Made by a program: the position numbers and the translations under genes. Shown here one piece after another: positions 1 to 64,000 of a stretch of 64,000 bases of DNA. Numbering within the stretch: the stretch's first letter is position 1; the number at the start of each line of letters is the position of its first letter. The notes beneath the pieces were generated by a model, which ran no database searches, was not told where the DNA came from, and worked only from the letters and a program-made list of their open reading frames with translations. This DNA is from a virus (lineage: Duplodnaviria; Caudoviricetes), in the IMG/VR virus record IMGVR_UViG_3300037067_027649, positions 1 to 64,000 of that record; one strand, given 5' to 3'.

Positions 1-315
1 TCATATAAGTATATCTTTAATTTTCTTCTTTCTAAGAAATTTATTATATGTTTTTATAAAATCTGGTTTGTAGCTTATTTTTGAAGTATTAAAATATGTA
101 AAATAATATTTATTAAATTTACAGTATATGTATTCTTTATTATAGTAATATATATGTTCTGTATCATCAATTACTGTTATCAAGTTATCATTTTCATATT
201 TTTGTATAATTTCAGAATTTTCATTCGAATATAAATTCGTTAAAAATTTCTCAATTTCTTCATTTTTAATAATTGAAAAACTTGTTATAGTTAACGTGTT
301 TTTAATTTTTTCCAT
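1..315 (-). CDS. Hypothetical protein, paralog family A, with C-terminal RxxK[IL]xxI tag
   Basis: Ends FLRKKKIKDILI; similar layout to the next two ORFs; stop at window edge. Confidence 0.7.
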   Translation of the reverse strand: MEKIKNTLTITSFSIIKNEEIEKFLTNLYSNENSEIIQKYENDNLITVIDDTEHIYYYNKEYIYCKFNKYYFTYFNTSKISYKPDFIKTYNKFLRKKKIKDILI

Positions 316-316
316 T

Positions 317-643
317 TTACTCTAAAATATTTATTTTTTTAATTTTTTCTTTTCTAATATATTTAGAATAAGCTTTCATTACATCTATATCTATGTCTTT
401 TATTGATTTCTTAAAATCGTTAACATTTAAGTTAATAACACCAAAAACTGGTTCTGGCTGTTCACCTAAAAGATAAATATATAATACAACATCTTCACTA
501 TAAAAATAAATATCACCCACATAATAAGGACATAAAAATCTTTCTTTTAAAAATTTTTTAATATTTTCTTCATTAGAAAATATATTATAAATATAATTAT
601 TATCTAAACCTGTATTATATCTTAATGACAAATTATACTTCAT
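317..643 (-). CDS. Hypothetical protein, family A, C-terminal tag
   Basis: Shares NIFS.....KFLKE.FLC with 633..965; ends YIRKEKIKKINILE. Confidence 0.75.
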   Translation of the reverse strand: MKYNLSLRYNTGLDNNYIYNIFSNEENIKKFLKERFLCPYYVGDIYFYSEDVVLYIYLLGEQPEPVFGVINLNVNDFKKSIKDIDIDVMKAYSKYIRKEKIKKINILE

Positions 644-965
644 TCATCAATTTTTTAATTTTATTTTTTCTAATATAATTACGATGTGAATTTATAATTT
701 TATTATTTATACCATTTATATCATTCTGATAATTAAAATCAGAAATTTTATATTCTAAGATAGAATAATCATAGTAATTAGTAAGAAAAATGTTTAATAC
801 ATATTTTTCGTTAAAATAATATATTTTACTTTTATTAAAATTACATAAAAAATTTTCTTTTAAAAATTTTTCACTACTTTTTTTATCAGAAAAAATTTGT
901 CTTATATTATATTTTTCCTGATCTGTTAATTTTGAAAATAAATTTATATCGTAATTAATTAACAT
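633..965 (-). CDS. Hypothetical protein, family A, C-terminal tag
   Basis: Paralog of 317..643; ends YIRKNKIKKLMNEV. Confidence 0.75.
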   Translation of the reverse strand: MLINYDINLFSKLTDQEKYNIRQIFSDKKSSEKFLKENFLCNFNKSKIYYFNEKYVLNIFLTNYYDYSILEYKISDFNYQNDINGINNKIINSHRNYIRKNKIKKLMNEV

Positions 966-968
966 ATA

Positions 969-1310
969 TTATTTAGTAATTTCTTTTAATTTTTCTATTC
1001 TATCAATTTTATATTTATCTTTAGTATAAAATCTATATAAAAAATCATCAATAATTTTAAAATTATCATAATAATATTCAATTGTTATTCTTGGATATCC
1101 TTCTTCTCTAATAGTGGTTATATAAAATTTTAAATCTTCTATTTTAAGATGATATTCTTTAACATTAAAATCTTTAAATTTTCCACTCTTGATATAAACA
1201 TTAGCCACTATTTTAGCAGTATTTATTTTATCATTATTGAAAGTTATTATTTCAATGTCATGAAATATATTTTCAGTTATATCATATTTTGAGATGTTAT
1301 ATATCTCCAT
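969..1310 (-). CDS. Hypothetical protein, family B, C-terminal tag
   Basis: Shares D.FLY.FY.KD..I..R..K with 1320..1697; ends DRIEKLKEITK. Confidence 0.75.
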   Translation of the reverse strand: MEIYNISKYDITENIFHDIEIITFNNDKINTAKIVANVYIKSGKFKDFNVKEYHLKIEDLKFYITTIREEGYPRITIEYYYDNFKIIDDFLYRFYTKDKYKIDRIEKLKEITK

Positions 1311-1319
1311 ATACTTCTT

Positions 1320-1697
1320 TTATTTTATTATTTTTTCTATTTTTATCATTCTTTCCACAATCTTTCTATCTTTTTCATAAAAATAATAAAGAAAATTTTC
1401 ATGAATAATATATTTTGTGTAAACACCTTCAAATCTCCAAAATGGTTTTTTTTTTTTTTTTTTCGTTTGATAATAAAAAAAACTATCTTTTAATATAGAT
1501 AAATAAACTAATACATCTTTAGTATAATTTATATTTAAATCTTTATCATTGTGTACAACAGTTAATGCTTTAGCTATTTCAATTTTTTCCTCAGTTACAC
1601 CATCTTCTATTGATATGTGAATAATATTAAGTGGTAATTGTATTTTACCATTTTGTATATATTTAGTCAAATCATATTTTTTATAAAAAGTCCTCAT
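1320..1697 (-). CDS. Hypothetical protein, family B, C-terminal tag, in-frame A18 tract
   Basis: Ends ERMIKIEKIIK; T18 on + strand at 1446-1463 encodes K6. Confidence 0.7.
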   Translation of the reverse strand: MRTFYKKYDLTKYIQNGKIQLPLNIIHISIEDGVTEEKIEIAKALTVVHNDKDLNINYTKDVLVYLSILKDSFFYYQTKKKKKKPFWRFEGVYTKYIIHENFLYYFYEKDRKIVERMIKIEKIIK

Positions 1698-1719
1698 GTA
1701 CTTATATCTATATCAAATT

Positions 1720-2097
1720 TTAACATAAAATATTTTTTATTTTCATTTTTCTTTGAAAGATAATTTTTTCTTTTTTATCAGTGAATATGTAAAGTGTATT
1801 ATCAACAACCATATAATTTTCATAATTATAATTCGCAGTGTTTCCTGAACTAAATGATATTTTAAATCCATTACCAAAAGAATATACACTTTCTGGTATT
1901 GTACCATTTTCATATAAAGATATCAATACAGCAGATTCTATTATATGATTTTCAAAATTTTTAGGTATACCTTTATAATATGTAACTGTTATATGATTTT
2001 CAAAATTTTTAGGTAAACCTTTATAATATGTAACTGTTGTTGGAACACCCCACAAACCATTTTCTTGTTTCTTTGTTTTTATGATATATTCAGTCAT
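1720..2097 (-). CDS. Hypothetical protein, family B, C-terminal tag, internal 16-aa duplication
   Basis: TVTYYKG(L/I)PKNFENHI twice; ends QRKMKIKNILC. Confidence 0.75.
   Translation of the reverse strand: MTEYIIKTKKQENGLWGVPTTVTYYKGLPKNFENHITVTYYKGIPKNFENHIIESAVLISLYENGTIPESVYSFGNGFKISFSSGNTANYNYENYMVVDNTLYIFTDKKEKIIFQRKMKIKNILC
1943..2038. repeat. 48-bp tandem duplication (2 copies, 1 mismatch)
   Basis: ATATGATTTTCAAAATTTTTAGGTA(T/A)ACCTTTATAATATGTAACTGTT at 1943 and 1991. Confidence 0.9.
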
Positions 2098-2441
2098 GAT
2101 ATTTTATTAATTTTCAATTTTCTAATTAAATTAAGCTTTTCTTTTTTATTCTCAAAAACATAAAAACAATTATCATCTAATAAATAATCATCATAAAAAT
2201 AAGCTAACCTAGTTACATGTATTCTTAATAAAAATTCAACATCTATTGATTTTTCAAAAACAGTAACTTTTAATCTATCATATGAATATATTATTGGATC
2301 AATATCATTAATAAAATATATTATAGCATTAATTAATTTTTTTGTATATTCATCAAGATTGATAGGTTTATTATTAATAATAGTATGTTTTTTTGATGAT
2401 AAGGCTTCATCTAAATCAAAATCTATTACAAATTTTTTCAT
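2094..2441 (-). CDS. Hypothetical protein, family B-like, C-terminal tag
   Basis: Y.YDDYLLDDNCFYVFE.KKEK..R; ends IRKLKINKIS. Confidence 0.7.
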   Translation of the reverse strand: MKKFVIDFDLDEALSSKKHTIINNKPINLDEYTKKLINAIIYFINDIDPIIYSYDRLKVTVFEKSIDVEFLLRIHVTRLAYFYDDYLLDDNCFYVFENKKEKLNLIRKLKINKIS

Positions 2442-2462
2442 ACATTTTTATCAGATATATTA

Positions 2463-2774
2463 TTAAATATCATCATCTTCAAATATTTTATCAATTTTTT
2501 CTTTTCTCTTTTTATCAACAATAACTTTATATTCACCATTTATTTTTTTAATAATAAGATCATGCTTTGTTTCATCAAAATCTTTATTATTTTCAAAAAA
2601 TTCATCCATAACATTTCTGATAGTGCTTTTTGTTTCTCTAAACGGGTCGAGAGGTTTTTTTCTTGTATTAATTGTATTAATTGTAATCCAATGGTCATTA
2701 GGTATTTGAGATGTAATACTATTAATTTGTTTAGTATTATATTTTTTTCTTTTATTTATCATATTTGAATTCAT
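2463..2774 (-). CDS. Hypothetical protein, family C, C-terminal tag
   Basis: DLIIKKINGEYKVIVDKKRKEKIDKIF shared with next three ORFs. Confidence 0.8.
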   Translation of the reverse strand: MNSNMINKRKKYNTKQINSITSQIPNDHWITINTINTRKKPLDPFRETKSTIRNVMDEFFENNKDFDETKHDLIIKKINGEYKVIVDKKRKEKIDKIFEDDDI

Positions 2775-2791
2775 AATTTAATAATTTAAAT

Positions 2792-3067
2792 TTATTTATT
2801 AAATATTTGTTTTAATTTTTCTTTACGTTTATTATCAATTATCACTTTATATTTACCATCTATTTTTTTGATGATTATATCCTTTTTTTCAAAATCAAAA
2901 ATTTCATTTTTATCAATAAATTCTTCAACTGCTTCATCTATTTTTTTTCTAAAAATATCCTTTTTACTATAAGGTTCTTTTTCAACATAAGAATCAGTCA
3001 AATAATCATCTCTTAATAAATTACCAAATATATGGTCTAAATCAAAGTCATCATTATCGCTATTCAT
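2792..3067 (-). CDS. Hypothetical protein, family C, C-terminal tag
   Basis: DIIIKKIDGKYKVIIDNKRKEKLKQIF. Confidence 0.8.
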   Translation of the reverse strand: MNSDNDDFDLDHIFGNLLRDDYLTDSYVEKEPYSKKDIFRKKIDEAVEEFIDKNEIFDFEKKDIIIKKIDGKYKVIIDNKRKEKLKQIFNK

Positions 3068-3329
3068 CTTCTTTAAATATTTGTTTTATTTTTTCATTTC
3101 TTTTCTTATCTAATGATGCTATATATTCACCATTTATTTTCCTGACAATTATATCTTTATCAGTAAAATCGTCATTTAAATTATCATTTAAGAATTTTTC
3201 AACAGCATCATTTATACCTTTTCTTACTTTTTCGTGTTTTGTTTCTAATGTTGTCTGAAATATTTCACGAAAATCATATCTCCAATTAGATGGTATTGGA
3301 AAATTTAATCTATTATCTTTATCATTCAT
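3060..3329 (-). CDS. Hypothetical protein, family C, C-terminal tag
   Basis: DIIVRKINGEYIASLDKKRNEKIKQIF. Confidence 0.8.
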   Translation of the reverse strand: MNDKDNRLNFPIPSNWRYDFREIFQTTLETKHEKVRKGINDAVEKFLNDNLNDDFTDKDIIVRKINGEYIASLDKKRNEKIKQIFKEDE

Positions 3330-3636
3330 CTTCTTTAAATATTTTTTTTATTTTTTCTTCTCTAATATTATTAACAGTAATTATAATTTCGTCACCATTT
3401 TTTGTTATTGTCAAGTTATTTTTCGAAAAATCAAAATCATCATTAGACATCAAAAAATCATCAAGATTATCAACTATAACATTTCTTATATCTCTCATTT
3501 TTGTAGAAAATGACTTTGAATTCTTTAAAGCTTCGAGTTGTTTTTTAAAATTATAATCTTTATATTTTTTTTTATAAAAACTTTCTTTAGATATAGAAAT
3601 TAATTTTTTTTCATTAAGAAATTCTGGTTTTTTCAT
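3322..3636 (-). CDS. Hypothetical protein, family C, C-terminal tag
   Basis: NLTITKNGDEIIITVNNIREEKIKKIF. Confidence 0.8.
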   Translation of the reverse strand: MKKPEFLNEKKLISISKESFYKKKYKDYNFKKQLEALKNSKSFSTKMRDIRNVIVDNLDDFLMSNDDFDFSKNNLTITKNGDEIIITVNNIREEKIKKIFKEDE

Positions 3637-3637
3637 A

Positions 3638-3952
3638 TTATATTTTATATTTTTCTTTGAAGAAATTATTTATTTTTTCAAAATCTGGTTCACCTTCAGA
3701 CATCATTTCTTTATCAAAAAAAGATTTCAGTTCATCATCATATTCAAGAACTTTCCAGAAATCTAATTTACAACAATCTCTTTCAATTGTTCTATCAAAA
3801 TCAGGTGTTAAATTGTTTTCTGAATTTTCATCAAAATCTAATTGTTTTTCACAAGATGATATATCACTATATATAGCTCCAAAATCGGAATCACCAACTT
3901 CTTCTGGTCTATATGAAAAACAAAAATTACAAGATTTATTTATCTTACACAT
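3638..3952 (-). CDS. Hypothetical Cys-containing protein
   Basis: CxxC near N-terminus; coupled in operon. Confidence 0.65.
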   Translation of the reverse strand: MCKINKSCNFCFSYRPEEVGDSDFGAIYSDISSCEKQLDFDENSENNLTPDFDRTIERDCCKLDFWKVLEYDDELKSFFDKEMMSEGEPDFEKINNFFKEKYKI

Positions 3953-3956
3953 ATAT

Positions 3957-4265
3957 TTATTTGTTTATTTTTCCACAACAATGTTTATATTTTTTACCAG
4001 AAAAGCATGTACATGGTTGATTTCTTCCAATTTTAGGTTCAGTGTTGATTGGTAGAATTTTATATTGTTTTTCTTTTTTTGTTAGAGATAAATTATTATA
4101 ATCATCTACAATTTCAGGTAATGCTTTTATTATCATAGGTGTGTTAGCAAAGGTGTCTATTATTGTAACCTTTTCTTTTTCAATAAGATTTATAACACGT
4201 TCAGCTTTTGATAATCCTCCAGTACCAATAACTGCTACATTCAATTTCTTTTTTTTATCTTCCAT
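3957..4265 (-). CDS. SEC-C motif protein
   Basis: C-terminal [21 protein letters not shown], the SecA-type Zn-binding motif. Confidence 0.85.
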
Positions 4266-4288
4266 ATTTTATGTTATCATTTTAACGT

Positions 4289-4459
4289 TTAAATATGTTG
4301 CATTAAAAAAGAATTAAAAATTTCTTCCACAGGATCATTTTTAAACTTTTTATAGTTTACTCCGATAAATAATGCAAATTTCCTCATATCTTCATTTGTC
4401 CAATTTTTACAATTTTCTGGAAATTTACTCAATAAATTATTAATAGTTTTTTCTTCCAT
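4289..4459 (-). CDS. Small hypothetical protein (56 aa, not in ORF track)
   Basis: Read by hand: MEEKTINNLLSKFPENCKNWTNEDMRKF...; fills operon gap. Confidence 0.55.
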   Translation of the reverse strand: MEEKTINNLLSKFPENCKNWTNEDMRKFALFIGVNYKKFKNDPVEEIFNSFLMQHI

Positions 4460-4470
4460 TTTTTAAATTT

Positions 4471-4980
4471 TTAAATATTATAATCAATAAATTCTTTTTC
4501 TTTTTTTTCTTTTTGAATTTTGGTGAAATGTTTTGAAAGTCTTTCATGCTGTAACTTATGGTTGTTTTCAACTGTATCTAATAACCATAAAACTTCTTCT
4601 TCTCTTGCTATTTCATCATCATCAGTAGCAAAATCTAAGTATGGTCTTGCACCTTTATCTTCTATATCACAAATATCAAATTCACCATTATTTATGTTAT
4701 ATTTTTGATATCTTATACAAACTTCACCATCATCTTGCATATAATAACTAATAAAACCTGTTACAGATTCAAGAAATGTTAATTCATCTCTATTCTGTAA
4801 TACTGATGTTTGACTAATATCAAGAACATTACCCATACATGAATATAACATTTGTCTATCATAATTCATGATACGTTTAAATAATTCATTATTTTCATAT
4901 TCTGAGATAGATTGTAATACATTTTTTAAACGTCTTTCATAATCTTCTCTTGTCGTTTGTTTAAATAATTCTATATTCAT
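4471..4980 (-). CDS. Hypothetical protein
   Basis: 169-aa ORF downstream of a TAnnTTTG motif. Confidence 0.7.
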   Translation of the reverse strand: MNIELFKQTTREDYERRLKNVLQSISEYENNELFKRIMNYDRQMLYSCMGNVLDISQTSVLQNRDELTFLESVTGFISYYMQDDGEVCIRYQKYNINNGEFDICDIEDKGARPYLDFATDDDEIAREEEVLWLLDTVENNHKLQHERLSKHFTKIQKEKKEKEFIDYNI

Positions 4981-4997
4981 ATGTATAGATTTTGTAA

Positions 4998-5005
4998 CAA
5001 ATATA
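4998..5005 (-). promoter_or_regulatory. Bacteroidota sigmaA-type -7 element TATATTTG
   Basis: CAAATATA on + strand, 18 nt upstream of start 4980. Confidence 0.6.
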
Positions 5006-5059
5006 GTAAAAATTATTTAAAAATAAAAACTTTTAATATAATATTTTATATAATAAAAT

Positions 5060-5380
5060 ATGGGGAAATGGTGTTCATATTCATATATTGGAAAAAAATA
5101 TCCAGAATTTATTGGTAAAATTATCAAATATGATGATTATTCATGTGAAATTAAAAATTCAAATAATCAATTATATTCACCTGAATCTTGGAAAATGTCT
5201 TATGTTAATATATTTGAAAGGATAGAAAATGCTATTATTTCAATATTATTAAAAAATAATAATATTTATTCATTAAATGAAATAAAAGATGATATACGTC
5301 TTAATTTTAAGAGAGAATACGAAAAAATTAATTGGGAAGATTTGGAAATAATAGATTTATTTATAAAAATAAATAAGTGA
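5060..5380 (+). CDS. Hypothetical protein
   Basis: 106-aa ORF in a gap between minus-strand genes. Confidence 0.65.
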   Translation: MGKWCSYSYIGKKYPEFIGKIIKYDDYSCEIKNSNNQLYSPESWKMSYVNIFERIENAIISILLKNNNIYSLNEIKDDIRLNFKREYEKINWEDLEIIDLFIKINK

Positions 5381-5441
5381 TTAACATTCAGAATCATATT
5401 ATAATGAACCCTCATTATTCTAATGATTTAATTTTTTCATA

Positions 5442-5648
5442 CTACATTTGTCTATAATGATTTTTTATAAGTTTTTCAAATAATTTAAGTAATTCATCAT
5501 CACTTAACCAATCATAATTAATTTCTGATATATGGTATAAACCTCTATCAGTATTAACAATAAAAGATTTCCAACGGAAATTATCTTTAGAAAAATTATG
5601 ATTAGCAATAGCTAATTCGTTAATTCTTTTTTTTATTAATCTTCTCAT
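5442..5648 (-). CDS. Hypothetical protein
   Basis: Start moved to ATG 5648 (MRRLIKK). Confidence 0.55.
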   Translation of the reverse strand: MRRLIKKRINELAIANHNFSKDNFRWKSFIVNTDRGLYHISEINYDWLSDDELLKLFEKLIKNHYRQM

Positions 5649-5883
5649 AATATTTATCTCTATATTTTTGTGATAATTTTGTAAGACCAAGTTTAGGTTT
5701 TATATTTACACAGAAAATCCATAATTTCTCAAAATGATTAAATATAAAATGACTTATTTTTGATAAGAAGATATTGTGCCATCTACCAATATTACAAAGT
5801 TCACAATGCCATTCATAATGTTGATGTCTGCTACATATAGAATACCATTGTTTCTTAAAAAGAAACTTACCTTTTGTTAACAT
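5620..5883 (-). CDS. Hypothetical protein
   Basis: CSxH...CxxC Zn-ribbon-like segment. Confidence 0.6.
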   Translation of the reverse strand: MLTKGKFLFKKQWYSICSRHQHYEWHCELCNIGRWHNIFLSKISHFIFNHFEKLWIFCVNIKPKLGLTKLSQKYRDKYYEKINKKKN

Positions 5884-5891
5884 TTTTTTAA

Positions 5892-6092
5892 TTATTTTTT
5901 ATGTTCAACTTCCCAACGATAATCAAAATCAAACCAACAACCAGATACACGAATTTTACCATTATTAATTACTCCTTCACAACCAGTAGTCCAATATCTG
6001 TTTGAAATTGGTGCTGATATCACTATCACTCTTTTAAAGGAATTGTTTGCAAATCTATCGTTATCCATATATTTATAATTTATTTGTTTCAA
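5892..6092 (-). CDS. Hypothetical protein
   Basis: ORF coupled with neighbours. Confidence 0.6.
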   Translation of the reverse strand: MKQINYKYMDNDRFANNSFKRVIVISAPISNRYWTTGCEGVINNGKIRVSGCWFDFDYRWEVEHKK

Positions 6093-6529
6093 ATTTTAAA
6101 ATATTCTTTTACTCTTTCAATTTCTTCTGGTGTTAAGACATAAAATTTTCCACAATTCCATCTGAAATGTCCATATCCAAGAAATTCACCATTATCACCT
6201 TTATGTGAAGCAGGTGTTGATAATTTATGAACTCCTTTATAACAAATTCTACGTAGCATTGGTTCAACATTAGGTGCATCACCTTTAAATATCATGTTTG
6301 TTATTTTATTTGCTAATGCTTTTAATGATGCAGATTCTCCAAACATATTTTTAACATCCCAATTACTTATATCCTTATATTGAACAATGTTTAATTTTTT
6401 TCCAACTTTTTGAACATTTTTTTGACCAACAATAGGTAATTCATTTTCAATAGAATTAGTAATGATTTTTAATTCTTTCCAATAATTGCTTATGAAACTC
6501 AATTTGTTATTTGGTTCTATAAAATTCAT
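6089..6529 (-). CDS. Hypothetical protein
   Basis: 146-aa ORF. Confidence 0.7.
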   Translation of the reverse strand: MNFIEPNNKLSFISNYWKELKIITNSIENELPIVGQKNVQKVGKKLNIVQYKDISNWDVKNMFGESASLKALANKITNMIFKGDAPNVEPMLRRICYKGVHKLSTPASHKGDNGEFLGYGHFRWNCGKFYVLTPEEIERVKEYFKI

Positions 6530-6707
6530 ACCTCAATTTGTTAGAATTAAAAACAATATTATGTTGATTTTTCTGTATGAATTTAGGAAAACAATTTGGA
6601 TATTTAGTAATCCAAGATTGAAGATATCTAATATCAATAAACCTAATGTTATCATCAGGTTTAATGATTTTTTCAATTCTATCCAATATTGTTGTCCAAA
6701 GTATCAT
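6507..6707 (-). CDS. Hypothetical protein
   Basis: ORF in operon. Confidence 0.5.
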   Translation of the reverse strand: MILWTTILDRIEKIIKPDDNIRFIDIRYLQSWITKYPNCFPKFIQKNQHNIVFNSNKLRYEFYRTK

Positions 6708-6929
6708 TTAAGCCAATATTCTGTTTTTCAACTGATAGTATTCATACAGACACATTACTTCTTCTTCATTGGATTTACCTAAAAATCCAACTTGAATGAA
6801 AGAACAAAACGTTGCTTTCTGTTCAATTGTAAGATCATTCCAATCAGTATCAAAAAACTTAATATCAGATTCTTCTGCTCTGAGAATTTCTTCACCAGTA
6901 AAATGGTTTATTTTTCCAGTTTTAATCAT
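6708..6929 (-). CDS. Hypothetical protein
   Basis: ORF in operon. Confidence 0.6.
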   Translation of the reverse strand: MIKTGKINHFTGEEILRAEESDIKFFDTDWNDLTIEQKATFCSFIQVGFLGKSNEEEVMCLYEYYQLKNRILA

Positions 6930-6940
6930 TTTTATAATTT

Positions 6941-7186
6941 TTAAAGGTTACTAATAAATCTTCTCGACATTTCAAGTAAAAGTTCTCTTTCAACAAAAGT
7001 AATATTTAAAGAACGGTTAATTTCTCTTGCTAAAGTAACTAATTCTTTAACATGTTTATAATCTTTAGAAAATTCACCGTTTTCCCAAAGATGTCTTAAT
7101 TCTTCCCAAGCTTCTTTTAATTCAGAATCTTTATAATTTAAAAGCATACTTTTAAATTTTTCCATTTTTTCTATTATATTACTCAT
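6941..7186 (-). CDS. Hypothetical protein
   Basis: ORF in operon. Confidence 0.65.
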   Translation of the reverse strand: MSNIIEKMEKFKSMLLNYKDSELKEAWEELRHLWENGEFSKDYKHVKELVTLAREINRSLNITFVERELLLEMSRRFISNL

Positions 7187-7194
7187 AGTGTATA

Positions 7195-7596
7195 TTATTT
7201 AATGTTTTCTGTTGAATATGTACTAACAATATTACGAATTCTTTTTGATATGTTAAGTTTAACATTGTAATCTTCTTCAATCTTTAATAGTTGCTTAACC
7301 ATCTTTCTTGTAAGATAACCATAAGTTTTTTGAGTTTGGAAACCATTTAAAAAAGAATGATCTTTTGGACTTAGTATGTGAGATACAGTATCACTTTCTT
7401 TAACAAGAGCAGCACAATTACCAAGAATTGAATGGATTTCACCAACAGAAGTTCTGTGATAAACATCACAATCACATATTGTCTTATTTTTAAGCCTTCT
7501 GTTGTCATAGTTGTTCATTTCAATCTTCACGATATCAGGGTTTTGCAACCAATTGAACAATTCATCTCTTTTTAGTAAAAGTCTTGTTCGTATCAT
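7195..7596 (-). CDS. Hypothetical protein
   Basis: 133-aa ORF. Confidence 0.7.
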   Translation of the reverse strand: MIRTRLLLKRDELFNWLQNPDIVKIEMNNYDNRRLKNKTICDCDVYHRTSVGEIHSILGNCAALVKESDTVSHILSPKDHSFLNGFQTQKTYGYLTRKMVKQLLKIEEDYNVKLNISKRIRNIVSTYSTENIK

Positions 7597-7614
7597 AATT
7601 TTTCTTTTTATGAA

Positions 7615-7824
7615 TTAAGAAACTCTAAAATCTTCCGATTTCAACTTATCAATAGCTTTAATGTATTCTTCTTCCGTATCATACGGTGTTAAATACATTG
7701 AGCCATATAAACAGTTTTCTTTAGATTTTGCATCTTTCACACTCAGTTGACCATATGCTTTATAATATGGCTTACTTAATTGTGGGTTGTGCCTTTCTCC
7801 GATGTAAAATTTATATTTACTCAT
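7615..7824 (-). CDS. Hypothetical phage protein
   Basis: Start moved to ATG 7824 (MSKYKFYIGERHNPQ), downstream of TATCTTTG. Confidence 0.7.
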   Translation of the reverse strand: MSKYKFYIGERHNPQLSKPYYKAYGQLSVKDAKSKENCLYGSMYLTPYDTEEEYIKAIDKLKSEDFRVS

Positions 7825-7842
7825 AGTTTTAAATTTATAACA

Positions 7843-7850
7843 CAAAGATA
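7843..7850 (-). promoter_or_regulatory. Bacteroidota-type -7 element TATCTTTG
   Basis: CAAAGATA on + strand, 19 nt upstream of ATG 7824. Confidence 0.55.
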
Positions 7851-7969
7851 CAAATAATTATAAAAATAAAAAAATTATTTACATTTTTCATCATCAAGCC
7901 AACAGTCAATTTGGTCTGGCTTATAAGTTTTACCACCAAAATCAGCCCAAAATTTATATTTTCATTGAA

Positions 7970-9343
7970 AGAAAACCACGAAATCTTTAGTTTCGTGTAT
8001 GAATTTCAAATATAATAAAAATATTTTAAAAATTTACAAAAAAGAATAAAAAAGAAAAATAGACTATAAATATTTTATATATATGATTATAAAAAAGTAT
8101 ATATAAAAATTGAAAACATATCAAATAAGAATATTTCCAACAATTAATCAGATAAACCAATTAAAAGAATTATCTGATATAAGAAAAGATATTTGGAATA
8201 AGCTTTTAGATATAGAAGAAAATGAATATAAAACAAACAAAAAAATATTTAATAATTTCGATTTAAATAATATGCTTCCAGATTTAAAAGAACAACATAT
8301 AAATTGGAAGAAATTAAATTCAAAAGCAATACAAACAATATCATCAGAATTATATGGTTCTTATCGTTCATTTTTTAATTTAATAAAAAAAGATAAAACA
8401 GCAAGACCACCAAAGAAAATTCAAGATAATATTTTTCATACTATAAATTGGAATCAATCTGGTTGGATAATTAAAGATGATAATAAAATTATAATTAACA
8501 AAATATCATTTTACTATAAATCAAATTTAAATATTAAAACATTAAATATAAAAGAAATAAGAATAAAATATAAAAATAATAAATGGTTGTGTGATTTAGT
8601 AGTTGATAATAAAATAAAATATGAAGATATTTTAAATATAAAAACAAAAATTTTAGCAATAGATTTAGGTTTAGAAAAATTATGTCATGGTATTGATAAT
8701 AAAGGAAATGAAGTTATAATAAAAAATAAATCTAAGAATATAAATAAATATTTTCAAAAACAGATAAAAAAGATACAACAAAAAAGAAGTAAAACAGTTA
8801 AAGGTTCAAAACGAAATATAAAATTAAAAAAAGTTTTAAATAAATGTTATCATAAAAAGAATAGTCAAATAAAACAAACTCTACATATTCAGAGTAAAAA
8901 ATTAGTGAATATGAACTATAATACAATTATAGTTGGTGATTTGAGTGTTAAAAAATTGATGAATTCAGAAGGAATAAATAAAAATAAAAAAGGTGTTAGA
9001 AAATCATTTCATCATTCTAATATTAATATGTTTTTACAATTTCTTTCTTATAAATGTCAAGCAAAAAATATTAACTTAACAAAAATAGATGAAAAATGGA
9101 CTACACAGTTAAATTGTTTGACAGGAAAAATTTTTGATAAAAAAATTGAATTAAAAGATAGAAAAGTTCAATTATCAAACACCATTATTATTGATCGTGA
9201 TTTAAATTCAGCCATAAATATTTTAAACAGATGGTTTGAAAATCACTTTGCTTCTATGAACGAGCCACTTGATGTTTCAAGTGTTGTTAAAAAGTTTAAC
9301 CTTTTTAATGAAACTACTAAATCTTTAGTTTAGTTGTAGTTCA
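7970..9343 (+). mobile_element. tnpB-only IS200/IS605-family element
   Basis: Left-end hairpin CACGAAA-TCTTTAG-TTTCGTG (7977-7997), right-end hairpin ACTAAA-TCTTTAG-TTTAGT (9316-9334) ending TTCA; preceded by TTGAA; no tnpA. Confidence 0.85.
8110..9333 (+). CDS. tnpB: TnpB RNA-guided nuclease
   Basis: N-terminal HTH (RIFPTINQ...L), RuvC-I LAIDLG, RuvC-II IVGDL with downstream DE, RuvC-III DRDLNSAINI. Confidence 0.92.
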   Translation: MKTYQIRIFPTINQINQLKELSDIRKDIWNKLLDIEENEYKTNKKIFNNFDLNNMLPDLKEQHINWKKLNSKAIQTISSELYGSYRSFFNLIKKDKTARPPKKIQDNIFHTINWNQSGWIIKDDNKIIINKISFYYKSNLNIKTLNIKEIRIKYKNNKWLCDLVVDNKIKYEDILNIKTKILAIDLGLEKLCHGIDNKGNEVIIKNKSKNINKYFQKQIKKIQQKRSKTVKGSKRNIKLKKVLNKCYHKKNSQIKQTLHIQSKKLVNMNYNTIIVGDLSVKKLMNSEGINKNKKGVRKSFHHSNINMFLQFLSYKCQAKNINLTKIDEKWTTQLNCLTGKIFDKKIELKDRKVQLSNTIIIDRDLNSAINILNRWFENHFASMNEPLDVSSVVKKFNLFNETTKSLV

Positions 9344-9360
9344 TTATAAGAATTCCAACT
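9200..9360 (+). ncRNA. Putative omegaRNA overlapping the tnpB 3' end; guide from flank TTATAAGAATTCC...
   Basis: Inferred from known TnpB architecture; 5' boundary uncertain. Confidence 0.45.
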
Positions 9361-9441
9361 CATAGGCATACGTTTACCATTTAAAAGAACTATATACCAA
9401 TCTCCTTTTTCTGGATTATAGTTGTTTGTCCACATAATGTA

Positions 9442-10065
9442 TTAATTATTAATTTGGTTAATCTTTTCTAATCTTTTTAATTTTGTAACCTCTTCAAAAG
9501 TCAAATTAACTAACATTTTAACGGCAGTTTCATATTTTTTATGTAAATGATGATTATCATTTAATATACTTAAAGGTATTTTATGTTCTTTAAGAATTTT
9601 TTTATATTTACTCAAAATATTTTTTTCAAATATTTCTCTACTTATTTTATAATGAATTAACATAATGTTATGTGATGAATCCAAAAACTGGTCAAATGTA
9701 AACTTACTTATTTTATGATTATTTACATTTAATATAAAATATTCTAATTCTTCCTTTAATATTAAGAAAAATAAATAAAAAAATGAATTTCTTTCAAAAT
9801 TATCAAAACAAACATTTATTCCAAATGTGTCTGTAACAGGATAATTATAATTATAATTTAAATAATCATATTTTTCTGATTTCATATTGAATTTAATTAC
9901 AAAACTTGATTTGTTAATTTGTTTATAAACACCAGTTAAAGATATTTCATATTTTTCAAAATATGAATATAAATCATCATTTGAGTATTTTAGATAAACA
10001 CTCCTTGTTTGTTTAGTTTTATATTTTGTTATATTGACGTACACTTTATTATATTTAAAATACAA
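9442..10065 (-). CDS. Hypothetical protein with C-terminal tag
   Basis: Ends LKRLEKINQINN; start uncertain (TTG overlaps a TATATTTG motif). Confidence 0.7.
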   Translation of the reverse strand: MYFKYNKVYVNITKYKTKQTRSVYLKYSNDDLYSYFEKYEISLTGVYKQINKSSFVIKFNMKSEKYDYLNYNYNYPVTDTFGINVCFDNFERNSFFYLFFLILKEELEYFILNVNNHKISKFTFDQFLDSSHNIMLIHYKISREIFEKNILSKYKKILKEHKIPLSILNDNHHLHKKYETAVKMLVNLTFEEVTKLKRLEKINQINN

Positions 10066-10088
10066 ATATAATAAAAAATATTAATAAA

Positions 10089-10436
10089 TCAAAACCCTAT
10101 TGGATAATCATTAAAATCAAATGTTAATTCAATATAATTATGATTTGTATTTATTAAATAATCATAAAAACCATTTTTACCTTTAAACTTATTTAATATA
10201 TTTTTTACTTTATTCCATTCATCTAAAGATATACCACCAATAGAATTTTCATTAAATGTTATTCTAACTTCATTTGTTTCTGGTTTAAAAGTAACTGTAT
10301 CTATACCTTCTCCAACAAAATCAAATATATCTCTTAAATTATCTTCAGATATAATTATTTCTTTATCTCCAATTTTGGATAATGATGTTAATTCTAAGAC
10401 TTGTTCGTTTAAAAAATCTTTAAAATTAGTTATCAT
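10089..10436 (-). CDS. Putative virion internal protein (capsid-targeting leader)
   Basis: Start moved to ATG 10436: MITNFKDFLNE. Confidence 0.65.
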   Translation of the reverse strand: MITNFKDFLNEQVLELTSLSKIGDKEIIISEDNLRDIFDFVGEGIDTVTFKPETNEVRITFNENSIGGISLDEWNKVKNILNKFKGKNGFYDYLINTNHNYIELTFDFNDYPIGF

Positions 10437-10437
10437 A

Positions 10438-10647
10438 TTAAACTCTTTCTTGTAACTTTTTAATAACTTCTTCAAGAACATACTGCGCTCTATATGGCAT
10501 TTCAGATGATATATTTCTTGTTCTATTATTTATAATAGCTGAGAATTCAGAAGCTAATTCTTCTGCTATTTCATCCAATTCTGGATATTTTGGATCATTA
10601 AGACTTTCTGATACGTTATATTCTGAATATTTTTTAATATTTTCCAT
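10438..10647 (-). CDS. Putative virion internal protein (capsid-targeting leader)
   Basis: MENIKKYSEYNVSES; TAATATATA upstream. Confidence 0.65.
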   Translation of the reverse strand: MENIKKYSEYNVSESLNDPKYPELDEIAEELASEFSAIINNRTRNISSEMPYRAQYVLEEVIKKLQERV

Positions 10648-10669
10648 ACTAAATACATTTATTTTTTAG

Positions 10670-10678
10670 TATATATTA
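10670..10678 (-). promoter_or_regulatory. Putative late promoter TAATATATA
   Basis: 23 nt upstream of ATG 10647. Confidence 0.6.
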
Positions 10679-11416
10679 AAAATTATTTTTTAAAAAATAT
10701 TTATCTTTTCTTTTTTCTAATTCTATTTCTTTATTATCTTCTATATTCCAGAAAAAATCAATATTAGTTTTTTGTTCAATCTCATCAATAGTAGTTTGAT
10801 AATTCAATATTTTGTTGTCTATATCATTATTATTTGGAAAAATAAAGCTTATTATTTTATTGTTAATATCATCATATATAATTTTATATAAATGTGTTGG
10901 AACTAAGATTTTATTTTCAACACCTATATAATTAGTAGAATCTAAATATATACCACCAGTTATTATATACAAATTATATTTAGTTTTTTTTACATAATTT
11001 CTGATATCATATTCAAGATATTTCCAAGTAAATCTATTTAATTTAGGTGTTTGAGGTAATATATTAGAAGTATAAAAAGATTCAAGCATAGCAACATGAG
11101 AAAAACACATATCTGCTGCAGGTGCAAGATGACCTCTATCATATCCACTATTAGTATAATCATTGTGTTTTGGTGTTCCTTCTAAAATAAACTTATCTTG
11201 AATGAAATAATTATATCTTTTGGTTGCTATACAATTAATTTCTGGATAAGATAATTCATAACAAACCCATTCAGAACTATTAATTTTTTTAACATAAGAT
11301 AATATATAGTTTTCATGCTTTAATACAGTGCCACAATTACTTGGAATATACTTATTATCTTGGGCGTTAACTGTATAAATTACAAAGAAAAATATTAAAA
11401 ATAATAAATTTTTCAT
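10676..11416 (-). CDS. DNA/RNA non-specific endonuclease (NucA/EndA family) with signal peptide
   Basis: SGYDRGHLAPAAD, FYTSNILPQ..LNR..W..LE; hydrophobic N-terminus. Confidence 0.9.
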   Translation of the reverse strand: MKNLLFLIFFFVIYTVNAQDNKYIPSNCGTVLKHENYILSYVKKINSSEWVCYELSYPEINCIATKRYNYFIQDKFILEGTPKHNDYTNSGYDRGHLAPAADMCFSHVAMLESFYTSNILPQTPKLNRFTWKYLEYDIRNYVKKTKYNLYIITGGIYLDSTNYIGVENKILVPTHLYKIIYDDINNKIISFIFPNNNDIDNKILNYQTTIDEIEQKTNIDFFWNIEDNKEIELEKRKDKYFLKNNF

Positions 11417-11482
11417 TATTAGTTTTGGTTTTTGTTATACAAAACTAATAATAAATTAGTTATAAAAAAAATATTTTTAAAA

Positions 11483-11770
11483 TTAGATGACTTCTATAAC
11501 TTTTCCATAAACTTGTTTTGTCCATCCGTTTATATTACCTTTATTATTACCTATTAAACAACCTCTATCATTATTCTTTGCTTTTACAAGATGTGTATAT
11601 AATCTTCCTTTAACTTTACAATATACAATATCACCTACATTAACATCTTCCCATTTAGCTGGTTCTAATACGTGTTCTTGTCCTGATTTAATTAATGGCA
11701 ACATTGAGTTACCTTTCTCTCTGGTTACAAACGTTTCACCATTGAGAAGTTTTTCTACTTTATAATTCAT
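11483..11770 (-). CDS. S24/S26 peptidase-like protein
   Basis: GNSMLPLIKSG and GDIVYC...HLVK. Confidence 0.65.
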   Translation of the reverse strand: MNYKVEKLLNGETFVTREKGNSMLPLIKSGQEHVLEPAKWEDVNVGDIVYCKVKGRLYTHLVKAKNNDRGCLIGNNKGNINGWTKQVYGKVIEVI

Positions 11771-11772
11771 TT

Positions 11773-12405
11773 TTAATTATTATATAAATTTTCTGATTTT
11801 TTTATAAAAATATTTTTAGTATCTAAATATTTTTCTAACATGAATTTTATTAAAATATAACTTTCACTATAATTTAAATTGAATTTTTTTGATAAAAATG
11901 TGAATATTTCATCATTTATAATATAATTATTATATTGTTTATCATGATTTATTATAGCTACATTATTTTTTTTATAAACTATTATTTTATCATTTAGTTT
12001 AGATTTAAATATATCTAAATCTTCTAATTTTTCTTTAAAATATTTTTCGCAATCTTTTTGTTCATTTTGATGTAAACCTATAATGTATTTTTCATAAATA
12101 TATATTTTAAATTCTCCTAATTTTTCTCTTATTTTATCATTTTCTATTAATAATAGTGAAATACCTTTATCTAATTTATTACTAAACATAATTGTTATTA
12201 TTTGATTTAAATAACTTCTAAATTCAATAGTATTTGGTAAATCACTTTCAAGTGCATATTTTACACCTTTAAAATAATTGTTTTTTAAAGATTGTGTAAA
12301 AATGTAAATATCTTTTTGAGAAAAAAGTTCTTTATCTATTTGTTCTACTGATTTAGGTATCATCTTATCTCTAAGACTTTCATTATATGTTTTCAAATAT
12401 TTCAT
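11773..12405 (-). CDS. Putative internal protein: leader, ankyrin-like segment and C-terminal family-D domain
   Basis: MKYLKTYNESLRDKMIPKS; first ~55 aa similar to 29656. Confidence 0.7.
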   Translation of the reverse strand: MKYLKTYNESLRDKMIPKSVEQIDKELFSQKDIYIFTQSLKNNYFKGVKYALESDLPNTIEFRSYLNQIITIMFSNKLDKGISLLLIENDKIREKLGEFKIYIYEKYIIGLHQNEQKDCEKYFKEKLEDLDIFKSKLNDKIIVYKKNNVAIINHDKQYNNYIINDEIFTFLSKKFNLNYSESYILIKFMLEKYLDTKNIFIKKSENLYNN

Positions 12406-12480
12406 ATAGCATATATATTTAAATAAATATATGTAAAAAATTATAACACTACATGTTTTATTTAATTTTATTATTTTAAA

Positions 12481-13011
12481 TTAACGCTTTTTTTCAACTG
12501 TACAAATGGTGTCATTATGTGGCCCACCATGAGCAACCATGAGAATTTCAATAATTTCAAATCCTTTTGTTTTTCCTATTCCATTTGTATTCCATCCAAA
12601 AGAAATTACAATACTGCCAGGTTTTGTTATTCGTGCTATTTCTTTTTTTAAATTACCCCAAAAACTTGACTGAGTAGTTTGCATATTTACAGTTTTACCA
12701 AATTTTTTATAACATTCACTCACTTGTCGTGGACTATATGGTGGATCATATAAAACAAAATCTATACTATTATCATCAAATTGTTTTAAAAAATCTAATG
12801 CATCCATACAATAATCAGCACCCATTTCAGGGTCTAAATCATTAGTTATTTTAGCAATTCTATTTTTATTTGCAAATGGGTCTATACTTTCATATTCAGG
12901 TTTGAAATATTTATATATCAAATTGTTGATACATTTAATATTAAATGTGTTTGAATTTGGCATCTCCCAAATACGTGAAAATAAAGGTTGTGTAATTAAT
13001 ATTTTACTCAT
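12481..13011 (-). CDS. Putative DNA amino-methyltransferase
   Basis: IDPFA SAM-binding-like motif and LYDPPYS catalytic motif; start moved to ATG 13011. Confidence 0.8.
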   Translation of the reverse strand: MSKILITQPLFSRIWEMPNSNTFNIKCINNLIYKYFKPEYESIDPFANKNRIAKITNDLDPEMGADYCMDALDFLKQFDDNSIDFVLYDPPYSPRQVSECYKKFGKTVNMQTTQSSFWGNLKKEIARITKPGSIVISFGWNTNGIGKTKGFEIIEILMVAHGGPHNDTICTVEKKR

Positions 13012-13370
13012 ATTCCTTCTTTTATTATTTTCCAATTTTTATTTATCATCGGGTGTGTAAATATACCCGCACTAATATAATCTATAACACCAAGACCAAA
13101 TCTATTATATTTTGTTTCATCTACACAATATGAAGCTTTACCACCGCTTTCAAATCTTATAGTAGAATGTTTAGCATATTTGCTTTTTATAATTTCATAT
13201 TGTAATAAAAAATTATCAGTATCACCATCTCCAATATCATTATATCCAAGTTTTGTTTTAAGAACTTTTCCTGTTAATCTTAATATGATAGTATCATTTG
13301 ATTCTACTGGAGATATTTCAGCACCTTTAGTGAGTTTGTGATTAAGTATGTATTCTTCTTGTTTTTGCAT
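13008..13370 (-). CDS. Hypothetical protein
   Basis: ATGA overlap with the methyltransferase gene. Confidence 0.7.
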   Translation of the reverse strand: MQKQEEYILNHKLTKGAEISPVESNDTIILRLTGKVLKTKLGYNDIGDGDTDNFLLQYEIIKSKYAKHSTIRFESGGKASYCVDETKYNRFGLGVIDYISAGIFTHPMINKNWKIIKEGI

Positions 13371-13407
13371 AAAATATAAATATCAAAAATAAAAAATAAG
13401 AATAAAA

Positions 13408-13749
13408 TTATTTTTTATTTATTTGATCTATTTTATTTTTTCTTATACCAGATTTTGAATTACTAAAATTTAATTCTTTAATTTTTTTATAAAAAATTGG
13501 ACAATCATCTTGGATGTTTTCAATATCAGATAATTTAAACTCAAAATATGTATCAACATTATTATCATCGTCAATATATTCATCTGTTTTAAATTGTATA
13601 CCTAAGTTTTCAAGAGCCATATTAATTAAAAAATATGGTGTCATTTCATTTGATGTTGTAACTATTGTTATATTTCCTTTTCCATCTGCATACAATGAAC
13701 TAAAAAGATTATTTAATACAGAATCTACGGTTAAATTTATATTTTTCAT
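13408..13749 (-). CDS. Hypothetical protein with C-terminal tag
   Basis: Ends GIRKNKIDQINKK; TATATTTG upstream. Confidence 0.7.
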   Translation of the reverse strand: MKNINLTVDSVLNNLFSSLYADGKGNITIVTTSNEMTPYFLINMALENLGIQFKTDEYIDDDNNVDTYFEFKLSDIENIQDDCPIFYKKIKELNFSNSKSGIRKNKIDQINKK

Positions 13750-13766
13750 ATTAATAATTATTTTTA

Positions 13767-13774
13767 CAAATATA
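13767..13774 (-). promoter_or_regulatory. Bacteroidota-type -7 element TATATTTG
   Basis: 18 nt upstream of ATG 13749. Confidence 0.6.
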
Positions 13775-13801
13775 ATATTTTATTTCATAATTAAAAATAT
13801 A

Positions 13802-14326
13802 TTAATAAACAATTTTAATATATTTTTCTAATTCATTAATTAATGTATTAGTGTATACTTCAACATCATTTATTATTTTATCTTTAGCTTTTTTATCATT
13901 TTCATTAAGACCACTTTCAAAAAACACCTTATTACCATCACTTAAACTGTAATAATAAAAATTAGAATAATTAAATTTAATTTTATTATCATAAAACTGG
14001 AAAGTTAATACAAATCTTATTCTTAAACCAGTATAACCTAATAAATTATTTTCAGGTTTAAAATATTGTTTTATTATTAATATATTATCATCAAATGAAT
14101 TAATCCATTTATATCCATCAGATGTATATTTAATATTTTTTATCCAATAAAAAGTTTTATCAAATAATTCATTTTTATTTATAGAATCAATATTTAATTC
14201 TCCATTAACTTCATATTTTTTAGTAATATAATTTTTTTCTAATTTATATTCTATATAAACATCTTGTGATTTTACATTACTAATAAACACTAAAAAACTA
14301 ATAATTAAAATTATTTTTTTACTCAT
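13802..14326 (-). CDS. Exported protein, DUF4468-like
   Basis: Signal peptide; KNELFDKTFYWI...RIRFVLTFQFYDNKIK pattern recalled for this Bacteroidota family. Confidence 0.55.
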   Translation of the reverse strand: MSKKIILIISFLVFISNVKSQDVYIEYKLEKNYITKKYEVNGELNIDSINKNELFDKTFYWIKNIKYTSDGYKWINSFDDNILIIKQYFKPENNLLGYTGLRIRFVLTFQFYDNKIKFNYSNFYYYSLSDGNKVFFESGLNENDKKAKDKIINDVEVYTNTLINELEKYIKIVY

Positions 14327-14338
14327 ATTTTTATATTT

Positions 14339-14677
14339 TCACTTATTTAAATCTTCAAACATCATACCTTCTAATGGGTGATATATAATTCTGATGTTAT
14401 GTTCTTGGCATAATTTTAAAAATTTTTCATAAAATTCTTTTTGATTTTCATCTTTACAATTATTGTTCATTTGTAATCTCTGATATTCTGGTTTATTATA
14501 ATATAAACCTTGTTGAAATCCAACATTTATACCAGAATGAAAAATTTCTTTCAATTCCGAATTAGTATATTTTCTTCCAAATGGGTGAATAAATAATTCT
14601 AAAAAAGTTGATTTTTCTGAAAAAGATTTATCACTTCTTTTAAAATCTTCTATAAATTTATTTTCTACTGGATTCAT
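14339..14677 (-). CDS. Hypothetical protein
   Basis: 112-aa ORF. Confidence 0.7.
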   Translation of the reverse strand: MNPVENKFIEDFKRSDKSFSEKSTFLELFIHPFGRKYTNSELKEIFHSGINVGFQQGLYYNKPEYQRLQMNNNCKDENQKEFYEKFLKLCQEHNIRIIYHPLEGMMFEDLNK

Positions 14678-14740
14678 AATGTTATTTTTAATTAAATATA
14701 ATATTTATTATCATATTTAACAAAAAAGTTTATAAAAAAT

Positions 14741-14749
14741 TAATATATA
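14741..14749 (+). promoter_or_regulatory. Putative late promoter TAATATATA
   Basis: 29 nt upstream of ATG 14778. Confidence 0.6.
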
Positions 14750-14777
14750 ATACTGAAAAAATATTATTAATATTATT

Positions 14778-15599
14778 ATGTTAAATTATAAATTATTTGA
14801 AAATTTACAAAAAGCAAAAAAAGTTTTATTTGATCATAAAATACCTGAATCAAATCCAGATTTCATTAAGCTGAAAGACTTATTAAAAAATAATATGGGT
14901 TATATTGGTAAATTCACTGAATGGATGGTTGTTGATCATGAACCTTTTGATAAAATAAAAGATACTTTTATAGAATTACAAAATAATCCAATAAATAAAC
15001 CATTTGATAGTTTTAAAAAACTTGAAGAATTATATGATTATATTCAATCATATACTGGTGATAAAAAAGTAAATCAAATGTTAAAAGCATTACCATCAGG
15101 CACACGTTCATTTGCCGAAAAAAGTAAAGAATTGAAAGATTTATTAAAAATGAACATAAAATACACTAAAGCTATTGTAGATTTATATTCAAAAAAAGGT
15201 GGTAGATATAAAGAAATAAAAAAATTAATAAGTGATACTATTGATTATATTACAAATATAAGTGGTGATTTTAATTTAGAAAATATGTTAGAAAAAATAA
15301 AAGATTATAATGTTGAAATTATTGAAGCTAATCCTGAAATTTTAATGATAAAAGTTAATGATTATAAAGCTGCTCATGATTTAGGTTCAATACATTGGTG
15401 TATAAGTACATCAAAATCAACATTTGAACAGTATGCAAATGCTTTTACTGTTCAATATTTTATTTATGATTTTACTAAAAAAATATCTGATATAAGTCAT
15501 TTAATTGGTGCTACATTAAATCCAAATGGTGAAATAGCATATGCACATTATGCTGATGATTCTAAAGTAGAAGATTTATCTATTTTTGATGAATTATAA
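14778..15599 (+). CDS. Putative internal protein with WCIS motif
   Basis: Leader MLNYKLFEN; HWCISTSKSTFEQY segment. Confidence 0.7.
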   Translation: MLNYKLFENLQKAKKVLFDHKIPESNPDFIKLKDLLKNNMGYIGKFTEWMVVDHEPFDKIKDTFIELQNNPINKPFDSFKKLEELYDYIQSYTGDKKVNQMLKALPSGTRSFAEKSKELKDLLKMNIKYTKAIVDLYSKKGGRYKEIKKLISDTIDYITNISGDFNLENMLEKIKDYNVEIIEANPEILMIKVNDYKAAHDLGSIHWCISTSKSTFEQYANAFTVQYFIYDFTKKISDISHLIGATLNPNGEIAYAHYADDSKVEDLSIFDEL

Positions 15600-15609
15600 A
15601 ACTAATATT

Positions 15610-16443
15610 ATGAAAACTTTTAAACAATTTATATATGAAGGAAAACAAGTTGGATTATTATATCATTTTACTAATAATGAATCTTTAAATAAAATTTTAG
15701 ATGAAAATAAAATGATTGGTTCTTTTATGTATGAAGAAAACGGTAAAGATATATATGGTGTTTCTACAACAAGAAATAAAAATTTAAATTATGATTTTAA
15801 AAAAAATAATATACGAATTACTCTTGATGGTGATAAATTATCTAATAATTATAAAATTAAACCAAAAGATTATTGGTATAGACAATATAACATTCCATTC
15901 AACCCACAAACAGTAGATGAAGATGAAGAAACTATATTAACACCAAAAGGATATATATATAATATTAAAAATTATATAATATCAATTGATAATATTAAAA
16001 ATCAAAATTACATTAATGAAAATTCTAATAATGATAAAATAATATATCATTTTACTGAAAATATAGATTCACTATTATCTATTTTAGATAGTAATTCGTT
16101 ACAATCTGGTTCTTTTAATGGTAGATTTGGAAGAGGATATGAAAATATATCTTTTACTTGGAATCCTAATTTATGGGATATTGAATATGTTGGAGATATT
16201 GAAGAAAGATATAAAATAAGAATATCTTTTGATTATACTAAAATGAGTAAAAAATGGGAATTTAAACCATTTGATTATGGAATACCAGAAGAACAAGAAG
16301 AAATTGTAGAAGAAGAAGAAATGTATGGAATTTTAGAATACATTACTGAAATTTTAATTAGTTCTAAAGAATCTAAAAAAGAAGTTCAAAATTTAAAAAT
16401 TCGTTATCCAAAATTAAATATAAAAATAGTTAAAAGAAAATAA
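15610..16443 (+). CDS. Putative internal protein with two tandem ADP-ribosyltransferase-like domains
   Basis: Start moved to 15610: MKTFKQFIYE; duplicated YHFT...IL...S(T/F)T(R/W)N...KP.DY...EE.I. Confidence 0.6.
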   Translation: MKTFKQFIYEGKQVGLLYHFTNNESLNKILDENKMIGSFMYEENGKDIYGVSTTRNKNLNYDFKKNNIRITLDGDKLSNNYKIKPKDYWYRQYNIPFNPQTVDEDEETILTPKGYIYNIKNYIISIDNIKNQNYINENSNNDKIIYHFTENIDSLLSILDSNSLQSGSFNGRFGRGYENISFTWNPNLWDIEYVGDIEERYKIRISFDYTKMSKKWEFKPFDYGIPEEQEEIVEEEEMYGILEYITEILISSKESKKEVQNLKIRYPKLNIKIVKRK

Positions 16444-16446
16444 TAA

Positions 16447-16629
16447 CTAATTTTCATTTACTTTAAATAGAACATCTATAATTAAATCAGTGTTAATTAA
16501 ATATCCATCTTTATCAAAATAAAGTGGTTTACCATTTTCAGAAAAAGTATTAGTTTTTCTAAATTTGTTATCACAATATTCTTTATATTTTATTTTTTGA
16601 CAAAATGTCAATTCTTTATATTTATTCAT
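16447..16629 (-). CDS. Hypothetical protein
   Basis: Start moved to ATG 16629 (MNKYKELTFCQK); codons upstream lie inside the inserted cassette. Confidence 0.65.
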   Translation of the reverse strand: MNKYKELTFCQKIKYKEYCDNKFRKTNTFSENGKPLYFDKDGYLINTDLIIDVLFKVNEN

Positions 16630-16636
16630 TATAATA

Positions 16637-16721
16637 AACGGCTGCGTGTATGAAACGTAGCCACGCACAACACTTGATATAAACCACAGACCTTAATTGG
16701 CTATGTTTTATACACGATGTT
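16637..16721. other. attC-like hairpin recombination site
   Basis: AAC-GGCTG-CGTGTATGAAACGTAGCC ...36 nt... GGCTATGTTTTATACACG-AT-GTT; 18-bp arms, 16/18 complementary plus two G-T pairs. Confidence 0.7.
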
Positions 16722-17361
16722 AGCACCAGTACGGGTTATTTAGTGGAATTTTAAATTTGGAATATTTATATATAAAGATAAAACGATGAGTAAAGAAATA
16801 CGACAAATGATAGACAAAGTGAAAAACTTTAAACAATTTGTGAATGAACAACAAGAAATTGAAACCAATATAAATAATAATTTTAGAAAATGGTTTAGTG
16901 GTAGTAAAGTTGTTTATAATGGAAAACCATTACCTGTTTATCATGGTTCTCATTCTGATTTTGAAGAATTTATGGGTGATACATATTTCACAGATGATTA
17001 TATGAATGCTGACGGATATGCTGGTGGTGAATATGTATATGAGGTTTTTATATCAATAAAAAATCCACTAATTATTGATGCAAAAGATAGAAAATGGGAT
17101 GATATTGAAACCGAAGATGGTGTAACATCAACACAAGGTATTGTTGGTATGGTAGATAGAAGTAAATATGATGGGGTTATTTTTATTAACGTTAAAGATA
17201 GTTGGATAGATGATGTTGACTATCAAGATGCTTCAACCATATATGTTACATTTAAACCTAACCAAATTAAATCTATTGATAATGATGGAACTTGGGATAT
17301 AAATGATAATAACATATATTCATAATGCTTAATCGAAGCACTTCCGTAGTATTGGTGCTAA
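16639..17361 (-). mobile_element. Integron-like gene cassette (723 bp) inserted at a G|TT site
   Basis: Minus strand: G|TTAGCACC ... GGTGCTAAC-hairpin-G|TT; deleting it restores a gene end FNCLL* with TAATG coupling. Confidence 0.75.
16786..17325 (+). CDS. ADP-ribosyltransferase-like protein (ART-PolyVal type) with capsid-targeting leader
   Basis: VKNFKQFVNE; PLPVYHGS...YFTDD...A..YA...VYEVFI...NP...YDGVIF. Confidence 0.7.
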   Translation: MSKEIRQMIDKVKNFKQFVNEQQEIETNINNNFRKWFSGSKVVYNGKPLPVYHGSHSDFEEFMGDTYFTDDYMNADGYAGGEYVYEVFISIKNPLIIDAKDRKWDDIETEDGVTSTQGIVGMVDRSKYDGVIFINVKDSWIDDVDYQDASTIYVTFKPNQIKSIDNDGTWDINDNNIYS

Positions 17362-17483
17362 CAATTAAATAACCAAATAAAAAATTTACATAGATACACA
17401 CCAATTGTAATTAAACCAACTACACTTAATAGTAATACAACAACCCAAAAATAATCGGAATCAGTGTTAATAAGTTTTTTCAT
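17358..17483 (-). CDS. 41-aa membrane peptide whose last codons were replaced by the cassette
   Basis: MKKLINTDSDYFWVVVLLLSVVGLITIGVYLCKFFIWLFNC*; TAG stop supplied by the cassette end. Confidence 0.6.
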   Translation of the reverse strand: MKKLINTDSDYFWVVVLLLSVVGLITIGVYLCKFFIWLFNC

Positions 17484-17487
17484 AATT

Positions 17488-18003
17488 TTAAAATAAAGAT
17501 GTATTTGTAGATTTAGAAAATCTATCAATAAGTTTTAAGATAATTTCATTATCTGAATTTATCATTAATTCATTTTTATCATCATATTGAATATCAACAT
17601 CTTTAATTTTATTTTCTATGATTGAAGATAAAATATTTTTATTGATTGTTGGTAAATTTTCAATTTTTGGGTAAGCAGCAATTATTTTAAAACAATTATG
17701 TTTTATCATAAAATGTGTATTACATCTATCAGCTTCATCATCATCTTGACATTTCATAATTTCAAAATCATTACCTTTATCTGTAACGTCACTTAAATCA
17801 TAAAGATAATAATCATCAGTTTTGATAATATCTTTTGATATTAAAATCATTTGATACGGTGTCCAATGAATATCATTACAACTTTCCATCATTTTGATGA
17901 TATTTTCATCTAAAATTATTATAGTATCTGTTAATTTTGATTTACAGATATCACCAACTTCTAAGTTCTTTTTAATAGGAACAAAATATAAATGTTTTTC
18001 CAT
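17488..18003 (-). CDS. Hypothetical phage protein
   Basis: 171-aa ORF. Confidence 0.75.
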   Translation of the reverse strand: MEKHLYFVPIKKNLEVGDICKSKLTDTIIILDENIIKMMESCNDIHWTPYQMILISKDIIKTDDYYLYDLSDVTDKGNDFEIMKCQDDDEADRCNTHFMIKHNCFKIIAAYPKIENLPTINKNILSSIIENKIKDVDIQYDDKNELMINSDNEIILKLIDRFSKSTNTSLF

Positions 18004-18004
18004 A

Positions 18005-18280
18005 TTATAAAATATTTTTTAATTTCATTCTTCTTTTTAAAGAAATATCATCAGTATCCCAAAATTCACAAGGAATTTTTTCATCTAAGATTTTAAAACA
18101 ATTTTTACTTATTTCACAATCATCATTATATCCAAATATTTCAGAACCACTATATGCATGATATTTACATGAATGACATAATTTTAATTTAGGATTAAAA
18201 TTACATATTTTTTCATGTTCTTTAATCTTTTCTTTAGTTCCAGTTTCACTACAAAAATCACATTTCCAAACTAATTTCAT
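18005..18280 (-). CDS. Zn-finger-like protein with C-terminal tag
   Basis: WKCDFC...HEKIC.FNP...CHSCKY; ends KRRMKLKNIL. Confidence 0.75.
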   Translation of the reverse strand: MKLVWKCDFCSETGTKEKIKEHEKICNFNPKLKLCHSCKYHAYSGSEIFGYNDDCEISKNCFKILDEKIPCEFWDTDDISLKRRMKLKNIL

Positions 18281-18570
18281 TTATTTAAAATTTTATTAAT
18301 TTTAAGTTTTCTTTCTAATTTATTATTTTGTGCTTCCCAAAATTTACAAGGTATATTATTATCCATTATTATACTTTTGATGAATTTAGATTTTGGACAT
18401 GTAAAAAGAACTTCACAATTTTCATTTTCAGAATAATAATGATATTTACAAGTTGGACATAATTTATTTTTCAAATTATATACACAACTATCTTCATGTT
18501 TAGCTACAATTCGTCTACTTTTATCACTAAAATTACAATATTTATATTTACATTTCCAAATTATTTCCAT
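18277..18570 (-). CDS. Zn-finger-like paralog with C-terminal tag
   Basis: Start moved to ATG 18570 (MEIIWKCKY); ends ERKLKINKILNK. Confidence 0.75.
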   Translation of the reverse strand: MEIIWKCKYKYCNFSDKSRRIVAKHEDSCVYNLKNKLCPTCKYHYYSENENCEVLFTCPKSKFIKSIIMDNNIPCKFWEAQNNKLERKLKINKILNK

Positions 18571-18584
18571 ATAATTATAAAATA

Positions 18585-18592
18585 CAAATATA
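18585..18592 (-). promoter_or_regulatory. Bacteroidota-type -7 element TATATTTG
   Basis: 15 nt upstream of ATG 18570. Confidence 0.55.
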
Positions 18593-18615
18593 ATAATTTT
18601 TATTATAAAAAACAA

Positions 18616-19107
18616 TTAAATATCTTTATTTTCTTCTTTTTTCAAATGTGGAAATAGTTTATAAAATCTTTTCCAAGCTGTTTTTCTTTTTTTACTTGGA
18701 TATCTTATACTATTATAATTATCATGACCACTACCACAATTTATATAAGTTTTATTATCTTGTCTTGGTGGTTTTGTCATAGTATTCATATGTTTATGCT
18801 TAACGTGTTGATCTAAATTATTATAAGTCCAATGATATTGTAAATCTATAACACTAACATTAGCTTTATCATATAACAAATAAACTTTTATTGAATCATC
18901 TAATTTTTTTCTTTCATTTTTTTGTCTTGTACTATAAGAAATCATCATATTTTTTAATGATGATTTAAGTATGAAATTATTGGAACGTATTAATGATGTT
19001 AATACACCATATTCTTTATCGGTTAAAGATTTTAATAAATCTTCAACCTTTAATATAGTATCTTTATAATTTTCAAAATATTCCTTTACATCATCTTCAC
19101 TGTGCAT
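18616..19107 (-). CDS. Hypothetical protein
   Basis: C-terminal IRYPSKKRKTAWKRFYKLFP. Confidence 0.7.
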   Translation of the reverse strand: MHSEDDVKEYFENYKDTILKVEDLLKSLTDKEYGVLTSLIRSNNFILKSSLKNMMISYSTRQKNERKKLDDSIKVYLLYDKANVSVIDLQYHWTYNNLDQHVKHKHMNTMTKPPRQDNKTYINCGSGHDNYNSIRYPSKKRKTAWKRFYKLFPHLKKEENKDI

Positions 19108-19387
19108 AAGGCTTCCATTCTTTATATTTAATTAATTCTTTTTCATCATCATTAAGAAGATATTCAAGTACTTCAAGTACTGCTTTATCTTCTTTTTTCA
19201 AAAGTCCAGAATAATCCCATTTATCAGGATTTGCTATATATTCAAACCATTCATATAATTCATCTGGTTTTTCTTTTTTATATTCAACACAAATTCTTGC
19301 TTGCTGCTGAATTTTACTTAACATATTACCTCTAATTTCAGCAAGAATTTTATATGTTTTTAATTCAATATCTTTTGTTGTTTTCAT
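19097..19387 (-). CDS. Hypothetical protein
   Basis: ORF in operon. Confidence 0.65.
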   Translation of the reverse strand: MKTTKDIELKTYKILAEIRGNMLSKIQQQARICVEYKKEKPDELYEWFEYIANPDKWDYSGLLKKEDKAVLEVLEYLLNDDEKELIKYKEWKPYAQ

Positions 19388-19389
19388 AT

Positions 19390-19590
19390 TTATTTATTAA
19401 AAAATTTTCCAGTTCCACCACATTTACTACAAGTGAAAGTTAAACTACTTCCACAATAACCACGTTTACCAACATATGTTTTACCACTTCCATAACAATT
19501 AGGACATTTGTTATGAAATAACCCATAAAACCATTCATGTATAGTTTTAAAAAATGGTTTACCATTAATATTTATTTCTATAAATGCCAT
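19390..19590 (-). CDS. Small protein with DnaJ-type Zn-finger repeats
   Basis: CPNCYGSG and CSKCGGTG (CxxCxGxG twice). Confidence 0.75.
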   Translation of the reverse strand: MAFIEININGKPFFKTIHEWFYGLFHNKCPNCYGSGKTYVGKRGYCGSSLTFTCSKCGGTGKFFNK

Positions 19591-19594
19591 AATT

Positions 19595-19987
19595 TTATTT
19601 ATAAATAGTTCCTATTTTAACTCGTTTATATGTTGGTACATCAATAAAATATGTTTCTTCTTTTGGTGTTATTATTTGTGCTATTGTATGATTTCTTCTT
19701 AATATTGCATCATAATAACTATCAATAATAATAGCTTTATAACCAACTGGCATATCTTCGCCATCATCTAAAATAGAATCATGAACATAATCATACATAT
19801 CATCACTTTTATTATTTTTAAAAAGTTCTTTATGTAAATTTCTTCTTTCTTCTGTTAGAATATTTATTTTTTTAGATGCTAATCTATGTTCTTCTGATCT
19901 AACATCAGTTTCCGCAAATCTATTAAGAGCATCAGATGTTTGATTTTCAAAATCTTTAAATGTGTTTATTAATTCTTCTATATTCAT
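19595..19987 (-). CDS. Hypothetical protein
   Basis: 130-aa ORF. Confidence 0.7.
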   Translation of the reverse strand: MNIEELINTFKDFENQTSDALNRFAETDVRSEEHRLASKKINILTEERRNLHKELFKNNKSDDMYDYVHDSILDDGEDMPVGYKAIIIDSYYDAILRRNHTIAQIITPKEETYFIDVPTYKRVKIGTIYK

Positions 19988-20000
19988 AAAAAATATTTTT

Positions 20001-20180
20001 TTATTTATAGTCAGGTAATAAAGATTTGTTGTTATCTTCTAATATTTTTCTCGCTATCTTTCTTGCATCATCAGCAAAATCACCTTTAATTTGTTTTCTA
20101 CCTAAAGGTGTATCAACAACAGCCATTAAATTAATAATACAGTCCAATAGCTCCTGTTTTGATTGTTTTATTTCATCCAT
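20001..20180 (-). CDS. Small hypothetical protein (59 aa, not in ORF track)
   Basis: MDEIKQSKQELLDCIINLMAVVDTPLGRK... Confidence 0.55.
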   Translation of the reverse strand: MDEIKQSKQELLDCIINLMAVVDTPLGRKQIKGDFADDARKIARKILEDNNKSLLPDYK

Positions 20181-20192
20181 GATTTATATTAT

Positions 20193-20702
20193 TTAATAAT
20201 AAACTATTTCTAATTTTTCATTTAAATATCCAACAATTCTAATTGTTGAATCTCCATCATAACCACCAGAATAATCATCAAATGTAATATCATAATTAAT
20301 TTCAACAACAATATAATTTGTTGTTGGTATTATGTGATGCATTAAATCTTCTTCTGTATGTGGTGTGAATACCGATAAAATATGTTCAAAATTAAAATTT
20401 TTAAATAAATCATCACAGCCAGCATTATCAATTTCTTCTTTCAATAAACTATCTATGGTATCAAGATTAAAAATTAAAAATTTTTGAGGTTCATCTTTAT
20501 ATGAAAATCCCATATATTGTAAATAAAAATCTGATAATGTTGGACATTTATTATTTTTTTCATTTAAAGTATATTTAGGTAAAAATTTAAAAATATTTTC
20601 AGGTATTTTTTGTTTTTCTCTTAATTTAAATAAATAATTATCAGTTATTTCATATAACTGAACACCTAATAAAGTTCTAACTGTATGATTGCCAGTTTCC
20701 AT
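20193..20702 (-). CDS. Hypothetical protein
   Basis: 169-aa ORF. Confidence 0.75.
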   Translation of the reverse strand: METGNHTVRTLLGVQLYEITDNYLFKLREKQKIPENIFKFLPKYTLNEKNNKCPTLSDFYLQYMGFSYKDEPQKFLIFNLDTIDSLLKEEIDNAGCDDLFKNFNFEHILSVFTPHTEEDLMHHIIPTTNYIVVEINYDITFDDYSGGYDGDSTIRIVGYLNEKLEIVYY

Positions 20703-20872
20703 TTTATTTTTTATTTACATTTTTACACCACCAAATATACAATTCTTCTGTTGTATATTTCTTATTATGAATATCATCTATAGTATAAAATAAATCATAC
20801 CAATCGTTTTCAACTAAATCTTCTGGATTATTTTGAAATTTAACCCTTAACCATTCGGCAAATTTTATAATA

Positions 20873-21397
20873 TCATTCATATTTTTTATAATAAATTATT
20901 TTGTAAGATATATTTGATATACTTCTTTGTATATCTGTTTCTCTTATTGAATCAAAATTTGAAAATATTTTTTCAATAGGAAATTTTCTATTACCATTTG
21001 GAAATTCTTTATATACCCAAGTAATAATAGCTTCATCACAATAATCAATTAAAAATTGATAAATAGAAGAACCACCAGCAACATATATTTCATTTATATC
21101 AGTTAATTTTTCTAATATAGAAATATCGTTACAGAAATATAATTTATAATCACCATTATTTTCAATAATCAAATCATTTTCCTGATCTTTATTTAAAATT
21201 ATATAATTTCTGTTTTCAAAAGCTTTTTTTGGTAAAGTTAAATAAGTAACATACCCAACTAATAATGTATTATTTATAGTTGTATTTCGAAAATGTTTAA
21301 AATCTTCTGGTATTCTCCAAGGTATTTCGTTATCCACACCAATTGTACCATCAGTTGATACTGCAGCTATTGCTATGAGTTTTTTATTATATAACAT
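20873..21397 (-). CDS. folA: Dihydrofolate reductase
   Basis: IAAVSTDGTIGVDNEIPWRIPEDFKHF, YVAGGSSIY. Confidence 0.93.
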   Translation of the reverse strand: MLYNKKLIAIAAVSTDGTIGVDNEIPWRIPEDFKHFRNTTINNTLLVGYVTYLTLPKKAFENRNYIILNKDQENDLIIENNGDYKLYFCNDISILEKLTDINEIYVAGGSSIYQFLIDYCDEAIITWVYKEFPNGNRKFPIEKIFSNFDSIRETDIQRSISNISYKIIYYKKYE

Positions 21398-21411
21398 ATA
21401 TTTTAATTATT

Positions 21412-21624
21412 TTAATCCCATTCTTCTTTATCAGCTTGTGTTTGTGCCATGACAGCTATAATTTGACGTTCACGTTGTGTAAATTGTTCCCAATTATTTT
21501 GCCATTCATAAGGAACATAATTTCTCCAATCATGAACTTTATCTTTATTTTCAAATTCTGGTTTATCAATATTTATCATTGATAATTCTTCTGTATATTC
21601 TTTAAATAAATTCATATTATTCAA
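21412..21624 (-). CDS. Hypothetical phage protein
   Basis: VHDWRNYVP..W..W. Confidence 0.7.
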   Translation of the reverse strand: MNNMNLFKEYTEELSMINIDKPEFENKDKVHDWRNYVPYEWQNNWEQFTQRERQIIAVMAQTQADKEEWD

Positions 21625-21868
21625 TTATTTTAAGTAAACAAATTTTTCTTTCTTCCCACGTATATATACCTTGTTGACAATCATCAATAAAATCGTGATC
21701 GCAATATTTTAAATTATTTATTTTATCAATTAAATATTGTATCATTTCATCAAAAAATTTTAATGCTTCATCTTTACCTTTTTGAATTATATATTCACGT
21801 GTAGTTCTTTCGATATAGATATCATAAGTTTCAAACATAATGTTAATTTTTATTTTCAATATATCCAA
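21617..21868 (-). CDS. Hypothetical protein
   Basis: ORF in operon. Confidence 0.6.
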   Translation of the reverse strand: MDILKIKINIMFETYDIYIERTTREYIIQKGKDEALKFFDEMIQYLIDKINNLKYCDHDFIDDCQQGIYTWEERKICLLKIIE

Positions 21869-22085
21869 TATAGTTCAATAAAACTTCTTTTGTCCATTCA
21901 GGCGGTAAAGAATTTTCAAATATATTTAAGAATTCTTCAAGAATATCATTATTATTTACAATAATATCACATATGAAAATTTGTTTATCAACTATTTTTT
22001 TCTTTTTTAAATATGATAAAAATAAAATTCTTTTATTTTCATCTTTAATTTTCTTTATTTCTTCTTTTAAATTATTCATCAACAT
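21843..22085 (-). CDS. Hypothetical protein
   Basis: ORF in operon. Confidence 0.55.
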   Translation of the reverse strand: MLMNNLKEEIKKIKDENKRILFLSYLKKKKIVDKQIFICDIIVNNNDILEEFLNIFENSLPPEWTKEVLLNYIGYIENKN

Positions 22086-22386
22086 TACAATCTTTATATT
22101 TATTTAACATATATGTTTGAATAATATCTTCAATGATAAGTAAATCTTTTATATCAATTGTAACAGTATCTTTTAATTGTTTTGTTTTATCTAAATATAA
22201 AAGCATAGAATTTCTTCCTACACTTTTACCAATTTCAATATTTTGTTCAGCTTTAGATTTTTCGTAATTAAGTCTTATGTTTGAATATTCTTTTACCAAA
22301 AGAATAATACATATAAAACAAAAAATAATAACCACCACAAAGGTTAATTTTAAAATTATTGCTTTTTTTGATGTTTTGTTATTCAT
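22072..22386 (-). CDS. Hypothetical membrane-anchored protein
   Basis: N-terminal hydrophobic helix. Confidence 0.65.
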   Translation of the reverse strand: MNNKTSKKAIILKLTFVVVIIFCFICIILLVKEYSNIRLNYEKSKAEQNIEIGKSVGRNSMLLYLDKTKQLKDTVTIDIKDLLIIEDIIQTYMLNKYKDCNVDE

Positions 22387-22441
22387 AATATTATTTTTTA
22401 AACTTGATGTAAATATAGTAAATATTATTTAAATAAAAAAA

Positions 22442-22720
22442 TTAATTAAACATTGTATCATCAACCCAAATTGGTGTTTTTTCACCAACATAAGCACATT
22501 CTACATTATATGAAAAATATTCTTGTGCATCTTCTAAAGTAAGACCATCCCTTAACATGAGTATTTTTATACACTGAGATACTGAATATACTAATTTTTC
22601 ACCACAAACACCTATTATAGCATTTTCAAATCCATCTGCAGATAAATATTCAGTTTCATTATCTAAGAATGTTATTTTTTCAAGATTATTCATTAAAAAT
22701 ATTATTTTTATTGTGTTCAT
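22442..22720 (-). CDS. Conserved hypothetical phage protein
   Basis: ADGFENAIIGV...YS...I.IL...EDAQEYFSYNV..AYVGEKTP. Confidence 0.75.
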   Translation of the reverse strand: MNTIKIIFLMNNLEKITFLDNETEYLSADGFENAIIGVCGEKLVYSVSQCIKILMLRDGLTLEDAQEYFSYNVECAYVGEKTPIWVDDTMFN

Positions 22721-23153
22721 CTAAAAAATTTTTCAAATTATCTTCACCTAATTTATTCATAAACATTTGATTAGAGTGTAACAATTCGTTAATTAAAAAT
22801 GGATGAATAAAATCTACTAATTTTTCATTTTTTTGTACACCTGAAACATATTTATTAGCTATAACAAAATCGTTTTTCCTTATATTAAAAATAATAAGAT
22901 GTAAGAAATTATACTGACGATATAATTTTATATCTTTTAAATATTTTATTCTTTTATTTGCATATTTATTACTAATATGTAATGTTATATTTATATTTAA
23001 AAAAATAAATATAAGAAAGGAAAAAATTAGGTAGTTATTATTTTTAAATAAACCTATAAAGAATAAAGAAGAAAATAAAATAGTTAAAAAAACTAAAATT
23101 GTTTTATAAATAATTGATTTTCTTTTATATTTTCTTTTAGTAATAAAATCCAT
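22686..23153 (-). CDS. Hypothetical membrane protein
   Basis: Two hydrophobic segments; start moved to ATG 23153. Confidence 0.65.
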   Translation of the reverse strand: MDFITKRKYKRKSIIYKTILVFLTILFSSLFFIGLFKNNNYLIFSFLIFIFLNINITLHISNKYANKRIKYLKDIKLYRQYNFLHLIIFNIRKNDFVIANKYVSGVQKNEKLVDFIHPFLINELLHSNQMFMNKLGEDNLKNFLDEHNKNNIFNE

Positions 23154-23169
23154 AATATTAATTTTTAAA

Positions 23170-23604
23170 TTATTTCTTTTTCTTCTTAAAGATTGTTGAC
23201 GATTTTTTAGAATCAATTTTTTTAGATTCAGTTTTTTTTGTTTCTACTTTTTTTGTAGGTTCAATTTTAGATTCTTCTTTTTTAGATTCAATTTTAGGTT
23301 CATCAACTACATCTCTAACAATCTCTATAACATGCTTTGAATTTATAGTATTTTCACTTTTATCAGAAAAAATTATATCAATATAACCATCAGAATTAAC
23401 ATTTGTTACTAATGGTGTTTCTTTTTCAAGTTTTGAAAAAACACTATTATATTTTTCTTCAAGTGCTGAAATTTGTTTTTTATAAAAATCATTATTTCTC
23501 ATTCTAAATGGTATAGATTTATAAAATAATTTATAATTTAAATCTAATTCTTTTCTGAATGATTCTAAATTAATTTTTATTTGTTGACCTTTTTTTATAT
23601 TCAT
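23170..23604 (-). CDS. Hypothetical protein with low-complexity K/E tail
   Basis: 144-aa ORF. Confidence 0.7.
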   Translation of the reverse strand: MNIKKGQQIKINLESFRKELDLNYKLFYKSIPFRMRNNDFYKKQISALEEKYNSVFSKLEKETPLVTNVNSDGYIDIIFSDKSENTINSKHVIEIVRDVVDEPKIESKKEESKIEPTKKVETKKTESKKIDSKKSSTIFKKKKK

Positions 23605-23658
23605 GATATTTTTATTTTATTTTTATAATTTTTAAAAATATTATTATCTATCATATTA

Positions 23659-23967
23659 TTAAATATAATGTCTACGATAATATTCTAAATTTTGTTCAAT
23701 GCTATCTGATAATACAAAAAGCATTTTCCTATTACTTTTTGGATTGTCAGTTTTACTTGGAATTCTCCAATTACTATTAACAGCCCTTTCATATGCTAAT
23801 TCTCTACCTTCTTTTCTATTAAATTTATCACCTTCATGCAAAAAAGAAACACCAAGTTTTATAGAATCACCATCTTTTATACCACAAAGAGTAAATCTAC
23901 CACCAAAATATTTATTTCCAGCATAAACAATAAACAAATTCTTCGAGTTGTAATCAATTTTTTCCAT
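23659..23967 (-). CDS. Conserved hypothetical phage protein
   Basis: GVS...GDKFNRKEGRELAYERA. Confidence 0.75.
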   Translation of the reverse strand: MEKIDYNSKNLFIVYAGNKYFGGRFTLCGIKDGDSIKLGVSFLHEGDKFNRKEGRELAYERAVNSNWRIPSKTDNPKSNRKMLFVLSDSIEQNLEYYRRHYI

Positions 23968-23994
23968 AATTTTATTTTATTTTTTAATTTATTT

Positions 23995-24231
23995 TTAATA
24001 CAATTTATTAAATTCATATTCATCATCTGGTTTAAATACATAAACCAAACCAACAGCAAAACAAATAAATTCTAATGTTATACATATTGAACTTACAATA
24101 AACATTAAATATAATACATATATATTTAATGTTATATTTTTATCTAATAAAAAATCTATACTATTTAATATTAAAGAACAAAATAATACAATAAAAAATA
24201 AAATATAAGATTTTAGTTTATTACTTTCCAT
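23995..24231 (-). CDS. Small membrane protein
   Basis: Two hydrophobic helices. Confidence 0.6.
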   Translation of the reverse strand: MESNKLKSYILFFIVLFCSLILNSIDFLLDKNITLNIYVLYLMFIVSSICITLEFICFAVGLVYVFKPDDEYEFNKLY

Positions 24232-24240
24232 AATATTGTT

Positions 24241-26178
24241 TTATAAATTTAAAAATTCATTGACATACATAATCGGAATACCAAGACTTCTTGCTTTTGT
24301 AGCTTTAGAACTTGTAGTATCCTTATCTTTTACTAACAAATGTGTTGTTTTCTTTGAAACACCACTTGCAATAATTCCTCCATTTTTAACAATAATATCT
24401 TCCAATGAAGCATCTCTGAAACCTGTCATACAAACAGAAAAACCAACATATTTATCACCTGTTAATTCTTTTTTGGGTGTTTGAATATATGAAATCTTAA
24501 CAGGGAAATTTTGATATTTCGAATAATATAAATTTCTTCCTTTAATAAACCAATTTGCAGTTATATCAGAAACTCCATCAATATTGCATAATCTTTCAAC
24601 TACATTATTTTCAAAATCAAAATCACCATCAAATTCATCAAAAATTTTCTGAGCCACTTTCTTACCAAGTTTACCATTGAACAAATCCAAAGCTTGCATC
24701 AAATTAGCAAGTGGTACACCTTCTTCTCTCAATTTTTTAAATTGGGAAAATAATTTGTTAATAGATTTATCAGCCCAACCTTCCATATTTTTTAATTCTT
24801 CATGTGTTATAGTAAGAATTTTTTCTGGTGTATCATAACCTTTATCAAATAATTTTTTAATTTCACCTTCTCCAAAATCATCAATTTCAAGAGAACCGAA
24901 AAAATAAATCAAAGTTGAAAGCATTCTTTCTGAACATTTTTCATTAGGACAAACAAGTTGAATATTATTTTCATTCCATTCTGTTTGTGTTCCACAATAT
25001 GGACAATATTCTAAACTCTTAATATAATTATCAACATCTGATTTTACAAATTTTGTTGTTTGTAAATGTTTAGGTATAACATCACCTGAACGAATGATAT
25101 TAATTTCACTACCAATACAAATATTATTATCAATCACGTATCTCATATTATAACCAGTGACATTTGATATTTGAACACCGCCAACAATAACTGGTTCAAC
25201 ACCAATAACTGGATTGAAAAAACCTTGTTTTGATACACCAATTTTTATTGATATGACCTTTGTTTTTTTAACTTCAGCCCATTCTGGATTTTTATATGCT
25301 ATTGACCAAGCTGGATTATTATTTTCTTCCCTACCTAAGTCTTGACGAAGACTGATATCATTCAATTCAAGAACAATACCATCAATATCAAACATTTTAC
25401 CCCATTCTTTATATAGGTTATCCAATTTCTCTTTAAGATTTTCATCATTCAATTTTAAAACAACATATGGTACTTCAATTGTATTTAAACAATTTAATGT
25501 ATCAAGCTGATCAATTTTAGAAAGTTCTTCACCAGATTTCTTTACAAGACCATAACGCATAAAAACCACATGTTTTAAAATATCTGGTGTAGGTATTTTG
25601 TTATTAAACAATCCAGCAACTGTATTACGAGCAGCTTTATACAACTTACCATTCTTAGGGTTAATTTTACCTTCAAAATATTCTTTCCATGCTGGTTTAG
25701 GTATTAATGCCTCACCATATGAATAGAAATTGTGATTATTTACATTCAACGAACTGAAAAAAGATTCTTTGTTAATATATTTAAAATGTTCAGTTCTATT
25801 CTGACCAAAAAAACCATCACCTCTTGTTAAGGTTTTATTATTAGTTTCTTCATCATTACATAATGATATACCGTCATATTTTGATGTAGCTATTAATTCA
25901 ACATCTTCTGGTAATCCCTTATTTTTAGCCCAACTTCTAATTTCTTGAATAGATTTTTTCTTATTCAAAGAAAACATAGCAATAGGCATTTTTTCCTTAT
26001 CATTATCATCAGGAATTTCTTCCATAACACTATCTTGTGCTAAAATATCATCTGGATATTGTTCACAAAATTTGTAATATCTTTCATCATAAACTGCATC
26101 TGAAACAGTTGGATCACCTGCACGATATTCTTTATTTCTATCAATTAACCATTGTCTTTCTTGATCTATCGTATTCAT
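24241..26178 (-). CDS. ligA: NAD-dependent DNA ligase
   Basis: KYDGIS adenylation motif, TRGDG, DGIV, CPYC..C Zn finger, C-terminal BRCT domain. Confidence 0.95.
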   Translation of the reverse strand: MNTIDQERQWLIDRNKEYRAGDPTVSDAVYDERYYKFCEQYPDDILAQDSVMEEIPDDNDKEKMPIAMFSLNKKKSIQEIRSWAKNKGLPEDVELIATSKYDGISLCNDEETNNKTLTRGDGFFGQNRTEHFKYINKESFFSSLNVNNHNFYSYGEALIPKPAWKEYFEGKINPKNGKLYKAARNTVAGLFNNKIPTPDILKHVVFMRYGLVKKSGEELSKIDQLDTLNCLNTIEVPYVVLKLNDENLKEKLDNLYKEWGKMFDIDGIVLELNDISLRQDLGREENNNPAWSIAYKNPEWAEVKKTKVISIKIGVSKQGFFNPVIGVEPVIVGGVQISNVTGYNMRYVIDNNICIGSEINIIRSGDVIPKHLQTTKFVKSDVDNYIKSLEYCPYCGTQTEWNENNIQLVCPNEKCSERMLSTLIYFFGSLEIDDFGEGEIKKLFDKGYDTPEKILTITHEELKNMEGWADKSINKLFSQFKKLREEGVPLANLMQALDLFNGKLGKKVAQKIFDEFDGDFDFENNVVERLCNIDGVSDITANWFIKGRNLYYSKYQNFPVKISYIQTPKKELTGDKYVGFSVCMTGFRDASLEDIIVKNGGIIASGVSKKTTHLLVKDKDTTSSKATKARSLGIPIMYVNEFLNL

Positions 26179-26189
26179 ACTATTAGTTT

Positions 26190-26492
26190 TTAAAATAATT
26201 TATTGAAATAATCACTCACATAAAGAGAATCACCAAGCCAACCAATAGTATCATCAATTGGGAATGGTTCTTTACAAATAAAAATCATAGAATCATTTTC
26301 CATTAATATTTTACCAGCTACTTTATATTCAGTATCATAAAAAGATTTTCCTGATTCACTATCTTTCTTAAAGAGAACAAGTTGTTCAGTTTCCATTAAT
26401 AATGAACCTTTTACGATTACATATTTATTTTCTTCTTTACATGAAGAAAAAAGAAAAGGAAAAAGAAATAGAAATAAAAATATTTTTTTCAT
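26190..26492 (-). CDS. Putative lipoprotein
   Basis: Start moved to ATG 26492: MKKIFLFLFLFPFLFSSC. Confidence 0.65.
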   Translation of the reverse strand: MKKIFLFLFLFPFLFSSCKEENKYVIVKGSLLMETEQLVLFKKDSESGKSFYDTEYKVAGKILMENDSMIFICKEPFPIDDTIGWLGDSLYVSDYFNKLF

Positions 26493-26513
26493 AATTTTTA
26501 TTTTTTTAAAGTA

Positions 26514-26521
26514 CAAATATA
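26514..26521 (-). promoter_or_regulatory. Bacteroidota-type -7 element TATATTTG
   Basis: 22 nt upstream of ATG 26492. Confidence 0.55.
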
Positions 26522-26547
26522 TAAAAGATATTTAATATAAACAAATA

Positions 26548-27066
26548 TTAACACAAATTATTATCTAAAATATTTTTTTGCTTTAAATTATTAATACTAT
26601 CATTTTTAAATTGTAACATTTTAAAAAATTCATGTGGATAACCATGTTTAATATTTTTTAATTTATATTCTATCATCATATTACTATATTCTATTCTAAT
26701 TTGAATTGTTTTATCTTTTTTAAAAGATATATCAGTATTACAAATAACATAACTTTCGTCTACGCTACGAATTTTAAATATTCTATTATTATCAATATAT
26801 TCATCAGATTCTTGTTTCAAAAACATATATCTACTATATTGAGAATTAGTAACACCAAAAAAACCAAAATTCCAATCGAAATATACAATTATATTATTAT
26901 TATTATCAACTTCTGTCCATTCACTCCATTTAGATATTTTATTTTTTTCAACAGTACAATATCTATATTCATAGATAATACCATAAAAAGTTTTAGGAAT
27001 ACTATCTTGTGAATACAAAGATATATATGATAATAAAATCATTAAAACTAAGGTTACTTTTTTCAT
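26548..27066 (-). CDS. Exported hypothetical protein
   Basis: Signal peptide MKKVTLVLMILLSYISLYSQ. Confidence 0.7.
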   Translation of the reverse strand: MKKVTLVLMILLSYISLYSQDSIPKTFYGIIYEYRYCTVEKNKISKWSEWTEVDNNNNIIVYFDWNFGFFGVTNSQYSRYMFLKQESDEYIDNNRIFKIRSVDESYVICNTDISFKKDKTIQIRIEYSNMMIEYKLKNIKHGYPHEFFKMLQFKNDSINNLKQKNILDNNLC

Positions 27067-27067
27067 A

Positions 27068-27514
27068 TTATTTATTTATTTTTTTTAATTTTTCTTTTCT
27101 TTCTTCAATTAACATTTCTCTTTCTTCATCAATTAATTTAATATCTTGTAATATACCTTTTTTAAATTTTACTTCAAATGTATAAAATTTTTTATTGTTA
27201 TCTTCACCATAAAATCTAAATTTACCTGTATATTTTTTATTAACTATTCTTTCATTTACTCTTTTAATACAACCCATTAAACTTTTAATTCCAGTTGCAT
27301 TTGGATATGGTCTTTCTTCTGGTGGAACAGATTCATATTTCCATTTTGCTATTTTAAGTTCTTTTTCTTTAGTAATATAAATTTCAGTTAATATACAATC
27401 AAAATCTTTAGTTTGTAACTCATAACTTTTCTTAAAAGAATTTTTTTCTTTTTCTGATATAGGTAATATATCAATATCTTCTATTATAACTCTATCAAAC
27501 ATTCCCATAATCAA
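27068..27514 (-). CDS. Conserved phage protein with C-terminal tag
   Basis: MGMFD...LQTKDFDC; ends EERKEKLKKINK. Confidence 0.75.
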   Translation of the reverse strand: MIMGMFDRVIIEDIDILPISEKEKNSFKKSYELQTKDFDCILTEIYITKEKELKIAKWKYESVPPEERPYPNATGIKSLMGCIKRVNERIVNKKYTGKFRFYGEDNNKKFYTFEVKFKKGILQDIKLIDEEREMLIEERKEKLKKINK

Positions 27515-27828
27515 TGTAATCTATGAAAATCATTTTCACTATCAGTAACGTTAGTCACATTTTCAACTATTAAATTACCATTACCATCACCTTTTAATAC
27601 TACATAATACCAGTTTTCTTCTTTTAATAATTTAAATTCTGGTAATTTTTTAAAAAATTTATCGGGATTTTTTAAAAACCAAAACAATAACCCAACACGA
27701 ACATATTTACAATTCTGAATTGATGTGACTTGATAATAAAACTTATGAGATTTTGTTAAATCAGCGTGTTTATAAATAACCACTTCAAGTATATTATTTT
27801 CTACTGCTTCTTTATCATTATAATGCAT
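27511..27828 (-). CDS. Hypothetical protein
   Basis: TATATTTG upstream. Confidence 0.65.
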   Translation of the reverse strand: MHYNDKEAVENNILEVVIYKHADLTKSHKFYYQVTSIQNCKYVRVGLLFWFLKNPDKFFKKLPEFKLLKEENWYYVVLKGDGNGNLIVENVTNVTDSENDFHRLH

Positions 27829-27847
27829 AATACTAATATTTATTTTA

Positions 27848-27855
27848 CAAATATA
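27848..27855 (-). promoter_or_regulatory. Bacteroidota-type -7 element TATATTTG
   Basis: 20 nt upstream of ATG 27828. Confidence 0.55.
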
Positions 27856-27976
27856 GTATTTTTTTATTATAAAGTTTATGTTTTAAAAAGATTTTTAAAC
27901 TTTTTTCATTTTTTTGTTTATAATATAAAAACTAATATTATATTTGTTAAAAAATTTTTTTAAACCCTTATAACCT

Positions 27977-28297
27977 ATGAAATATACAAATTATTTAATT
28001 AATGGAAATGTTTTTGATTTTGATAAAATTATTTCTCAAAAAAAACACATAAAAGAAATATCACAACTTATAGTAGTACCACTTTCTATTGTAGCTTTAT
28101 TTGGATGTGTAATGATACTTCCTTTAACTGTATCTTATGATACATATCGTAATGTAAAATGTTTCTTTTTAATTAATACTAAAGATTCTCATTTAATTGC
28201 AGAAATAAAAGATACAAATGACAAATTAATTAATAATATTAAAAAATCAAATTTTATAAAAAATAATATTAATGATTTTCATAATATATTAAATTAA
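27977..28297 (+). CDS. Hypothetical membrane protein
   Basis: One hydrophobic segment. Confidence 0.6.
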   Translation: MKYTNYLINGNVFDFDKIISQKKHIKEISQLIVVPLSIVALFGCVMILPLTVSYDTYRNVKCFFLINTKDSHLIAEIKDTNDKLINNIKKSNFIKNNINDFHNILN

Positions 28298-28560
28298 TAA
28301 TTACCTTATTTATTTTATCCAAAGATATTTTTATTTAAAATTTTTCTTTGGTTTTTTTGTTTTTTAAATATATTTTATTATTTTTATATAATATTATTAA
28401 TTTTTTAAAAATTTATTAAAATGAATACAGAAACTTTAAATCAAGTACTTTTAGTTTTAAAAGAATTCATACCTCTTTTAATTACATTTTTCGGTTCTAT
28501 TATTTTTCTTTTTTCTATTAATTATTATATAGAACACGATAAAAAAAATAAATAAAAAAT

Positions 28561-28597
28561 AAAAAGGTGAATTTATATTTGTAAAATTCACCTTTTT
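28561..28597. terminator. Intrinsic terminator-like hairpin with TATATTTG overlapping its loop
   Basis: AAAAAGGTGAATTT ... AAATTCACCTTTTT. Confidence 0.65.
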
Positions 28598-28611
28598 AAA
28601 AAATAAATATT

Positions 28612-29121
28612 ATGAAAAAGAAAACATTTTATATAATAATATTAGCTATTATTATATTATTTACATCTTGTAATAACAAGAAAATAAAATATGAAATTGA
28701 TGAATATTTCAATAAAGATGAATGGGTTGTTTTAAAGTTTAATTATGGTGAAAAATTATATGAAATTGATAAATATATTTATGTTGAAAATAAAATAACA
28801 AATCTATTTGATTATGTTAATTTTAAAATAGAACCTATAAATTATGAAACATATTTAAAATTACCTGATCCAAAAAAATTAAAATATATTTTAGAAGGAA
28901 ATTTATATAATGTTAATTATTATAGTTCTGCCTTTAATTTAAAAACAATAGAAATATTATATTTTAGTAGTGAAAATAAATTTTCATCAAAATGGGTTAT
29001 ACATTTTGAATTAAAATCTGAAAATAATAATAAATTTGATTATTATTTTAATTATGATTTAAGTTATTTTATTTTAATTGATAAACAAGTTTTTTTTAAT
29101 AATGAATTAATTTCAAATTAA
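28612..29121 (+). CDS. Putative lipoprotein
   Basis: MKKKTFYIIILAIIILFTSC. Confidence 0.65.
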   Translation: MKKKTFYIIILAIIILFTSCNNKKIKYEIDEYFNKDEWVVLKFNYGEKLYEIDKYIYVENKITNLFDYVNFKIEPINYETYLKLPDPKKLKYILEGNLYNVNYYSSAFNLKTIEILYFSSENKFSSKWVIHFELKSENNNKFDYYFNYDLSYFILIDKQVFFNNELISN

Positions 29122-29254
29122 TGAAATTTTTTCATTAAAATATAAATCAAGATTTTTATATGGTATATTTCTAATTATAAAAAGTACACTATGTATATTA
29201 TTTTTTGATAATTATTTATTATTATTGATAAAATATTTTATTAATTTATTATTT

Positions 29255-29263
29255 TAATATATA
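29255..29263 (+). promoter_or_regulatory. Putative late promoter TAATATATA
   Basis: Upstream of the leader-bearing pair 29308 and 29656. Confidence 0.6.
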
Positions 29264-29307
29264 TTTTAATATGAATAATAATATCAGAAAAATAACTTAA
29301 TTAGAAT

Positions 29308-29640
29308 ATGAAAAATGTTAATAATTTCAATGAACATCTATTTGAGAGTTCCGATTTAACAGTAGCTAAAGAAATATATAATCAACTTGGAAAAAAAGCC
29401 ATGTTTATGATGGGTGCAAAAAATATAGCTGGTGATAATAATTCTCTTTCTTTTAAAATAAGTGGATCACCTAAATATAATTTCATTAAAATAACTTTAA
29501 ATTCTTTAGATTTATATGATGTCAAATTTATAAAATATTTTAATTATAAAATAACAAGAGAAGTTGAAGTAAATAATGTTTATAATGATCAATTAAAAGA
29601 TGTTATAGAAAAAAATACTGGTTTATATTTAAGTCTTTAA
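29308..29640 (+). CDS. Putative internal protein, conserved mobile-element family
   Basis: Leader MKNVNNFNEHLFES; AKEIYNQLG...MMGAK...DLY...VYNDQL...TGLYLSL. Confidence 0.7.
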   Translation: MKNVNNFNEHLFESSDLTVAKEIYNQLGKKAMFMMGAKNIAGDNNSLSFKISGSPKYNFIKITLNSLDLYDVKFIKYFNYKITREVEVNNVYNDQLKDVIEKNTGLYLSL

Positions 29641-29655
29641 AAAATAAAATTATAT

Positions 29656-30258
29656 GTGTTGAAATATTTAAAATCATATAACGAATCACTAAGAGATAAA
29701 ATGAAACCAAAAAGTGATGAAGAAATTTTGAAAGATTTAGGTAAGTTATCACCAGAAGAAATGCTATTAACATCTATTAAAAATAATTATGTAAATGGTG
29801 TTAAAAAAGCTTTAGAAAGAGGTGTTAATATAAATAAAAAAAATGAACGTGATTATAATAGAACAGCTTTATTATATGCTTCTATATATGGATATAAAAA
29901 TATTGTTGAAATTCTTCTTAAAAATGGTGCTGATATTAATATTCAAGATGTAAATGGTTGGACAGCTTTAATATTTGCTTCAAATCATGGTCATAAAGAT
30001 ATTGTTGAAATTCTTCTTAAAAATGGTGCTGATGTTAATAAAAAAATATTTAATGGTGAAACAGCTTTAATGTCAGCATCAAATAAAGGTTATAAAGAAA
30101 TAGTTGAATTATTATTAAAACATGGTGCTGATATTAACATAACAAATAAATTTGGTTATACAGCTTTATACTATGCTTCATTAAAAAAATACAAAGCTTT
30201 AATAAAAGAATACAAAGAAATAATTGAATTATTAAAAAAATATGGTGCTAAAGAATAA
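29656..30258 (+). CDS. Ankyrin-repeat protein with capsid-targeting-like leader
   Basis: About four repeats of G.TAL..A...G...IVE.LL..GAD.N; KYLKSYNESLRDKM leader. Confidence 0.9.
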   Translation: MLKYLKSYNESLRDKMKPKSDEEILKDLGKLSPEEMLLTSIKNNYVNGVKKALERGVNINKKNERDYNRTALLYASIYGYKNIVEILLKNGADINIQDVNGWTALIFASNHGHKDIVEILLKNGADVNKKIFNGETALMSASNKGYKEIVELLLKHGADINITNKFGYTALYYASLKKYKALIKEYKEIIELLKKYGAKE

Positions 30259-30266
30259 TTTAAAAA

Positions 30267-30578
30267 TTATTCAAATAAATTTTTCATTTCATCTTTATAT
30301 TCTAATTTATTAACATATTTTACTATAATGTCACCATGACAAATACTACTCTTTTTACATACACATCCAAGTCTTTTACGTTTTAATTCATGAAGTGATT
30401 CCATCAAATCTTTATTTTTAATCAAATATTCTTCAAATTTTTCAACAGCTTCTTCAACTGTATCAACTTTATATAAAGCTGTTGAAAAACTTAAATGACT
30501 ATATGGATTACCCCATTTTGATGGTCTACATATATCCACATCATATTCTTCTGTTAATTTACAAACTCTTATACACAT
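30267..30578 (-). CDS. DUF4326-like protein
   Basis: DVDICRPSKWGNPY...LGCVC...CHGD. Confidence 0.8.
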   Translation of the reverse strand: MCIRVCKLTEEYDVDICRPSKWGNPYSHLSFSTALYKVDTVEEAVEKFEEYLIKNKDLMESLHELKRKRLGCVCKKSSICHGDIIVKYVNKLEYKDEMKNLFE

Positions 30579-30582
30579 AAAT

Positions 30583-31026
30583 TTAAATTATTTTTTCAAG
30601 TTTTCTATTTCTAATATAAGAATTCATTTTACCTAAAATTATATTTTTATGATTATTTTCAATTATTGATAACATATTATTATCATCAAATAATTCTATA
30701 TTTTTTAATATTTTTGAATCATAATATTCTTCATTATATAATGAATAAAACCAATATAATTGATAACCTACTATATCATAAATAACTTCAACAAAACCAA
30801 ATCTTTCTATATATGTATCATCAATAAATTCACATAACGAATTTTTAATAGAACTTTTTTCATAAATATAATATAAATGATTTAAATATAATTCATTCAT
30901 AAAATTAATATATTCATCAAATGTTAAAAAATCAAAATATAAATCATCATATTCTTTATGTATAAATAAATATTTTTTATTAGTTTTATTAAAATATTTT
31001 AATATACTATCAGATTTTAACTTCAT
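30583..31026 (-). CDS. Hypothetical protein with C-terminal tag
   Basis: Ends YIRNRKLEKII. Confidence 0.7.
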   Translation of the reverse strand: MKLKSDSILKYFNKTNKKYLFIHKEYDDLYFDFLTFDEYINFMNELYLNHLYYIYEKSSIKNSLCEFIDDTYIERFGFVEVIYDIVGYQLYWFYSLYNEEYYDSKILKNIELFDDNNMLSIIENNHKNIILGKMNSYIRNRKLEKII

Positions 31027-31033
31027 TTCTAAA

Positions 31034-31927
31034 TTATTTTGGTTTATATGTTATCATCAAACCTGAACTATCCTCTGGTGTTAAATGTGTTTGAAAATAA
31101 GACATAGGATTTTCAGTTTTATTATTATAATGAATCTCATAATGTAAATGTGGCCCACTTGACATACCACTATTACCAACTTTTCCAATAGATTGTCCTT
31201 GTTTTACTTTTTGACCTTTCTTAACTTTAATATAATCCAAATGTGCATATAATGTTTTATACCCATTATTATGATTAATTACAACCTTATTACCATATCC
31301 ATGTAAAGAATAAACAATTTTTTCTACAACACCATCTGCAGTAGAAATAATATTTGTTCCAACTTCTGCAGATAAATCTATACCATCATGGTGTATAGCT
31401 GTTTTGTAAAAAGGATGATATCTTACACCATATGGTGATGATATACAAATTAAATCAACATTTGATATCGGTTGTATAATAGGTATTTTATTAAAATATT
31501 TTATATTATTATTTTTTAAATTATTTTTAATTTTTTGTCTTGACAATAATTCATCTTCAATTGATTCATTTAAAATAAAATATTTTTCTTTTAATTTATA
31601 TACATCATTTACATTTTCTATACCTATAACATAACTATTTGGATATTCTACTATATTATTAAAATTCATCATTTTTCTATATAATCCATTATCTTCTTCT
31701 ATTAATTGATTAATAATTTCATTTAATTCCTCACTTTTTTTGTTTAATTTTTTTAATTCACATATAATATCTTTATTCATATCATAAATTTCAAAATTTT
31801 CTTTTTTGAAATTAACACCAGAAAAACTAAACATGAATATAGATATAACACCAAAAACAGCTAGAATATTAATTAATAATTTATAATAATTAATATTTTT
31901 TCTTTTTAAAGTTTTTTCATTTTTCAT
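31034..31927 (-). CDS. M23 family metallopeptidase with N-terminal membrane anchor
   Basis: HHDGIDL, YAHL, SSGPHLHYEI. Confidence 0.92.
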   Translation of the reverse strand: MKNEKTLKRKNINYYKLLINILAVFGVISIFMFSFSGVNFKKENFEIYDMNKDIICELKKLNKKSEELNEIINQLIEEDNGLYRKMMNFNNIVEYPNSYVIGIENVNDVYKLKEKYFILNESIEDELLSRQKIKNNLKNNNIKYFNKIPIIQPISNVDLICISSPYGVRYHPFYKTAIHHDGIDLSAEVGTNIISTADGVVEKIVYSLHGYGNKVVINHNNGYKTLYAHLDYIKVKKGQKVKQGQSIGKVGNSGMSSGPHLHYEIHYNNKTENPMSYFQTHLTPEDSSGLMITYKPK

Positions 31928-31947
31928 AATTATAATTTATTTTTTAT

Positions 31948-32048
31948 GATAGTTAACCACACAACAACCAATAAACACGCATTATAAACAAAATGTGAAA
32001 TAATATCCTTTTTTATTTTTTAAGATACTATTTCACATGGTAACTATC
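31948..32048 (-). other. Long imperfect hairpin in the leader of the M23 gene
   Basis: Outer arms GATAGTTA(A)CCA/TGGTAACTATC; inner arms ATGTGAAATAATATC/GATACTATTTCACAT. Confidence 0.5.
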
Positions 32049-32191
32049 TGATTAATAGATATTAATTTAATATACTATTTAATAGAATTTTTTCATTTTT
32101 TATGTCTTTTTTAGAAATCATTTTATGTTATATATAGTTTAAAAATACTGAAAAGTTGCTATTTTTAGATAATTATCTTAAATTCAATATT

Positions 32192-33655
32192 TTATATATC
32201 TATTGTTTCTTCTTTATCTAATTTTTCAAATATTTTTTCAACTCTTTTGATAACTATTTTTCTACCTTTTGATATTTGAGATTTTATTGTTGATAAATTT
32301 ATATTTAATTGTTCAGATATATCTTTATATTGCATTTCTTCAATTTCTCTCATAATCAATACTGTTCTATATTTTTCATATTTTTCTGGTAAATTATAGA
32401 TAGTATCTTTAAGAATTTCAGCTTTTTTGATATATAGTTCATTTTTCAATTCTTCTGAATTATCACTTTTATCATAAAATACATTTAAAAGGTTTAAATC
32501 ATCTTTAGTGGATTTATCAAAAGATATTGTTGATAATTTTTGTTCATCTTTATAATTTTTTCTTACTAAATTTTCACCTATTCTATAAATCCAAGTATGT
32601 ATTTTTGATTTATTTGGATCATATGTATTTATTTTATCTAAACCTTGTATAAAAGCTTCATTAGCGAAATCTTGTGCCTTTTCAATATCATTAGTATATT
32701 TAGATAAAAACCATGTTAATTTGTTAAAATGATTAGCATAAAATCTTTGAAAATTAATACCAGTTTTAACTTCAAAAATATGTTCATACTTATTTTTAAT
32801 ATTTGATTCATCTAAAATTTCAAATATATTTTTTATTGCTCTATTACTTTCTCTTGTTATAGTAACAATATTATATTCTTGAAATAAATTAATGTAGGAA
32901 TGAAATAATTTATTTGAATTGATTGTAATATCTAAATTTGATGATAAAAACGTTTCTGGTTTACTTAATGCTGTTTTAATATCTTCTTCTTGAACAAAAT
33001 TATTTTTTATATTTTTATTTAACCTAACTACATTATATCTTAAATTTGATTTTATTTTTTTATTATCTTCATATTCTATAATTTTTTCCACAAATTTTTT
33101 ATATGAAGTTTTAATATTATATGTTTTATGTAATAAATCTACATATTTTGTTACAACATTATCAATGTTAGAAAAAGATTCATTAAAATTATTTATTCTT
33201 TCACTAAATGATTTATTACTAAATTTCCATTTATTAGTAACATTTTCAATATTATCATTAACAATAAAAATGTTATTAGTATTTTGATGTAATAAACATA
33301 TATTAGTTTGGAGTGCTATCTTATTATCAATAGAATCGGATATTAAGAAATATTTAAAATACTTCTCATTATTTACAGTTATATCATCAAAAATAATACC
33401 TAAATCAACACAAGAATCTTTAACTTTTAATGTTAAAAATAAAGGATTCTCTATATAATTGTGAATATTCAATATAAACTCTTTAAATATATCTGTTTCG
33501 AAAAACAAAGGTTTATCTACATTATCAGAAGTTAATACTAAATAATTATCAAAGTATATTTTTATTTTATCATTTTCTTTTACTCTTTTAAAATCGTTAC
33601 ACAACCTATTAATACAATAATCATTAAATAGCCAAGACTGAGAAAAGTTATTCAT
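32192..33655 (-). CDS. sigma70/ECF-like sigma factor with ~295-aa N-terminal extension
   Basis: Region 2 AQDFANEAF...YDPNKSKIHTWIYRI..N; region 4 LP...R.VL.M......Y..IS..LNI..STIKS.I.KGR. Confidence 0.85.
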   Translation of the reverse strand: MNNFSQSWLFNDYCINRLCNDFKRVKENDKIKIYFDNYLVLTSDNVDKPLFFETDIFKEFILNIHNYIENPLFLTLKVKDSCVDLGIIFDDITVNNEKYFKYFLISDSIDNKIALQTNICLLHQNTNNIFIVNDNIENVTNKWKFSNKSFSERINNFNESFSNIDNVVTKYVDLLHKTYNIKTSYKKFVEKIIEYEDNKKIKSNLRYNVVRLNKNIKNNFVQEEDIKTALSKPETFLSSNLDITINSNKLFHSYINLFQEYNIVTITRESNRAIKNIFEILDESNIKNKYEHIFEVKTGINFQRFYANHFNKLTWFLSKYTNDIEKAQDFANEAFIQGLDKINTYDPNKSKIHTWIYRIGENLVRKNYKDEQKLSTISFDKSTKDDLNLLNVFYDKSDNSEELKNELYIKKAEILKDTIYNLPEKYEKYRTVLIMREIEEMQYKDISEQLNINLSTIKSQISKGRKIVIKRVEKIFEKLDKEETIDI

Positions 33656-33751
33656 AAGTTTTTAGGATTTTTTTTATGTTTATAATTTTATGTTGTTAAA
33701 TATAGTATAAAAATTTTTATTAAACAACAAAAATTATATTATTTATAATAA

Positions 33752-33788
33752 AAAAATGGTTTATCTCTTTTGGAAATAAACCATTTTT
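33752..33788. terminator. Intrinsic terminator hairpin
   Basis: AAAAATGGTTTAT ... ATAAACCATTTTT. Confidence 0.7.
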
Positions 33789-33813
33789 CAATTTTATGAT
33801 ATTATAAAAACTT

Positions 33814-34674
33814 TTAAGCTTCCATTAAAGCGTTATAAATTCTTCTTGTTTCTCTTTCAATAGTTGTACTATCATAATTCTTATACATTGAAACAAAAAC
33901 ATCCATAACATCTTTTGCATTAACTTCAAGATCATAATTACTGTTATAAAAATCCTGATAGTGTGTTAACAAATTCAAATGTTGTGATACTTCTTCTGAT
34001 ACAAATTCAATACCTGCATTTTTCAAATTTTTTACAAACATACGAATTCTCAAAACATCACTTGGTAAAACAACACCATCTTCATCAATACGAATAAGTT
34101 TCTTATAAAGATTTTTCAAAGAAATTTTCTTTTCTGATAAAGTATTCAACAAAGAAACCTGCTTGTCGATTATAACATTAAACTCAGGAAGAACTTGAAA
34201 AAATTCTTCTAATTTTGTAGGCAAAGATTTGAAAAAATGTTTACCAGATACTGAGGCATTTTCATTTTCAACAGCAAGAACATAATAAGTTCCAGTTTTT
34301 CTATGAACAAGACCAATGTTCATCTGCAAACAACGAGTTTTATCAGATGAATTTACAAGATTAAACACCTTGAAATATTCATCATCTTTTATAGTAACTG
34401 ATTCTCCAACAAGTCGAATTTCCTGAGCTCCTTTGTTAATTCTTAAAGTATAAGTTTCAGGTACAAAATAATCATTGATTTTCTCAATAATATCCTTTGC
34501 AAAATTTTTGAAGTCAAACGACCAATACTTTTCACTTACTTCCACGTTGGAAATAATTCTACCATCATAAAATGTTGATACAATCAATCCTTCATGTCTG
34601 ATATCAAACTTTGAAATTCTTTCTTGAACTTCATCCTTTGTATAAGGAATATAAACAATTTTTCTTCGTGCCAT
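33814..34674 (-). CDS. Hypothetical protein, possibly DUF932-like
   Basis: LVNSSDKTRCLQMNIGL segment; family call is weak. Confidence 0.6.
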   Translation of the reverse strand: MARRKIVYIPYTKDEVQERISKFDIRHEGLIVSTFYDGRIISNVEVSEKYWSFDFKNFAKDIIEKINDYFVPETYTLRINKGAQEIRLVGESVTIKDDEYFKVFNLVNSSDKTRCLQMNIGLVHRKTGTYYVLAVENENASVSGKHFFKSLPTKLEEFFQVLPEFNVIIDKQVSLLNTLSEKKISLKNLYKKLIRIDEDGVVLPSDVLRIRMFVKNLKNAGIEFVSEEVSQHLNLLTHYQDFYNSNYDLEVNAKDVMDVFVSMYKNYDSTTIERETRRIYNALMEA

Positions 34675-34701
34675 AGTTTTATTTTTTATTGATTAATGAT
34701 A

Positions 34702-34709
34702 CAAATATA
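34702..34709 (-). promoter_or_regulatory. Bacteroidota-type -7 element TATATTTG
   Basis: 28 nt upstream of ATG 34674. Confidence 0.55.
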
Positions 34710-34733
34710 ATAATTTTTATTTAAATAAAAAAA

Positions 34734-34991
34734 TTATAATTTAAACCATTCATTATCAGTTTTTTCATTAAGAAGTTTTTCAACTTCTGAGGTATCACCT
34801 GGACAATAAAAAGAGTGTGTATTTTTTATTTTCATTTCCAATTCTTTTAATTTTTCAAAATCACCATCAACCAATTGAAAAAGAAATTGTGTTTGTCCTT
34901 TTGAACGATTGGTTCTATCAGATAACCAATTTAATCTTTCTAAATCAAGACTAAATTTATATTCTTCTGTTTTTCCGTAATTTACATTCAT
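34734..34991 (-). CDS. Hypothetical phage protein
   Basis: 85-aa ORF. Confidence 0.7.
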   Translation of the reverse strand: MNVNYGKTEEYKFSLDLERLNWLSDRTNRSKGQTQFLFQLVDGDFEKLKELEMKIKNTHSFYCPGDTSEVEKLLNEKTDNEWFKL

Positions 34992-35038
34992 AATAAAAAA
35001 TTTTTAAATTATTACCAACTATTTATACCATTTTCATA

Positions 35039-35245
35039 TTAAAAATCAACTTTGTCATCAAAAATTTCTTTTATTTTTCGAGTTCGTTGTATCTTTTTAA
35101 TTTTTTTAAAAAAATCATCATTTACAACCGTTTCAACCATATGTGGATATAATGATGTAAAATCCATATTAATATTTACTTTTTTATTTTGTTTCTTATT
35201 TTTTTGTTTATTCATCATCTTTAAAAATTTCTTTAATTTTTTCAA
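35039..35245 (-). CDS. Small protein with C-terminal tag
   Basis: Contains DFTSLYP, which resembles PolB motif A, but is only 68 aa; ends QRTRKIKEIFDD. Confidence 0.55.
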   Translation of the reverse strand: MKKLKKFLKMMNKQKNKKQNKKVNINMDFTSLYPHMVETVVNDDFFKKIKKIQRTRKIKEIFDDKVDF

Positions 35246-35380
35246 TTCGTTTCATTCTTTTATTGATTTTATTTATCATATCAAAAGTTTTAGATAATTG
35301 TTCTTTATTATATTTTGATTTTTTAATATTTATTAAATCAAAATGATCTATTATTATTAAATTATCTCTCATTTTTTAAA

Positions 35381-35899
35381 TTATTTAGGTATTTTCATAT
35401 TGTATTTTTCAAAAAAATATAATAAAGCTTCTGCGTTTCCTTTAGCATCATCAACTGGATTGTGACTATGAGAAGTTTTTCTATATTTTTTCCATCTATA
35501 ATATAAATTTTGTTCTGCTCCACAAAATAAATCACCAATTCTTCTACTTGACCACCCAAATGGATTACTACCATAAAATTTTAAAAAATAATAATTTATC
35601 CAAGATGCATCATAACCATTATTATCAGATATTAATATGGGATTACTAACACTATTTTCTTTTAACCATATAGCAAAATTATTCATAACAATAGTTGGTT
35701 CATCAAATTTAATATGTTCTTCTCTACTAAATCCACTTATTTTAAGAGCTTCTGGATTATATGAATCACTTATTGGTTTAATTTGACCATAAAAAGTTTT
35801 ATCTAATTTTTCATCAACTTTAACAGCACCAAAACAAACCATACTATTTTCTGATATTAAACCACCATCAGTTTCAACATCAACAACAAATAATGACAT
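35381..35899 (-). CDS. DEDD 3'-5' exonuclease
   Basis: VVDVETDG, NGYD, HNPVDDA. Confidence 0.85.
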   Translation of the reverse strand: MSLFVVDVETDGGLISENSMVCFGAVKVDEKLDKTFYGQIKPISDSYNPEALKISGFSREEHIKFDEPTIVMNNFAIWLKENSVSNPILISDNNGYDASWINYYFLKFYGSNPFGWSSRRIGDLFCGAEQNLYYRWKKYRKTSHSHNPVDDAKGNAEALLYFFEKYNMKIPK

Positions 35900-35900
35900 A

Positions 35901-36446
35901 TTATAAAATTTTGTAATTAATAATTATATAAATATAAGAATATTTTTCATTAATTTTCTTAATTACATAAATTATTTTTGTATTTATTTTCTTAGAAATT
36001 TCAATTAAACCTAAACCAGCACCACCTTTTTCACTAAAACCTTTATTATTAAGAACATCCATATATAAATCTATTAATCCTTCTCTATCTAAAGAATTAA
36101 TATAATCTACACTATTGGTTAATTTCTTAATTCTATCATTAGAAACTATATTACCAGTAGTAAATGTTATAATATCATCTTTTTTATGAATTATTAAAAT
36201 AGATTTTTCTTGTTCATCATCTTTATGTCTTAATATATTCTGAATTAATTCTATTAAAATATAATATAATTTTTTAGTATTAGATTTACCAAACATTGAA
36301 AATAAATGTTCTAATTTATCTAAAGGAACATCATTTGGAACAAGAACATAATTTTCATATAATACCTTTATACTTCCTGAATAGATTTCTGGATATTTTA
36401 ATTTTAAAAAATTAATATGTTTTTTTATATTTAAAATGTTTTTCAT
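35901..36446 (-). CDS. SiaB-like / HATPase-fold protein
   Basis: LIELIQNILRH, TGN, KGGAGLGLIEI. Confidence 0.75.
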   Translation of the reverse strand: MKNILNIKKHINFLKLKYPEIYSGSIKVLYENYVLVPNDVPLDKLEHLFSMFGKSNTKKLYYILIELIQNILRHKDDEQEKSILIIHKKDDIITFTTGNIVSNDRIKKLTNSVDYINSLDREGLIDLYMDVLNNKGFSEKGGAGLGLIEISKKINTKIIYVIKKINEKYSYIYIIINYKIL

Positions 36447-36469
36447 TTATAACTTATATAATTAAAAGT

Positions 36470-36483
36470 TAATATATATATTA
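36470..36483. promoter_or_regulatory. Palindromic TAATATATATATTA (late motif on both strands)
   Basis: Between divergent starts 36446 and 36500. Confidence 0.55.
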
Positions 36484-36499
36484 AAAATAATATTAAGTT

Positions 36500-37033
36500 T
36501 TGAAAACATATAATCAATTTTTATACGACATTTTTACAGAAAAGTATGATAAACAGTACAATTATTACATGAACAGATATAAATATTATTTTATTAATCA
36601 ATATTCATTGACAATAAAAAATATATTTCCAATAATATCTCTTTTATTTTATAATGAATTTACAGAAAAATTAAATAAAGATTATATAGTAAGATATACA
36701 TTAATAGCATTATGTTCAATACTAAACGAAAGAGAAGATGTTATAAGATTATTAAAAAAAGATATAATGGGAGAATTTAATGAAAATTTAATTGAAAATA
36801 TAAGATTAACAATACTTACAATATTAGAACTTTATAAGAAAATAGAAAAAAAAGATATTTATTATTTAGATATATTTAAAGATACAAGGAATTTTATATC
36901 TTTTTTAATAATAATGTTTGAATTCATAAAACAAAATAATTTTAAATATATTGATTTTATTAAATATAAAGATAATATAGATAATGTAATTTTAGATAAA
37001 ATAAAGAAAAAATATAATAATATAAATAAATAA
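36500..37033 (+). CDS. Hypothetical protein with capsid-targeting-like leader
   Basis: TTG start; KTYNQFLYD. Confidence 0.6.
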   Translation: MKTYNQFLYDIFTEKYDKQYNYYMNRYKYYFINQYSLTIKNIFPIISLLFYNEFTEKLNKDYIVRYTLIALCSILNEREDVIRLLKKDIMGEFNENLIENIRLTILTILELYKKIEKKDIYYLDIFKDTRNFISFLIIMFEFIKQNNFKYIDFIKYKDNIDNVILDKIKKKYNNINK

Positions 37034-37113
37034 TAAATTATATATATCATTATTCTGTACCTTTTTTCAAACTTCGATATGTTTTTTGACTATAATCATA
37101 AAATTCAACTTTT

Positions 37114-38301
37114 ATGACAGAAAATAATTTTAATAATTTTAGGATTTATTGTTTTATTCCAAAAAAGCTGGAATTTATGGTATCTGAGAAATTTATATAT
37201 CATAAAGGGTTTAAGTTAAAAACAGCATACATAGCTCATATTCTTAATGAAATAATATTTAAATATACATCAACTGGAGAACAAAAATTTAAAATTTGGA
37301 CAACTGTTCTACAACAAATGTATGGTAAACATTATGCAAGATATATTGAATTTTTAATTGATGAAGGTGTAATAAAACTTATAGCAAATAAACAAGTAGG
37401 TAAAACATCAAGAAGATATAAATTAAATTTAGATTTTATAAGAGGCGAAAAAATTAAAAGATATTATTTTTATGATAAATTTTTAAGAAAAAAAATTGAT
37501 TCAAGAAAATTAGAAACAACATTTACAAGTTTATTAGATACTACAATATTAAAAGAAGTTAGAGAAAAATTAGTTAGAGATTTAGATTTTGTTAGTTTAG
37601 ATTGTCAAAAATCATTAAAATATTTACTCAGTATAAAAAATAATATAACATCTGAATCTTTTATAAAAAATTTCTTATCTATAACAAATATTGATAATAA
37701 AGAAATATTTTTTAAATTTGATGGTTACGGTAGATTTCATACAAATTTTACTATTTTGAAAAAATATATAAGACAAAATTTTTTAAAAATTGATAATAGC
37801 GATGTTTTTGAATTAGATATACAGAATTCACAACCATTCTTCTTAACTATTTTAATGAAAAATGAATATAAAGATAAACAAATGCCACAAGGACTAATTA
37901 ATTTTATTGGATTAGTTAATAATAACATTTTTTATGATGATTTTAAAGGAAAAGAAAGTAAATATATCAAAGATAGAGATACTTCAAAAAAATTCATTTA
38001 TAAAGTTTTATTTGGAACAAATCAAGATACTAAAATAAATAGAATGTTTAAAGAACATTATCCAGAAGTTTTTGATTTTATTGTATCATATAAAAAGAAA
38101 AATGGTAGCCATAAAACATTAAGTCATAAGTTACAAAGGATGGAAAGTGATTTTTTATTTAATGTAGTAATATATGAAATTATGGCACTATATCCAGATG
38201 TTAGAATAGTTACTGTTCATGATTCTATAATGTTTCCTGTTAAATATAGAATGGAAGTTGAAAATATTTTTCATAATCATTTAAATGAATTGAAAAAATA
38301 A
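37114..38301 (+). CDS. Minimal family-A polymerase-like protein (palm/fingers only)
   Basis: GRFHT, ELDIQNSQP (motif A), RDTSKKFIYKVLFG (motif B), VTVHDSI (motif C); no exonuclease domain. Confidence 0.65.
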   Translation: MTENNFNNFRIYCFIPKKLEFMVSEKFIYHKGFKLKTAYIAHILNEIIFKYTSTGEQKFKIWTTVLQQMYGKHYARYIEFLIDEGVIKLIANKQVGKTSRRYKLNLDFIRGEKIKRYYFYDKFLRKKIDSRKLETTFTSLLDTTILKEVREKLVRDLDFVSLDCQKSLKYLLSIKNNITSESFIKNFLSITNIDNKEIFFKFDGYGRFHTNFTILKKYIRQNFLKIDNSDVFELDIQNSQPFFLTILMKNEYKDKQMPQGLINFIGLVNNNIFYDDFKGKESKYIKDRDTSKKFIYKVLFGTNQDTKINRMFKEHYPEVFDFIVSYKKKNGSHKTLSHKLQRMESDFLFNVVIYEIMALYPDVRIVTVHDSIMFPVKYRMEVENIFHNHLNELKK

Positions 38302-38302
38302 A

Positions 38303-38650
38303 TTATAATATTTTTTCATTCCAAAAATAACGTGTTTTTAATATTGTTTTTGAATTATATTCTTTAAAATTCAAACAAGTTCTAATAACTTTTTTTATAG
38401 CATCCTCAAACACATTATTATCAATACTAACTACAAGATATTTGAATGGTTTGGTGATTTCATATTCATTATAATATAATTCATTAGTTTCTTCAATATA
38501 TTCAAAATAAATTTTTTGATTTTTTACAAATATTAATCTTTTTTTAGATTTAAGTTTTTTACACCCTTTAATATTATTATAAATAAATCTTTCATCTGGA
38601 CTTAAACGTGATAATTTAATTTTCTTTATTTGTTTATCAATTTCATCCAT
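38303..38650 (-). CDS. Hypothetical protein, family D
   Basis: MDEIDKQIKKIKLSRLSPDERFIY, paralog of 38674. Confidence 0.75.
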   Translation of the reverse strand: MDEIDKQIKKIKLSRLSPDERFIYNNIKGCKKLKSKKRLIFVKNQKIYFEYIEETNELYYNEYEITKPFKYLVVSIDNNVFEDAIKKVIRTCLNFKEYNSKTILKTRYFWNEKIL

Positions 38651-38673
38651 ATTTTACTAATTAAAGATTGTTT

Positions 38674-39027
38674 TTATTTATCATAATATTTATTTTTCAT
38701 ATTATGATACATTATATCAATACCAACATCTTTTTTAATATTTAATGGTACACAAATATATTTATAAACAAGTTTTTGTATATCTTCATAATTTATGTTA
38801 AATCTATTTTCTATATTATCCCAAAAAAAATAAAAATTACACCAAAAAATATTTTGGTCTTTATCATACATAAATAATATTGAAGTTTCTACATGATAAT
38901 AAATTATAGAAGATTGTTTAGTTTCTATATTTACTTTTAAATTTTTAAAAATTTTGTAAACATAACGTTCTTCTGGTTTCATTCTTGAAACTTTAATTCT
39001 TTCTATATCTTTATCTAAATTATCCAT
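38674..39027 (-). CDS. Hypothetical protein, family D
   Basis: Start moved to ATG 39027: MDNLDKDIERIKVSRMKPEERYVY. Confidence 0.75.
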   Translation of the reverse strand: MDNLDKDIERIKVSRMKPEERYVYKIFKNLKVNIETKQSSIIYYHVETSILFMYDKDQNIFWCNFYFFWDNIENRFNINYEDIQKLVYKYICVPLNIKKDVGIDIMYHNMKNKYYDK

Positions 39028-39150
39028 AATAATGAAAATTGTCACAAATATAATAATAAATAAAATATAAAAAAAATACATTTTGCTTTTTTAATATATA
39101 AAAACAAAAAGAATATTAATGATTTTTTACAAAAAAGTAAAGAATTATAT

Positions 39151-39159
39151 TAATATATA
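39151..39159 (+). promoter_or_regulatory. Putative late promoter TAATATATA (second copy at 39092)
   Basis: Upstream of the tail sheath gene. Confidence 0.65.
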
Positions 39160-39192
39160 AATAAGTAAAAATAAAAAATAAATTAAATAAAT

Positions 39193-42100
39193 ATGCCAAT
39201 CAAGGATTTAGGTAAGTACAAAAGACCAGGTATTTTCATCGAAGAAATTGACAACTCATTAGTTGAATTACCTATTCAAGATGTGTTAATTAATTTAGTT
39301 CCTGGATTTTCAAAAAAGGGACCAGTTAATAATCCTGTATATATTGATAACACAGTCGATTTTGAAAAAATATTTGGAACATTAGATAAACAACTTGAAA
39401 ATAAAGGTTCGTTTTTTCACAGAACATCATTACAAATGTTAAAATCTGGCCCAATTTGGGCTTTGAATCTATTAAAAACTGATCCAACAAGAGATAAGTT
39501 AAATTGGAAATCTATTTCAGTATCAGCTATGTATAAAAATGGTACATTAAAACAAGATGCTTATGAAAGATTTTTTAATAGACAAGATTTTTGGACAAGA
39601 GATTCAGAATCTTTTATGGATTTAGTTAATGATCCAACACCTGAAAATGATAGATTATTACATTTAACTAATATGGGTGATAAAACAATCACTGTGTTTT
39701 TATTTAAATCTTCTATTACAGGTTTTGATGTAACAGCAGAAAATTGGTATGTTGGTTCAGTTAATGTACCTTCATATATTGATCCTAAAGATTATATTTC
39801 TGATTATATGGTAGATGTATTAATTTTAGCTGGTGATTGGACTGATTATAATACATTAAGTGTTGATACTACATGGAGTAGATATTTTACATCAACAGGT
39901 CTTATTAAAGAAAAAGTAGAAGATTTTGTTAATGAAAAAAATGTTACTGTTGTAGCAAATTATGATGCATGTTTAATACCTAAATTTAGAGATAAAGATG
40001 GTAGAGATATGTATATTAAAAATGTTATTAATAATGATACTGATAAAACTGGTTTATTCTGTGCATTTAACGAAGATGTTTTATATGCAGCAGATTTTCA
40101 AGAAGGTAAAATTGACTTACTTGGTAATACATTAGTTGGTTCAGAAATTGATGAAATAGAATTTTTATCATATAAAGAAACTTTAACAGAAGCTATCACA
40201 TATACACAAAAATATTTAGATAGTGCTGCTAACGTTTTTAGTTTTACACCTGATTTTGGTTCAGTTGATCAAAGAACAGGTACTTATACAAATTGGATAA
40301 CATATGGTTTAACATATACAAGTGTTTCTGGTCAAACTATATCTTTTTCTGTAGATTCGTCATCATCTTATTATGTATTAGGTGGTAATAAAATAACATT
40401 TGCTTTAACTGGAACATCAGCATATAATATAGTTCTTGATGATATAACAGATAATACAAGAAGAGTAGATCAATTATATTTAACAACAGATAATACAAAA
40501 ATTCAAGTGTTAAAAGGTTATGAATTACCTACATCTGGTGTATTTACATTACCAAATTATAGTGTTAATAATGAAGATACTATTCATTTAGGTTATGTTT
40601 TAGTTGAAAAAAATACTGGTGTTACGTCATTATTTTATACGGGTGTAACTGTTGATGATTCTGGTTATATGCCATTACAAACAGGTTCTACTGGTATACT
40701 TGGTATGAATATAGTTTCTGATTTAAATAAAATAACTATTGAATTTTATGAAACATATGGAACTAAAGATTTAACAGATTATAAATCATTAAGATATTAT
40801 AAAATATTTGATGAACTTGCTTTAAATATAGAAGGTGGTAAAGCTGTTATTATAAATAATTCAACACAAGATAAATATGAAATTGGTACAAATTATCAAA
40901 TTTCAGATTCCACAGCAACATCTAATTGTAAAATTAGTTTATATGTTGATAGTGCAGCTAATTATGATATAACAGGTTTGTTAATTTATTATGTAGATAA
41001 TGAGTTTTATTTAACTAATACAACTAATAGTATGAAAACTCAGAATAATGTTGGTACTACAACAATAGGTGGAAGAATTATGGGTACTGTTGCTAAATAT
41101 TCAACATTCTATCAAAATTTCTATGATGGTGTTATTAATTCATTAGATTATTTTGTTGTTGATAATGTTGATCCATCAGCAAGTGGTGCTACAAGAGTTT
41201 ATGTTAGACCTTTCTTAGATGCTAATGGTATTTTAACTGTTGATTTTAGAGGTAGTAAAGATCAAACAGCAGGTTTAATAACAACATCAACTTGGACAAG
41301 TGGATATGAATCAAAATTAATTATATATTCAGAGAGAAATAATTGGAAACAAACTCTTGAAATTGAATTACCTTTATCAACAACAGATTTTACTAAAATA
41401 ACACAAGTTAGTGTTGATAAAAATAGATATCCAGAAGTTAGTAAAGGTTCTTATTTAGAAGCTTATGTTGATGAAACTGATGTTGATGTGGAATCTGGTG
41501 AGAAAAAACCAAGAAGAATGACAAGAATTGTTAAAACTACTATTGATCCAGCTAATTCTAATTATAAAATTCTTTATACAGATGCACCAATAAAAGTAGA
41601 AGATAATGATCTTTCAGGTAATACAGATTATATAACAACTGTATATCCTTCAATTGATATTTATGTAACTGATTATAAAGGCGTATCATTAACACCATTT
41701 AAAATTCATATTGATTCAATTCCTAACGGTACTGAAACAAGACAAGCTGATATTTTAAGTGTAATAGGTGTTAATGCAACAAGTTCTTTAGCAAAAGGTT
41801 TAGTAAATAAAAATAAAATATCTTGGAGATATTTGGTTGATTCATTTGGTTTAGGTTTAATAGAAAATTCTAAACAAGAATTTATGTCACTTTGTGGTAA
41901 AAAATTAAATTGTTTAGGTTTCTTAAATATGCCATCTGCAAGAATGTTTAGAAAATCTAATAATCCAAGTTTTGTTAATGATGATGGTTCATTAAATTTA
42001 GAGTATGTTATGAATGGTGGAGATGAAAATAAAAATCCATCATTTTTATACAGTTTTGGTATTGGAGTTGGTGAAACATGTGTTGGTTATTTTTTCCCAT

Positions 42101-42720
42101 ATGTTAAGAACAATACTGATGGTGATGAAAAAATGGTTCCACCTGCAGCTTTTGTTGCAACAACATACATGCAGAAACATATATCAACTGTTGCTGGTAT
42201 ACAACCTTGGACTATTGCAGCAGGTTTACAAAACGGTGGTGTTTCTATAAGTGGAACTGAAATGGACTTTACTAATGAAGATTTAGAATTTTTATATCAA
42301 ATGAACGCTAATCCAATTGTTCGTGATATTAGAAGCGGTTACTATATCAATTCAGAAAGTACAGCACAAGTTAATCCAACAACATCATTAAGTTATATTC
42401 ATAGTAGAGAAGTTCTTATTGAACTTGAAAACGACCTTTATGATATGTTGTTAAGATATCAGTGGAGATTTAATACACCTTCTGTTCGTGCTGAAATTAA
42501 ATATAGAGCAGATAAAATCTGTAAAGAATATATGGATGCTGGTGCTTTGTATGATTTTAGAAACATTATGGATGAAACTAATAATACATCTGAAATTATT
42601 GACACACAAAAAGGTGTATTGGATACTTATGTTGAAATCGTTAAAGGTATGGGTATGATTATTAATAATATTACAATATTAGGTGTTGGTAAAATTTCTT
42701 CAAGTGGTTTTGCTGCTTAA
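39193..42720 (+). CDS. Contractile tail sheath protein
   Basis: RPGIFIEEID, PGFSKKGPVN, PWTIAAGLQNG, LYQMNANPIV, YIHSREVLI.LE, FNTPSVR, LDTYVEIVKG. Confidence 0.92.
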   Translation: MPIKDLGKYKRPGIFIEEIDNSLVELPIQDVLINLVPGFSKKGPVNNPVYIDNTVDFEKIFGTLDKQLENKGSFFHRTSLQMLKSGPIWALNLLKTDPTRDKLNWKSISVSAMYKNGTLKQDAYERFFNRQDFWTRDSESFMDLVNDPTPENDRLLHLTNMGDKTITVFLFKSSITGFDVTAENWYVGSVNVPSYIDPKDYISDYMVDVLILAGDWTDYNTLSVDTTWSRYFTSTGLIKEKVEDFVNEKNVTVVANYDACLIPKFRDKDGRDMYIKNVINNDTDKTGLFCAFNEDVLYAADFQEGKIDLLGNTLVGSEIDEIEFLSYKETLTEAITYTQKYLDSAANVFSFTPDFGSVDQRTGTYTNWITYGLTYTSVSGQTISFSVDSSSSYYVLGGNKITFALTGTSAYNIVLDDITDNTRRVDQLYLTTDNTKIQVLKGYELPTSGVFTLPNYSVNNEDTIHLGYVLVEKNTGVTSLFYTGVTVDDSGYMPLQTGSTGILGMNIVSDLNKITIEFYETYGTKDLTDYKSLRYYKIFDELALNIEGGKAVIINNSTQDKYEIGTNYQISDSTATSNCKISLYVDSAANYDITGLLIYYVDNEFYLTNTTNSMKTQNNVGTTTIGGRIMGTVAKYSTFYQNFYDGVINSLDYFVVDNVDPSASGATRVYVRPFLDANGILTVDFRGSKDQTAGLITTSTWTSGYESKLIIYSERNNWKQTLEIELPLSTTDFTKITQVSVDKNRYPEVSKGSYLEAYVDETDVDVESGEKKPRRMTRIVKTTIDPANSNYKILYTDAPIKVEDNDLSGNTDYITTVYPSIDIYVTDYKGVSLTPFKIHIDSIPNGTETRQADILSVIGVNATSSLAKGLVNKNKISWRYLVDSFGLGLIENSKQEFMSLCGKKLNCLGFLNMPSARMFRKSNNPSFVNDDGSLNLEYVMNGGDENKNPSFLYSFGIGVGETCVGYFFPYVKNNTDGDEKMVPPAAFVATTYMQKHISTVAGIQPWTIAAGLQNGGVSISGTEMDFTNEDLEFLYQMNANPIVRDIRSGYYINSESTAQVNPTTSLSYIHSREVLIELENDLYDMLLRYQWRFNTPSVRAEIKYRADKICKEYMDAGALYDFRNIMDETNNTSEIIDTQKGVLDTYVEIVKGMGMIINNITILGVGKISSSGFAA

Positions 42721-42740
42721 TATTAAGTTTATAAAAATAA

Positions 42741-42767
42741 AAAAGTCCAATGTTTCATTGGACTTTT
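42741..42767 (+). terminator. Intrinsic terminator after the sheath gene
   Basis: AAAAGTCCAATG-TTT-CATTGGACTTTT. Confidence 0.8.
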
Positions 42768-42820
42768 TTGTTTTATTAATATAAAACAAAATTAAAACAT
42801 TTAACTATATAATTTAAAAT

Positions 42821-43723
42821 GTGAAATTTTTATTTATGTATAAATTAACAACAAAAGAATTTATTATAAAATTTAAAAATATTTATGAAGATAAATATTT
42901 AATAGATTTAATTAATTATTCTGGATATAATAATAAAGTTAAAGTAATATGTAAAATACATGGTGTGTTTGAACAAACACCTAAAAAATTATTAATTTAT
43001 AAAAAAGGTTGTCCACATTGTAATAATAAACAAAAAACAGTAAAAGAATTAATAAAAAAATTTAATATTGTACATAATAATAAATTTAATTATAGTTTAT
43101 TCATAAATTTTAAAAATGAAAAATCTATAATTAATATTATTTGTCCTATTCATGGTATATTTAAACAATCCATTCAAAACCATTTAAAATATGGTTGTAA
43201 AAAATGTTCAGAAAAATATTTAGATAAAAATAGTTTTATTGAAAAAGCTAATAAAATACATAATAATTTTTATTCTTATGATAATGTGGATTATAAAACA
43301 AATAAGACTAAAGTTATTATAATATGTCCTAAACATGGAGATTTTATTCAAATACCAAATGATCATTTAAATGGTGCAGGTTGTCCTATATGTAAAAAAA
43401 GTAGAGGTGAGAAAATTATTTTTTCTTATTTAAAAGAAAATAATATAGAATTTGAAATTCAAAAAAAGTTTAAAAATTGTATAAATACTAAAAATTTATA
43501 TTTTGATTTTTATATAAAAAAATATAACATGTGCATTGAATTTGATGGAAGACAGCATTTTGAAAATTCAGATTATTTTGGTGGTGAAAAAGAATTTATG
43601 AAAATTAAAAAAAGAGATGAAATAAAAAACAAATTTTGTTTAGATAATAATATTAAATTAATAAGAATCATGTATAATGAAAATATAATAGAAAAATTAA
43701 AAGATATTTTTTATAATTTATGA
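42821..43723 (+). CDS. Free-standing endonuclease-like protein (Zn-ribbon repeats plus PD-(D/E)XK-like domain)
   Basis: Three ICxxHG.F.Q....H..GCxxC repeats; FDFYI...NMCIEFDGRQHF. Confidence 0.8.
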   Translation: MKFLFMYKLTTKEFIIKFKNIYEDKYLIDLINYSGYNNKVKVICKIHGVFEQTPKKLLIYKKGCPHCNNKQKTVKELIKKFNIVHNNKFNYSLFINFKNEKSIINIICPIHGIFKQSIQNHLKYGCKKCSEKYLDKNSFIEKANKIHNNFYSYDNVDYKTNKTKVIIICPKHGDFIQIPNDHLNGAGCPICKKSRGEKIIFSYLKENNIEFEIQKKFKNCINTKNLYFDFYIKKYNMCIEFDGRQHFENSDYFGGEKEFMKIKKRDEIKNKFCLDNNIKLIRIMYNENIIEKLKDIFYNL

Positions 43724-44613
43724 CTGTTGAAACATTTATTAATAAAGCAAGAATTACACATGGTGATAAATATGATTATAGTTTAATTAAAAAAGTTGAT
43801 AAATATGTTGATATAATTTGTCCAATACATGGTAAATTTACTATATTAGCATCAGAACATATTTATAAAAAAGGTGGTTGTAAAAAATGTTATTTGTTAA
43901 AAAGAACAAAAACGATTGATAAATTTATAGAAGATTCAAAAATTGTACATGGCGATAAATATGATTATTCATTATCAGTATATGTTAATTGGAAAACAGA
44001 ATTAAAAATAATATGTCCTAAACATGGAGTTTTTGAACAAAGACCTGCACATCATGTATCTTTAAAACAAGGATGTCCTAAATGTAAAATTGAACAACAA
44101 ACTTTAACAAAAGAAGAATTTATAATAAAATCTAAATTAATACATGGCGATAAATATAATTATTCTTTAGTTGATTATATAAATAATTCATCAAAAGTAA
44201 TAATATTGTGTCCTAAACATGGTGAATTTAAACAAACACCAATAAATCATCTAAAAGGAAATGGGTGCGAAAAATGTAAAACATCTAAAGGCGAAATAAA
44301 AATTATTAATTATTTAGAAAAACATAATATTAAATATGTATATCAAAATAAGTTTGAAGATTGTAAAAATATTAGAAAATTAGTTTTTGATTTTTATTTA
44401 CCAGATTATAATTTATGTATAGAATATGATGGTGTGCAACATTTTAAAGAAGTTAAAAATTTTGGTGGAAAAAAAGGATATGATAATATTAAAAAAAGAG
44501 ATATTATAAAAAATAATTATTGCTTAATAAATAATATATTCTTATTGAGAATTAAATATACTGATAATGTAGAAGAAAAATTAATTGATTATTTTGAAAA
44601 AAATGAATTTTGA
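43720..44613 (+). CDS. Free-standing endonuclease-like protein, paralog of 42821
   Basis: HGDKYDYS...ICPKHG repeats three times; FDFYLPDYNLCIEYDGVQHF. Confidence 0.82.
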   Translation: MTVETFINKARITHGDKYDYSLIKKVDKYVDIICPIHGKFTILASEHIYKKGGCKKCYLLKRTKTIDKFIEDSKIVHGDKYDYSLSVYVNWKTELKIICPKHGVFEQRPAHHVSLKQGCPKCKIEQQTLTKEEFIIKSKLIHGDKYNYSLVDYINNSSKVIILCPKHGEFKQTPINHLKGNGCEKCKTSKGEIKIINYLEKHNIKYVYQNKFEDCKNIRKLVFDFYLPDYNLCIEYDGVQHFKEVKNFGGKKGYDNIKKRDIIKNNYCLINNIFLLRIKYTDNVEEKLIDYFEKNEF

Positions 44614-44617
44614 TTAT

Positions 44618-44626
44618 TAATATATA
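44618..44626 (+). promoter_or_regulatory. Putative late promoter TAATATATA
   Basis: Upstream of the tail tube gene. Confidence 0.65.
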
Positions 44627-44673
44627 TTATTACAAAGGAAATAAATTAATTTTTAAAAAATAATCAAATAAAA

Positions 44674-45237
44674 ATGGGATTACCACATTTCACAAACGTT
44701 GACTCACATATGAATAAATGGGAAGTTATTCATAAAAATTTATATGAAGTTGATATAATATTACCTGCTGCAATTCAAGCTTTACATCCAAATGCAACTC
44801 ATTTGTTATTGGAGAATACAACCGAAATAAACATGCCAAAATATCCATCTTTAGGTAAAGCACAACAGAGATTTAAATATTCAACGAGATTGTTCACTAT
44901 GATGCCAGAATCAACATCATTTGAAGATTTAACAATCAAATTAAATTTAAATCAAAATGAACAGAAACAAATTTTCAATTTTAGGATGATGAAAGATTGG
45001 TACGATCTTGCATGGAATAATGAGGATGGTTCTACATCATATAAAAGAAATATGACAGGTGATGTTATTATTTACCAACATGATAAACAAGGTGAAGTTA
45101 TAAGAAGGGTTACATGTCATAATGCTATGATATACGATTTCGGTGGTGTTGAAGATTTAGTATGGGAAGATACTGCAGCGATTATGGATTTGACTTGTAA
45201 GTTTTATGTTGATTATTGGGAAGATTTCTATTTTTAA
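44674..45237 (+). CDS. Tail tube protein (T4 gp19-like)
   Basis: 187 aa after the sheath gene; WYDL.WN...G...YKR...GD..IYQHDKQG.VIR. Confidence 0.8.
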   Translation: MGLPHFTNVDSHMNKWEVIHKNLYEVDIILPAAIQALHPNATHLLLENTTEINMPKYPSLGKAQQRFKYSTRLFTMMPESTSFEDLTIKLNLNQNEQKQIFNFRMMKDWYDLAWNNEDGSTSYKRNMTGDVIIYQHDKQGEVIRRVTCHNAMIYDFGGVEDLVWEDTAAIMDLTCKFYVDYWEDFYF

Positions 45238-45256
45238 TAGTAAAAATAATAATTTA

Positions 45257-45281
45257 TAAAAGCACCTTTTTGGTGCTTTTA
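45257..45281 (+). terminator. Intrinsic terminator after the tube gene
   Basis: TAAAAGCACC-TTTTT-GGTGCTTTTA. Confidence 0.8.
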
Positions 45282-45337
45282 TTTTTTTATAAACTTTTGA
45301 TTATTATTTGTATATAATATTTAAAAAATAATATTTT

Positions 45338-46015
45338 ATGGAAAAAATTATTGAAAGAAAAATATGTTCTGAATGTAAAATCGAAAAAGATATATCAAAT
45401 TTCTCAAAAAAGTATAAAACTTCAACTGGAGAACAAAGATATCAACCAAAATGTAAAGATTGTGTAAGTAAAGAAATGGAAATAAGAAGAATTGGTAAAG
45501 AAGAAGAAAGAAAAAATTATGATAAAATTTATTATGAAAAAAATAAAGAAAAAATTCTTTCTTATAAAAAAGAATACCATCAAAAAAATCAAGATACAAT
45601 TTTAAAAAAGAAAAAAGATTATAGAGATAAACCAGAATCTAAATTAATACAAAAAATTTATAGACAGAATAACAAAGAATATATAAAATCTTTACAAAAA
45701 GATTATAGAGATAAACACCCTGAAGAAGTAATATGGAGAAATATATTATGGAGAGCAATAAAACATTTAGGAACAAAAAAAGAAGGACATACAATAGATA
45801 TGTTAGGTTATTCTGCAACTGACTTAAAAAATCATATAGAAAGTTTATTTAAAGAAGGTATGTCATGGATTAATTTTGGTGAATGGGAAGTTGATCATAT
45901 AAAACCTGTAAGTAAATGGTCAAAAGATTCTCTAATATCAGATGTTAATGCTTTAAGTAATTTACAGCCATTATGGAAAGAAGAAAATAGAGCAAAATTT
46001 AATAAATTTGAATAA
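45338..46015 (+). CDS. HNH endonuclease-like protein
   Basis: CSECK.EK...F...CKDC; WEVDHIKPV...NLQPLWKEENRAK. Confidence 0.82.
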   Translation: MEKIIERKICSECKIEKDISNFSKKYKTSTGEQRYQPKCKDCVSKEMEIRRIGKEEERKNYDKIYYEKNKEKILSYKKEYHQKNQDTILKKKKDYRDKPESKLIQKIYRQNNKEYIKSLQKDYRDKHPEEVIWRNILWRAIKHLGTKKEGHTIDMLGYSATDLKNHIESLFKEGMSWINFGEWEVDHIKPVSKWSKDSLISDVNALSNLQPLWKEENRAKFNKFE

Positions 46016-46166
46016 AATCATATTTTTTAATTAATATATAAAGAAATCTAATAATATTTTATATTTTATAAAAAACACATAATTAATAAATTTAAAAATA
46101 ATGTAAATCAATAATATTTTGATTATATTTTTTTAATAAAAATATTTGAATAGAACCATTATATAA

Positions 46167-46175
46167 TAATATATA
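46167..46175 (+). promoter_or_regulatory. Putative late promoter TAATATATA
   Basis: Upstream of the gp26-like gene; another copy at 46032. Confidence 0.6.
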
Positions 46176-46197
46176 ATTAAAAAATAATATTTTAACA

Positions 46198-47157
46198 ATG
46201 AATAATAATGAGAAAGAACATCAAGAATATTTAGATAATTTTCTAAATAATACATCTGATAATATACAATCTATTAAAAAGGATGTTAAAAAAATGTCTA
46301 ATAAATCTCAAAATATGCAAGATTCTAATTATTTAGAATATATTAATGTATCTATTGATATGTTACCAGCAGGTAATTTTTATAAAAAAGGAACTCAAAT
46401 AAAAATTAGAGGTGCAAAAGTAAATGAAGTTCAGAATTATTCAGTTGTAGATGATAATAATTATTTAGATATAACTGAAAAGATGAATGAAATGTTATCA
46501 AGTTGTGTTAGGTATATTCATCCTGATGGTAGTGTTGGTTCTTATAAATATGTGAAAGATGCAGATAGAATTTATTTAATATTTATGATAAGAGAATTAA
46601 CGTTTCAAAGAGGTAATTCATTAGCAAAAGATGTTGTTTGTGAACATTGTAAACATGAATTTAAAATACCATTTAGAGCAACACCAAGTCCAAATCAACC
46701 AAGAACGTTTGTTAATTATCCAATGCCAGAAGAATTAAATAAGTTTTATGATGATATTGAAAAAGTTTATAAATTAGTTATAAATGATGTTGAATGGAAA
46801 CTTGCACCACCAACAATTGGAATTCAAGAAATATTTTTTGGTGATATAAAGAAAAAAGTAACTAATGAAAAAACACCAAATGTATCTTTTTTAAAAATAA
46901 TTCCATATTTATTGTATGATAGAGAAAAAATATCTGATGAAGGTATTGCTGCAAAAGAAAAAGAATTTCAAAATATGGATATGGACACATTTCAAATTTT
47001 AAATTATGCTGTTGATAAAATGAAATTTGGTGTAGAAAAATTAAAAATGAAATGTCCAGAGTGTAGTTTGGAGGTCTACACTGGAATGCAGTTTCCTGGG
47101 GGTGCATCAAGAATTTTCGTTGTTTCAAACCCACTTAGTTACTTTACTAAAGAATAA
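46198..47157 (+). CDS. Baseplate hub / tail assembly protein (T4 gp26-like)
   Basis: LPAGNFY..GT.IKIRGAKV.E, DRIYLIFMIRELT, CEHC and CPEC motifs; follows the tube gene. Confidence 0.65.
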   Translation: MNNNEKEHQEYLDNFLNNTSDNIQSIKKDVKKMSNKSQNMQDSNYLEYINVSIDMLPAGNFYKKGTQIKIRGAKVNEVQNYSVVDDNNYLDITEKMNEMLSSCVRYIHPDGSVGSYKYVKDADRIYLIFMIRELTFQRGNSLAKDVVCEHCKHEFKIPFRATPSPNQPRTFVNYPMPEELNKFYDDIEKVYKLVINDVEWKLAPPTIGIQEIFFGDIKKKVTNEKTPNVSFLKIIPYLLYDREKISDEGIAAKEKEFQNMDMDTFQILNYAVDKMKFGVEKLKMKCPECSLEVYTGMQFPGGASRIFVVSNPLSYFTKE

Positions 47158-47380
47158 GTTTGAATTTATGTCACAGTTGGGTATTGGAACTGATGTAATA
47201 GATTCTTGGGTTTATTGGGAATTTGAAGAATATATTAAATATCTCAATGAAAAAAATGAAAAAGAAAAAGAAGAGAGAGAAAAACAAGAAAAAGAAACGC
47301 AAAAATCTCAAAGCAACAGTTCATATAGAATGCCTAATATGCCTAATATTAGAATGCCTAATTATAAAAAATTTAGATAA
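47102..47380 (+). CDS. Small baseplate assembly chaperone (gp51-like); start uncertain (47102 or 47168)
   Basis: KNKFEFM...W.YWEFEEYIKYLNEKNEKE; position after the gp26-like gene. Confidence 0.55.
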   Translation: MHQEFSLFQTHLVTLLKNKFEFMSQLGIGTDVIDSWVYWEFEEYIKYLNEKNEKEKEEREKQEKETQKSQSNSSYRMPNMPNIRMPNYKKFR

Positions 47381-47381
47381 T

Positions 47382-47412
47382 AAAAAAGCCATCTTAAAAA
47401 GGTGGCTTTTTT
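47382..47412. terminator. Bidirectional terminator
   Basis: AAAAAAGCCATCT ... AGGTGGCTTTTTT between convergent genes. Confidence 0.75.
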
Positions 47413-47469
47413 CATTAAATATATTCTAAAGTGGGTAGTAGCACTACCCAACTGGTAACATTTTTAATG

Positions 47470-48828
47470 TTAAAAATTATTTACATCTGTAAATTTAGTA
47501 TTTTTGTTTATAATTTTTGTAATATCAGATAATATTTTTTTATCTTCAATTGATAATTTAGATATATCTAAATTTTCCCATATATCATCAGATATAATAT
47601 AATTATAAAATTTATAATCTTTATCATCTTTATTGTTATCAATTTCAACAACAATTTGCAATATTTGGTTATCAATTCTATTATAAATTGATATATCTGA
47701 AATGATACCATTTAAAAATGGTTTATTTAAAAAATTATAAAAAACTTTTTCACTAAATTTTAAATTATTATCAGTTTTAATGTTAGATAAATTCAAAAAT
47801 TCATTCATATCTTCTTCTTTAATTTCTTCATCTTTAATATCATAAATTCTCATACTACCATCACCATCCCAACCAAATGGTTTTTTATATTCTTTATCAC
47901 CATCAGGATCAACCATAATGGTAAAGCTATGGCCTATATTCCCTATACTTTTTATATGATTTAACATTTTAATAAGAATATCTGCACCAGAAGCATCAGT
48001 TTCTATTGTAATTTTATGATTTAACTGTTCTTCTCTATTTTCATATTGTTGTTTAGCTGGAATAACATAACCAATCTTATTTCTTTCATCCCAACACATG
48101 ATAAGTTCATGTTCAGTTTCAAATAACATTAAAGAATTTTTAGCATCATCACTTAAATTTTGATTTCCACTATCAGACCATGTTAAATATTCATCTTTAT
48201 CATAAAAACAATGTGAAAAACTAGCTGAAAAATATTTTTGATTTTCTACAAATTTAACTAATTCGTCTTTATTTGTAAATTTTATAGCATTTTTATTTTC
48301 AGATAAAATTTTTATAGCATCTGGAATTAAAGGTAAAACAAGTGTTCTATTATTGTATTTATTTACATAAATATTATCATTATCTTTTTCAGTTTCACCA
48401 TCAGCTATAAAAAGTTCATTTATTTCATCTTTTGATTCTTTAAACTTAATATTATGTTTTTTTAATAATTCTCTTGCTTCTTCTTTTGTCATACCGCCCA
48501 TAACTTTAGCCATAACATCATTAGTATTTAAAACTTTTTTAGCAACTTGAATTTGATTCCATAAAGCTGGATTCGTATTTTTTAAATTAACACTTTCGTT
48601 AATTATTTTTTTAAAATTTTCTGGATTATGAAAATATTTATCATCTTCAAATTTTAACCAATCAGACATATAATCAATACTTTTAATAGTATGTTTAGTT
48701 CCAATTTTTAATGATCTTTTTTCATCATCAGATGTATCATCTTTAACGACTTCAACAGTATCTCCAACTTTAAATTTAGGTTTTTTACTTTCATTTACAC
48801 TAAATTCAGAAAATTTTTTTAATGACAT
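47470..48828 (-). CDS. Multidomain putative internal protein (leader, SH3/KOW-like domain, unknown domains)
   Basis: MSLKKFSEFSVNES; KFKVGDTVEVV...LKIG.K.TI..ID. Confidence 0.75.
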   Translation of the reverse strand: MSLKKFSEFSVNESKKPKFKVGDTVEVVKDDTSDDEKRSLKIGTKHTIKSIDYMSDWLKFEDDKYFHNPENFKKIINESVNLKNTNPALWNQIQVAKKVLNTNDVMAKVMGGMTKEEARELLKKHNIKFKESKDEINELFIADGETEKDNDNIYVNKYNNRTLVLPLIPDAIKILSENKNAIKFTNKDELVKFVENQKYFSASFSHCFYDKDEYLTWSDSGNQNLSDDAKNSLMLFETEHELIMCWDERNKIGYVIPAKQQYENREEQLNHKITIETDASGADILIKMLNHIKSIGNIGHSFTIMVDPDGDKEYKKPFGWDGDGSMRIYDIKDEEIKEEDMNEFLNLSNIKTDNNLKFSEKVFYNFLNKPFLNGIISDISIYNRIDNQILQIVVEIDNNKDDKDYKFYNYIISDDIWENLDISKLSIEDKKILSDITKIINKNTKFTDVNNF

Positions 48829-48849
48829 TTTTTAAATATTATTTTTTAT

Positions 48850-48858
48850 TATATATTA
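48850..48858 (-). promoter_or_regulatory. Putative late promoter TAATATATA
   Basis: 22 nt upstream of ATG 48828. Confidence 0.6.
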
Positions 48859-48862
48859 ATTA

Positions 48863-49462
48863 TTAATAATTAATTTCTTTCTTAAAATCTTTATCGTAAC
48901 CTATAAATTTTTTATTTTTAAAAAGTTTTGCTAATTCTAAAATATCATTAGATACTTTTTTACTCATATAAAAATCTCTACAAAAATTTTCTACAAATTC
49001 TTCTTCATCTTCAAATTGTAATACATTACTATCTTCATTAAATATATAAACGTTATCAATATCAACCATAGCATGACCTAATTCATGAAAAATAGTTTCT
49101 TTAATTATTAAATCTTTTTCTTCATCTATTTCTTCTTTATTATTAAGACTTTCTAATTCTTTTATTATAGAATCTTCATATAATAATATTATTGGTTCAC
49201 CAGCTAATGAACTTGAATGAACATATTCAGCTATTGTATTACTTTTATCTTTTTCGATCCATAATATATGTATTTTTTTAAAAATATTTATTTTTGATTT
49301 AAATTCATCAATAGCTTCTTTAGCTATAATATCAAAAGATAAATCTTTAGATTTTTCTTTTAAATCATATACATAAGATAATTCATTTACTATTCTATCT
49401 TTTGAACTGGTAATATTAATATAATTGTTATTAAAATTTTCAAATGTTTTAATAAAATTCAT
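48863..49462 (-). CDS. HExxH metallopeptidase-like putative internal protein
   Basis: Leader MNFIKTFENF; TIFHELGHA and downstream EEEFVE.F. Confidence 0.7.
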   Translation of the reverse strand: MNFIKTFENFNNNYINITSSKDRIVNELSYVYDLKEKSKDLSFDIIAKEAIDEFKSKINIFKKIHILWIEKDKSNTIAEYVHSSSLAGEPIILLYEDSIIKELESLNNKEEIDEEKDLIIKETIFHELGHAMVDIDNVYIFNEDSNVLQFEDEEEFVENFCRDFYMSKKVSNDILELAKLFKNKKFIGYDKDFKKEINY

Positions 49463-49481
49463 ATTTAAAGCTTTAATTTTT

Positions 49482-49493
49482 TAATATATATTA
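49482..49493. promoter_or_regulatory. Palindromic TAATATATATTA (late motif on both strands)
   Basis: Between divergent starts 49462 and 49513. Confidence 0.6.
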
Positions 49494-49512
49494 AAAAACA
49501 TAATATTATTTA

Positions 49513-50370
49513 ATGAATAAAGAAATTCATTTTTTCGATTTAGATGGAACACTTTGGGAAATTCAAGGTAAAGTTTGGGTTATATCAAAAGATAATCCAA
49601 ATGTACCTTTATTAAAAATAGATAGAGAAGAATTTAATCTTATAAAAAGTGGTTTATATAAAGAAGATAATATTCAAGTGAATTATAATGACCAATGGTA
49701 TTGGATACCATCAGAATTAATGGATAGAATTAAAAAGAAAAGAAATTTAGATGAAGATAATATTGGTTTTTCATTTAGAGAATTTTTTGATGTTAATTAT
49801 ATAAATAGAATAAAGATTATATTAAAAAACATAATAGATTTAAACAACAAAAAGATTGATGTTGGTATTATTACTGGTAGACATGATAGAGAAGGTGAAC
49901 AAGAATTCTTAAATAAATTAAGAATTAAATTAAATGAATTAAATCTTGATATAAATAAAATGTATTATCTTGGTGATAGATTTTCATATGAATTAAGAGA
50001 TAATATATCTTTTTCTAAATCAAAACTTTTATTAGAACATTTAATTGGTATTAAAATAGAAAAAGATAAATTCGTACCTTTAAAACAAGATTGGTATAAA
50101 ACTATTTATTTCTATGATGATGAAATACAAAATATATATACAGCTAATAAAATACAACAATTTTTTAATGAAATTATTAGAAATACAGATGATGAAGTAT
50201 TTAATATTATAAAAGAAAAAATAACAGAAAACGAATTAATATTATATACTAATTATATATCTAATAATGAATTAAATAAATTTAAAACAACAAAAATAAT
50301 ATTAAAAGAACCTGAAAAATTTCCTATAAAATTAGAAAATTTAAATGTTAAAAAATTTAAAGAATTTTAA
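49513..50370 (+). CDS. HAD-superfamily protein
   Basis: FFDLDGTL, IITGR, FYDDE. Confidence 0.75.
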   Translation: MNKEIHFFDLDGTLWEIQGKVWVISKDNPNVPLLKIDREEFNLIKSGLYKEDNIQVNYNDQWYWIPSELMDRIKKKRNLDEDNIGFSFREFFDVNYINRIKIILKNIIDLNNKKIDVGIITGRHDREGEQEFLNKLRIKLNELNLDINKMYYLGDRFSYELRDNISFSKSKLLLEHLIGIKIEKDKFVPLKQDWYKTIYFYDDEIQNIYTANKIQQFFNEIIRNTDDEVFNIIKEKITENELILYTNYISNNELNKFKTTKIILKEPEKFPIKLENLNVKKFKEF

Positions 50371-51842
50371 TGTCAAGTTATAGTGGTGTACCAGTTGAAA
50401 TAAGTTCGATATTAAGTATAACTTTTCCTGTTGATAAACTTGTTGATGAGTTTGTTGCTAGTGTATTTAATATAAAAGTGGATTTTGAAAAACAATCAAA
50501 AGAAGAAATTCAGAAGATTATTTATGAAGATAATAATGTTCCTACGGTGGATGAACCTGGATTGGCTACGTTGATAGACACATTTATTAGAATGATAATA
50601 AAATGTATTGGAAGTTTTGCACAACAAATATTCATATTAACAGAATTGGTTAAAAAAATAAAAGAAGCTTTAAAAAATCCAACATCAAAATCTAATGCAG
50701 AATATTTAGCATCTATACCTAAAAAAATAAAAGAACTTATAAAAGAAGTAAAAACGTTTTTTGCTGATACTGCTAAATGGATTATGGATAAGTTTTTAGG
50801 TGCTTTATCAAAAATTAATATACCAATACCATCTTTTGATTTTAATATCTTGGGGTTTAAATTAACAATACCTAAAATAGATAATAAAGGAGCATTAAAT
50901 GATGATTCTAAATTAAATATACCAAAGCATGAGGATGATGAGTTAAAAGATATTAAAAATAAAATAGAAGAATTAAATAATAAGATATCAAATTCTAATA
51001 AAAATATAGGAGATGATATTGATAATATAACAGATAAATTACAACCTGACTTAGATAAATCTAAGAAAAAATTAGATGATGGTGAAAAAAAATTAAAAGA
51101 TAATAATGATAATATAAAAAAATTAGAAAATAAAAAAATTAGAACAGTAGCAGAAAACAAAAAATTAAAATTGTTAAAAGAAGAAAATAAAAAATTAACA
51201 GAAAACGTAGAAACTTATAAAAAAGATTATGAAAGTAAAAAAGTTCAAATTGATGAACAAATGAATAAAATTGAAAATAATTTAAATACAAGTGATACAG
51301 AAACAGAATTAAAAGAAGCAAAAAACGAATTAAAATCTAAATTAGGTGAAAATCCAGTTTCAGCATATACTGAAAAAATTAAAGAAATGGTTATAAATAT
51401 TATAAAATTTCCAGTTGATTTTGTATTTAATTTATTTAAACAATTATTAAAAGCTTTAGTAAAAATATTTTCATTTGATTTTGGAGAATTTGAAAAATTA
51501 ATTCAAATGTTAAAACCGAATATTGATAGTGTCGGTCTTTTAATAGGTACTGTTTTAGATGGTTTCATAGATGGTTTTTCTACATTATATAAAGCAGCTA
51601 AAGATAAATTTGGTAATATAAAAGAAAATATAGAAGAAGTTGTTTTATATTTAAAAGATGAAGGTAATAAAATATTAGGTAGAACTGATTCTGATGAAAA
51701 TAAAGAAAAATTGAATCAGACAATTAGTTATTTTGTTGTTGGTGTTAATATAATTACAGCTTTTCCAATTTTATTTTTAAATTTGATAGTAGAATTATTT
51801 AATTATGCTTTAAATCCAATAGGTATTAAGATTATAATTTAG
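50370..51842 (+). CDS. Coiled-coil hypothetical protein, possibly structural
   Basis: 490 aa with long K/E/N heptad region; late-operon context. Confidence 0.7.
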   Translation: MSSYSGVPVEISSILSITFPVDKLVDEFVASVFNIKVDFEKQSKEEIQKIIYEDNNVPTVDEPGLATLIDTFIRMIIKCIGSFAQQIFILTELVKKIKEALKNPTSKSNAEYLASIPKKIKELIKEVKTFFADTAKWIMDKFLGALSKINIPIPSFDFNILGFKLTIPKIDNKGALNDDSKLNIPKHEDDELKDIKNKIEELNNKISNSNKNIGDDIDNITDKLQPDLDKSKKKLDDGEKKLKDNNDNIKKLENKKIRTVAENKKLKLLKEENKKLTENVETYKKDYESKKVQIDEQMNKIENNLNTSDTETELKEAKNELKSKLGENPVSAYTEKIKEMVINIIKFPVDFVFNLFKQLLKALVKIFSFDFGEFEKLIQMLKPNIDSVGLLIGTVLDGFIDGFSTLYKAAKDKFGNIKENIEEVVLYLKDEGNKILGRTDSDENKEKLNQTISYFVVGVNIITAFPILFLNLIVELFNYALNPIGIKIII

Positions 51843-51853
51843 TTTCAACATCA

Positions 51854-52165
51854 TGAACTACTACTAAACTAAAGATTTAGCAGTTTCACGTTTCACAGAC
51901 TTCTCCAACGAGAACGCCTCACCGTGTTTTTGTTTAAAGTCCAACTTGCGTTCCACAACCAGACTATTTTTTTAAATTAAAATTTTTACTTTTTTGATTT
52001 TACGTGTTTTAAGATTTTAAAACACAACCAAATATATCAAAGAACTTTTTTATAAATTTATATATTAAATATTTTGGGTCTAAAAATGGTTTTTTTAAAT
52101 ATTTTTATTATATTTGAATAAAATTTTGAAATTCATCTACGAAACTAAAGATTTCGTAGTTTTCT
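51854..52165 (-). mobile_element. Non-autonomous 312-bp derivative of the IS200/605 element (no ORF)
   Basis: Left end 38/41 and right end 32/34 identical to the tnpB element ends; also preceded by TTGAA. Confidence 0.88.
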
Positions 52166-52471
52166 TTCAACAAAAATATAAATTTTATCAATTCTTTCAT
52201 TACTTAAATATGACATTTTAATGTTTTTAATATTTAGAAATTTTTTAATTGATTTTTCTAATATTTCTTTACTTTCTATCATTGTTAAATTGTAGGTAAA
52301 TTGTAATCTTTCATAAATGAGGTTGTAACAATAAACTCTATTGTTTTCTATATTATATTCTAAAACAATATTGGTATCTTTTATGTAAAAAACTGAATTT
52401 GAATATTTTTCTAATTTAAGTTTCTTTAAATCAGATAACCAAAATTTTATGAAATTTTCTTTAGTTTTCAT
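52145..52471 (-). CDS. Hypothetical protein, family D; last 6 residues come from the inserted element
   Basis: ...IFVE|RKLRNL*; the empty site would read IFVE*. Confidence 0.7.
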   Translation of the reverse strand: MKTKENFIKFWLSDLKKLKLEKYSNSVFYIKDTNIVLEYNIENNRVYCYNLIYERLQFTYNLTMIESKEILEKSIKKFLNIKNIKMSYLSNERIDKIYIFVERKLRNL

Positions 52472-52785
52472 TATAATTTTTTATTTATGTTTTCAATCAT
52501 ACCAACATCAATATTATCATCTTTAAATATTTTATTTAATTTTAGTTTTCTATATTCTTTTAATGATATAAATCTATCTTCATCGAAATAAAAATCTAAT
52601 TTTTCTATTATTTTTACTAATTTTCCTATTCCACTTGTTTTTATATCAATAATTTTATATTTTTTTCCTTTTTTTAAATATAAAAGAGCATTATGAAATT
52701 CAGTATCATATTCACCTATTGAATCTGGTATAATGTTATTAGATACACAAACAACCGTTTCGCCTATTTTAAAATTGTTATTCAT
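52471..52785 (-). CDS. SH3/KOW-like family E protein with C-terminal tag
   Basis: FKIGETVVCV...LKKGKKYKI.DI...RFISLKEYRKLKLNKI. Confidence 0.75.
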   Translation of the reverse strand: MNNNFKIGETVVCVSNNIIPDSIGEYDTEFHNALLYLKKGKKYKIIDIKTSGIGKLVKIIEKLDFYFDEDRFISLKEYRKLKLNKIFKDDNIDVGMIENINKKL

Positions 52786-52996
52786 CTAAAATTTTATTAA
52801 TCTTTTGTTTTCTCAAATCTTTTTTTGTTTTAAAAACATATTTTATTATTCGTATAGTATTACCTTTATGATTAAACCAAAGATATCCAAAATTATTTAC
52901 ATCAACAATTGTGTATTCTTTATATTTTTCAAAATATGGTTGTTCATCATCACCAATGTAAACAACTTTATCACCAATTTTATAATTATATTTCAT
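52778..52996 (-). CDS. SH3/KOW-like family E protein with tag
   Basis: YKIGDKVVY...KYKEYTIVDV...DLRKQKINKIL. Confidence 0.75.
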   Translation of the reverse strand: MKYNYKIGDKVVYIGDDEQPYFEKYKEYTIVDVNNFGYLWFNHKGNTIRIIKYVFKTKKDLRKQKINKILDE

Positions 52997-53213
52997 TTAA
53001 AATTTTATTAATCTTTTGTTTTCTCAAATCTTTTAATGTTATAAAATTTTTTTTATTATATGAACATAGTACATTATTATCATTTATTAATACAATAAAA
53101 ATATCATCAGGAATATTACAGATTTTATATTTTTTATACAATTTTATATATTGATAAGCAGAATTATCAACACATAATACTATATCATCTTTTTTAAATT
53201 TATTTTTATTCAT
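52986..53213 (-). CDS. SH3/KOW-like family E protein with tag
   Basis: FKKDDIVLCV...LYKKYKI...DLRKQKINKIL. Confidence 0.75.
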   Translation of the reverse strand: MNKNKFKKDDIVLCVDNSAYQYIKLYKKYKICNIPDDIFIVLINDNNVLCSYNKKNFITLKDLRKQKINKILNEI

Positions 53214-53514
53214 TTAAAATTAAATTTAATTTTAAAATTTTTAATTTTCTTAAATTCTTTTCATTTATTAAAAATATATCTTTATCACCTAAAATGTTTT
53301 TTTCTTCATCTGTTGCAAGTCTTATATGTTGATAATATAATGAATTATGAGATTTTGCTGTAGTTTTATAATTATATCCAGCTATTTGTTTTGTAATTCT
53401 TGTTATACAAGGTTGTTCACCACGCCAAACTATAATATCACCCTTTATATAAATATGATATGATCCAAATGGTGTGTTTGGTTTATATAAAAATTTTTCT
53501 ACATTATTATTCAT
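53206..53514 (-). CDS. Hypothetical protein with tag
   Basis: IRLAT.EE motif; ends NLRKLKILKL. Confidence 0.7.
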   Translation of the reverse strand: MNNNVEKFLYKPNTPFGSYHIYIKGDIIVWRGEQPCITRITKQIAGYNYKTTAKSHNSLYYQHIRLATDEEKNILGDKDIFLINEKNLRKLKILKLNLILNE

Positions 53515-53744
53515 TATTTAAATATTTTTTTAAGTTTTGTTACTCTTTCTTCATTTTTTGAATAAAAATTTGTTATTCTAAACCAAGAATGAATATTATC
53601 TATCATAATAAAAGTTTTTGTTAAATTTATTTTTATTATAGTATAATGTTTACCTATTTTTAGATTACTCATGTTAAGATCATATTTTATAGGTTCATTT
53701 TTAATACAAATAACTTTATCCCCTATTTTAAAATTATTATTCAT
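53514..53744 (-). CDS. SH3/KOW-like family E protein with tag
   Basis: FKIGDKVICI...LKIGKHYTI...ERVTKLKKIF. Confidence 0.75.
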   Translation of the reverse strand: MNNNFKIGDKVICIKNEPIKYDLNMSNLKIGKHYTIIKINLTKTFIMIDNIHSWFRITNFYSKNEERVTKLKKIFK

Positions 53745-53748
53745 TATA

Positions 53749-53756
53749 CAAATATA
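53749..53756 (-). promoter_or_regulatory. Bacteroidota-type -7 element TATATTTG
   Basis: Immediately upstream of ATG 53744 (very short leader). Confidence 0.5.
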
Positions 53757-53810
53757 ATATTTTTTTGTTAATATTAAAAAAATTTTATTATATTTACAAA
53801 AAAAATATAA

Positions 53811-54062
53811 ATGGATTTTAAAGAAGGTGATATTGTAGTTTGTATTAAAAAACCAGCTTTACAAAATTCAATTTTTGGTATACAATTGAATTTATATCAA
53901 AAATATAAAGTTGTTAGTGTTTATGTAAAAACTATATCAATATCTGATATTATATCAGATGATGATAATAAATTTATTCCTGTTCAAAATTTTAAAAAGA
54001 AATATTTCATATCTGAAAATGAATTTAGAAAAATGAAAATTAAAAAGATTTTACATGGATAA
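53811..54062 (+). CDS. SH3/KOW-like family E protein with tag
   Basis: FKEGDIVVCI...LYQKYKV...EFRKMKIKKIL. Confidence 0.75.
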   Translation: MDFKEGDIVVCIKKPALQNSIFGIQLNLYQKYKVVSVYVKTISISDIISDDDNKFIPVQNFKKKYFISENEFRKMKIKKILHG

Positions 54063-54342
54063 AAAATTTAAAATAGGAGATAAAGTTGTTTTAATTAATA
54101 AAAATGTATTAAACGATAAAGAAGATTTAAGTAGTAAAAATATAAAATCTAAATTAAATAATATTTTAAAAATAATAGAAATAGGTAAAATTTATATAAT
54201 TAAGGATATATTTAAATATGGTGATGATAAAATCCTCATAAAAATTAATGTAGACGAAAATTTTTATTTTAATAAAGATAGGTTTATATCACTAAAAGAA
54301 TATAGAAAACAAAAAATTAATAAAATAAATGAAAAATGTTAA
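54055..54342 (+). CDS. SH3/KOW-like family E protein with tag
   Basis: FKIGDKVV...IGKIYII.DI...RFISLKEYRKQKINKI. Confidence 0.75.
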   Translation: MDKKFKIGDKVVLINKNVLNDKEDLSSKNIKSKLNNILKIIEIGKIYIIKDIFKYGDDKILIKINVDENFYFNKDRFISLKEYRKQKINKINEKC

Positions 54343-55183
54343 TTGGATAATAGAAAAAAATTTATTTGATGATTATGAAAATAAATTAGTAGAAGCCATA
54401 AATAAAAATGGTTCTAATTGTATTTTATATGATAATGATAGATGGAATTCAGATTTAAAAAAAGATTTATCTAAATTATTAAAAGATGATGATATTGTTA
54501 TATTTCATGGTTCATTGGGTTTGGGTAAAAAAATGTTAAGAGAAACATCATACTATCCTGGAATTTATTTGACGTTAGAAAGTTATGAATGTTTTAAATA
54601 TTATGGTTATTATGGAGATAATTTATTAAATAATAATTATTTAATGTTTGGATTGAATGATGTTTTAAGAAATAAAAATTTCATTTTTAATATTTTTAAT
54701 TCAGAAAAAATATTTATTAGACCATCTAATGGATATAAAACATTTACTGGACAATGTTTATCTAAAATTAATTTTGAAAAAGATTTTGATTTACTTATTA
54801 AATCTTATGGTGGTATTGATTTAGATACTCTGTGTTTAATATCTCCAGCACAAGATATAGAAGAAGAATATAGACTTGTTATAGTAGATAAGAAAATAAT
54901 ATCAGGAAGTTTATATATGGATTCTAAAAATAGAGAATCTTGGATAGCTTATTATGATAAATTGTGTGAAGATGTGAATGTGTTTAAATTTGCAGAAAGT
55001 TTAATTGAAATGTATCAACCAGATTTTTGTTTTGATATGGATATATGTAGATTATCCAATGGTGATTATAAATTAATAGAAATAAATTCTTTCTGTTGTG
55101 GTTCTATGTATGGAAATGATTATGAAAAAGTAGTTTCTGCTGTTAATGATATGTGTTTAAAAGATTATAATGATATATTTTAA
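54329..55183 (+). CDS. ATP-grasp domain protein (DUF4343/R2K-like)
   Basis: IFIRPSNGYKTFTG, EYRLVIVD..IISGSLY, DIC...KLIEINS. Confidence 0.78.
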   Translation: MKNVNWIIEKNLFDDYENKLVEAINKNGSNCILYDNDRWNSDLKKDLSKLLKDDDIVIFHGSLGLGKKMLRETSYYPGIYLTLESYECFKYYGYYGDNLLNNNYLMFGLNDVLRNKNFIFNIFNSEKIFIRPSNGYKTFTGQCLSKINFEKDFDLLIKSYGGIDLDTLCLISPAQDIEEEYRLVIVDKKIISGSLYMDSKNRESWIAYYDKLCEDVNVFKFAESLIEMYQPDFCFDMDICRLSNGDYKLIEINSFCCGSMYGNDYEKVVSAVNDMCLKDYNDIF

Positions 55184-55386
55184 TTTTTTAATAAGTTTTT
55201 CTTTTCTTGTTTGTGTAATATCTTTTTTATAAATATAATTCATTCCACACATCACATTAACATCATTAGTATTAAGTAAACAAAACCATTTATATTTAAA
55301 TCACAACAATTACACGAAAAATCATTATTTCTTAATGTTTTAACATATACGATACTATTGTGATAATATTTTATTGGTTTATTCAT
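55157..55386 (-). pseudogene. Frameshifted Cys-rich family F member
   Basis: ...SCNCCDLNINGF then -1 in a T-run gives CLL...MCG..YIYKK..TRKEKL. Confidence 0.55.
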
Positions 55387-55387
55387 T

Positions 55388-55585
55388 TTAGAATTTCTTC
55401 AATTTTATTTTTCTTATACTTTTAATATCTTTAAAAACCATACCAATATTACAAACATGATTACTATCACAAAAATTATTTTTTTTTAATATATAGCAGC
55501 CATCACAAACATTATTATTAAATTCTTCTTCAGTTTGTTTTACTAAATATAATTTAACACCTTTGTATGTTATAGATGTAGTCAT
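55388..55585 (-). CDS. Cys-rich family F protein with tag
   Basis: ITYKGVKLYLV...CDGC...C...C..GMVFK..RKIKL. Confidence 0.75.
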   Translation of the reverse strand: MTTSITYKGVKLYLVKQTEEEFNNNVCDGCYILKKNNFCDSNHVCNIGMVFKDIKSIRKIKLKKF

Positions 55586-55783
55586 TTATCTTAAAAATTC
55601 TTCAATTTTATTTTTTCTCAAATCTTTTTTTGTTTTAAAAACCATACCATCTATACATAGTAATTTAAAATATGATACCGAATTATTATTAAAATAACAA
55701 CCACCACATGTATGTGATTTACGTTCATCATAAGTTTGTTCTACAAGATATAATTTAATATCACCATAATGAAATTCTTTCAT
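55586..55783 (-). CDS. Cys-rich family F protein with tag
   Basis: CGGCYF...C.DGMVFKTKKDLRKNKI. Confidence 0.75.
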   Translation of the reverse strand: MKEFHYGDIKLYLVEQTYDERKSHTCGGCYFNNNSVSYFKLLCIDGMVFKTKKDLRKNKIEEFLR

Positions 55784-55790
55784 ATATTTT

Positions 55791-56054
55791 TTAAAATAAT
55801 AGATTAATACTTTTTGCTCTCATATAAGCTTGTGCAAGATGATCATCAAATAAACCTTTTTTTATTGACATTTTAGCAAAAATTAATCCAGATTTATAAT
55901 CTGATGGTTCATTACTAAACCTTGCTAATACTGTAGGTATTTGTTTAATTTTATCACAAAAATATAAATCTGCGCCATTAAAATTACCTAAAAATTTGCA
56001 ATAGTCACAATCATGCTTAAATTTTGGTTTTTGATTACTTGTTAAATTTTCCAT
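55791..56054 (-). CDS. Conserved hypothetical phage protein
   Basis: KPKFKHDCDYCKFLG....DLYFC...TVLARFSNEPSDY.SG. Confidence 0.75.
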   Translation of the reverse strand: MENLTSNQKPKFKHDCDYCKFLGNFNGADLYFCDKIKQIPTVLARFSNEPSDYKSGLIFAKMSIKKGLFDDHLAQAYMRAKSINLLF

Positions 56055-56059
56055 AATAT

Positions 56060-56269
56060 TTATTTTAAAATTTGTTTTATTTTATCTTTTCTTAATTCGG
56101 ATACTTTTTTATATACGGTGTCATTTGTACATTTAACATTTTTATTTTCAATACAATTAATAATATTTAATGAACAACCACCACAAAGACCATAAAAACT
56201 TTCAGATTCTTTTTGTCGAACTAATTTATATTTAACCCCATCAATAATTATATTATTATTTTTTATCAT
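56060..56269 (-). CDS. Cys-rich family F protein with tag
   Basis: IDGVKYKLV...CGGC...ELRKDKIKQI. Confidence 0.75.
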   Translation of the reverse strand: MIKNNNIIIDGVKYKLVRQKESESFYGLCGGCSLNIINCIENKNVKCTNDTVYKKVSELRKDKIKQILK

Positions 56270-56472
56270 TTAATATTTTTTTTTATTTTAGATTTACGTA
56301 TATCAGATAATTTTTTATATATTGTGTTATATTCGCATTTAATATTTTTAACATTAAGACAACTATATCCTTCAATATTAAATGAACAACCTTCACACAC
56401 TCCATCATTTATCGTTTGTTTTACTAGTTGATATTTAATGCCATCAACAATTATATGATTTTTTTTAGTCAT
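56266..56472 (-). CDS. Cys-rich family F protein with tag
   Basis: VDGIKYQLV...CEGCSF...DIRKSKI. Confidence 0.75.
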   Translation of the reverse strand: MTKKNHIIVDGIKYQLVKQTINDGVCEGCSFNIEGYSCLNVKNIKCEYNTIYKKLSDIRKSKIKKNIK

Positions 56473-56695
56473 TTAATATTTGATTTATTTTAAATTTTCT
56501 GATATTTTTTAACATTTTATAGTTATAATCTCTACCGCAAGTTATACCAAGTCTTATACATGATGGTAAAGAAAAAGCACATCCTTCACATGTGCAATAT
56601 TTTGTCATATTTTTAATATATGCAATATTATTTATGAATATTATATCTTCACTTTTCATTAAATAATTTTTTAATTTTTTCTTCTCTGAAATCAC
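56465..56695 (-). CDS. Cys-rich family F protein with tag
   Basis: CEGCAF...NIRKFKINQI. Confidence 0.7.
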   Translation of the reverse strand: MISEKKKLKNYLMKSEDIIFINNIAYIKNMTKYCTCEGCAFSLPSCIRLGITCGRDYNYKMLKNIRKFKINQILND

Positions 56696-57044
56696 TAACT
56701 TTTTTTAATATACCTTCACCACAGTATAACCAACAATTAGTTAACATTAATCCATCAACTGCACAATATCGACAAATTCCTTTATTTGGATTATCAACTA
56801 CATAATAATATGTACCATTTAAAAATACTTTTTTCATATTCCAAATATTTTTTAATTTTTTTTTTATTTCACTAACTTTTTTAAAAAAATATTTATCTTG
56901 ACAGTCAAACTCACTACCAATTTGACAATTATCACGACATATAAAATCTTTTATGTTTATAAAAAAACAACTTTTACAAGGATTATTATCATTAGTATGA
57001 ACTAATTCTAATTTAACACCTTTATATATAAATTGTTTTTCCAT
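56649..57044 (-). CDS. Two fused Cys-rich family F domains with tag
   Basis: Start moved to ATG 57044; second unit begins MKKVFLNG with no intervening stop. Confidence 0.65.
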   Translation of the reverse strand: MEKQFIYKGVKLELVHTNDNNPCKSCFFINIKDFICRDNCQIGSEFDCQDKYFFKKVSEIKKKLKNIWNMKKVFLNGTYYYVVDNPNKGICRYCAVDGLMLTNCWLYCGEGILKKVSDFREEKIKKLFNEK

Positions 57045-57051
57045 TAAAATA

Positions 57052-57648
57052 TTAAGATAAATAAGCCAAACATTTGTTTTTAGCTTCTGTGATTTCAATA
57101 AATTTATCTGAGTTACCACCTTTATCTGGATGATGTTGCATTGATAATTGTCGATATGCATTTTTAACATCATCTGTGGATGCTTCACTATCTAAACCTA
57201 AAACTTTAAAAGATTCAATAGGTTTATTGTCTTTTATCATAGATGCTAAAAGAAAATCCCAAAAAAATCCACTACCAAATCCAAACCCACCAAATTCTCT
57301 TCTTTCGAAATCTTCATATTCCCTACGTCTTTTATCACGTTCTTCTGCATCTTTTTTACGTTGTGCCATAACATCAGGAAATAATTCATTTCTTGTCTTT
57401 GCAATAACACTTGCATAAAAATAATTCCAAAGCTTATCAGGGAGAACACCTGCAGTTTTATTGCTAATTGCATCCCATTTCATTCTAATGGCACGAACAG
57501 CATTTTCATAACCTTTTATATTTTTTGTTGAATTACCAACCTCTAAAAGAGTTATAAAATCAAAAGTTAAATCAGAAATAAAACCGTTATGGTTGAAATT
57601 TACACCTTTATCAAGATTGTACTTTGAAACATATTCTTTTGTTTTCAT
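57052..57648 (-). CDS. J-domain (DnaJ-type) protein with C-terminal J domain
   Basis: FKVLGL...VKNAYRQLSMQHHPDKGG...F.EI.EA. Confidence 0.88.
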   Translation of the reverse strand: MKTKEYVSKYNLDKGVNFNHNGFISDLTFDFITLLEVGNSTKNIKGYENAVRAIRMKWDAISNKTAGVLPDKLWNYFYASVIAKTRNELFPDVMAQRKKDAEERDKRRREYEDFERREFGGFGFGSGFFWDFLLASMIKDNKPIESFKVLGLDSEASTDDVKNAYRQLSMQHHPDKGGNSDKFIEITEAKNKCLAYLS

Positions 57649-57653
57649 ATTTT

Positions 57654-57909
57654 TTAGATATTTAATTTTTTACAAATTTCATCAACACACTCATCATTTA
57701 ATTCACAAAAATTTCTTTTAATATTATCTTTAGATAAAGGTATATCTAAAATATTAAACATTTCAACTAAAAATGATATACCAACATCAAATACAGCTTC
57801 TGCTTCATCTTTAGAAACCCCCTTGGATGTATAATTTACCGCAGGTTTTACTTTTTTTTTCGTAAAAACTTTCTAATATTTTAATTTTATTTTCTACTTC
57901 TGTTGACAT
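57654..57909 (-). pseudogene. Small gene with +1 frameshift in an A9 run
   Basis: MSTEVENKIKILESFYEKK then shifted frame VKPAVNYTSKGVSKDEAEAVFDVG... Confidence 0.55.
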
Positions 57910-57929
57910 GTTTATTTGTATTTATTATA

Positions 57930-57937
57930 CAAATTTA
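57930..57937 (-). promoter_or_regulatory. Bacteroidota-type -7 element TAAATTTG
   Basis: 21 nt upstream of ATG 57909. Confidence 0.5.
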
Positions 57938-58008
57938 TAAAAATATTAACAAATAAAAAAATTATTCATATAATATTTTCATAAAATAGTGAAAATAAGT
58001 GTTTTTTA

Positions 58009-58266
58009 TTAAAAAAGTTTTAATTGATTTGGATTATCGTTTGGTTCTATTGTGTTATCCATTAGTAATTTTAAAAAATAATCAGCAGCATTATTGGCTA
58101 TAATGTGTTTATCTGTTCTATTTAAGTGCTTCTTTCCAGTTTTTTCTTTATACCATCTTTCACAATCTATATAAGCCATAGCAATATTAGCTTTCCAACC
58201 ATAGTAATATTCTTGGTCTTTTTTTAATTCTTTACTTAATCTTAATATAACATGCCTAATACTCAT
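58009..58266 (-). CDS. Hypothetical phage protein
   Basis: YYYGWKANIAMAY.D...AN.AA..FL.LL. Confidence 0.75.
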   Translation of the reverse strand: MSIRHVILRLSKELKKDQEYYYGWKANIAMAYIDCERWYKEKTGKKHLNRTDKHIIANNAADYFLKLLMDNTIEPNDNPNQLKLF

Positions 58267-58304
58267 AAATTATTATATTCATAAAATATTATTTTGTTTA
58301 ATTT

Positions 58305-58313
58305 TAATATATA
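58305..58313 (+). promoter_or_regulatory. Putative late promoter TAATATATA
   Basis: 24 nt upstream of ATG 58337. Confidence 0.6.
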
Positions 58314-58336
58314 ATAAAAAATATTTTATTTTTGTT

Positions 58337-58885
58337 ATGTATGTAAAATTATTCGAAAAATTCAATGAAAAATGGTATCATGGTTCAAAAGAATATTTTA
58401 CCGAATTTAAATTGAAAAAAGGTACTTTATTGGATTATAATTATATAGCTCCTATATTTTTAACAAGTGATAAAGAATTTGCTAAAGAACATGCAGGTTA
58501 TAAAACACCTTATATTTATGAAATTGAAGTTTTAACTGACAATATTTTTGATTATAAAAAATTACCATCTGGTTATAATCTAATGTATTATGTAGAAGAT
58601 AATATTAAAAAAGATAATAAAGATTATGAATTAGGTAAAAAATTATACATGGATATTTTTTTAGAAAATATTGATGTTAAACCATATTCATATCAAGATG
58701 TTGATGAATTATATAGTAGAATTATTACTGGTGATTATTGTTATTTAGAAGAAGTTTGGTTTTATGAGTGGTTAAAATTTAATAATTTTGATGGTGCTTA
58801 TATTAATGAAACAGGTGCTAAAAATTTATATATTTTTAACCCAAATGATTTAAAAATAATAAATGTGGAAAAATTAAATTATTAA
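58337..58885 (+). CDS. ADP-ribosyltransferase-like protein with capsid-targeting leader
   Basis: MYVKLFEKFNE; WYHGS...IFLTSD..FA..HA...IYE.EV...FDGA. Confidence 0.68.
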   Translation: MYVKLFEKFNEKWYHGSKEYFTEFKLKKGTLLDYNYIAPIFLTSDKEFAKEHAGYKTPYIYEIEVLTDNIFDYKKLPSGYNLMYYVEDNIKKDNKDYELGKKLYMDIFLENIDVKPYSYQDVDELYSRIITGDYCYLEEVWFYEWLKFNNFDGAYINETGAKNLYIFNPNDLKIINVEKLNY

Positions 58886-58895
58886 TTTTTCATTT

Positions 58896-59090
58896 TTATG
58901 CTTTGTTTATTTTTCTCAATTTTTGTTTTCTAATTTCTTTTATATCAATTTCTACATAATAACCATCATCACAATTAAATTTAGAACAATTCATACCATA
59001 AAATGCACATAAACCACACATATAACATATAGTATCTTCATTATGTTTTATAAATTTATAATATTTATTTTCATATTTAACAATTTCCAT
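58896..59090 (-). CDS. Cys-rich family F protein with tag
   Basis: CGLCAFYGMNCSKFNCDDGYY.EIDIKEIRKQKL. Confidence 0.78.
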   Translation of the reverse strand: MEIVKYENKYYKFIKHNEDTICYMCGLCAFYGMNCSKFNCDDGYYVEIDIKEIRKQKLRKINKA

Positions 59091-59274
59091 TATTAATTTT
59101 TTCTATTTTTTGTTTTCTAATTTCTTTTATATTAATTTCTACATAATATCCACCATCACAATTATATTTAGAACAAAACATATCATGACAAAATGCACAA
59201 TTAGTACAAGAAAAATCATAAAACGGATAATCAATAAATTTATAATATTTATCTTCGTATTTAATAATTTTCAT
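59077..59274 (-). CDS. Cys-rich family F protein with tag
   Basis: CTNCAF...CSKYNCDGGYY.EINIKEIRKQKI. Confidence 0.78.
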   Translation of the reverse strand: MKIIKYEDKYYKFIDYPFYDFSCTNCAFCHDMFCSKYNCDGGYYVEINIKEIRKQKIEKINNGNC

Positions 59275-59476
59275 TATTATTAATTTTTTCTAATTTTTGT
59301 TTTCTTATTTCTTTTATATCAATTTCAATAAAATAACCATTACTACAATCTAAAATTTCAAAATTTGTGTTAATACATTTTGAATTTACATATAAAGAAC
59401 ATGTAGAACAATTTACAAATATTGAGTTATCATTTATTTTTTTGTAATATTTACTTTTAAATTTTATTATATTCAT
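59261..59476 (-). CDS. Cys-rich family F protein with tag
   Basis: Start moved to ATG 59476; CSTCSL...C...C..GYF.EIDIKEIRKQKL. Confidence 0.75.
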   Translation of the reverse strand: MNIIKFKSKYYKKINDNSIFVNCSTCSLYVNSKCINTNFEILDCSNGYFIEIDIKEIRKQKLEKINNNENY

Positions 59477-59542
59477 ATGAATTAGTATATTATTCAAATA
59501 TAGTAATTAATTTTTAATAATTTAAAAAATATAAGGACATTT

Positions 59543-59626
59543 TGTCCTGATTTATGTCCTGATTTATGTCCTGATTTATGTCCTGATTTATGTCCTGATT
59601 TATGTCCTGATTTATGTCCTGATTAA
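59543..59626. repeat. 12-bp tandem repeat TGTCCTGATTTA, 7 copies (last imperfect)
   Basis: Units at 59543, 59555, 59567, 59579, 59591, 59603, 59615 in a divergent intergenic region. Confidence 0.95.
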
Positions 59627-59846
59627 ATTAAAAATATATATCTGGACACATTTTTTACTTTTTACATAGACACTTTGTCTATGATTATGTCTATGTTTAA
59701 TTTAAAATGAATGATAAATCGTTCATTATTATCATAAATAGTATTTTTTGAATTAAAAACCATTCAATATTAATAAAAATAATAAAATTTTAAAACTTTA
59801 TTAACATTTTGTTATATAATATTTTATAAAAAATAATTATTATGTT

Positions 59847-60941
59847 TTGGAATTATCAGAAAAAAGTTTGTTGTTTATCGAAAAAGCAAGAAAAGTTCAT
59901 GGTGATAGGTATGATTATTCTTTAGTTGATTATAAAAATAATAAAACTAAAGTTAAAATAATTTGTAAAGAACATGGTGTATTTGAACAAAGACCTGATA
60001 TGCATTTACATCAGCAACAAGGTTGCCCGACATGTGCTAATAAAAATGTCAATATTAATACATACCTAGAAAGATTTAAAATTGTACATGGTGATAGGTA
60101 TGATTATAGTTTAGTTGAATATAAAGATTGTGACACACTTGTAAATATAATTTGTAGAATTCATGGTATATTTCAGCAATCACCATATAATCATAGTAAA
60201 GGTCAAAATTGTCCAACATGTATAGGAAGAAATAAAACAAATGAAAAAATTATAAAAGAATTTAAAGAAATTCATGGTGATAAATACGATTATTCATTAA
60301 TAGATTATGAAAATGATAAAACAAAATTGAAAATAATATGTAAAATTCATGGTATTTTTAAAAAAACTTATAATCAACATAAAAGAAATAAAGGTTGTCC
60401 TAAATGTCTTAATAGAAATAAAACTAACTTAGATATTATAGAAGATTTTAAAAAAATACATAGTGATAAATATGATTATTCTTTAGTTGATTATACTAGT
60501 AATAAGAATAATGTTATAATAATTTGTAAAAAACATGGAAAATTCTTACAAAGTCCAAATTCGCATTTAATGGGTAGAGGGTGTCCAATATGTAATGAAA
60601 GTCAAGGAGAAAAAAAGATATCTGATATTTTAGACAATTTCCAAATAAAATATATTAGAGAATATAAAATTAATAATTCAAATAATTCTTTAAGATTAGA
60701 TTTTTTCATACCTCAATATAACATAGGAATAGAATATAATGGTAGACAACATTACGAAATAGTAGAAAAATTTGGTGGAAAAAAAGAATTTTTAAAAACT
60801 ATTGAACGTGATAAAAGGAAAATTAAAATATGTGAAGAAAAAAATATTAAATTATTAATAATTCCATATAAAATAAATAAAATAGAAGATATAAAAAATG
60901 AAATTGTGGATTTTTTAGAAAAAGAAAAGGTCAGCTATTAA
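59847..60941 (+). CDS. Free-standing endonuclease-like protein (four Zn-ribbon repeats plus PD-(D/E)XK-like domain)
   Basis: HGD(R/K)YDYSL.DY...IIC..HG repeats; LRLDFFIP...IGIEYNGRQHY. Confidence 0.82.
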   Translation: MELSEKSLLFIEKARKVHGDRYDYSLVDYKNNKTKVKIICKEHGVFEQRPDMHLHQQQGCPTCANKNVNINTYLERFKIVHGDRYDYSLVEYKDCDTLVNIICRIHGIFQQSPYNHSKGQNCPTCIGRNKTNEKIIKEFKEIHGDKYDYSLIDYENDKTKLKIICKIHGIFKKTYNQHKRNKGCPKCLNRNKTNLDIIEDFKKIHSDKYDYSLVDYTSNKNNVIIICKKHGKFLQSPNSHLMGRGCPICNESQGEKKISDILDNFQIKYIREYKINNSNNSLRLDFFIPQYNIGIEYNGRQHYEIVEKFGGKKEFLKTIERDKRKIKICEEKNIKLLIIPYKINKIEDIKNEIVDFLEKEKVSY

Positions 60942-60952
60942 ACTGACCTTTT
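60925..60952. terminator. Bidirectional terminator
   Basis: AAAAGGTCAG-CTATTAAA-CTGACCTTTT between convergent genes. Confidence 0.8.
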
Positions 60953-60974
60953 TTGATTTATTTAATAATTTTGT

Positions 60975-62843
60975 TTACTTAACTTCTTCAAAATCTACAT
61001 TCGTTGCACTATCGTTTGGTTTACTATTTTCACTATCATTAGTAGTAGAATTACCACTTTGATAAATTCTTGTACTAATCTTATTCCAAATTGTAGTAAG
61101 TTCTTCTGATATCTTATTCATGTTACTAAAATCTTTGGAATCTTTTGCTTTTTTCAACTCTTCAACTTTAGATGTAAGTTCATCTTTTTCATTACCAACA
61201 AACTTATCTTCCATTTCTTTCATCTGTTTCTCAGTTGAAAAAATTAATGAATCTGCTTTATTGATATTATCAATTTCTTCTTTTGCTTTACGATCATTTT
61301 CAGCATTTTCTTCAGCTTCTTTTTTCATTCTTTCAACTTCTGATTTATCAAGGTTAGAAGAACCATCAATACGAATGTTTTGTTTTTTCCCAGTTCCCTT
61401 ATCATGAGCAGATACTTCTAAAATACCATTAGCATCAATATTGAATGTTACTTCAATTTGTGGTGTACCACGCATTGCGGGTGGAATTCCATCAAGATTA
61501 AATCTACCTAAAGATTTATTATCTTTAGCCATAGGTCTATTTCCTTGTAAAACATGTATTTCAACAGATGGTTGATTATCAGAAGCAGTACTAAATACAT
61601 TAGATTTACTTACAGGAATTGTAGTATTCGATTCAATCATCACCGTAGATACACCACCCATAGTTTCTATAGACAAATTTAAAGGAGTCACATCAAGAAG
61701 AAGAACATCTGTAACATCACCAGTTAAAACAGCAGCTTGAACAGCAGCACCCAAACTCACCGCTTCATCAGGATTAACATTTTTATTTGCTTTTTTGTCA
61801 AAAACTTTTTCAACTACGGCTTGAACTGCTGGTATACGTGTAGAACCACCAACTAAAATTACTTCATCAATATTTTCTTTGTTCAAACCAGAATCCTTCA
61901 ATGTTGTTTCACAAAGTTTAGTCAATTTATCCAAATATTTATCAATCATTTGTTCAAATTGTGAACGAGTAATAGTTTTTACCAAATGCATAGGAATACC
62001 ATTAATTGGTATAATATAAGGTAAATTAATTTCAGTTTGAGTTGATGTTGATAATTCAATTTTAGCCTTTTCAGCAGCTTCTTTTAATCTTTGATGTGCA
62101 ATAGCATCTTTTCTTAAATCAACATTATTTTCTTTATAAAAATCTTCTGCAAGCCAATTAATAATTTCTTCATCGAAATTATCACCACCAAGTAAAGAAT
62201 CACCTTTTGTTGCTTTAACTTCAAATACACCATCACCCATATCGAGTATGGAAACATCGGATGTTCCACCCCCGATATCGTAGACAACTATTTTTTTATC
62301 ACCTTTTTGTTCAAGACCATATGCTAATGCTGCTGCAGTAGGTTCATTGATAATACGAAGGACATTCAAACCAGCAATTTCTCCAGCTTCTTGTGTACTT
62401 TTTCTTTCTTGATCATTAAAATACGCTGGAACTGTAATAACAGCATCTTTAACTTCATAACCCAAATAATCTTCGGCAGTTTTCTTCATTTTCTGCAAAA
62501 TCATAGCAGAAATTTCTTGTGGTGTATAATCCCTTCCACCAATTTCAACAACAGCATTTCCATTTGAACCACTTTTAACTTTATAAGGCATTTTAAGGTT
62601 TTCAACATCTTTATATTTCTTACCCATAAAACGTTTTATACTATAAATTGTATTTGTCGGGTTAGTTACAGCTTGACGTTTTGCTGGATCACCAATTTTT
62701 CTTTCACCATTTTCCAAAAAAGATACAATTGATGGTGTAGTTCTTTTACCCTCACTATTTGGGATTACTACTTTTTCATTTCCTTCGAATACACTTACAC
62801 AAGACGTTGTTGTTCCAAGATCAATTCCTATACATTTTTTCAT
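60975..62843 (-). CDS. dnaK: Hsp70 chaperone DnaK
   Basis: [57 protein letters not shown]. Confidence 0.98.
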
Positions 62844-62919
62844 AATTTATTAAATTTTTTATTTTTTGTTAAATATATTTTAATTATTTGGATTTAACAA
62901 AAATTAAACCAACAAAATT

Positions 62920-62938
62920 TGTCATGACATTTTGTCAT
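62920..62938. promoter_or_regulatory. TGTC-ATGACA-TTT-TGTCAT palindromic operator candidate upstream of dnaK
   Basis: ATGACA(62924-29) TTT TGTCAT(62933-38). Confidence 0.4.
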
Positions 62939-62959
62939 AATTTTTAATCCCATAAAAAA

Positions 62960-62968
62960 TAATATATA
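62960..62968 (+). promoter_or_regulatory. Putative late promoter TAATATATA
   Basis: Upstream of ATG 62974. Confidence 0.45.
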
Positions 62969-62973
62969 AAAAT

Positions 62974-64000: not shown

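Follow-up and report, generated by a model that had tools for sequence, protein, structure and literature searches.

Why do so many dissimilar small proteins of one phage end in the same short peptide? In the window (the whole 64,000-nucleotide stretch of DNA analysed here), which belongs to an uncultured Mahaphage-like huge phage, 35 ORFs, or about a quarter of the genes there, carry the C-terminal motif R-x-x-K-[IL]-x-x-[ILF] (Table 1). An earlier note on this DNA had counted 34 tag-bearing ORFs, and all of these were recovered, including an outlier with an 18-residue tail (52471-52785) and one in which the motif ends in N (56266-56472); a further tagged ORF (35208-35372) was absent from that list, and 52145-52471 is a doubtful additional case. 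The tally given there for the last motif position (I/L in 31, F in two and N in one) was reproduced over 34 ORFs with the exclusion of 52145-52471; beyond this tally stand 56649-57044 (L) and the doubtful ORF (F). The motif is followed by 0-8 residues before the stop codon in the window, once by 18, and by 0-12 residues in relatives.

For the counting of motif carriers, ORFs with ATG starts only were used (78,963-bp contig; 140 ORFs). The motif R..K[IL]..[ILF] ends no more than 8 aa from the C-terminus in 33 of these, and one internal match was found. Shuffling of whole proteins (n = 1000) gave a mean of 0.19 carriers (maximum, 2), and shuffling of only the last 30 aa a mean of 0.37 (maximum, 3). 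Frequency against a composition-matched null (33 versus 0.2-0.4) and bias to the C-terminus (33 ORFs versus one internal match) were the checks that the earlier note had named; both came out in favour of the shared tag, which is confirmed as real in the window.

The genome is of about 20% G+C, and its genes are tightly packed with stop and start codons often overlapping, which would suit a by-product of K/I/N-rich composition or a DNA/RNA signal (promoter, ribosome-binding or coupling element). This explanation is refuted by the shuffles and by codon usage, and is given practically no credence. The motif is always in frame; codons at its fixed positions in the window match genome usage (R: AGA 31, CGT 2, CGA 2; I/L: five codons), so that conservation is at the amino-acid level. 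In a 676-kb relative, G001, the first R (position 0) is encoded by all six Arg codons (AGA, AGG and the four CGN) and I/L by up to nine codons; the use of six Arg codons indicates selection on the protein. Furthermore, tag-bearing relatives have 25-32% G+C, and the tag is absent from LR756500 at 24% G+C.

In G001, the tag lies within 12 aa of the end in 167 of 1135 ORFs, and within 8 aa in 149 of the 1135, against about two expected; internal matches (51 beyond 8 aa and 33 beyond 12 aa, versus 24.7 in shuffles) show no clear enrichment. Tagged ORFs number 116 in LR745206, 109 in LR756502 and 56 in LR756504, and of the four largest phage genomes published so far, three have the tag on 6-15% of all their genes. 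The residue at position 1 differs by lineage: LR745206 and LR756502 have D/E/N there, and K is found in the window, G001 and LR756504. The 735-kb genome of LR756501 carries the tag on zero ORFs, though it is nested among tag-bearing genomes as the sister to the window plus G001 (branch support 100/100 and 97/98). It carries another motif, DPYGEExW, on 86 ORFs (about 8%), at N-terminal, internal and C-terminal positions and often internal or N-terminal; this motif was absent from six other genomes compared. No published description of the R-x-x-K-[IL] tag was found in a limited literature search, in agreement with the earlier note, which knew of no described function, and none was found for DPYGEExW.

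The 498 tagged bodies of five genomes fall into 430 BLAST clusters, and a homologue in LR756501 was detected for 18 of the 498, versus 865 of 3623 untagged proteins; as compared by sequence, the bodies turn over while the tag persists. DPYGEExW is present on four of the 18 conserved tagged-body homologues and on 17 of the 865 controls (Fisher p = 6e-4; four cases). Like the R-x-x-K-[IL] tag, it occupies a large share of ORFs and lies partly on homologous bodies; unlike that tag, it is acidic/aromatic and stands at any position, and the two have no sequence similarity. The two tags are mutually exclusive, and DPYGEExW is probably the functional counterpart of the R-x-x-K-[IL] tag.

The residue constraint bears on a generic amphipathic helix for membrane targeting or nucleic-acid binding, comparable to the MinD/FtsA sequences or basic tails. 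A C-terminal placement is known from MinD and FtsA, and the window tag is basic and hydrophobic with a mean net charge of +3.2. MinD/FtsA-type sequences tolerate conservative substitutions; in G001, however, the ratios are 167:14 at position 0 (R versus K, although K is three times commoner), 167:3 at position 3 (K versus R) and 167:2 at position 4 (I/L versus V/M/F/Y/W). The rare interchange of R and K at positions 0 and 3 favours specific recognition over a generic helix. Mean charge is +1.5 to +1.7 in LR745206 and LR756502, with their D/E/N at position 1, and single D-type tags (e.g. RDSKIDDIL) have zero or negative net charge, as counted from the listed peptides; hydrophobic residues number only 2-3. 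A generic helix is thus very improbable, and the membrane option of the earlier note is disfavoured.

After removal of the tags, the window bodies form about 20 BLASTP clusters, so that the 'at least six unrelated families plus singletons' of the earlier note was a conservative figure. A TM-like segment was predicted in none of the 33 tagged ORFs and in eight of 74 small ORFs without the tag. The tag is an added element that passes from gene to gene, and it is helical in models. For 27068-27508, the C-terminal extension is missing in 56 of 59 homologues and present only in P0001, P0002 and P0004; a tagged protein from a relative matches the Acb3 profile up to residue 218, with the tag starting only at 228; and 30 identical nucleotides at the start of the tag join an SH3-like and a Cys-rich gene with otherwise unrelated bodies. 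AlphaFold2 placed the tag in a terminal helix on two different predicted folds. The model of 27068-27508 (pLDDT 92.3) had no fold match in the PDB; that of 52778-52996 (pLDDT 88.7), in which helix 58-71 follows four main beta strands, matched SH3, KOW, Tudor and PWWP domains in Foldseek with probability about 1 (PWWP alignments, 72-73 columns). The tag is thus portable, as the earlier note had proposed, and portability is a property of hub-read short linear docking motifs.

In both models the helix follows immediately on the last beta strand, a placement of high confidence, and C-terminal helices are frequent on SH3-like, PWWP and chromo-type barrels, where such a helix can belong to the fold itself. 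An intrinsic element that caps beta domains or drives dimer/tetramer formation, shared as a ready solution or by descent from a single ancestral family and with no external reader, would agree with this and with the adjacency of tagged genes (74 adjacent pairs versus 24.6 expected; many carriers are tandem paralogues). The homologues that fold without the helix speak against it, as do carriers in relatives that include Acb3 and ankyrin proteins, and the loss of the whole tag set together in LR756501. A helix that packs into a core would not be expected to keep an R and a K invariant on its hydrophobic face, nor to switch at position 1 across a whole genome, and in 56649-57044, which consists of two fused units, the internalised tag copy has decayed (IKKKLKNIW). 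A purely structural role is therefore considered improbable; the terminal helix may be free or packed on the body, either being compatible with the AlphaFold models.

Most likely among the readings, and slightly more likely than not, the tag is a portable short linear motif, i.e. a lineage-specific docking label with one common reader, by which the proteins are handled as a class. It would form a C-terminal alpha-helix of two to three turns with the consensus phi-R-[K]-x-K-[I/L]-x-x-[I/L]-[L/F], in which R0, K3, I/L4, I/L7 and L/F8 would share one face. A single partner (reader or hub, phage- or host-encoded) may grip this face through specific side-chain contacts. The carriers are many unrelated, soluble, fast-evolving accessory proteins of huge phages that form a Bacteroidetes-type (Mahaphage) clade; they may be delivered as one class to one place or machine, the outcome being localisation or recruitment rather than destruction, and the variable bodies would supply the individual activities, e.g. 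target binding or anti-defence. The docking or sorting helix of the earlier note is partly supported, being consistent with the strict residues, the lineage-wide K to D/N switch and the replacement of the tag in a sister lineage, but its reader was not found.

The principle proposed for the docking label, several unrelated proteins docking on one hub by a short motif at the C-terminus, is that of the clamp tails of T4/RB69 gp43, gp33 and gp55, the PIP-box and the beta-clamp motifs. These are hydrophobic/acidic or of the type Q-x-x-L-x-x-F-F, unlike R-K-x-K-I-x-x-I-L, and are found on few replication/transcription proteins, whereas the tag is on more than 100 accessory proteins of unassigned function. 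The position matrix of the 167 G001 tags, R-K-x-K-[IL]-[KE]-E-[IL]-[FL], has no Q and no aromatic pair and does not match the clamp consensus (beta-clamp QL[SD]LF, PIP box, T4 gp45 tails).

Candidate readers were derived from a phyletic profile of four tag-positive versus two tag-negative complete genomes, in which six families are co-lost with the tag; three of these are nucleotide-handling enzymes. One of the six is a phage ClpS homologue (PF02617, E 1.5e-14), which each of the four tag-positive genomes and neither of the tag-negative ones encodes; its gene in G001 lies within a tagged array. ClpS occurs on 253 viral contigs, however, and at 77 of its loci, all beyond the close relatives, 0-1 tags were seen; with many ClpS-bearing contigs lacking nearby tags, ClpS is not specific to the tag.

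The co-occurrence with ClpS, weakened by these contigs, is also a hint towards a degron, which an adaptor or unfoldase of Clp, Lon or FtsH type from either host or phage would read so that accessory proteins are cleared on schedule. The AAA+ protease signals (ssrA, MuA RRKKAI, SspB XB peptide) are, like the tag, short C-terminal peptides addressed to one machine; the MuA-type signal for ClpX is basic, with a hydrophobic residue after the basic part, and the tag is likewise confined to the C-terminus. These signals act at or near a free C-terminus and lack the helical i, i+3, i+4, i+7 spacing, whereas the tag lies at variable distance from the stop, unlike ssrA-/MuA-type signals, which need the free end (carboxylate). 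ClpS recognises N-terminal residues, and the phage copy retains NDD...H, which we take to be the N-degron pocket residues; the wide occurrence of ClpS next to few or no tags also weighs against a degron. Moreover, the often internal or N-terminal position of DPYGEExW is unusual for a terminal degron. We regard this possibility as rather unlikely.

A virion-packaging signal, corresponding at the C-terminus to the T4 capsid targeting sequence (CTS) or the encapsulin cargo peptides and carried by proteins to be injected, is improbable. Huge capsids have room for many proteins, T4 and encapsulins are known to load proteins by short targeting peptides held in common, and tagged proteins are small, soluble and non-membrane. 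Like the tag, the T4 CTS (IPI-III, Alt) is a short peptide on unrelated phage proteins, which it directs together to one destination, but it is N-terminal, is followed by an [LI]-x-E site, and is removed by the prohead protease from a handful of proteins; the tag is C-terminal (0-18 residues from the end), helical, on 6-25% of ORFs and without a conserved protease site, since 43% of G001 tags have E at position 6 and in the window this position is rarely E and mostly K, Q or N. Encapsulin cargo-loading peptides resemble the tag in being short, C-terminal and portable across unrelated cargo, and are read by a shell protein; they have another consensus and are not helical basic motifs. We know of no encapsulin-type shell in these tag-bearing phages. 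A cargo of 100-170 distinct species per genome would lack precedent, structural modules are not enriched in tagged genes, and most sheath flanks of related contigs have 0-1 tags (5-8 in G001 and close relatives). According to the first reading of the window, proteins with T4-like N-terminal leaders, the would-be packaging set, carry no tag.

A wider and tentative extension of the docking label is a proteome-wide addressing in Mahaphage-group huge phages, by which a lineage-specific label and a dedicated, co-evolving reader might bring the accessory/anti-host proteins together at one site, be it a compartment, a condensate or a machine. The label would be on about a tenth or more of the genes, R-K/D-x-K-I-x-x-I-L here and DPYGEExW in the 735-kb phage, and a change of the reader would entail replacement of the whole label set. 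Such a system, if true, would give viruses an equivalent of the sorting signals of cells.

One in four to sixteen genes of the largest known phages bears this undescribed label, and nearly all of the labelled proteins lack an assigned function. Should a single reader serve them all, its discovery would give a shared fate (place, timing, machine) to phage 'dark matter' proteins by the hundred, and a sorting principle would be revealed in bacterial viruses. The tag also provides a handle by which a fast-evolving accessory gene set, to which at least one known anti-defence fold (Acb3) belongs in this clade, can be recognised from sequence alone; the concerted K to D switch and the DPYGEExW replacement offer a natural experiment in which co-evolution could point to the reader.

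Table 1. Tagged genes of the window and a shared 30-nt segment.
Position	Strand	Feature	Tag
1-3636	-	Tandem array of 11 small tagged genes	R-x-x-K-[IL]-x-x-[IL] + 1-6 residues
1-315, 317-643, 633-965, 969-1310, 1320-1697, 1720-2097	-	Array members, first six	
2094-2441, 2463-2774, 2792-3067, 3060-3329, 3322-3636	-	Array members, last five	
9442-9885	-	Singleton	RLEKINQI, 2 aa before stop
13408-13749	-	Singleton	RKNKIDQI, 3 aa before stop
18005-18570	-	Two Cys-rich (zinc-ribbon-like) paralogues: 18005-18280, 18277-18570	RRMKLKNIL, RKLKINKIL
27068-27508	-	146-aa protein; body (residues 1-126) beta-rich, widespread family; terminal helix 128-145	RKEKLKKI
30583-31026	-	Singleton	RNRKLEKII, 1 aa before stop
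35039-35372	-	Two mini-genes: 35039-35218, 35208-35372	RTRKIKEIF, RIEKIKEIF
52145-52471		Possible eighth gene of the following block, doubtful	RIDKIYIF
52471-54342	both	Seven tagged genes, six SH3-like	
52471-52785, 52778-52996, 52986-53213, 53206-53514, 53514-53744	-	Genes of this block	
53811-54062, 54055-54342	+	Genes of this block	
52808-52837	-	30 nt identical to 55613-55642; encodes VFKTKKDLRK at tag start	
55388-57044	-	Six Cys-rich tagged genes: 55388-55585, 55586-55783, 56060-56269, 56266-56472, 56465-56659, 56649-57044	
58896-59476	-	Three Cys-rich paralogues: 58896-59090, 59077-59274, 59261-59476	RKQK[LI].KIN

Within the first array, the 11 bodies form six BLAST clusters after removal of the tags. 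For the singleton ORF at 9442-9885, a TTG at 10065 is a possible upstream start. A second identity, of 37 nt, was found between 52787-52823 and 52998-53034.

The motif R-x-x-K-[IL]-x-x-[ILF] (the tag; R is position 0, K is position 3, and I/L are positions 4 and 7), which the earlier note had described on at least 34 ORFs of the window and interpreted as a portable amphipathic docking or sorting helix, was examined on the complete contig with mechanically called ORFs (ATG starts, at least 40 aa, greedy overlap removal). The motif was found within 8 residues of the C-terminus in 33 of the 140 ORFs, and only one internal match was observed. Whole-protein shuffles of the contig ORFs gave a mean of 0.19 tagged ORFs, and shuffles of the last 30 residues, which retain the local K/I-rich composition, a mean of 0.37 (maximum 3 in 1000). 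The C-terminal tag of the earlier note therefore holds against composition-matched shuffles, and all ORFs listed there as tagged were recovered in the contig ORF set; one additional tagged ORF and one doubtful case are included in the feature table. The invariant R is encoded in the window by AGA (31), CGT (2) and CGA (2), the I/L positions by five codons, and in the 676-kb relative IMGVR_UViG_3300035208_009193 (G001) the invariant R is encoded by all six Arg codons; because these codons vary, no DNA-level signal underlies the motif. An artefact of DNA sequence or composition is excluded by the varied codons and by shuffle values far below the observed number. In the tandem Cys-rich protein of the window, the inner unit carries a decayed tag, which suggests that the motif is maintained only at the C-terminus.

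The window covers the initial 64 kb of one virus contig (78,963 bp, approx. 20% G+C). Genes recognised in it are those for a tail sheath (1175 aa), a T4-like baseplate protein, a sigma-70-type factor, an NAD-dependent ligase, Hsp70, a J-domain protein and TnpB; the gene for the latter lies on the strand opposite to its neighbours. The top GenBank matches of the sheath are LR756501/LR756503 (735 kb, 49% identity), LR745206, LR756502 and LR756504, i.e. the largest phage genomes known, which were assigned to the 'Mahaphage' clade, with Bacteroidetes predicted as replication hosts (Al-Shayeb et al. 2020; PMC7162821). A closer relative than these GenBank genomes is G001 (675,678 bp, 27% G+C, CheckV completeness 98%), whose sheath is 67% identical to that of the window.

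When the search was extended to related jumbo phages, 56-167 tagged ORFs were found in four relatives, and chance level in LR756501 and LR756500. Thus, among the four largest published phage genomes, three have the tag on 6-12% of their ORFs; the word 'C-terminal' is absent from the paper that describes them (PMC7162821). Two cultured relatives, Tenacibaculum phage PTm1 and Flavobacterium phage MaF61, had no tags in the 50 kb sampled from each, and a tblastn search of 50,697 phage records with two tagged proteins as queries gave no match.

Tagged ORFs in the contig and in related genomes (motif end within 12 aa of the C-terminus; for the window contig, within 8 aa)
Genome	Size	Tagged ORFs	Residue at position 1
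Window contig	79 kb	33/140	K
G001	676 kb	167/1135 (149 within 8 aa; shuffles approx. 2)	K
LR745206	635 kb	116/945	D/E/N
LR756502	642 kb	109/979	D/N/E
LR756504	636 kb	56/931	K
LR756501	735 kb	2/1028 (chance level)	none
LR756500	462 kb	3/690 (chance level)	none

The carriers are diverse. Tagged bodies from five genomes (498) fell into 430 BLASTP clusters, and those of G001 (165) into 159, the true number of families being lower because BLASTP has low sensitivity for proteins this short; most window carriers are without detectable homologue in G001. Tagged genes are organised in arrays (74 adjacent pairs in G001 vs 24.6 expected). No match was obtained for 10 tagged window proteins against Pfam and PHROGs, and for the 100 largest tagged proteins of G001 the only Pfam matches were Acb3, ankyrin and DUF4987, with one match each.

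The tag is specific in its residues. The 167 tags of G001 yielded the extended consensus [K/I/L](-4)-x-x-[I/E/L]-R-K-x-K-[I/L]-[K/E]-E-[I/L]-[F/L]-x-[D/E]. Position 0 is R in 167 cases vs K in 14, despite a threefold excess of K over R in the proteome; at position 3, K was counted in 167 cases vs R in three, and position 4 is I/L in 167 cases vs V/M/F/Y/W in two. The enrichment was gone when the motif spacing was altered. From helix geometry, by our own reasoning, R0, K3, I/L4, I/L7 and L/F8 are on one face of a helix. Such a strict pattern fits recognition by a defined pocket, and is at odds with both a generic amphipathic membrane helix and a basic tail for nucleic-acid binding. TM-like segments were predicted in few tagged proteins, and the tags with D/E/N at position 1 (LR745206 and LR756502) have a low mean charge of +1.5 to +1.7.

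By comparison of sequences, the tag is an add-on that moves between genes. For the beta-rich tagged protein of the window, the family counts 59 members in a collection of 5.8 billion proteins; 56 of these members stop just past the last beta strand (...AKFTDGKLVSIE), and the extra helix that bears the tag is limited to three: the protein of the window, a relative with 75% identity and the orthologue in G001. The Acb3-like protein of G001 aligns with the Pfam profile Acb3 (CBASS inhibitor; profile positions 20-241 of 245) over residues 17-218, and its tag starts at residue 228; no other tagged protein has a known anti-defence fold. An ankyrin protein of G001 is also tagged. Further, 30 identical nt (52808-52837 and 55613-55642) that encode VFKTKKDLRK are shared by two genes whose bodies are otherwise unrelated, one SH3-like and one Cys-rich, and two diverged neighbouring SH3-like genes share an identity of 37 nt. 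AlphaFold2 predicted a confident beta-rich body and a terminal helix (residues 128-145, pLDDT 92.3) for the beta-rich protein, with no fold match in the PDB by Foldseek, and a small beta-barrel and a helix (residues 58-71, pLDDT 88.7) for the SH3-like protein, whose model matched SH3, KOW, Tudor and PWWP domains. With two distinct predicted bodies, each with a terminal helix, the tag is therefore found on at least two different folds. The AlphaFold output does not discriminate a free helix from a helix packed on the body, and that the tag is an intrinsic structural helix of its carriers is a possible reading, which we rate lower than recruitment to a putative hub.

In trees of sheath and baseplate proteins, the tag-less LR756501 is sister to the window phage and G001 (support 100/100 and 97/98), and LR756504 as well as the pair of LR745206 and LR756502 branch off outside this group. 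The simplest reading of these trees is that the tag is ancestral to the group and was lost wholesale in the 735-kb phage. The genome of LR756501 (whole record, loci L005-L041) contains an unrelated peptide label, DP[YF]GE[EDN]xW, 100 times in 86 of its 1028 ORFs (40 at most 12 aa from the C-terminus, 19 at most 40 aa from the N-terminus, the remainder internal), with zero occurrences in the six other genomes examined. With both labels masked, LR756501 homologues were found for 18 of the 498 tagged bodies vs 865 of 3623 untagged proteins, and the best LR756501 match was a protein with the DPYGEExW label for 4 of the 18 tagged bodies vs 17 of the 865 controls (odds ratio 14, Fisher p = 6e-4). 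Small as they are (4/18), these numbers suggest that both labels belong to one and the same protein class, and that one system of labels has taken the place of the other. One 92-aa ORF of LR756501 is homologous to a tagged ORF of G001, and its end looks like a decayed tag that has lost the last hydrophobic position.

A portable short linear motif fits the data; it would be read by one putative partner (a 'reader'), by which many soluble and rapidly evolving accessory proteins could be handled as a class. Because the tail past the motif varies, recognition of the free C-terminus is unlikely. Among the possible outcomes, the variable tail, a motif that is a helix face and not an unstructured end, and a replacing label that works at any protein position favour recruitment or localisation to a putative hub; a degron and a packaging signal are both possible, and are rated lower than such recruitment. 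Shared targeting peptides are a known principle, e.g. the T4 CTS, clamp-binding tails, degrons and encapsulin cargo peptides. For the motif described here, the share of ORFs that it marks (6-25%) and its replacement by lineage, no description was found in full-text searches of the literature and in Al-Shayeb et al. 2020 (PMC7162821).

Candidates for the putative reader were sought by a phyletic profile over six genomes, with G001 as reference, for families present in 4/4 complete tag-positive and 0/2 tag-negative genomes (BLASTP, tblastn, phmmer). Six families passed (c1 to c5 and AAA_28), none of them on the window contig, which is about an eighth of a genome.

Features discussed in the text
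Feature	Genome	Position	Strand	Properties
c1	G001	162895-164016		373 aa membrane protein, C-terminal domain winged-helix-like by eye
c2	G001	222268-222801		177 aa, 2H/Acb1-like phosphoesterase
c3	G001	286921-287571		216 aa J-domain protein, HPD motif
c4, ClpS homologue	G001	573782-574078 (L076:13782-14078)	-	98 aa, PF02617, E 1.5e-14; within tagged array
c5	G001	600119-600523		134 aa NUDIX hydrolase
AAA_28	G001	262709-263239		176 aa AAA_28 kinase-like protein
ClpS homologue	LR745206	180414
ClpS homologue	LR756502	205052
ClpS homologue	LR756504	200028
c1/c3 homologues	LR745206	555652/564817
c1/c3 homologues	LR756502	531708/541712
c1/c3 homologues	LR756504	533283/542678
Acb3-like tagged protein	G001	636116-636829 (L079:16119-16829)	-	237 aa, E 2.6e-25; tag RMKKIETIY, past domain end
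Tagged ORF	G001	442763-443047		end ...RRSKIRDIFKED
Homologue of the preceding ORF	LR756501	274789 (start)		92 aa, end ...RRTKLIDEMTNK
TnpB/IS605 OrfB-type gene	window	8110-9333	+	HTH_OrfB_IS605, OrfB_IS605, Cas12f1-like TNB
Beta-rich tagged protein	window	27068-27508
Additional tagged ORF	window	35208-35372		not listed in the earlier note
Doubtful tag case	window	52145-52471
SH3-like tagged protein	window	52778-52996
Tandem Cys-rich protein	window	56649-57044	-	two Cys-rich units fused head to tail in one ORF; inner tag IKKKLKNIW (invariant R lost), terminal tag REEKIKKLF; sixth gene of block 55388-57044
J-domain protein	window	57052-57648	-	198 aa, C-terminal J domain and uncharacterised N-terminal domain, 62% identical in G001
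Hsp70	window	60975-62843	-	full-length, 61% identical to that of LR756501; adjoins tagged arrays

The phage ClpS homologue retains the NDD...H pocket residues. ClpS as a tag-specific reader was rejected: it was found on 253 IMG/VR viral contigs, and when tag status was scored on flanks of up to 20 kb, 0 of 77 loci outside close relatives had at least two tags (in tag-positive genomes, 64% of 20-kb bins hold at least two tags and approx. 19% hold none). Two window proteins were also rejected: the N-terminal domain of the J-domain protein is conserved in G001 alone, matches in the remaining tag-positive genomes being confined to the J domain, and the phage Hsp70 is present in the tag-negative LR756501 and was not found in the tag-positive G001. 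Charge-reversal columns in c1, c3 and ClpS were few, at chance level given four sequences in two clades.

Among the complete genomes compared, c1 and c3 are both present only in tag-positive genomes, and c1 occurs at only 15 loci, which are on large contigs; local tag counts near c1/c3 homologues in IMG/VR are uninformative because of the approx. 19% of tag-free bins in tag-positive genomes. The genes for c1 and c3 are far apart in G001, and are spaced by 9-10 kb in LR745206, LR756502 and LR756504 as well as in several IMG/VR contigs (contig coordinates).

Follow-up and report, generated by a model that had tools for sequence, protein, structure and literature searches.

Introduction

The question raised by this locus is whether a series of otherwise unrelated phage proteins, each beginning with a short leader resembling that of T4 internal proteins (IPs), is addressed to the capsid and delivered to the next host at infection, as an earlier note on this DNA had proposed. 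The window analysed here, a stretch of 64,000 nt, belongs to a 79-kb contig that represents approximately 11% of the genome of an uncultured member of the Mahaphage group of megaphages, whose host is probably a member of the Bacteroidota. Its genome has a G+C content of 20%, and its proteins are rich in K, I, N, F and Y. The closest complete relative is a phage of 640 kb, whose sheath protein is 65% identical to that of the contig. Both the capsid-targeting sequence (CTS) of T4 and its processing by gp21 have been described (PMC5694885, PMC3012670), while the ADP-ribosyltransferase (ART) Alt is a packaged enzyme that is made late, and ARTs are also found among injected polyvalent proteins (PMC5512222).

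A leader class common to unrelated genes

All 12 N-termini quoted in the earlier note are present in the sequence (Table 1), three of them with start corrections (10436, 15610 and 29659), and three of the 12 represent internal or alternative starts of the longest open reading frame. The ATG at 10436 lies one base past the stop of the upstream gene and that at 15610 lies 11 nt past the stop of 14778-15599, while the TTG at 29659 yields a leader form identical to that of its paralogs and the TTG at 36500 is placed at the usual spacing from a promoter motif. The estimate of about 12 leaders is an undercount, the window containing at least that number and the whole contig approximately 20; between 64 and 79 kb there are 11 further candidate N-termini, eight of which score at least 8 bits. 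Two further weak candidates are located within the window, at 21412-21624 and at 19595-19987, the latter within a minus-strand operon and without a promoter motif.

The leader comprises 8-14 residues of the form M-K-x-[L/I/F]-K-x-[F/Y]-(E/x)-x-[F/Y], with its end near a Glu, and MK[Y/H]LKLFE.F is the most frequent form. A pattern derived a priori from T4, [FY]xx[FY]x0-3[ED], occurs at 26 N-termini of the 79-kb contig versus 12.4 expected from internal positions (P 5e-4). When a leader profile was trained on other (related) phages only, with Met1 and Lys2 removed, 14 N-termini of the contig reached at least 8 bits versus 1.1-1.6 expected, and with a flexible register the 12 N-termini of the window score 9.4-16.6 bits each. 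The same profile detects 75 tagged genes versus 5-8 expected in the 640-kb relative, where they represent ~8% of all genes and occupy nearly every 20-kb bin, and pattern counts across 78 related loci were 176 versus 71 and 62 versus 7. Applied to T4, the megaphage-clade profile ranks ipI, ipIII and ipII second, third and fourth among 234 ORFs; at the level of sequence, the leaders thus fall into one class with the capsid-targeting sequence of T4 IPs.

Table 1. Tagged genes, TAATATATA motifs and structural genes of the window (bits are leader-profile scores unless a domain is named)
Feature	Position	Strand	Description
Candidate cargo gene	10089..10436	-	ATG 10436; leader MITNFKDFLNE; 13.6 bits; co-transcribed with 10438-10647; no Pfam and no PHROG match
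Small candidate cargo gene	10438..10647	-	Leader MENIKKYSEYNVSE; 10.0 bits
TAATATATA motif	10670..10678	-	22 nt upstream of 10647
Candidate cargo gene	11773..12405	-	Leader MKYLKTYNE, then conserved SLRDKMxPKS block; 11.8 bits
TAATATATA motif	14741..14749	+	28 nt upstream of 14778
Candidate cargo gene, viral family	14778..15599	+	Leader MLNYKLFEN; 13.9 bits
Tox-ART-HYD1 candidate cargo gene	15610..16443	+	Leader MKTFKQFIYE; Pfam PF15633 27.8 bits (cut-off 25)
ART-PolyVal ADP-ribosyltransferase	16786..17325	+	PF18760 69.2 bits (cut-off 31.2); leader 15.7 bits
Weak extra candidate	19595..19987	-	…INTFKDFEN; 11.7 bits; not counted in the set
TAATATATA motif	29255..29263	+	44 nt upstream of 29308
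Candidate cargo gene	29308..29640	+	Leader MKNVNNFNE; 9.4 bits; phrog_9437 domain from residue 18
Ankyrin-repeat candidate cargo gene	29659..30258	+	Probable TTG start; leader MKYLKSYNE; Pfam Ank 118.8 bits
TAATATATA motif	36470..36478	+	21 nt upstream of 36500; palindromic, also faces 35901-36446
Candidate cargo gene	36500..37033	+	TTG start; leader MKTYNQFLYD; 9.8 bits
TAATATATA motif	39151..39159	+	33 nt upstream of tail sheath gene; second copy at 39092
Tail sheath, 1175 aa	39193..42720	+	No leader; phrog_34521 at 7.8e-95
Tail tube	44674..45237	+	No leader; phrog_45; exact motif 47 nt upstream
Baseplate-hub-like, weak match	46198..47157	+	No leader; phrog_36717, phrog_150 (E 7.8e-4); exact motif 22 nt upstream
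Candidate cargo gene, 452 aa	47470..48828	-	Leader MSLKKFSEFSVNE; 11.4 bits; exact motif 48850-48858, 21 nt upstream
Candidate cargo gene	48863..49462	-	Leader MNFIKTFENF; 16.6 bits; exact motif 49485-49493, 22 nt upstream
TAATATATA motif	58305..58313	+	23 nt upstream of 58337
ART-PolyVal-like candidate cargo gene	58337..58885	+	Leader MYVKLFEKFNE; 15.1 bits

A promoter motif in common with structural genes

It had also been claimed that each of these genes lies behind a common promoter motif or a one-mismatch variant of it, or is co-transcribed with a gene that does, and this arrangement was found throughout the set. Exact copies of TAATATATA are situated 21-44 nt upstream of 10647, 14778, 29308, 36500, 48828, 49462 and 58337, one-mismatch variants precede 12405 (at a distance of only 6 nt) and 16786, and the genes starting at 10436, 15610 and 29659 directly follow a promoter-bearing gene. 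With 20 copies of TAATATATA versus 13.6 expected, the window shows no excess over chance, and it is the placement of the copies that is distinctive: 18 of 28 sites on the contig are located 5-50 nt upstream of a same-strand start versus 9.2% for 60 permuted 9-mers (P 1e-12). At a distance of 19-47 nt, the motif precedes the sheath, tube and hub-like genes as well as most tagged genes, and its position ahead of the sheath gene marks it as a structural-gene promoter. Most relatives keep it upstream of their sheath gene, and in the closest complete relative it is also present upstream of the capsid gene. At the level of sequence, this predicts late expression of the tagged genes alongside those for virion structure. 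The association between leader and promoter has an odds ratio of 8.1 on the contig and 4.5, counted by operon, in the relative.

Head module and protease in the clade

Head genes were not found on the 79-kb contig, which covers ~11% of the genome; a head module is seen in relatives of the contig. In the closest complete relative, matches to Portal_T4 (230.6 bits), Gp23 (99.4 bits) and Peptidase_S80 (27 bits, cut-off 23.4) were obtained, and its protease forms a fusion with a scaffold that carries approximately 13 Y-[I/L]-A-E repeats, the region containing ~13 [FYW][LIVM]xE motifs versus 1.1 in shuffles. The protease family comprises 1470 homologs, many of them with PF03420, and a tblastn search matched annotated prohead core proteases. 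Judged from these profile and homology matches, the clade possesses a T4-type head module with a protease of the gp21/gp175 type.

Domains and modularity of the candidate cargo

The candidate cargo belongs to at least 12 unrelated families and includes ART-PolyVal, Tox-ART-HYD1, ankyrin and NUDIX proteins, with Pfam or PHROG domains that begin 6-40 residues past the leader. For 29308-29640 the start of its domain identifies the leader as an add-on, and in 58337-58885 the WYHGS domain start adjoins the leader directly. The latter protein is ART-PolyVal-like rather than a confirmed member, because its PF18760 score (26.5 bits) is below the cut-off of 31.2; 48863-49462 has a weak Pfam match to DUF4344. 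The leader is borne by 17 of 97 ART-PolyVal homologs, while among the others some begin at the domain itself and some carry different extensions, several of which end in [F/Y]-[L/I/V]-N-E. Judged by these domain boundaries, the leaders are add-ons to unrelated domains.

Modules are also found in shared, fused and split forms. The N-terminal module of 11773-12405 is common to 29659-30258 and two further paralogs on the contig. Past its Tox-ART-HYD1 domain, 15610-16443 contains an internal N-Y-I-N-E joint followed by a second module that exists as a stand-alone tagged gene in a relative; its paralog at 65168-66064 of the contig was recognized by a BLAST match only. The gene at 64471-65142 of the contig encodes an ART-PolyVal domain (PF18760, 95.3 bits, above the gathering threshold), and the tagged ART genes 65142-64471 and 66064-65168, separate on the contig, form one fused protein in the closest complete relative, with [I/L]-x-E directly ahead of an identical domain start in both fused and split forms. 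In 16786-17325, 7-11 extra residues stand ahead of the leader KVKNFKQFVNE. For approximately half of the tagged genes, the closest complete relative lacks a homolog, indicating fast cargo turnover.

The leader end and a possible cut site

The earlier T4-like reading, in which the leader is removed after Glu, stands at the sequence level with respect to leader class, add-on nature, structural-gene promoter and clade head module, while the cut after Glu is not fixed, as one leader ends in Asp (36500, whose first four residues equal those of T4) and several read F-E-N. A hydrophobic-x-Glu motif occurs within residues 6-21 of 11 of the 12 N-termini, although such motifs are common in this composition and the sequence does not fix the exact cut site. 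The motif is represented by F-L-N-E, F-I-Y-E, F-V-N-E, S-V-N-E, Y-N-E and L-F-E, and the domain joints, as supporting cases, likewise end in the context that proteases of the gp21/gp175 type cut. Internal cut-like motifs in tagged proteins showed neither enrichment nor consistent depletion.

Discussion

Available information suggests that the tagged proteins probably travel inside the virion and are delivered along with the DNA. According to the mechanism proposed here, tagged genes, like those for sheath, tube and capsid, would be transcribed late from the TAATATATA promoter, and the leader would dock each new protein on the scaffolding core of the prohead in the manner of the T4 capsid-targeting sequence. 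The prohead protease of the clade, fused to its Y-[I/L]-A-E-rich scaffold, would then remove the leader after hydrophobic-x-Glu, and the mature proteins would be kept inside the head and pass with the DNA into the next host, where ADP-ribosyltransferases, ankyrin and NUDIX proteins could act ahead of phage gene expression. We infer each of these steps (late timing, docking, cleavage, packaging and injection), and taken jointly they represent the best explanation of the data and a rather probable one.

Some observations were counted against packaging. Scaffold repeats score only 2-5 bits in the leader profile, and in the relative, tagged proteins are more acidic than all others (-2.1 versus 0 in net charge per 100 aa). 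Promoter-headed operons hold only ~55% of the relative's tagged genes, and cargo amounting to ~8% of all genes is, to our knowledge, far above the number of cargo species of any studied phage.

These observations bear on the view that the leader is an N-terminal helix common to late-made proteins that act, unpackaged, inside the producing cell, where it might bind a common partner or chaperone, keep toxic enzymes inactive or set the timing of their turnover. The acidity of the cargo, which T4 internal proteins do not share, the ~45% of the relative's tagged genes without a recognisable late promoter, the very large number of species to be packaged (75 per genome) and the lack of a fixed cut site would all agree with such a helix. 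On the other hand, the leader profile picks out precisely the packaged internal proteins of T4, the leader ends and domain joints coincide with the cut context of this protease family, and late-made host-takeover enzymes such as ARTs are sensible only if carried to the next cell, like Alt (PMC5512222), so that a role confined to the producing cell is considered rather unlikely. It is highly unlikely that the leader merely reflects extreme A+T content or first-codon selection for translation initiation in a host lacking Shine-Dalgarno sites, a view suggested by the low G+C content and the residues that it favours, by the fact that no Shine-Dalgarno sequence was seen and an A-rich element lies ahead of the starts, and by the ~12 chance occurrences expected for the loose motif alone. 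Shuffled N-termini gave 1.6 hits versus the 14 observed, related phages with 31-33% G+C also carry the leader, and control phages nearly lack it (2 of 102 genes in PTm1 and 0 of 35 in Lak-C1); together with its absence from sheath, tube and hub-like genes, despite an equal promoter and 5' region, these controls show that the leader is not a composition effect. Moreover, exchanges of F/Y and L/I and synonymous codon differences indicate that selection acts on the protein.

The recurrence of a single short tag on many unrelated proteins would also be expected of a multi-substrate modifying enzyme, the tag being comparable to a RiPP leader, and relatives encode 3-9 radical-SAM proteins. This reading is very improbable, since the tag is degenerate, with no fixed 16-17-mer, the tagged genes of the 640-kb relative are dispersed rather than grouped around one enzyme, the radical-SAM genes of relatives lie elsewhere, and the 79-kb contig, in spite of its ~20 tagged genes, has no radical-SAM gene (PF04055), the sole enzyme class searched. 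Little credence is likewise given to the notion that mobile gene cassettes have a conserved 5' end made up of promoter and first codons, which is maintained for recombination rather than for a peptide function. The fast turnover of cargo, the 15-nt G+C-rich inverted repeat that brackets 16786-17325 and the variability of T4 IP loci are in its favour, whereas six tagged genes are internal to operons and lack their own promoter, leader DNA is conserved no further than the peptide requires, and a cassette would in any case be compatible with targeting and thus no alternative to it.

If packaging and injection apply across the clade, ~70 proteins per genome (~8% of genes, ~20 on the 79-kb piece) would be addressed to the capsid by a T4-type tag, their modules being freely divided, joined and swapped at the protease site, and this would be by far the largest injected protein arsenal known for a phage, a proposal that we advance tentatively and regard as slightly on the doubtful side. 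Among its members would be several ADP-ribosyltransferases and ankyrin binders, together with anti-signalling proteins of the NUDIX and Acb3-like types. A 10-residue tag would then allow the proteins that uncultured megaphages carry inside the virion to be recognised directly from sequence, so that many products now annotated as 'hypothetical proteins', dozens in each genome, would form a defined set of first-strike effectors and potential anti-defence factors. It would also extend the T4 mechanism, described for a few proteins of one model phage, to the largest phage genomes at an approximately ten-fold scale, and large, rapidly turning-over cargo sets would help to explain part of genome gigantism.

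The closest parallel is T4 itself, where unrelated proteins likewise bear an N-terminal leader of ~10 residues and of the MKT[Y/F]x[E/Q]F type, an ADP-ribosyltransferase is among a variable cargo set, and portal, gp23-type capsid protein and gp21-family protease have counterparts in relatives of the contig. The systems differ in scale, with ~75 tagged genes in the 640-kb relative and ~20 on the contig versus about four in T4 (IPI, IPII, IPIII and Alt), and in leader form, MK[Y/H]LKLFE.F with a Glu of variable position versus MKTYQEFIAE. The candidate megaphage cargo is acidic and that of T4 basic, the relative's protease is fused to its scaffold, and the megaphage promoter is TAATATATA, whereas its T4 counterpart is TATAAATA. 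Since the tag class is that of T4, this phage could serve as a test bed for both tag and cut site.

Other systems resemble the proposed one in part. The Dar anti-restriction proteins of phage P1 are described as head-packaged and delivered with the DNA (PMC9024508, PMC12810830). On that account, both phages would carry accessory anti-defence or host-modifying proteins in the capsid, as predicted on the megaphage side; no homology to Dar was seen. We know of no short N-terminal tag shared by Dar proteins. The giant phages phiKZ, 201phi2-1 and SPN3US also contain many head-internal proteins, and their protease gp175/gp245 (Peptidase S80) belongs to a superfamily in common and cuts after Glu (PMC5694885), in line with the Peptidase_S80 match of the relative's protease; the propeptides of their head and ejection proteins, however, are mostly 80-160 residues long and protein-specific, while the megaphage leader has ~10 residues, is shared and is of the T4 type. 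Finally, ART-PolyVal and NUDIX are typical components of polyvalent proteins, for which injection along with the DNA has been predicted (Iyer et al. 2017; PMC5512222), and the two ART modules joined in one chain in a relative recall this architecture, although megaphage modules are mostly encoded by separate small tagged genes rather than as one giant polypeptide.

Occurrence of the leader on the contig and in its relatives

The contig comprises 78,963 bp at about 20% G+C, the window being its first 64 kb, and according to CheckV it covers about 11% of the genome. Among its products are a tail sheath of 1175 aa, a tail tube, a protein weakly resembling a hub and an NAD-dependent DNA ligase, together with sigma-factor-like proteins, a TnpB-type transposase and several homing endonucleases. 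The sheath shares 49% identity with that of an uncultured 735-kb phage (LR756501) and 65% with those of two IMG/VR genomes (640 and 676 kb). A megablast search with 20 kb found no match in the phage collection, and an Rfam search of the whole window found nothing. The genes are not preceded by Shine-Dalgarno sequences, which is consistent with the proposed Bacteroidota host.

All 12 of the N-termini that the earlier note had likened to the capsid-targeting sequence of phage T4 are in the sequence, three of them with a corrected start, and 11 further candidates were found on the contig outside the window, for example MITKFKIFES, MKTYEQF…, MKYLKLYEEF and MKHIKKYNDFLVED. Because K, I, N, F, Y and E abound in this proteome, chance matches to loose motifs are to be expected; the T4-derived pattern [FY]xx[FY]x0-3[ED] was seen at 26 N-termini compared with 12.4 expected (P 5e-4). 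A position matrix was built from the N-termini of related phages only, with this contig excluded and the Met1 and Lys2 columns dropped, and it placed 14 N-termini of the contig at 8 bits or more, where 1.1 (from internal windows) or 1.6 (from shuffled N-termini) were predicted. With flexible-register scoring, all 12 noted N-termini lay at 9.4-16.6 bits. The closest complete relative (G002, 640 kb with direct terminal repeats) has 75 such tagged genes compared with 5-8 expected, representing about 8% of its genes and dispersed over nearly all 20-kb bins rather than clustered, and in relatives, 78 loci flanking the sheath gene (19-35% G+C) gave pattern counts of 176 vs 71 and 62 vs 7. The TnpB-like gene from 8110 was left out of the set since its N-terminus is the ordinary one of its family; its agreement with the T4 leader over residues 1-5 is a coincidence that warns against matching by eye.

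Coordinates of the features (on the contig unless another genome or locus is named)
Position	Feature	Observation
8110-9333	IS200/IS605-type TnpB-like transposase	phrog_506, 1.9e-58; N-terminus MKTYQIRIF
10436	Leader, corrected start (ATG)	One base past upstream stop
14700-58340	Late-type genes	No Shine-Dalgarno; A-rich element (~AAAAAATAAT) 5-20 nt ahead of start codon
14778-15599; 47470-48828	Cargo proteins	No function from ESM Atlas
15610	Leader, corrected start (ATG)	11 nt past upstream stop
16718-16732 / 17349-17363	15-nt G+C-rich inverted repeat (TGTTAGCACCAGTAC / GTATTGGTGCTAACA)	93% complementary
16786-17325	Tagged ART-PolyVal gene	Flanked, with its promoter variant, by the inverted repeat
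29659	Leader, corrected start (TTG)	Gives MKYLKSYNE, as in paralogs
32192-33655; 33814-34674	Two sigma-like paralogs	Longer matches RNA polymerase sigma factor family phrog_1740, 9.7e-18
36500	Leader, start codon TTG	Usual 21-nt distance from promoter motif
42821-44613; 59847-60941; 62974-64000	Paralogous HNH/GIY-YIG-type homing endonuclease genes	Insertions between sheath and tube genes, elsewhere too
55388-56695; 58896-59497 (-)	Two tandem arrays of Cys-rich paralogs	64-87 aa each
58337-58885	ART-PolyVal-like cargo	Under Pfam cut-off
60975-62843	622-aa protein, Hsp70/DnaK-like N-terminal motif (…IGIDLGTT…)	phrog_22485, 1.6e-235; family listed without function
65142-64471; 66064-65168	Tagged ART genes outside the window	Single fused 446-aa protein in G002
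G002 536538-537245 (L119:16538-17242)	Tagged protein MKNIKLFE…	Acb3 (CBASS inhibitor) domain, Pfam E 2.7e-26
T4, L128:18966-19130	gp61.1, 54-aa hypothetical protein	N-terminus MKTFKEFIKE
L003:1429-1965; L001:2591-2905, 16291-16596 (LR756501)	Short protease paralog and cargo proteins of its lineage	Paralog ends …V-Y-N-E-L-D-P-Y-G-E-E-N-W; L-D-P-Y-G-E-E-N-W block behind leader in several cargo proteins

Likeness to the T4 capsid-targeting sequence

In T4, the internal proteins' capsid-targeting sequence is a propeptide of 10-20 residues that steers proteins into the prohead and is cleaved off by the protease gp21 (PMC5694885; PMC3012670). When the same megaphage-trained matrix was run over 150 kb of T4 (234 ORFs), it ranked ipI second, ipIII third and ipII fourth, so that calling the leaders T4-like is borne out and they can be placed in the same sequence class as the targeting sequence of these proteins. 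The chance of three named ORFs falling in the top four of 234 is about 2e-6 by our own arithmetic. The differently built leaders of Alt, gp24, gp67 and gp68 were not picked in T4 by this matrix. Rank 1 went to gp61.1, which could be an unrecognised T4 protein bearing such a sequence.

Head genes and protease in related genomes

No head genes are present on this contig, which holds about 11% of the genome. G002 carries a head module of three adjacent genes, namely Portal_T4 (230.6 bits), an 804-aa Peptidase_S80 protein (27 bits, cut-off 23.4) and a Gp23 capsid protein (99.4 bits). At E ≤1e-5 the protease family counts 1470 homologs, many of them carrying PF03420, and tblastn retrieved proteins annotated as prohead core proteases in T4-like cyanophages, coliphages, PTm1 and others; phmmer of the protease domain against PDB sequences returned nothing, the family being settled by Pfam and tblastn. 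Past the protease domain, which takes up the first ~215 residues of this protease-scaffold fusion, lie about 13 Y-[I/L/V]-A-E repeats, compared with 1.1 in shuffles, which resemble both the multiple gp21 sites of the T4 scaffold proteins and the F-I-A-E end of the T4 leader. LR756501 has the same protease fusion together with a short protease paralog. The idea that the leader represents a single copy of the scaffold repeat was rejected, as the repeats score 2-5 bits with the leader matrix, within background; the two share aromatic-x-x-aromatic-[L/I/V]-x-E, and their relation appears to be one of resemblance, not identity.

The megaphages share with T4 the class of the tag and, as read from the sequences of relatives, would share the head machinery; the mechanism proposed here is T4's own. 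They differ from T4 in having about 10 times more cargo species, another dominant leader form, acidic cargo and the fusion of protease and scaffold. The literature search found nothing connecting capsid targeting with megaphages.

Association with the structural-gene promoter

The 9-nt promoter motif TAATATATA is not raised in frequency in the window (20 copies vs 13.6 in shuffles); its placement, by contrast, is strongly non-random, as 18 of the 28 copies on the contig stand 5-50 nt upstream of a start on the same strand, where permuted 9-mers do so in 9.2% of cases (P 1e-12). The sheath, tube and hub-like genes, and most tagged genes, have the motif ahead of them, usually at 19-28 nt, with an A-rich AAAAAATAAT-like stretch after it. 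Six tagged genes are internal to operons and have no promoter of their own. Most relatives conserve T-TAATATATA 30-45 nt upstream of their sheath gene, and it also occurs upstream of the G002 capsid gene. Leader and promoter are associated on the contig (odds ratio 8.1, P 2e-4) and in G002 (odds ratio 2.6; by operon 4.5, P 2e-9), which supports co-expression of tagged and structural genes, and we infer that the tagged genes are expressed late. The two sigma-like paralogs are candidates for recognition of TAATATATA. The A-rich AAAAAATAAT-type element is likewise conserved across relatives upstream of the sheath gene.

Alternative explanations

Several observations count against a T4-type reading: the tagged proteins of G002 are more acidic than its remaining proteome, whereas the T4 internal proteins are basic; promoter-headed operons hold just about 55% of the G002 tagged genes; and the leaders have no fixed cut site. 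The main rival, a shared N-terminal helix serving some other late intracellular purpose, is considered less likely than the T4-type reading but more likely than the other three.

The probability given to an artefact of composition or translation is low. A base-composition effect is disfavoured by two controls, Tenacibaculum phage PTm1, a cultured relative that does not have the tag (2 of 102 genes with a leader), and Lak-C1 (26% G+C; 0 of 35), and the promoterless tagged genes, together with structural genes that have no leader, indicate that the leader belongs to no promoter cassette and is not a signal for translation. A RiPP-like recognition tag is similarly improbable, given that no radical-SAM gene was found on the contig and that the tagged genes of G002 are dispersed genome-wide, with no radical-SAM linkage found. 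Little weight is also given to the leader being purely a recombination cassette.

Proposed cargo proteins and domain joints

The tagged proteins belong to at least 12 unrelated families. On the contig they include ADP-ribosyltransferase-type (ART) proteins, with two confirmed ART-PolyVal members, the ART-PolyVal-like protein and a Tox-ART-HYD1 with its paralog, as well as an ankyrin protein from a four-member family sharing a longer N-terminal module, NUDIX, DUF6576 and GP88 proteins, and about 10 proteins without any match. The G002 set includes Acb3-like, SprT-like and ASCH proteins, and 67 of its 75 members have no Pfam family. For about half of the contig's tagged genes, neither G002 nor the sheath-flanking loci of relatives have a homolog; the homologs that do occur are mostly tagged as well. 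ARTs under a structural promoter would make most sense if carried into the next cell, as is T4 Alt, itself an ART (PMC5512222). The ART-PolyVal gene within the inverted repeat looks like a mobile cassette.

The leader is a transferable add-on, with known domains starting a short way behind it. In tagged proteins, ART-PolyVal starts at residue 13, 27 or 45, Tox-ART-HYD1 about 6 residues past the leader, NUDIX at residue 40 and phrog_9437 at residue 18. Among 97 public ART-PolyVal homologs, the domain start is constant at an F-x-x-W-F-G-x-S-K-V-V-D block; 17 carry the leader, some others have no extension, and others have different extensions, several ending in [F/Y]-[L/I/V]-N-E. In the ART pair that G002 carries as one protein, …D-N-I-N-E stands ahead of the second module when fused and the leader …F-L-L-E when split, both forms having [I/L]-x-E directly ahead of the same Y-K-N-[I/L]-G start. 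The protein from 15610 has an internal N-Y-I-N-E ahead of a second module that is a stand-alone tagged gene in another relative. As cut sites, these two joints are suggestive only. General polyprotein processing was rejected, with internal [FYW][ILV]xE and [ILV]NE not enriched in tagged proteins and just these two cut-like joints. Neither the contig nor G002 has the D-P-[F/Y]-G-E-E-x-W motif seen behind leaders in some relatives; in the LR756501 lineage, several cargo proteins carry an L-D-P-Y-G-E-E-N-W block after the leader, as at the end of the short protease paralog.

Follow-up and report, generated by a model that had tools for sequence, protein, structure and literature searches.

A probable integron-like gene cassette with an ART-PolyVal cargo at a solitary AAC site of an AT-rich large phage

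Results

A hairpin-bounded ART-PolyVal gene in an AT-rich phage genome

The window analyzed here (64,000 nucleotides, positions 1 to 64,000 of IMG/VR record IMGVR_UViG_3300037067_027649) belongs to a very AT-rich large phage from a groundwater sample and harbors a unit of 726 bases (16637-17362, counting an AAC word at each junction, 16637-16639 and 17360-17362). Read on the + strand, positions 16640-17362 begin with a 5-nt spacer and a 19-bp hairpin (H), followed by an inverted repeat of 14 nt (IR-L), a conserved stretch that resembles a promoter, the ART-PolyVal gene (179 aa), and a second inverted repeat (IR-R) that ends in AAC. The features of the locus are:

16637..16639, +: left-junction AAC, with a copy at the right end; the crossover would lie somewhere inside these 3 nt
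16640..16644, +: 5' spacer GGCTG between AAC and hairpin; the array counterparts are GGTTG or GTTTT by alignment
16645..16716, +: H hairpin with 19-bp stem and 34-nt loop; analogue of an attC-like L-box and loop
Between H and IR-L, +: 2-nt spacer AT; the window site reads AAC-5 nt-stem-2 nt-GTTA
16719..16732, +: IR-L GTTAGCACCAGTAC, composed of a GTTA core, the 5-nt variable block GCACC, and AGTAC; pairs with IR-R
16743..16785, +: conserved promoter-like upstream region carrying TATTTATATATA at 16763-16774
16786..17325, +: gene of a predicted ART-PolyVal ADP-ribosyltransferase, 179 aa (Pfam PF18760)
16786..16848, +: N-terminal leader, 21 aa, ending NFKQFVNE; resembles the T4 capsid-targeting sequence, putative function
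17324..17348, +: conserved 3' box (..TTAATCGAAGCAC..GTA) before IR-R, defined by sequence identity to other contigs
17349..17362, +: IR-R GTATTGGTGCTAAC, ending with the right-junction AAC; defined by inverted-repeat pairing and the limit of similarity
17358..17483, -: interrupted host-phage gene for a 41-aa membrane peptide, its last two codons and stop displaced according to our reconstruction
16447..16629, -: downstream host-phage gene, 60 aa, whose ATG overlaps the peptide stop (TAATG) in the reconstructed empty site

All similarity to cassettes of other phage contigs begins at 16637 and stops at 17362, the loose ends of metagenome contigs fall at the same two places, and word depth in these contigs is around 10 to 20 times higher over the cassette ends than over the flanks. 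Within the 3-nt ambiguity of AAC, these are the limits that a first-pass annotation of the sequence had proposed. The cassette has 30% G+C, which places it in the top 2% of windows of a genome with 21.2 +/- 3.6%. No tRNA was found at the locus, and a search of 50,697 phage records returned no DNA match to the region or to a related cassette end.

The upstream region at 16743-16785 is 78% to 90% identical to the corresponding regions of leader-bearing cassettes in other contigs and may, judging from its sequence, act as a promoter. The motif TTATATATA that had previously been called "late-type" is present at 16766-16774 and occurs five times per strand in the 79-kb record, though the label had been given by analogy only and finds no support from the structural genes of this record, which have no clearly shared upstream motif; sigma-70-like promoter matches were at chance level. 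At the other end, 17322-17362 is 95% to 97% identical to four contigs (L024, L034, L071, and L075), the 3' box precedes many IR-R copies elsewhere, and the exact 17-mer GTAGTATTGGTGCTAAC is found in at least 100 IMG/VR stretches.

A conserved hairpin and cassette-specific inverted repeats

The arms of H (16645-16663 and 16698-16716) form 17 of 19 possible Watson-Crick pairs, with G.T on the + strand in the remaining two (stem positions 8 and 13). The inverted repeats have arms of 15 nt (16718-16732 and 17349-17363) with 14 of 15 matching; repeats of this kind (at least 15 nt, 14 matches, and 6 G/C, both arms lying within 1 kb) are seen twice in the window, one being the cassette pair, and not once in six block shuffles. 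Hairpin, repeats, spacers of 5 and 2 nt, and AAC junctions thus lie where the first-pass annotation had seen them, with hairpin arms of 19 nt. A scan of the whole 78,963-nt record (G000) for similar hairpins found H to be the sole one of its class.

The window hairpin is 85% to 92% identical to hairpins of other contigs and scores 94 bits with our site model R1. All 20 aligned sites have the same TAAC...GTTA cores on either side of a co-varying stem of 20 bp, where compensatory changes affect 16 of the 20 pairs and one G.U recurs in every sequence. The site cores read GTTAGCA or GTTATAT, not RYYYAAC/GTTRRRY, and the stem carries fixed G.T pairs in place of bulged bases. The absence of extrahelical bases sets H apart from canonical attC sites, in agreement with an earlier remark on its spacers. 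The hairpin had also been considered as a possible conserved non-coding RNA or terminator; it matches no Rfam family and is not an intrinsic terminator, given that no T run follows it and that 16300-17700 contains no terminator-like site.

In arrays of related cassettes (see below), 23 of 37 IR-L(n) copies have a variable block that pairs with the IR-R preceding H(n+1). An independent set gave pairing within the same cassette for 119 of 201, whereas the neighboring IR-R paired in 8 of 277 cases and random pairs did so in 2.6%. Each IR-L is thus the partner of the IR-R within its own cassette, not of the neighboring copy. A candidate nested insertion in contig L012 was dropped since neighboring cassettes may have a variable block in common. 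Hairpin types and IR variable blocks are combined differently from contig to contig, which would require additional homologous exchange or drift and is a point against an integron-like reading.

The cassette separates two genes of a probable host-phage operon

On the minus strand, the TAG stop of the truncated membrane peptide gene (17358-17360) comes from IR-R. Deletion of 16639-17361 gives ...AAT TGT TTA TTA TAA TG, which would end the peptide in NCLL* and let TAATG overlap the start codon at 16629, confirming the arithmetic of the first-pass annotation. Since target and cassette ends share only AAC (3 nt), homologous recombination cannot explain this insertion. The copy in the window is accordingly a lone insertion into an AAC site outside any array, of a kind with the SALIN/attG events of integrons.

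An exact search of IMG/VR for the reconstructed empty junction had one match (L021), unrelated to the flanks. Among 5.8 billion proteins, the flanking 171-aa protein has one identical copy and one 50%-identical relative and nothing else; the former lies on a 1.2-kb ENA contig whose junction is likewise occupied, and the contig of the latter is not syntenic. The empty allele and circle junction that the cassette hypothesis had led one to expect were thus found neither in IMG/VR nor in the other assemblies and databases searched. The absence of a joint 16639->17362 or a circle junction from assembled metagenome contigs, which break at the repeats, says little because contigs drop rare variants. 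Among the sequencing runs listed for the locus, none was an RNA run. Contig L039 was evaluated as a second solitary copy and rejected as a partial cassette without H and IR-L.

Terminal inverted repeats around one gene could also suggest a small transposon or MITE whose 14-15-nt GTTA...TAAC ends bind a transposase, or a single-strand element of the IS200/IS605 type that inserts 3' of a short word. Elements of the IS608 type insert just 3' of such a word without any longer duplication, which resembles the entry 3' of AAC seen here, and a TnpB-like gene is encoded at 8110-9333 of the window. However, the hairpin lies outside the repeats and is still moved along, with similarity beginning at 16637 and not at 16719, and no Y1 (HUH) transposase (PF01797) was detected in this record or in five array-bearing ones. 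The repeats moreover vary between cassettes and stay complementary, as expected for pairing rather than for protein recognition of fixed ends, and we give a transposon hardly any credence.

Related cassettes form arrays next to a Xer-type recombinase

Related IMG/VR contigs carry the same cassette units in same-strand arrays, with 8 to 15 clustered H sites per record on one strand, and hundreds of other hairpin-bounded cassettes are found in phage contigs. The arrays lie beside a gene for a tyrosine recombinase of 265 aa (3466-4263 in L011, 8272-9072 in L016), relatives of which are encoded by 361 IMG/VR contigs. They stop 45 to 70 nt before this gene, e.g., 47 to 50 nt after the last AAC in L011, L016/L057, L100, and L102, and a conserved, attI-like junction ..ATAAC|TAnnATATAT.. 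lies 45 to 70 nt before its start codon. Same-strand sites occur upstream of the recombinase at 50 of 55 loci, with a density of 0.92 H sites per kb as opposed to 0.03 per kb downstream. Neither a recombinase nor an attI-like junction or second H site is present in the 79-kb record that contains the window (ca. 11% of the genome), which extends to the whole record an earlier statement that no integrase is visible.

The recombinase has all catalytic residues (R-K-H-R-H-Y) and aligns end to end with archaeal XerA (4a8e). Its TIGR02249 score of 151 bits falls short of the cut-off of 265, and it has 31 residues where VchIntIA (2a3v) has 79, i.e., it is devoid of the ca. 48-residue IntI-specific insertion that is thought to be necessary for recombining folded attC sites. 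The enzyme of the relatives is thus Xer-like and not IntI. As a separate observation, the two Polaribacter phages Freya_1 and Freya_10 have AAC|ACCCC... ahead of an integrase of 36% identity and differ in length upstream of it; model R1 does not recognize their sites. An exact scan of prokaryote genomes for the H motif returned 18 MAG contigs whose labels are scattered (Bacteroidota in six cases), most likely reflecting mis-binned phage DNA.

Cassette reading frames point toward the recombinase, and many small cassettes have no room for a promoter of their own and imply read-through transcription, so that H and the repeats would also be present in RNA and could act there. One might thus view an array as a polycistronic RNA in which an IR-L/IR-R stem encloses each frame and H is a processing or stability hairpin (e.g., an RNase III site), with co-variation and fixed G.U pairs reflecting RNA function and movement being incidental. 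The fixed G.U pairs indeed lie on the coding-sense strand, and at 285 of 309 sites this strand has the more stable fold, a count biased by the detection of these sites on the sense strand. Yet the invariant TAAC/GTTA cores, the exact AAC breakpoints, and the linkage to a recombinase would be left unexplained by an element that works only as RNA, and the hairpin has no Rfam match. In leader-bearing cassettes, furthermore, the promoter-like region lies downstream of IR-L so that their own transcript would be missing one arm. We consider this explanation quite improbable, noting that a role in RNA could coexist with one in DNA.

Whole cassettes are gained or lost at TAAC|G

Contigs L131 and L132 have flanks of 99% to 100% identity and differ by two whole cassettes of 392 nt and 762 nt that are cut exactly at TAAC|G, the larger of which sits at the recombinase-proximal junction. 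Near-identical contigs thus display exact cassette gain or loss at this site. Overall, breakpoints are resolved to 3 to 6 nt, i.e., TAAC|G in this pair of contigs and the AAC pair in the window. Together with the hairpin-bounded cassettes and their arrays by a tyrosine recombinase, these empty array-position alleles at the AAC/GTT core bear out the integron-like layout that the first-pass annotation had proposed.

Accessory genes of T4-type phages are known to be shuffled by recombination at PeSL elements, for which mini-circles have been reported as well (PMC2839356, PMC4122927), and the related phages studied here carry T4-like baseplate, sheath, and protease genes. By this logic, the cassette ends would be regulatory motifs at which homologous or illegitimate recombination moves genes, and the recombinase would be an ordinary phage integrase with no role in the process. 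The mosaic nature of the cassettes fits this scenario, given that the same ART cargo is found with different IR/H types and the same ends with other cargo (contig joints 16776/8->17331). Nevertheless, a target homology of merely 3 nt in the window and the TAAC|G-exact differences of near-identical contigs argue against PeSL-like shuffling, as does the lack of a T run after H. Similarly, a regulatory motif would not need IR-L and IR-R of one cassette to co-vary across hundreds of bases, nor would it explain why distance and strand of the recombinase are constant with respect to the arrays and why sites are 30-fold enriched upstream of it. We regard this alternative as unlikely and prefer an integron-like origin of the cassettes.

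The cargo combines an ART-PolyVal domain with a shared leader

The earlier impression of an ART-like cargo is substantiated by a match of the 179-aa protein to ART-PolyVal (PF18760; residues 45-167, E 8e-19, 69.2 bits at a cut-off of 31.2), and eight homologues all keep the His of YHGS along with other family positions. Homologues of 66% to 75% identity are encoded by other contigs, several of them inside such cassettes (L001, L002/L003, L008, L010, and L011). The protein may be an active ADP-ribosyltransferase.

At least 27 distinct cargo genes of the relatives, many of them ART-PolyVal, share one leader (..REYLNE), with similarity ending directly after LNE and a leader length of 17 to 21 aa. 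In phage T4, diverse effectors including the ADP-ribosyltransferase Alt and the internal proteins similarly have in common only a short N-terminal leader ending in x-E that brings them to the prohead core and is cleaved off by the gp21 protease (PMC9026906, PMC3012670). Cleavage by gp21 follows L/I-X-E, and 10 aa of capsid-targeting sequence are enough for a protein to be packaged (PMC9026906). The leaders of the cassettes differ in their length and, in the window, by a V-N-E end (FVNE) instead of L/I-X-E. Peptidase_S77 genes (T4 gp21-type protease) were found in two related records (G003 and G005) and no prohead protease gene in the 79-kb fragment. By analogy to T4, the leader probably directs the ART into the prohead, is cleaved after ..NE, and has its cargo delivered with the DNA like Alt and the internal proteins. 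The number of leader-sharing cargo genes fits the previous idea of effector shuffling; the term "virion-targeted" that came with it draws on the same analogy.

Discussion

We consider it likely that positions 16640-17362 of the window represent a complete single cassette from an integron-like system for gene capture that is carried by phages. Excision as a circle (...GGTGCTAAC joined to GGCTGCGTGTATG...) would bring IR-R, H, and IR-L together as one long imperfect hairpin with an AAC/GTT core, i.e., an analogue of attC, at which the small Xer-type tyrosine recombinase would exchange strands. Both the circular intermediate and the folded single-stranded substrate are steps that we infer from this architecture. 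In platform phages, cassettes would accumulate on a single strand, upstream of the gene for the recombinase, with new ones entering at the attI-like site beside it. The window copy would have entered a secondary AAC site within an operon of a large phage that is unrelated and far richer in AT, through an enzyme that was presumably Xer-like and might be encoded in the unsequenced part of the genome or have acted in trans from a co-infecting phage. This event would have cost the membrane peptide gene two codons and uncoupled the next gene while bringing in an upstream expression region and a putative ADP-ribosyltransferase.

The system is built like a bacterial integron with a different enzyme. 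As in integrons, and particularly the sedentary chromosomal ones, single-gene cassettes share one orientation and an imperfect hairpin with AAC/GTT cores at which crossover occurs, and the part of the site that pairs with the far end of the cassette travels along with it. The array likewise abuts a tyrosine recombinase gene that points away (with the site written R''->R'), the newest cassette adjoins this gene (L132) with an attI-like site, seen in the relatives only, in between, and the better-folding strand corresponds to the bottom strand of attC. Unlike in integrons, the enzyme is of a 265-aa Xer type without the IntI insertion, the paired R-box spans 14 to 16 bp with a variable block, and G.T pairs replace extrahelical bases. 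Furthermore, reading frames run toward the recombinase and not away from it as they do from intI, at least the leader class has its own upstream expression region whereas integron cassettes are mostly promoterless and read from Pc, and the hosts are large phages.

The solitary copy resembles the SALIN/attG events of integrons (Loot et al., bioRxiv 10.1101/2022.09.11.507474) in being a complete lone cassette outside any array at a short G-W-T-type word (here GTT/AAC), with a target that has no att site and resident genes that can be interrupted or uncoupled. Those events are catalyzed by IntI in bacterial chromosomes, whereas here the target is a phage. Clusters of attC-type sites (CALINs) and gene cassettes have previously been described in virulent phages including a Polaribacter phage and were viewed as a route for anti-defense genes (Qi et al. 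2023, PMC9892861). That study relied on the attC models of IntegronFinder together with IntI1 assays and reported CALINs without integrase, but no dedicated Xer-type recombinase, split long repeats, or leader-tagged cargo were described there. PeSLs are similar in that motifs made of a promoter and a hairpin border accessory genes within the hyperplastic regions of large myoviruses and support modular shuffling (PMC2839356, PMC4122927), yet they use homologous recombination and terminator hairpins without a dedicated recombinase or fixed AAC crossover.

More tentatively, and as a possibility that we hold to fall somewhat short of probable, large phages of anoxic and freshwater habitats may share a Xer-driven integron analogue that exchanges ready-to-use injected effectors. 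Each cassette would comprise an expression region and a capsid-targeting leader, so that any cargo could be packaged and delivered at once, here a diversifying set of ADP-ribosyltransferases. Unrelated phages without a platform might also receive cassettes in trans, at plain AAC sites as in this window, with the leader then drifting to the type of the recipient.

If our interpretation is correct, the capture of cassettes through folded hairpins would extend beyond IntI and beyond bacteria, and a plain Xer-type enzyme appears to drive a comparable process in phages, which bears on the origins of integrons. It would also offer a concrete mechanism for the fast turnover of accessory and counter-defense genes in large phages, and the solitary copy suggests that cassettes spread past their platforms into unrelated genomes. 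Finally, the common leader points to a natural modular system for loading proteins into virions that may be of use in phage engineering.

The cassette and the phage that carries it

The record containing the window is a single IMG/VR virus contig of 78,963 nt (G000 when cited whole) with 21% G+C. Because its genes include a tail sheath-like protein, a T4-type baseplate protein, a sigma factor, an NAD ligase, Hsp70 and a TnpB-like protein at a completeness of only about 11%, it represents part of a very large tailed phage. Genes between 16.4 and 18.6 kb lie on the minus strand, and only a 179-aa gene is oriented the other way, within a unit of 30% G+C.

Features of the cassette (window coordinates)
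16637-16639, +, AAC of the left junction
directly after this AAC and before the hairpin, +, spacer GGCTG
16645-16663 and 16698-16716, +, hairpin with 19-nt arms and a 34-nt loop
between hairpin and left repeat, +, AT
16719-16732, +, left inverted repeat (IR-L), GTTAGCACCAGTAC
between IR-L and gene, +, upstream stretch of about 50 nt ending in TATTTATATATAAAG
16786-17325, +, ART-PolyVal gene, 179 aa (family E 8e-19)
between gene and right repeat, +, short 3' box TTAATCGAAGCAC
17349-17362, +, right inverted repeat (IR-R), GTATTGGTGCTAAC

The two mismatched pairs of the hairpin are both G.T on the plus strand, and it is the sole one of its kind in the record. Such inverted repeats occur at two places in the window and at none in six block shuffles, so that of the cassette is beyond chance. 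We note that the other strong G/C-containing inverted repeat, of 19 nt (18/19; 40904-40922 and 41479-41497, arms 556 nt apart), falls within the 1175-aa sheath-like gene at 39193-42720. The TnpB/IS605 OrfB-like gene (8110-9333, plus strand) has OrfB_IS605, Cas12f1-like TNB and HTH domains; no Y1 transposase was found in the whole record.

Limits of the unit and structure of its site

In related arrays, rows of same-strand cassettes, the 5-nt variable block of the IR-L after hairpin n complements the IR-R preceding hairpin n+1 and not the IR-R immediately upstream of hairpin n. Pairing of at least 9/10 was seen in 23 of 37 own-cassette pairs of a first set, with adjacent pairs at background, and an independent set of arrays located through the recombinase described below gave 119/201 own-cassette pairs versus 8/277 adjacent and 2.6% of random ones. 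The unit therefore consists of hairpin, IR-L, cargo and IR-R, and the cut falls after AAC, ahead of the next hairpin. Only circularisation would bring IR-L and IR-R together, and their joining would lengthen the hairpin into a single long structure resembling attC, the outer stem of which also has a fixed G.T (..AGTAC against GTATT..). For the window copy, all similarity to cassettes elsewhere starts at 16637 and stops at 17362; loose ends of metagenome contigs start at both positions too, and word depth at the cassette ends is about 10-20x that of the flanks.

Homologues of the ART protein with 66-75% identity lie on IMG/VR contigs of 29-270 kb, in several of which the gene is flanked by ends of the same kind, and one contig (L001) carries at least four such units in a row on one strand. 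Aligned in one common frame, 20 hairpin sites from eight loci read ..NNNNNTAAC, 4-5 nt of spacer, the first arm of a 20-bp stem, about 34 nt of loop, the second arm, 1-2 nt and GTTA-NNNNN-AGTAC.., with compensatory changes in 16 of the 20 stem pairs and one G.U pair invariant in 20/20 sequences. Applied to five related records, the covariance model made from this alignment (R1) finds 8-15 clustered, co-oriented sites in each; in the record of the window it finds exactly one. The 17-nt right end of the window cassette recurs letter for letter in at least 100 IMG/VR stretches.

Other forms of the cassette exist. An apparently empty one (L002:5372-5446) has an IR-L (GTTATACACAGTTGC), about 45 nt with no reading frame and a matching IR-R (GCAATTGTGTATAAC). 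In leader cassettes of L001, L002, L008, L010 and L011, additional boxes complement each other over a long range (CTTTTTGTTTTATTTTT on the upstream side, AAAAATAAAACAAAAAG on the downstream side) and would give the composite hairpin arms of about 90 bp; a GTGGGTGG box is directly repeated in them as well. The window cassette has neither the extra boxes nor the repeat. A partial cassette (L039:4432-4834) comprises a leader gene followed by a 3' box and IR-R that match those of the window cassette exactly over 33 nt; its reading frame continues through the 3' box, and hairpin and IR-L are both absent upstream. The commonest hairpin motif also occurs in 18 MAG contigs (L205-L222) with very different phylum labels (6/18 Bacteroidota), most likely phage contigs binned into MAGs.

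Cassette movement and a linked recombinase

Two related contigs from different samples, L131 and L132, have flanks of 100% identity over 1,945 and 726 nt and 99.2% over 6,870 nt and differ by two whole cassettes:

L131:3617-4008, missing from L132 at 2688, cut at TAAC|G
L132:3409-4170, missing from L131 at 4728, cut at TAAC|G, at the recombinase-proximal junction

A cassette difference at the latter junction is what one would expect from an attI-like entry site. Homologous shuffling of the type known for promoter-early stem-loops of T4-type phages probably helps to make ends and cargo mosaic, but cannot account for the exact AAC cuts or the 3-nt junction of the window copy. Because transcription must run through small cassettes, hairpin and repeats may have an RNA role alongside their role in DNA, yet such a role explains neither the linkage to the recombinase nor the DNA breakpoints. 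The position of the hairpin, outside the repeats with which it nonetheless travelled, excludes a transposon with inverted ends; HUH transposases were found neither in the record of the window nor in the five array-bearing records.

In two of these five, the last cassette is directly followed by a tyrosine recombinase encoded on its strand, with 47-50 nt separating the enzyme's gene from the final AAC; relatives of the enzyme are encoded by 361 IMG/VR contigs. R1 detects 297 sites in the best 79 of these loci, nearly all upstream and co-oriented. A scan for TAAC-hairpin-GTTA gave 0.92 sites per kb upstream versus 0.03 downstream on the recombinase strand (0.05 and 0.01 on the other); among the 55 loci where 2 kb or more precede the gene, 50 have a site. 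The start codon of the recombinase is preceded, at a distance of 45-70 nt, by an attI-like junction, ..ATAAC|TAnnATATAT.., which is conserved (L133-L165, e.g., L139, L142 and L151) and partly palindromic (ATATAAC / ATTATAT). The recombinase, whose catalytic set is complete, aligns end to end with Pyrococcus XerA and in two pieces with Vibrio IntIA, having 31 residues where IntI has 79, and scores below the cut-offs of the NCBIfam integron-integrase models; by sequence, it is of the Xer type and lacks the IntI insertion.

Its closest cultured relatives are "integrases" of Polaribacter and Cellulophaga phages (36-38% identity). Polaribacter phages Freya_1 to Freya_10 (MT732463-MT732472) differ in length by up to 4.9 kb; both records read, Freya_1 and Freya_10, have AAC|ACCCCTATAAC.. 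ahead of the integrase, with about 4.1 kb more before it in Freya_10. R1 does not recognise the sites of these two phages.

With the site written R'' to R', the related arrays resemble integrons in a recombinase gene directed away from the array, an entry site beside it, cassettes that bring the far half of their own site and a better-folding strand that corresponds to the attC bottom strand. They differ in the Xer-type enzyme, long paired cassette ends with a variable block, G.T pairs instead of extrahelical bases, reading frames that face the recombinase and, in at least one cassette class, a putative expression region of its own. Phage attC sites and integrase-less clusters have been published (PMC9892861); we found no paper describing a phage-array platform with a Xer-type enzyme.

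Insertion site of the window copy

Target and cassette share AAC only. Of the two flanks, the left one is 10 nt away from the start codon of a resident gene, and the right one is within the end of a 41-aa membrane-peptide gene. Deletion of the unit in silico restores ...NCLL* and a TAATG stop/start overlap, a plausible pre-insertion site. No empty allele was found via the reconstructed junction in IMG/VR or protein relatives of the flanking gene, and a second assembly has the junction occupied likewise. No recombinase was found in the 79-kb record, and the closest described event to this solitary cassette is the formation of SALINs by attG-site insertion in bacteria. Just upstream of the interrupted operon lie two adjacent paralogous small Cys-rich proteins with repeated CxxC (91 and 112 aa; 18005-18280 and 18277-18615, minus strand).

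Cargo and N-terminal leader

A near-identical leader, M(E/K)LRKFIATTIREYLNE, precedes at least 27 different cargo genes of related arrays, and similarity among them ends right after LNE. Of ten cargo proteins tested, five are ART-PolyVal ADP-ribosyltransferases, like the window gene, and one is a GNAT-type acetyltransferase. The gp21 protease of phage T4 cleaves after L/I-X-E (PMC9026906), and a 10-residue leader is enough to load proteins, including Alt, into the T4 head (PMC9026906; PMC3012670); two related records carry gp21-family genes.

Two further plus-strand genes directly left of the cassette (14778-15599 and 15586-16443), without hairpin or repeat ends, form with it a small ART-type gene island against the direction of the surrounding operon. 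Leaders on other genes of the phage include:

10089-10481, -, MITNFKDFLNE (N-terminus ..NFKDFLNE)
15586-16443, +, MKTFKQFIYE from an inner Met, T4 CTS-like; Tox-ART-HYD1 (E 4e-6)

Further such N-termini, ..YKDYIKE and ..YNDFLVE, occur at G000 66061-66582 and 73361-74194 (both minus strand), and their likeness to that at 10089-10481 suggests that this phage has a family of leader-tagged proteins of its own. In the window ART, the mature part is 72-77% identical to the array copies, but the leader has diverged to ..KVKNFKQFVNE, a form similar to the leaders that other genes of this phage carry. This divergence fits the idea that the putative leader must match the recipient's own head-assembly machinery.
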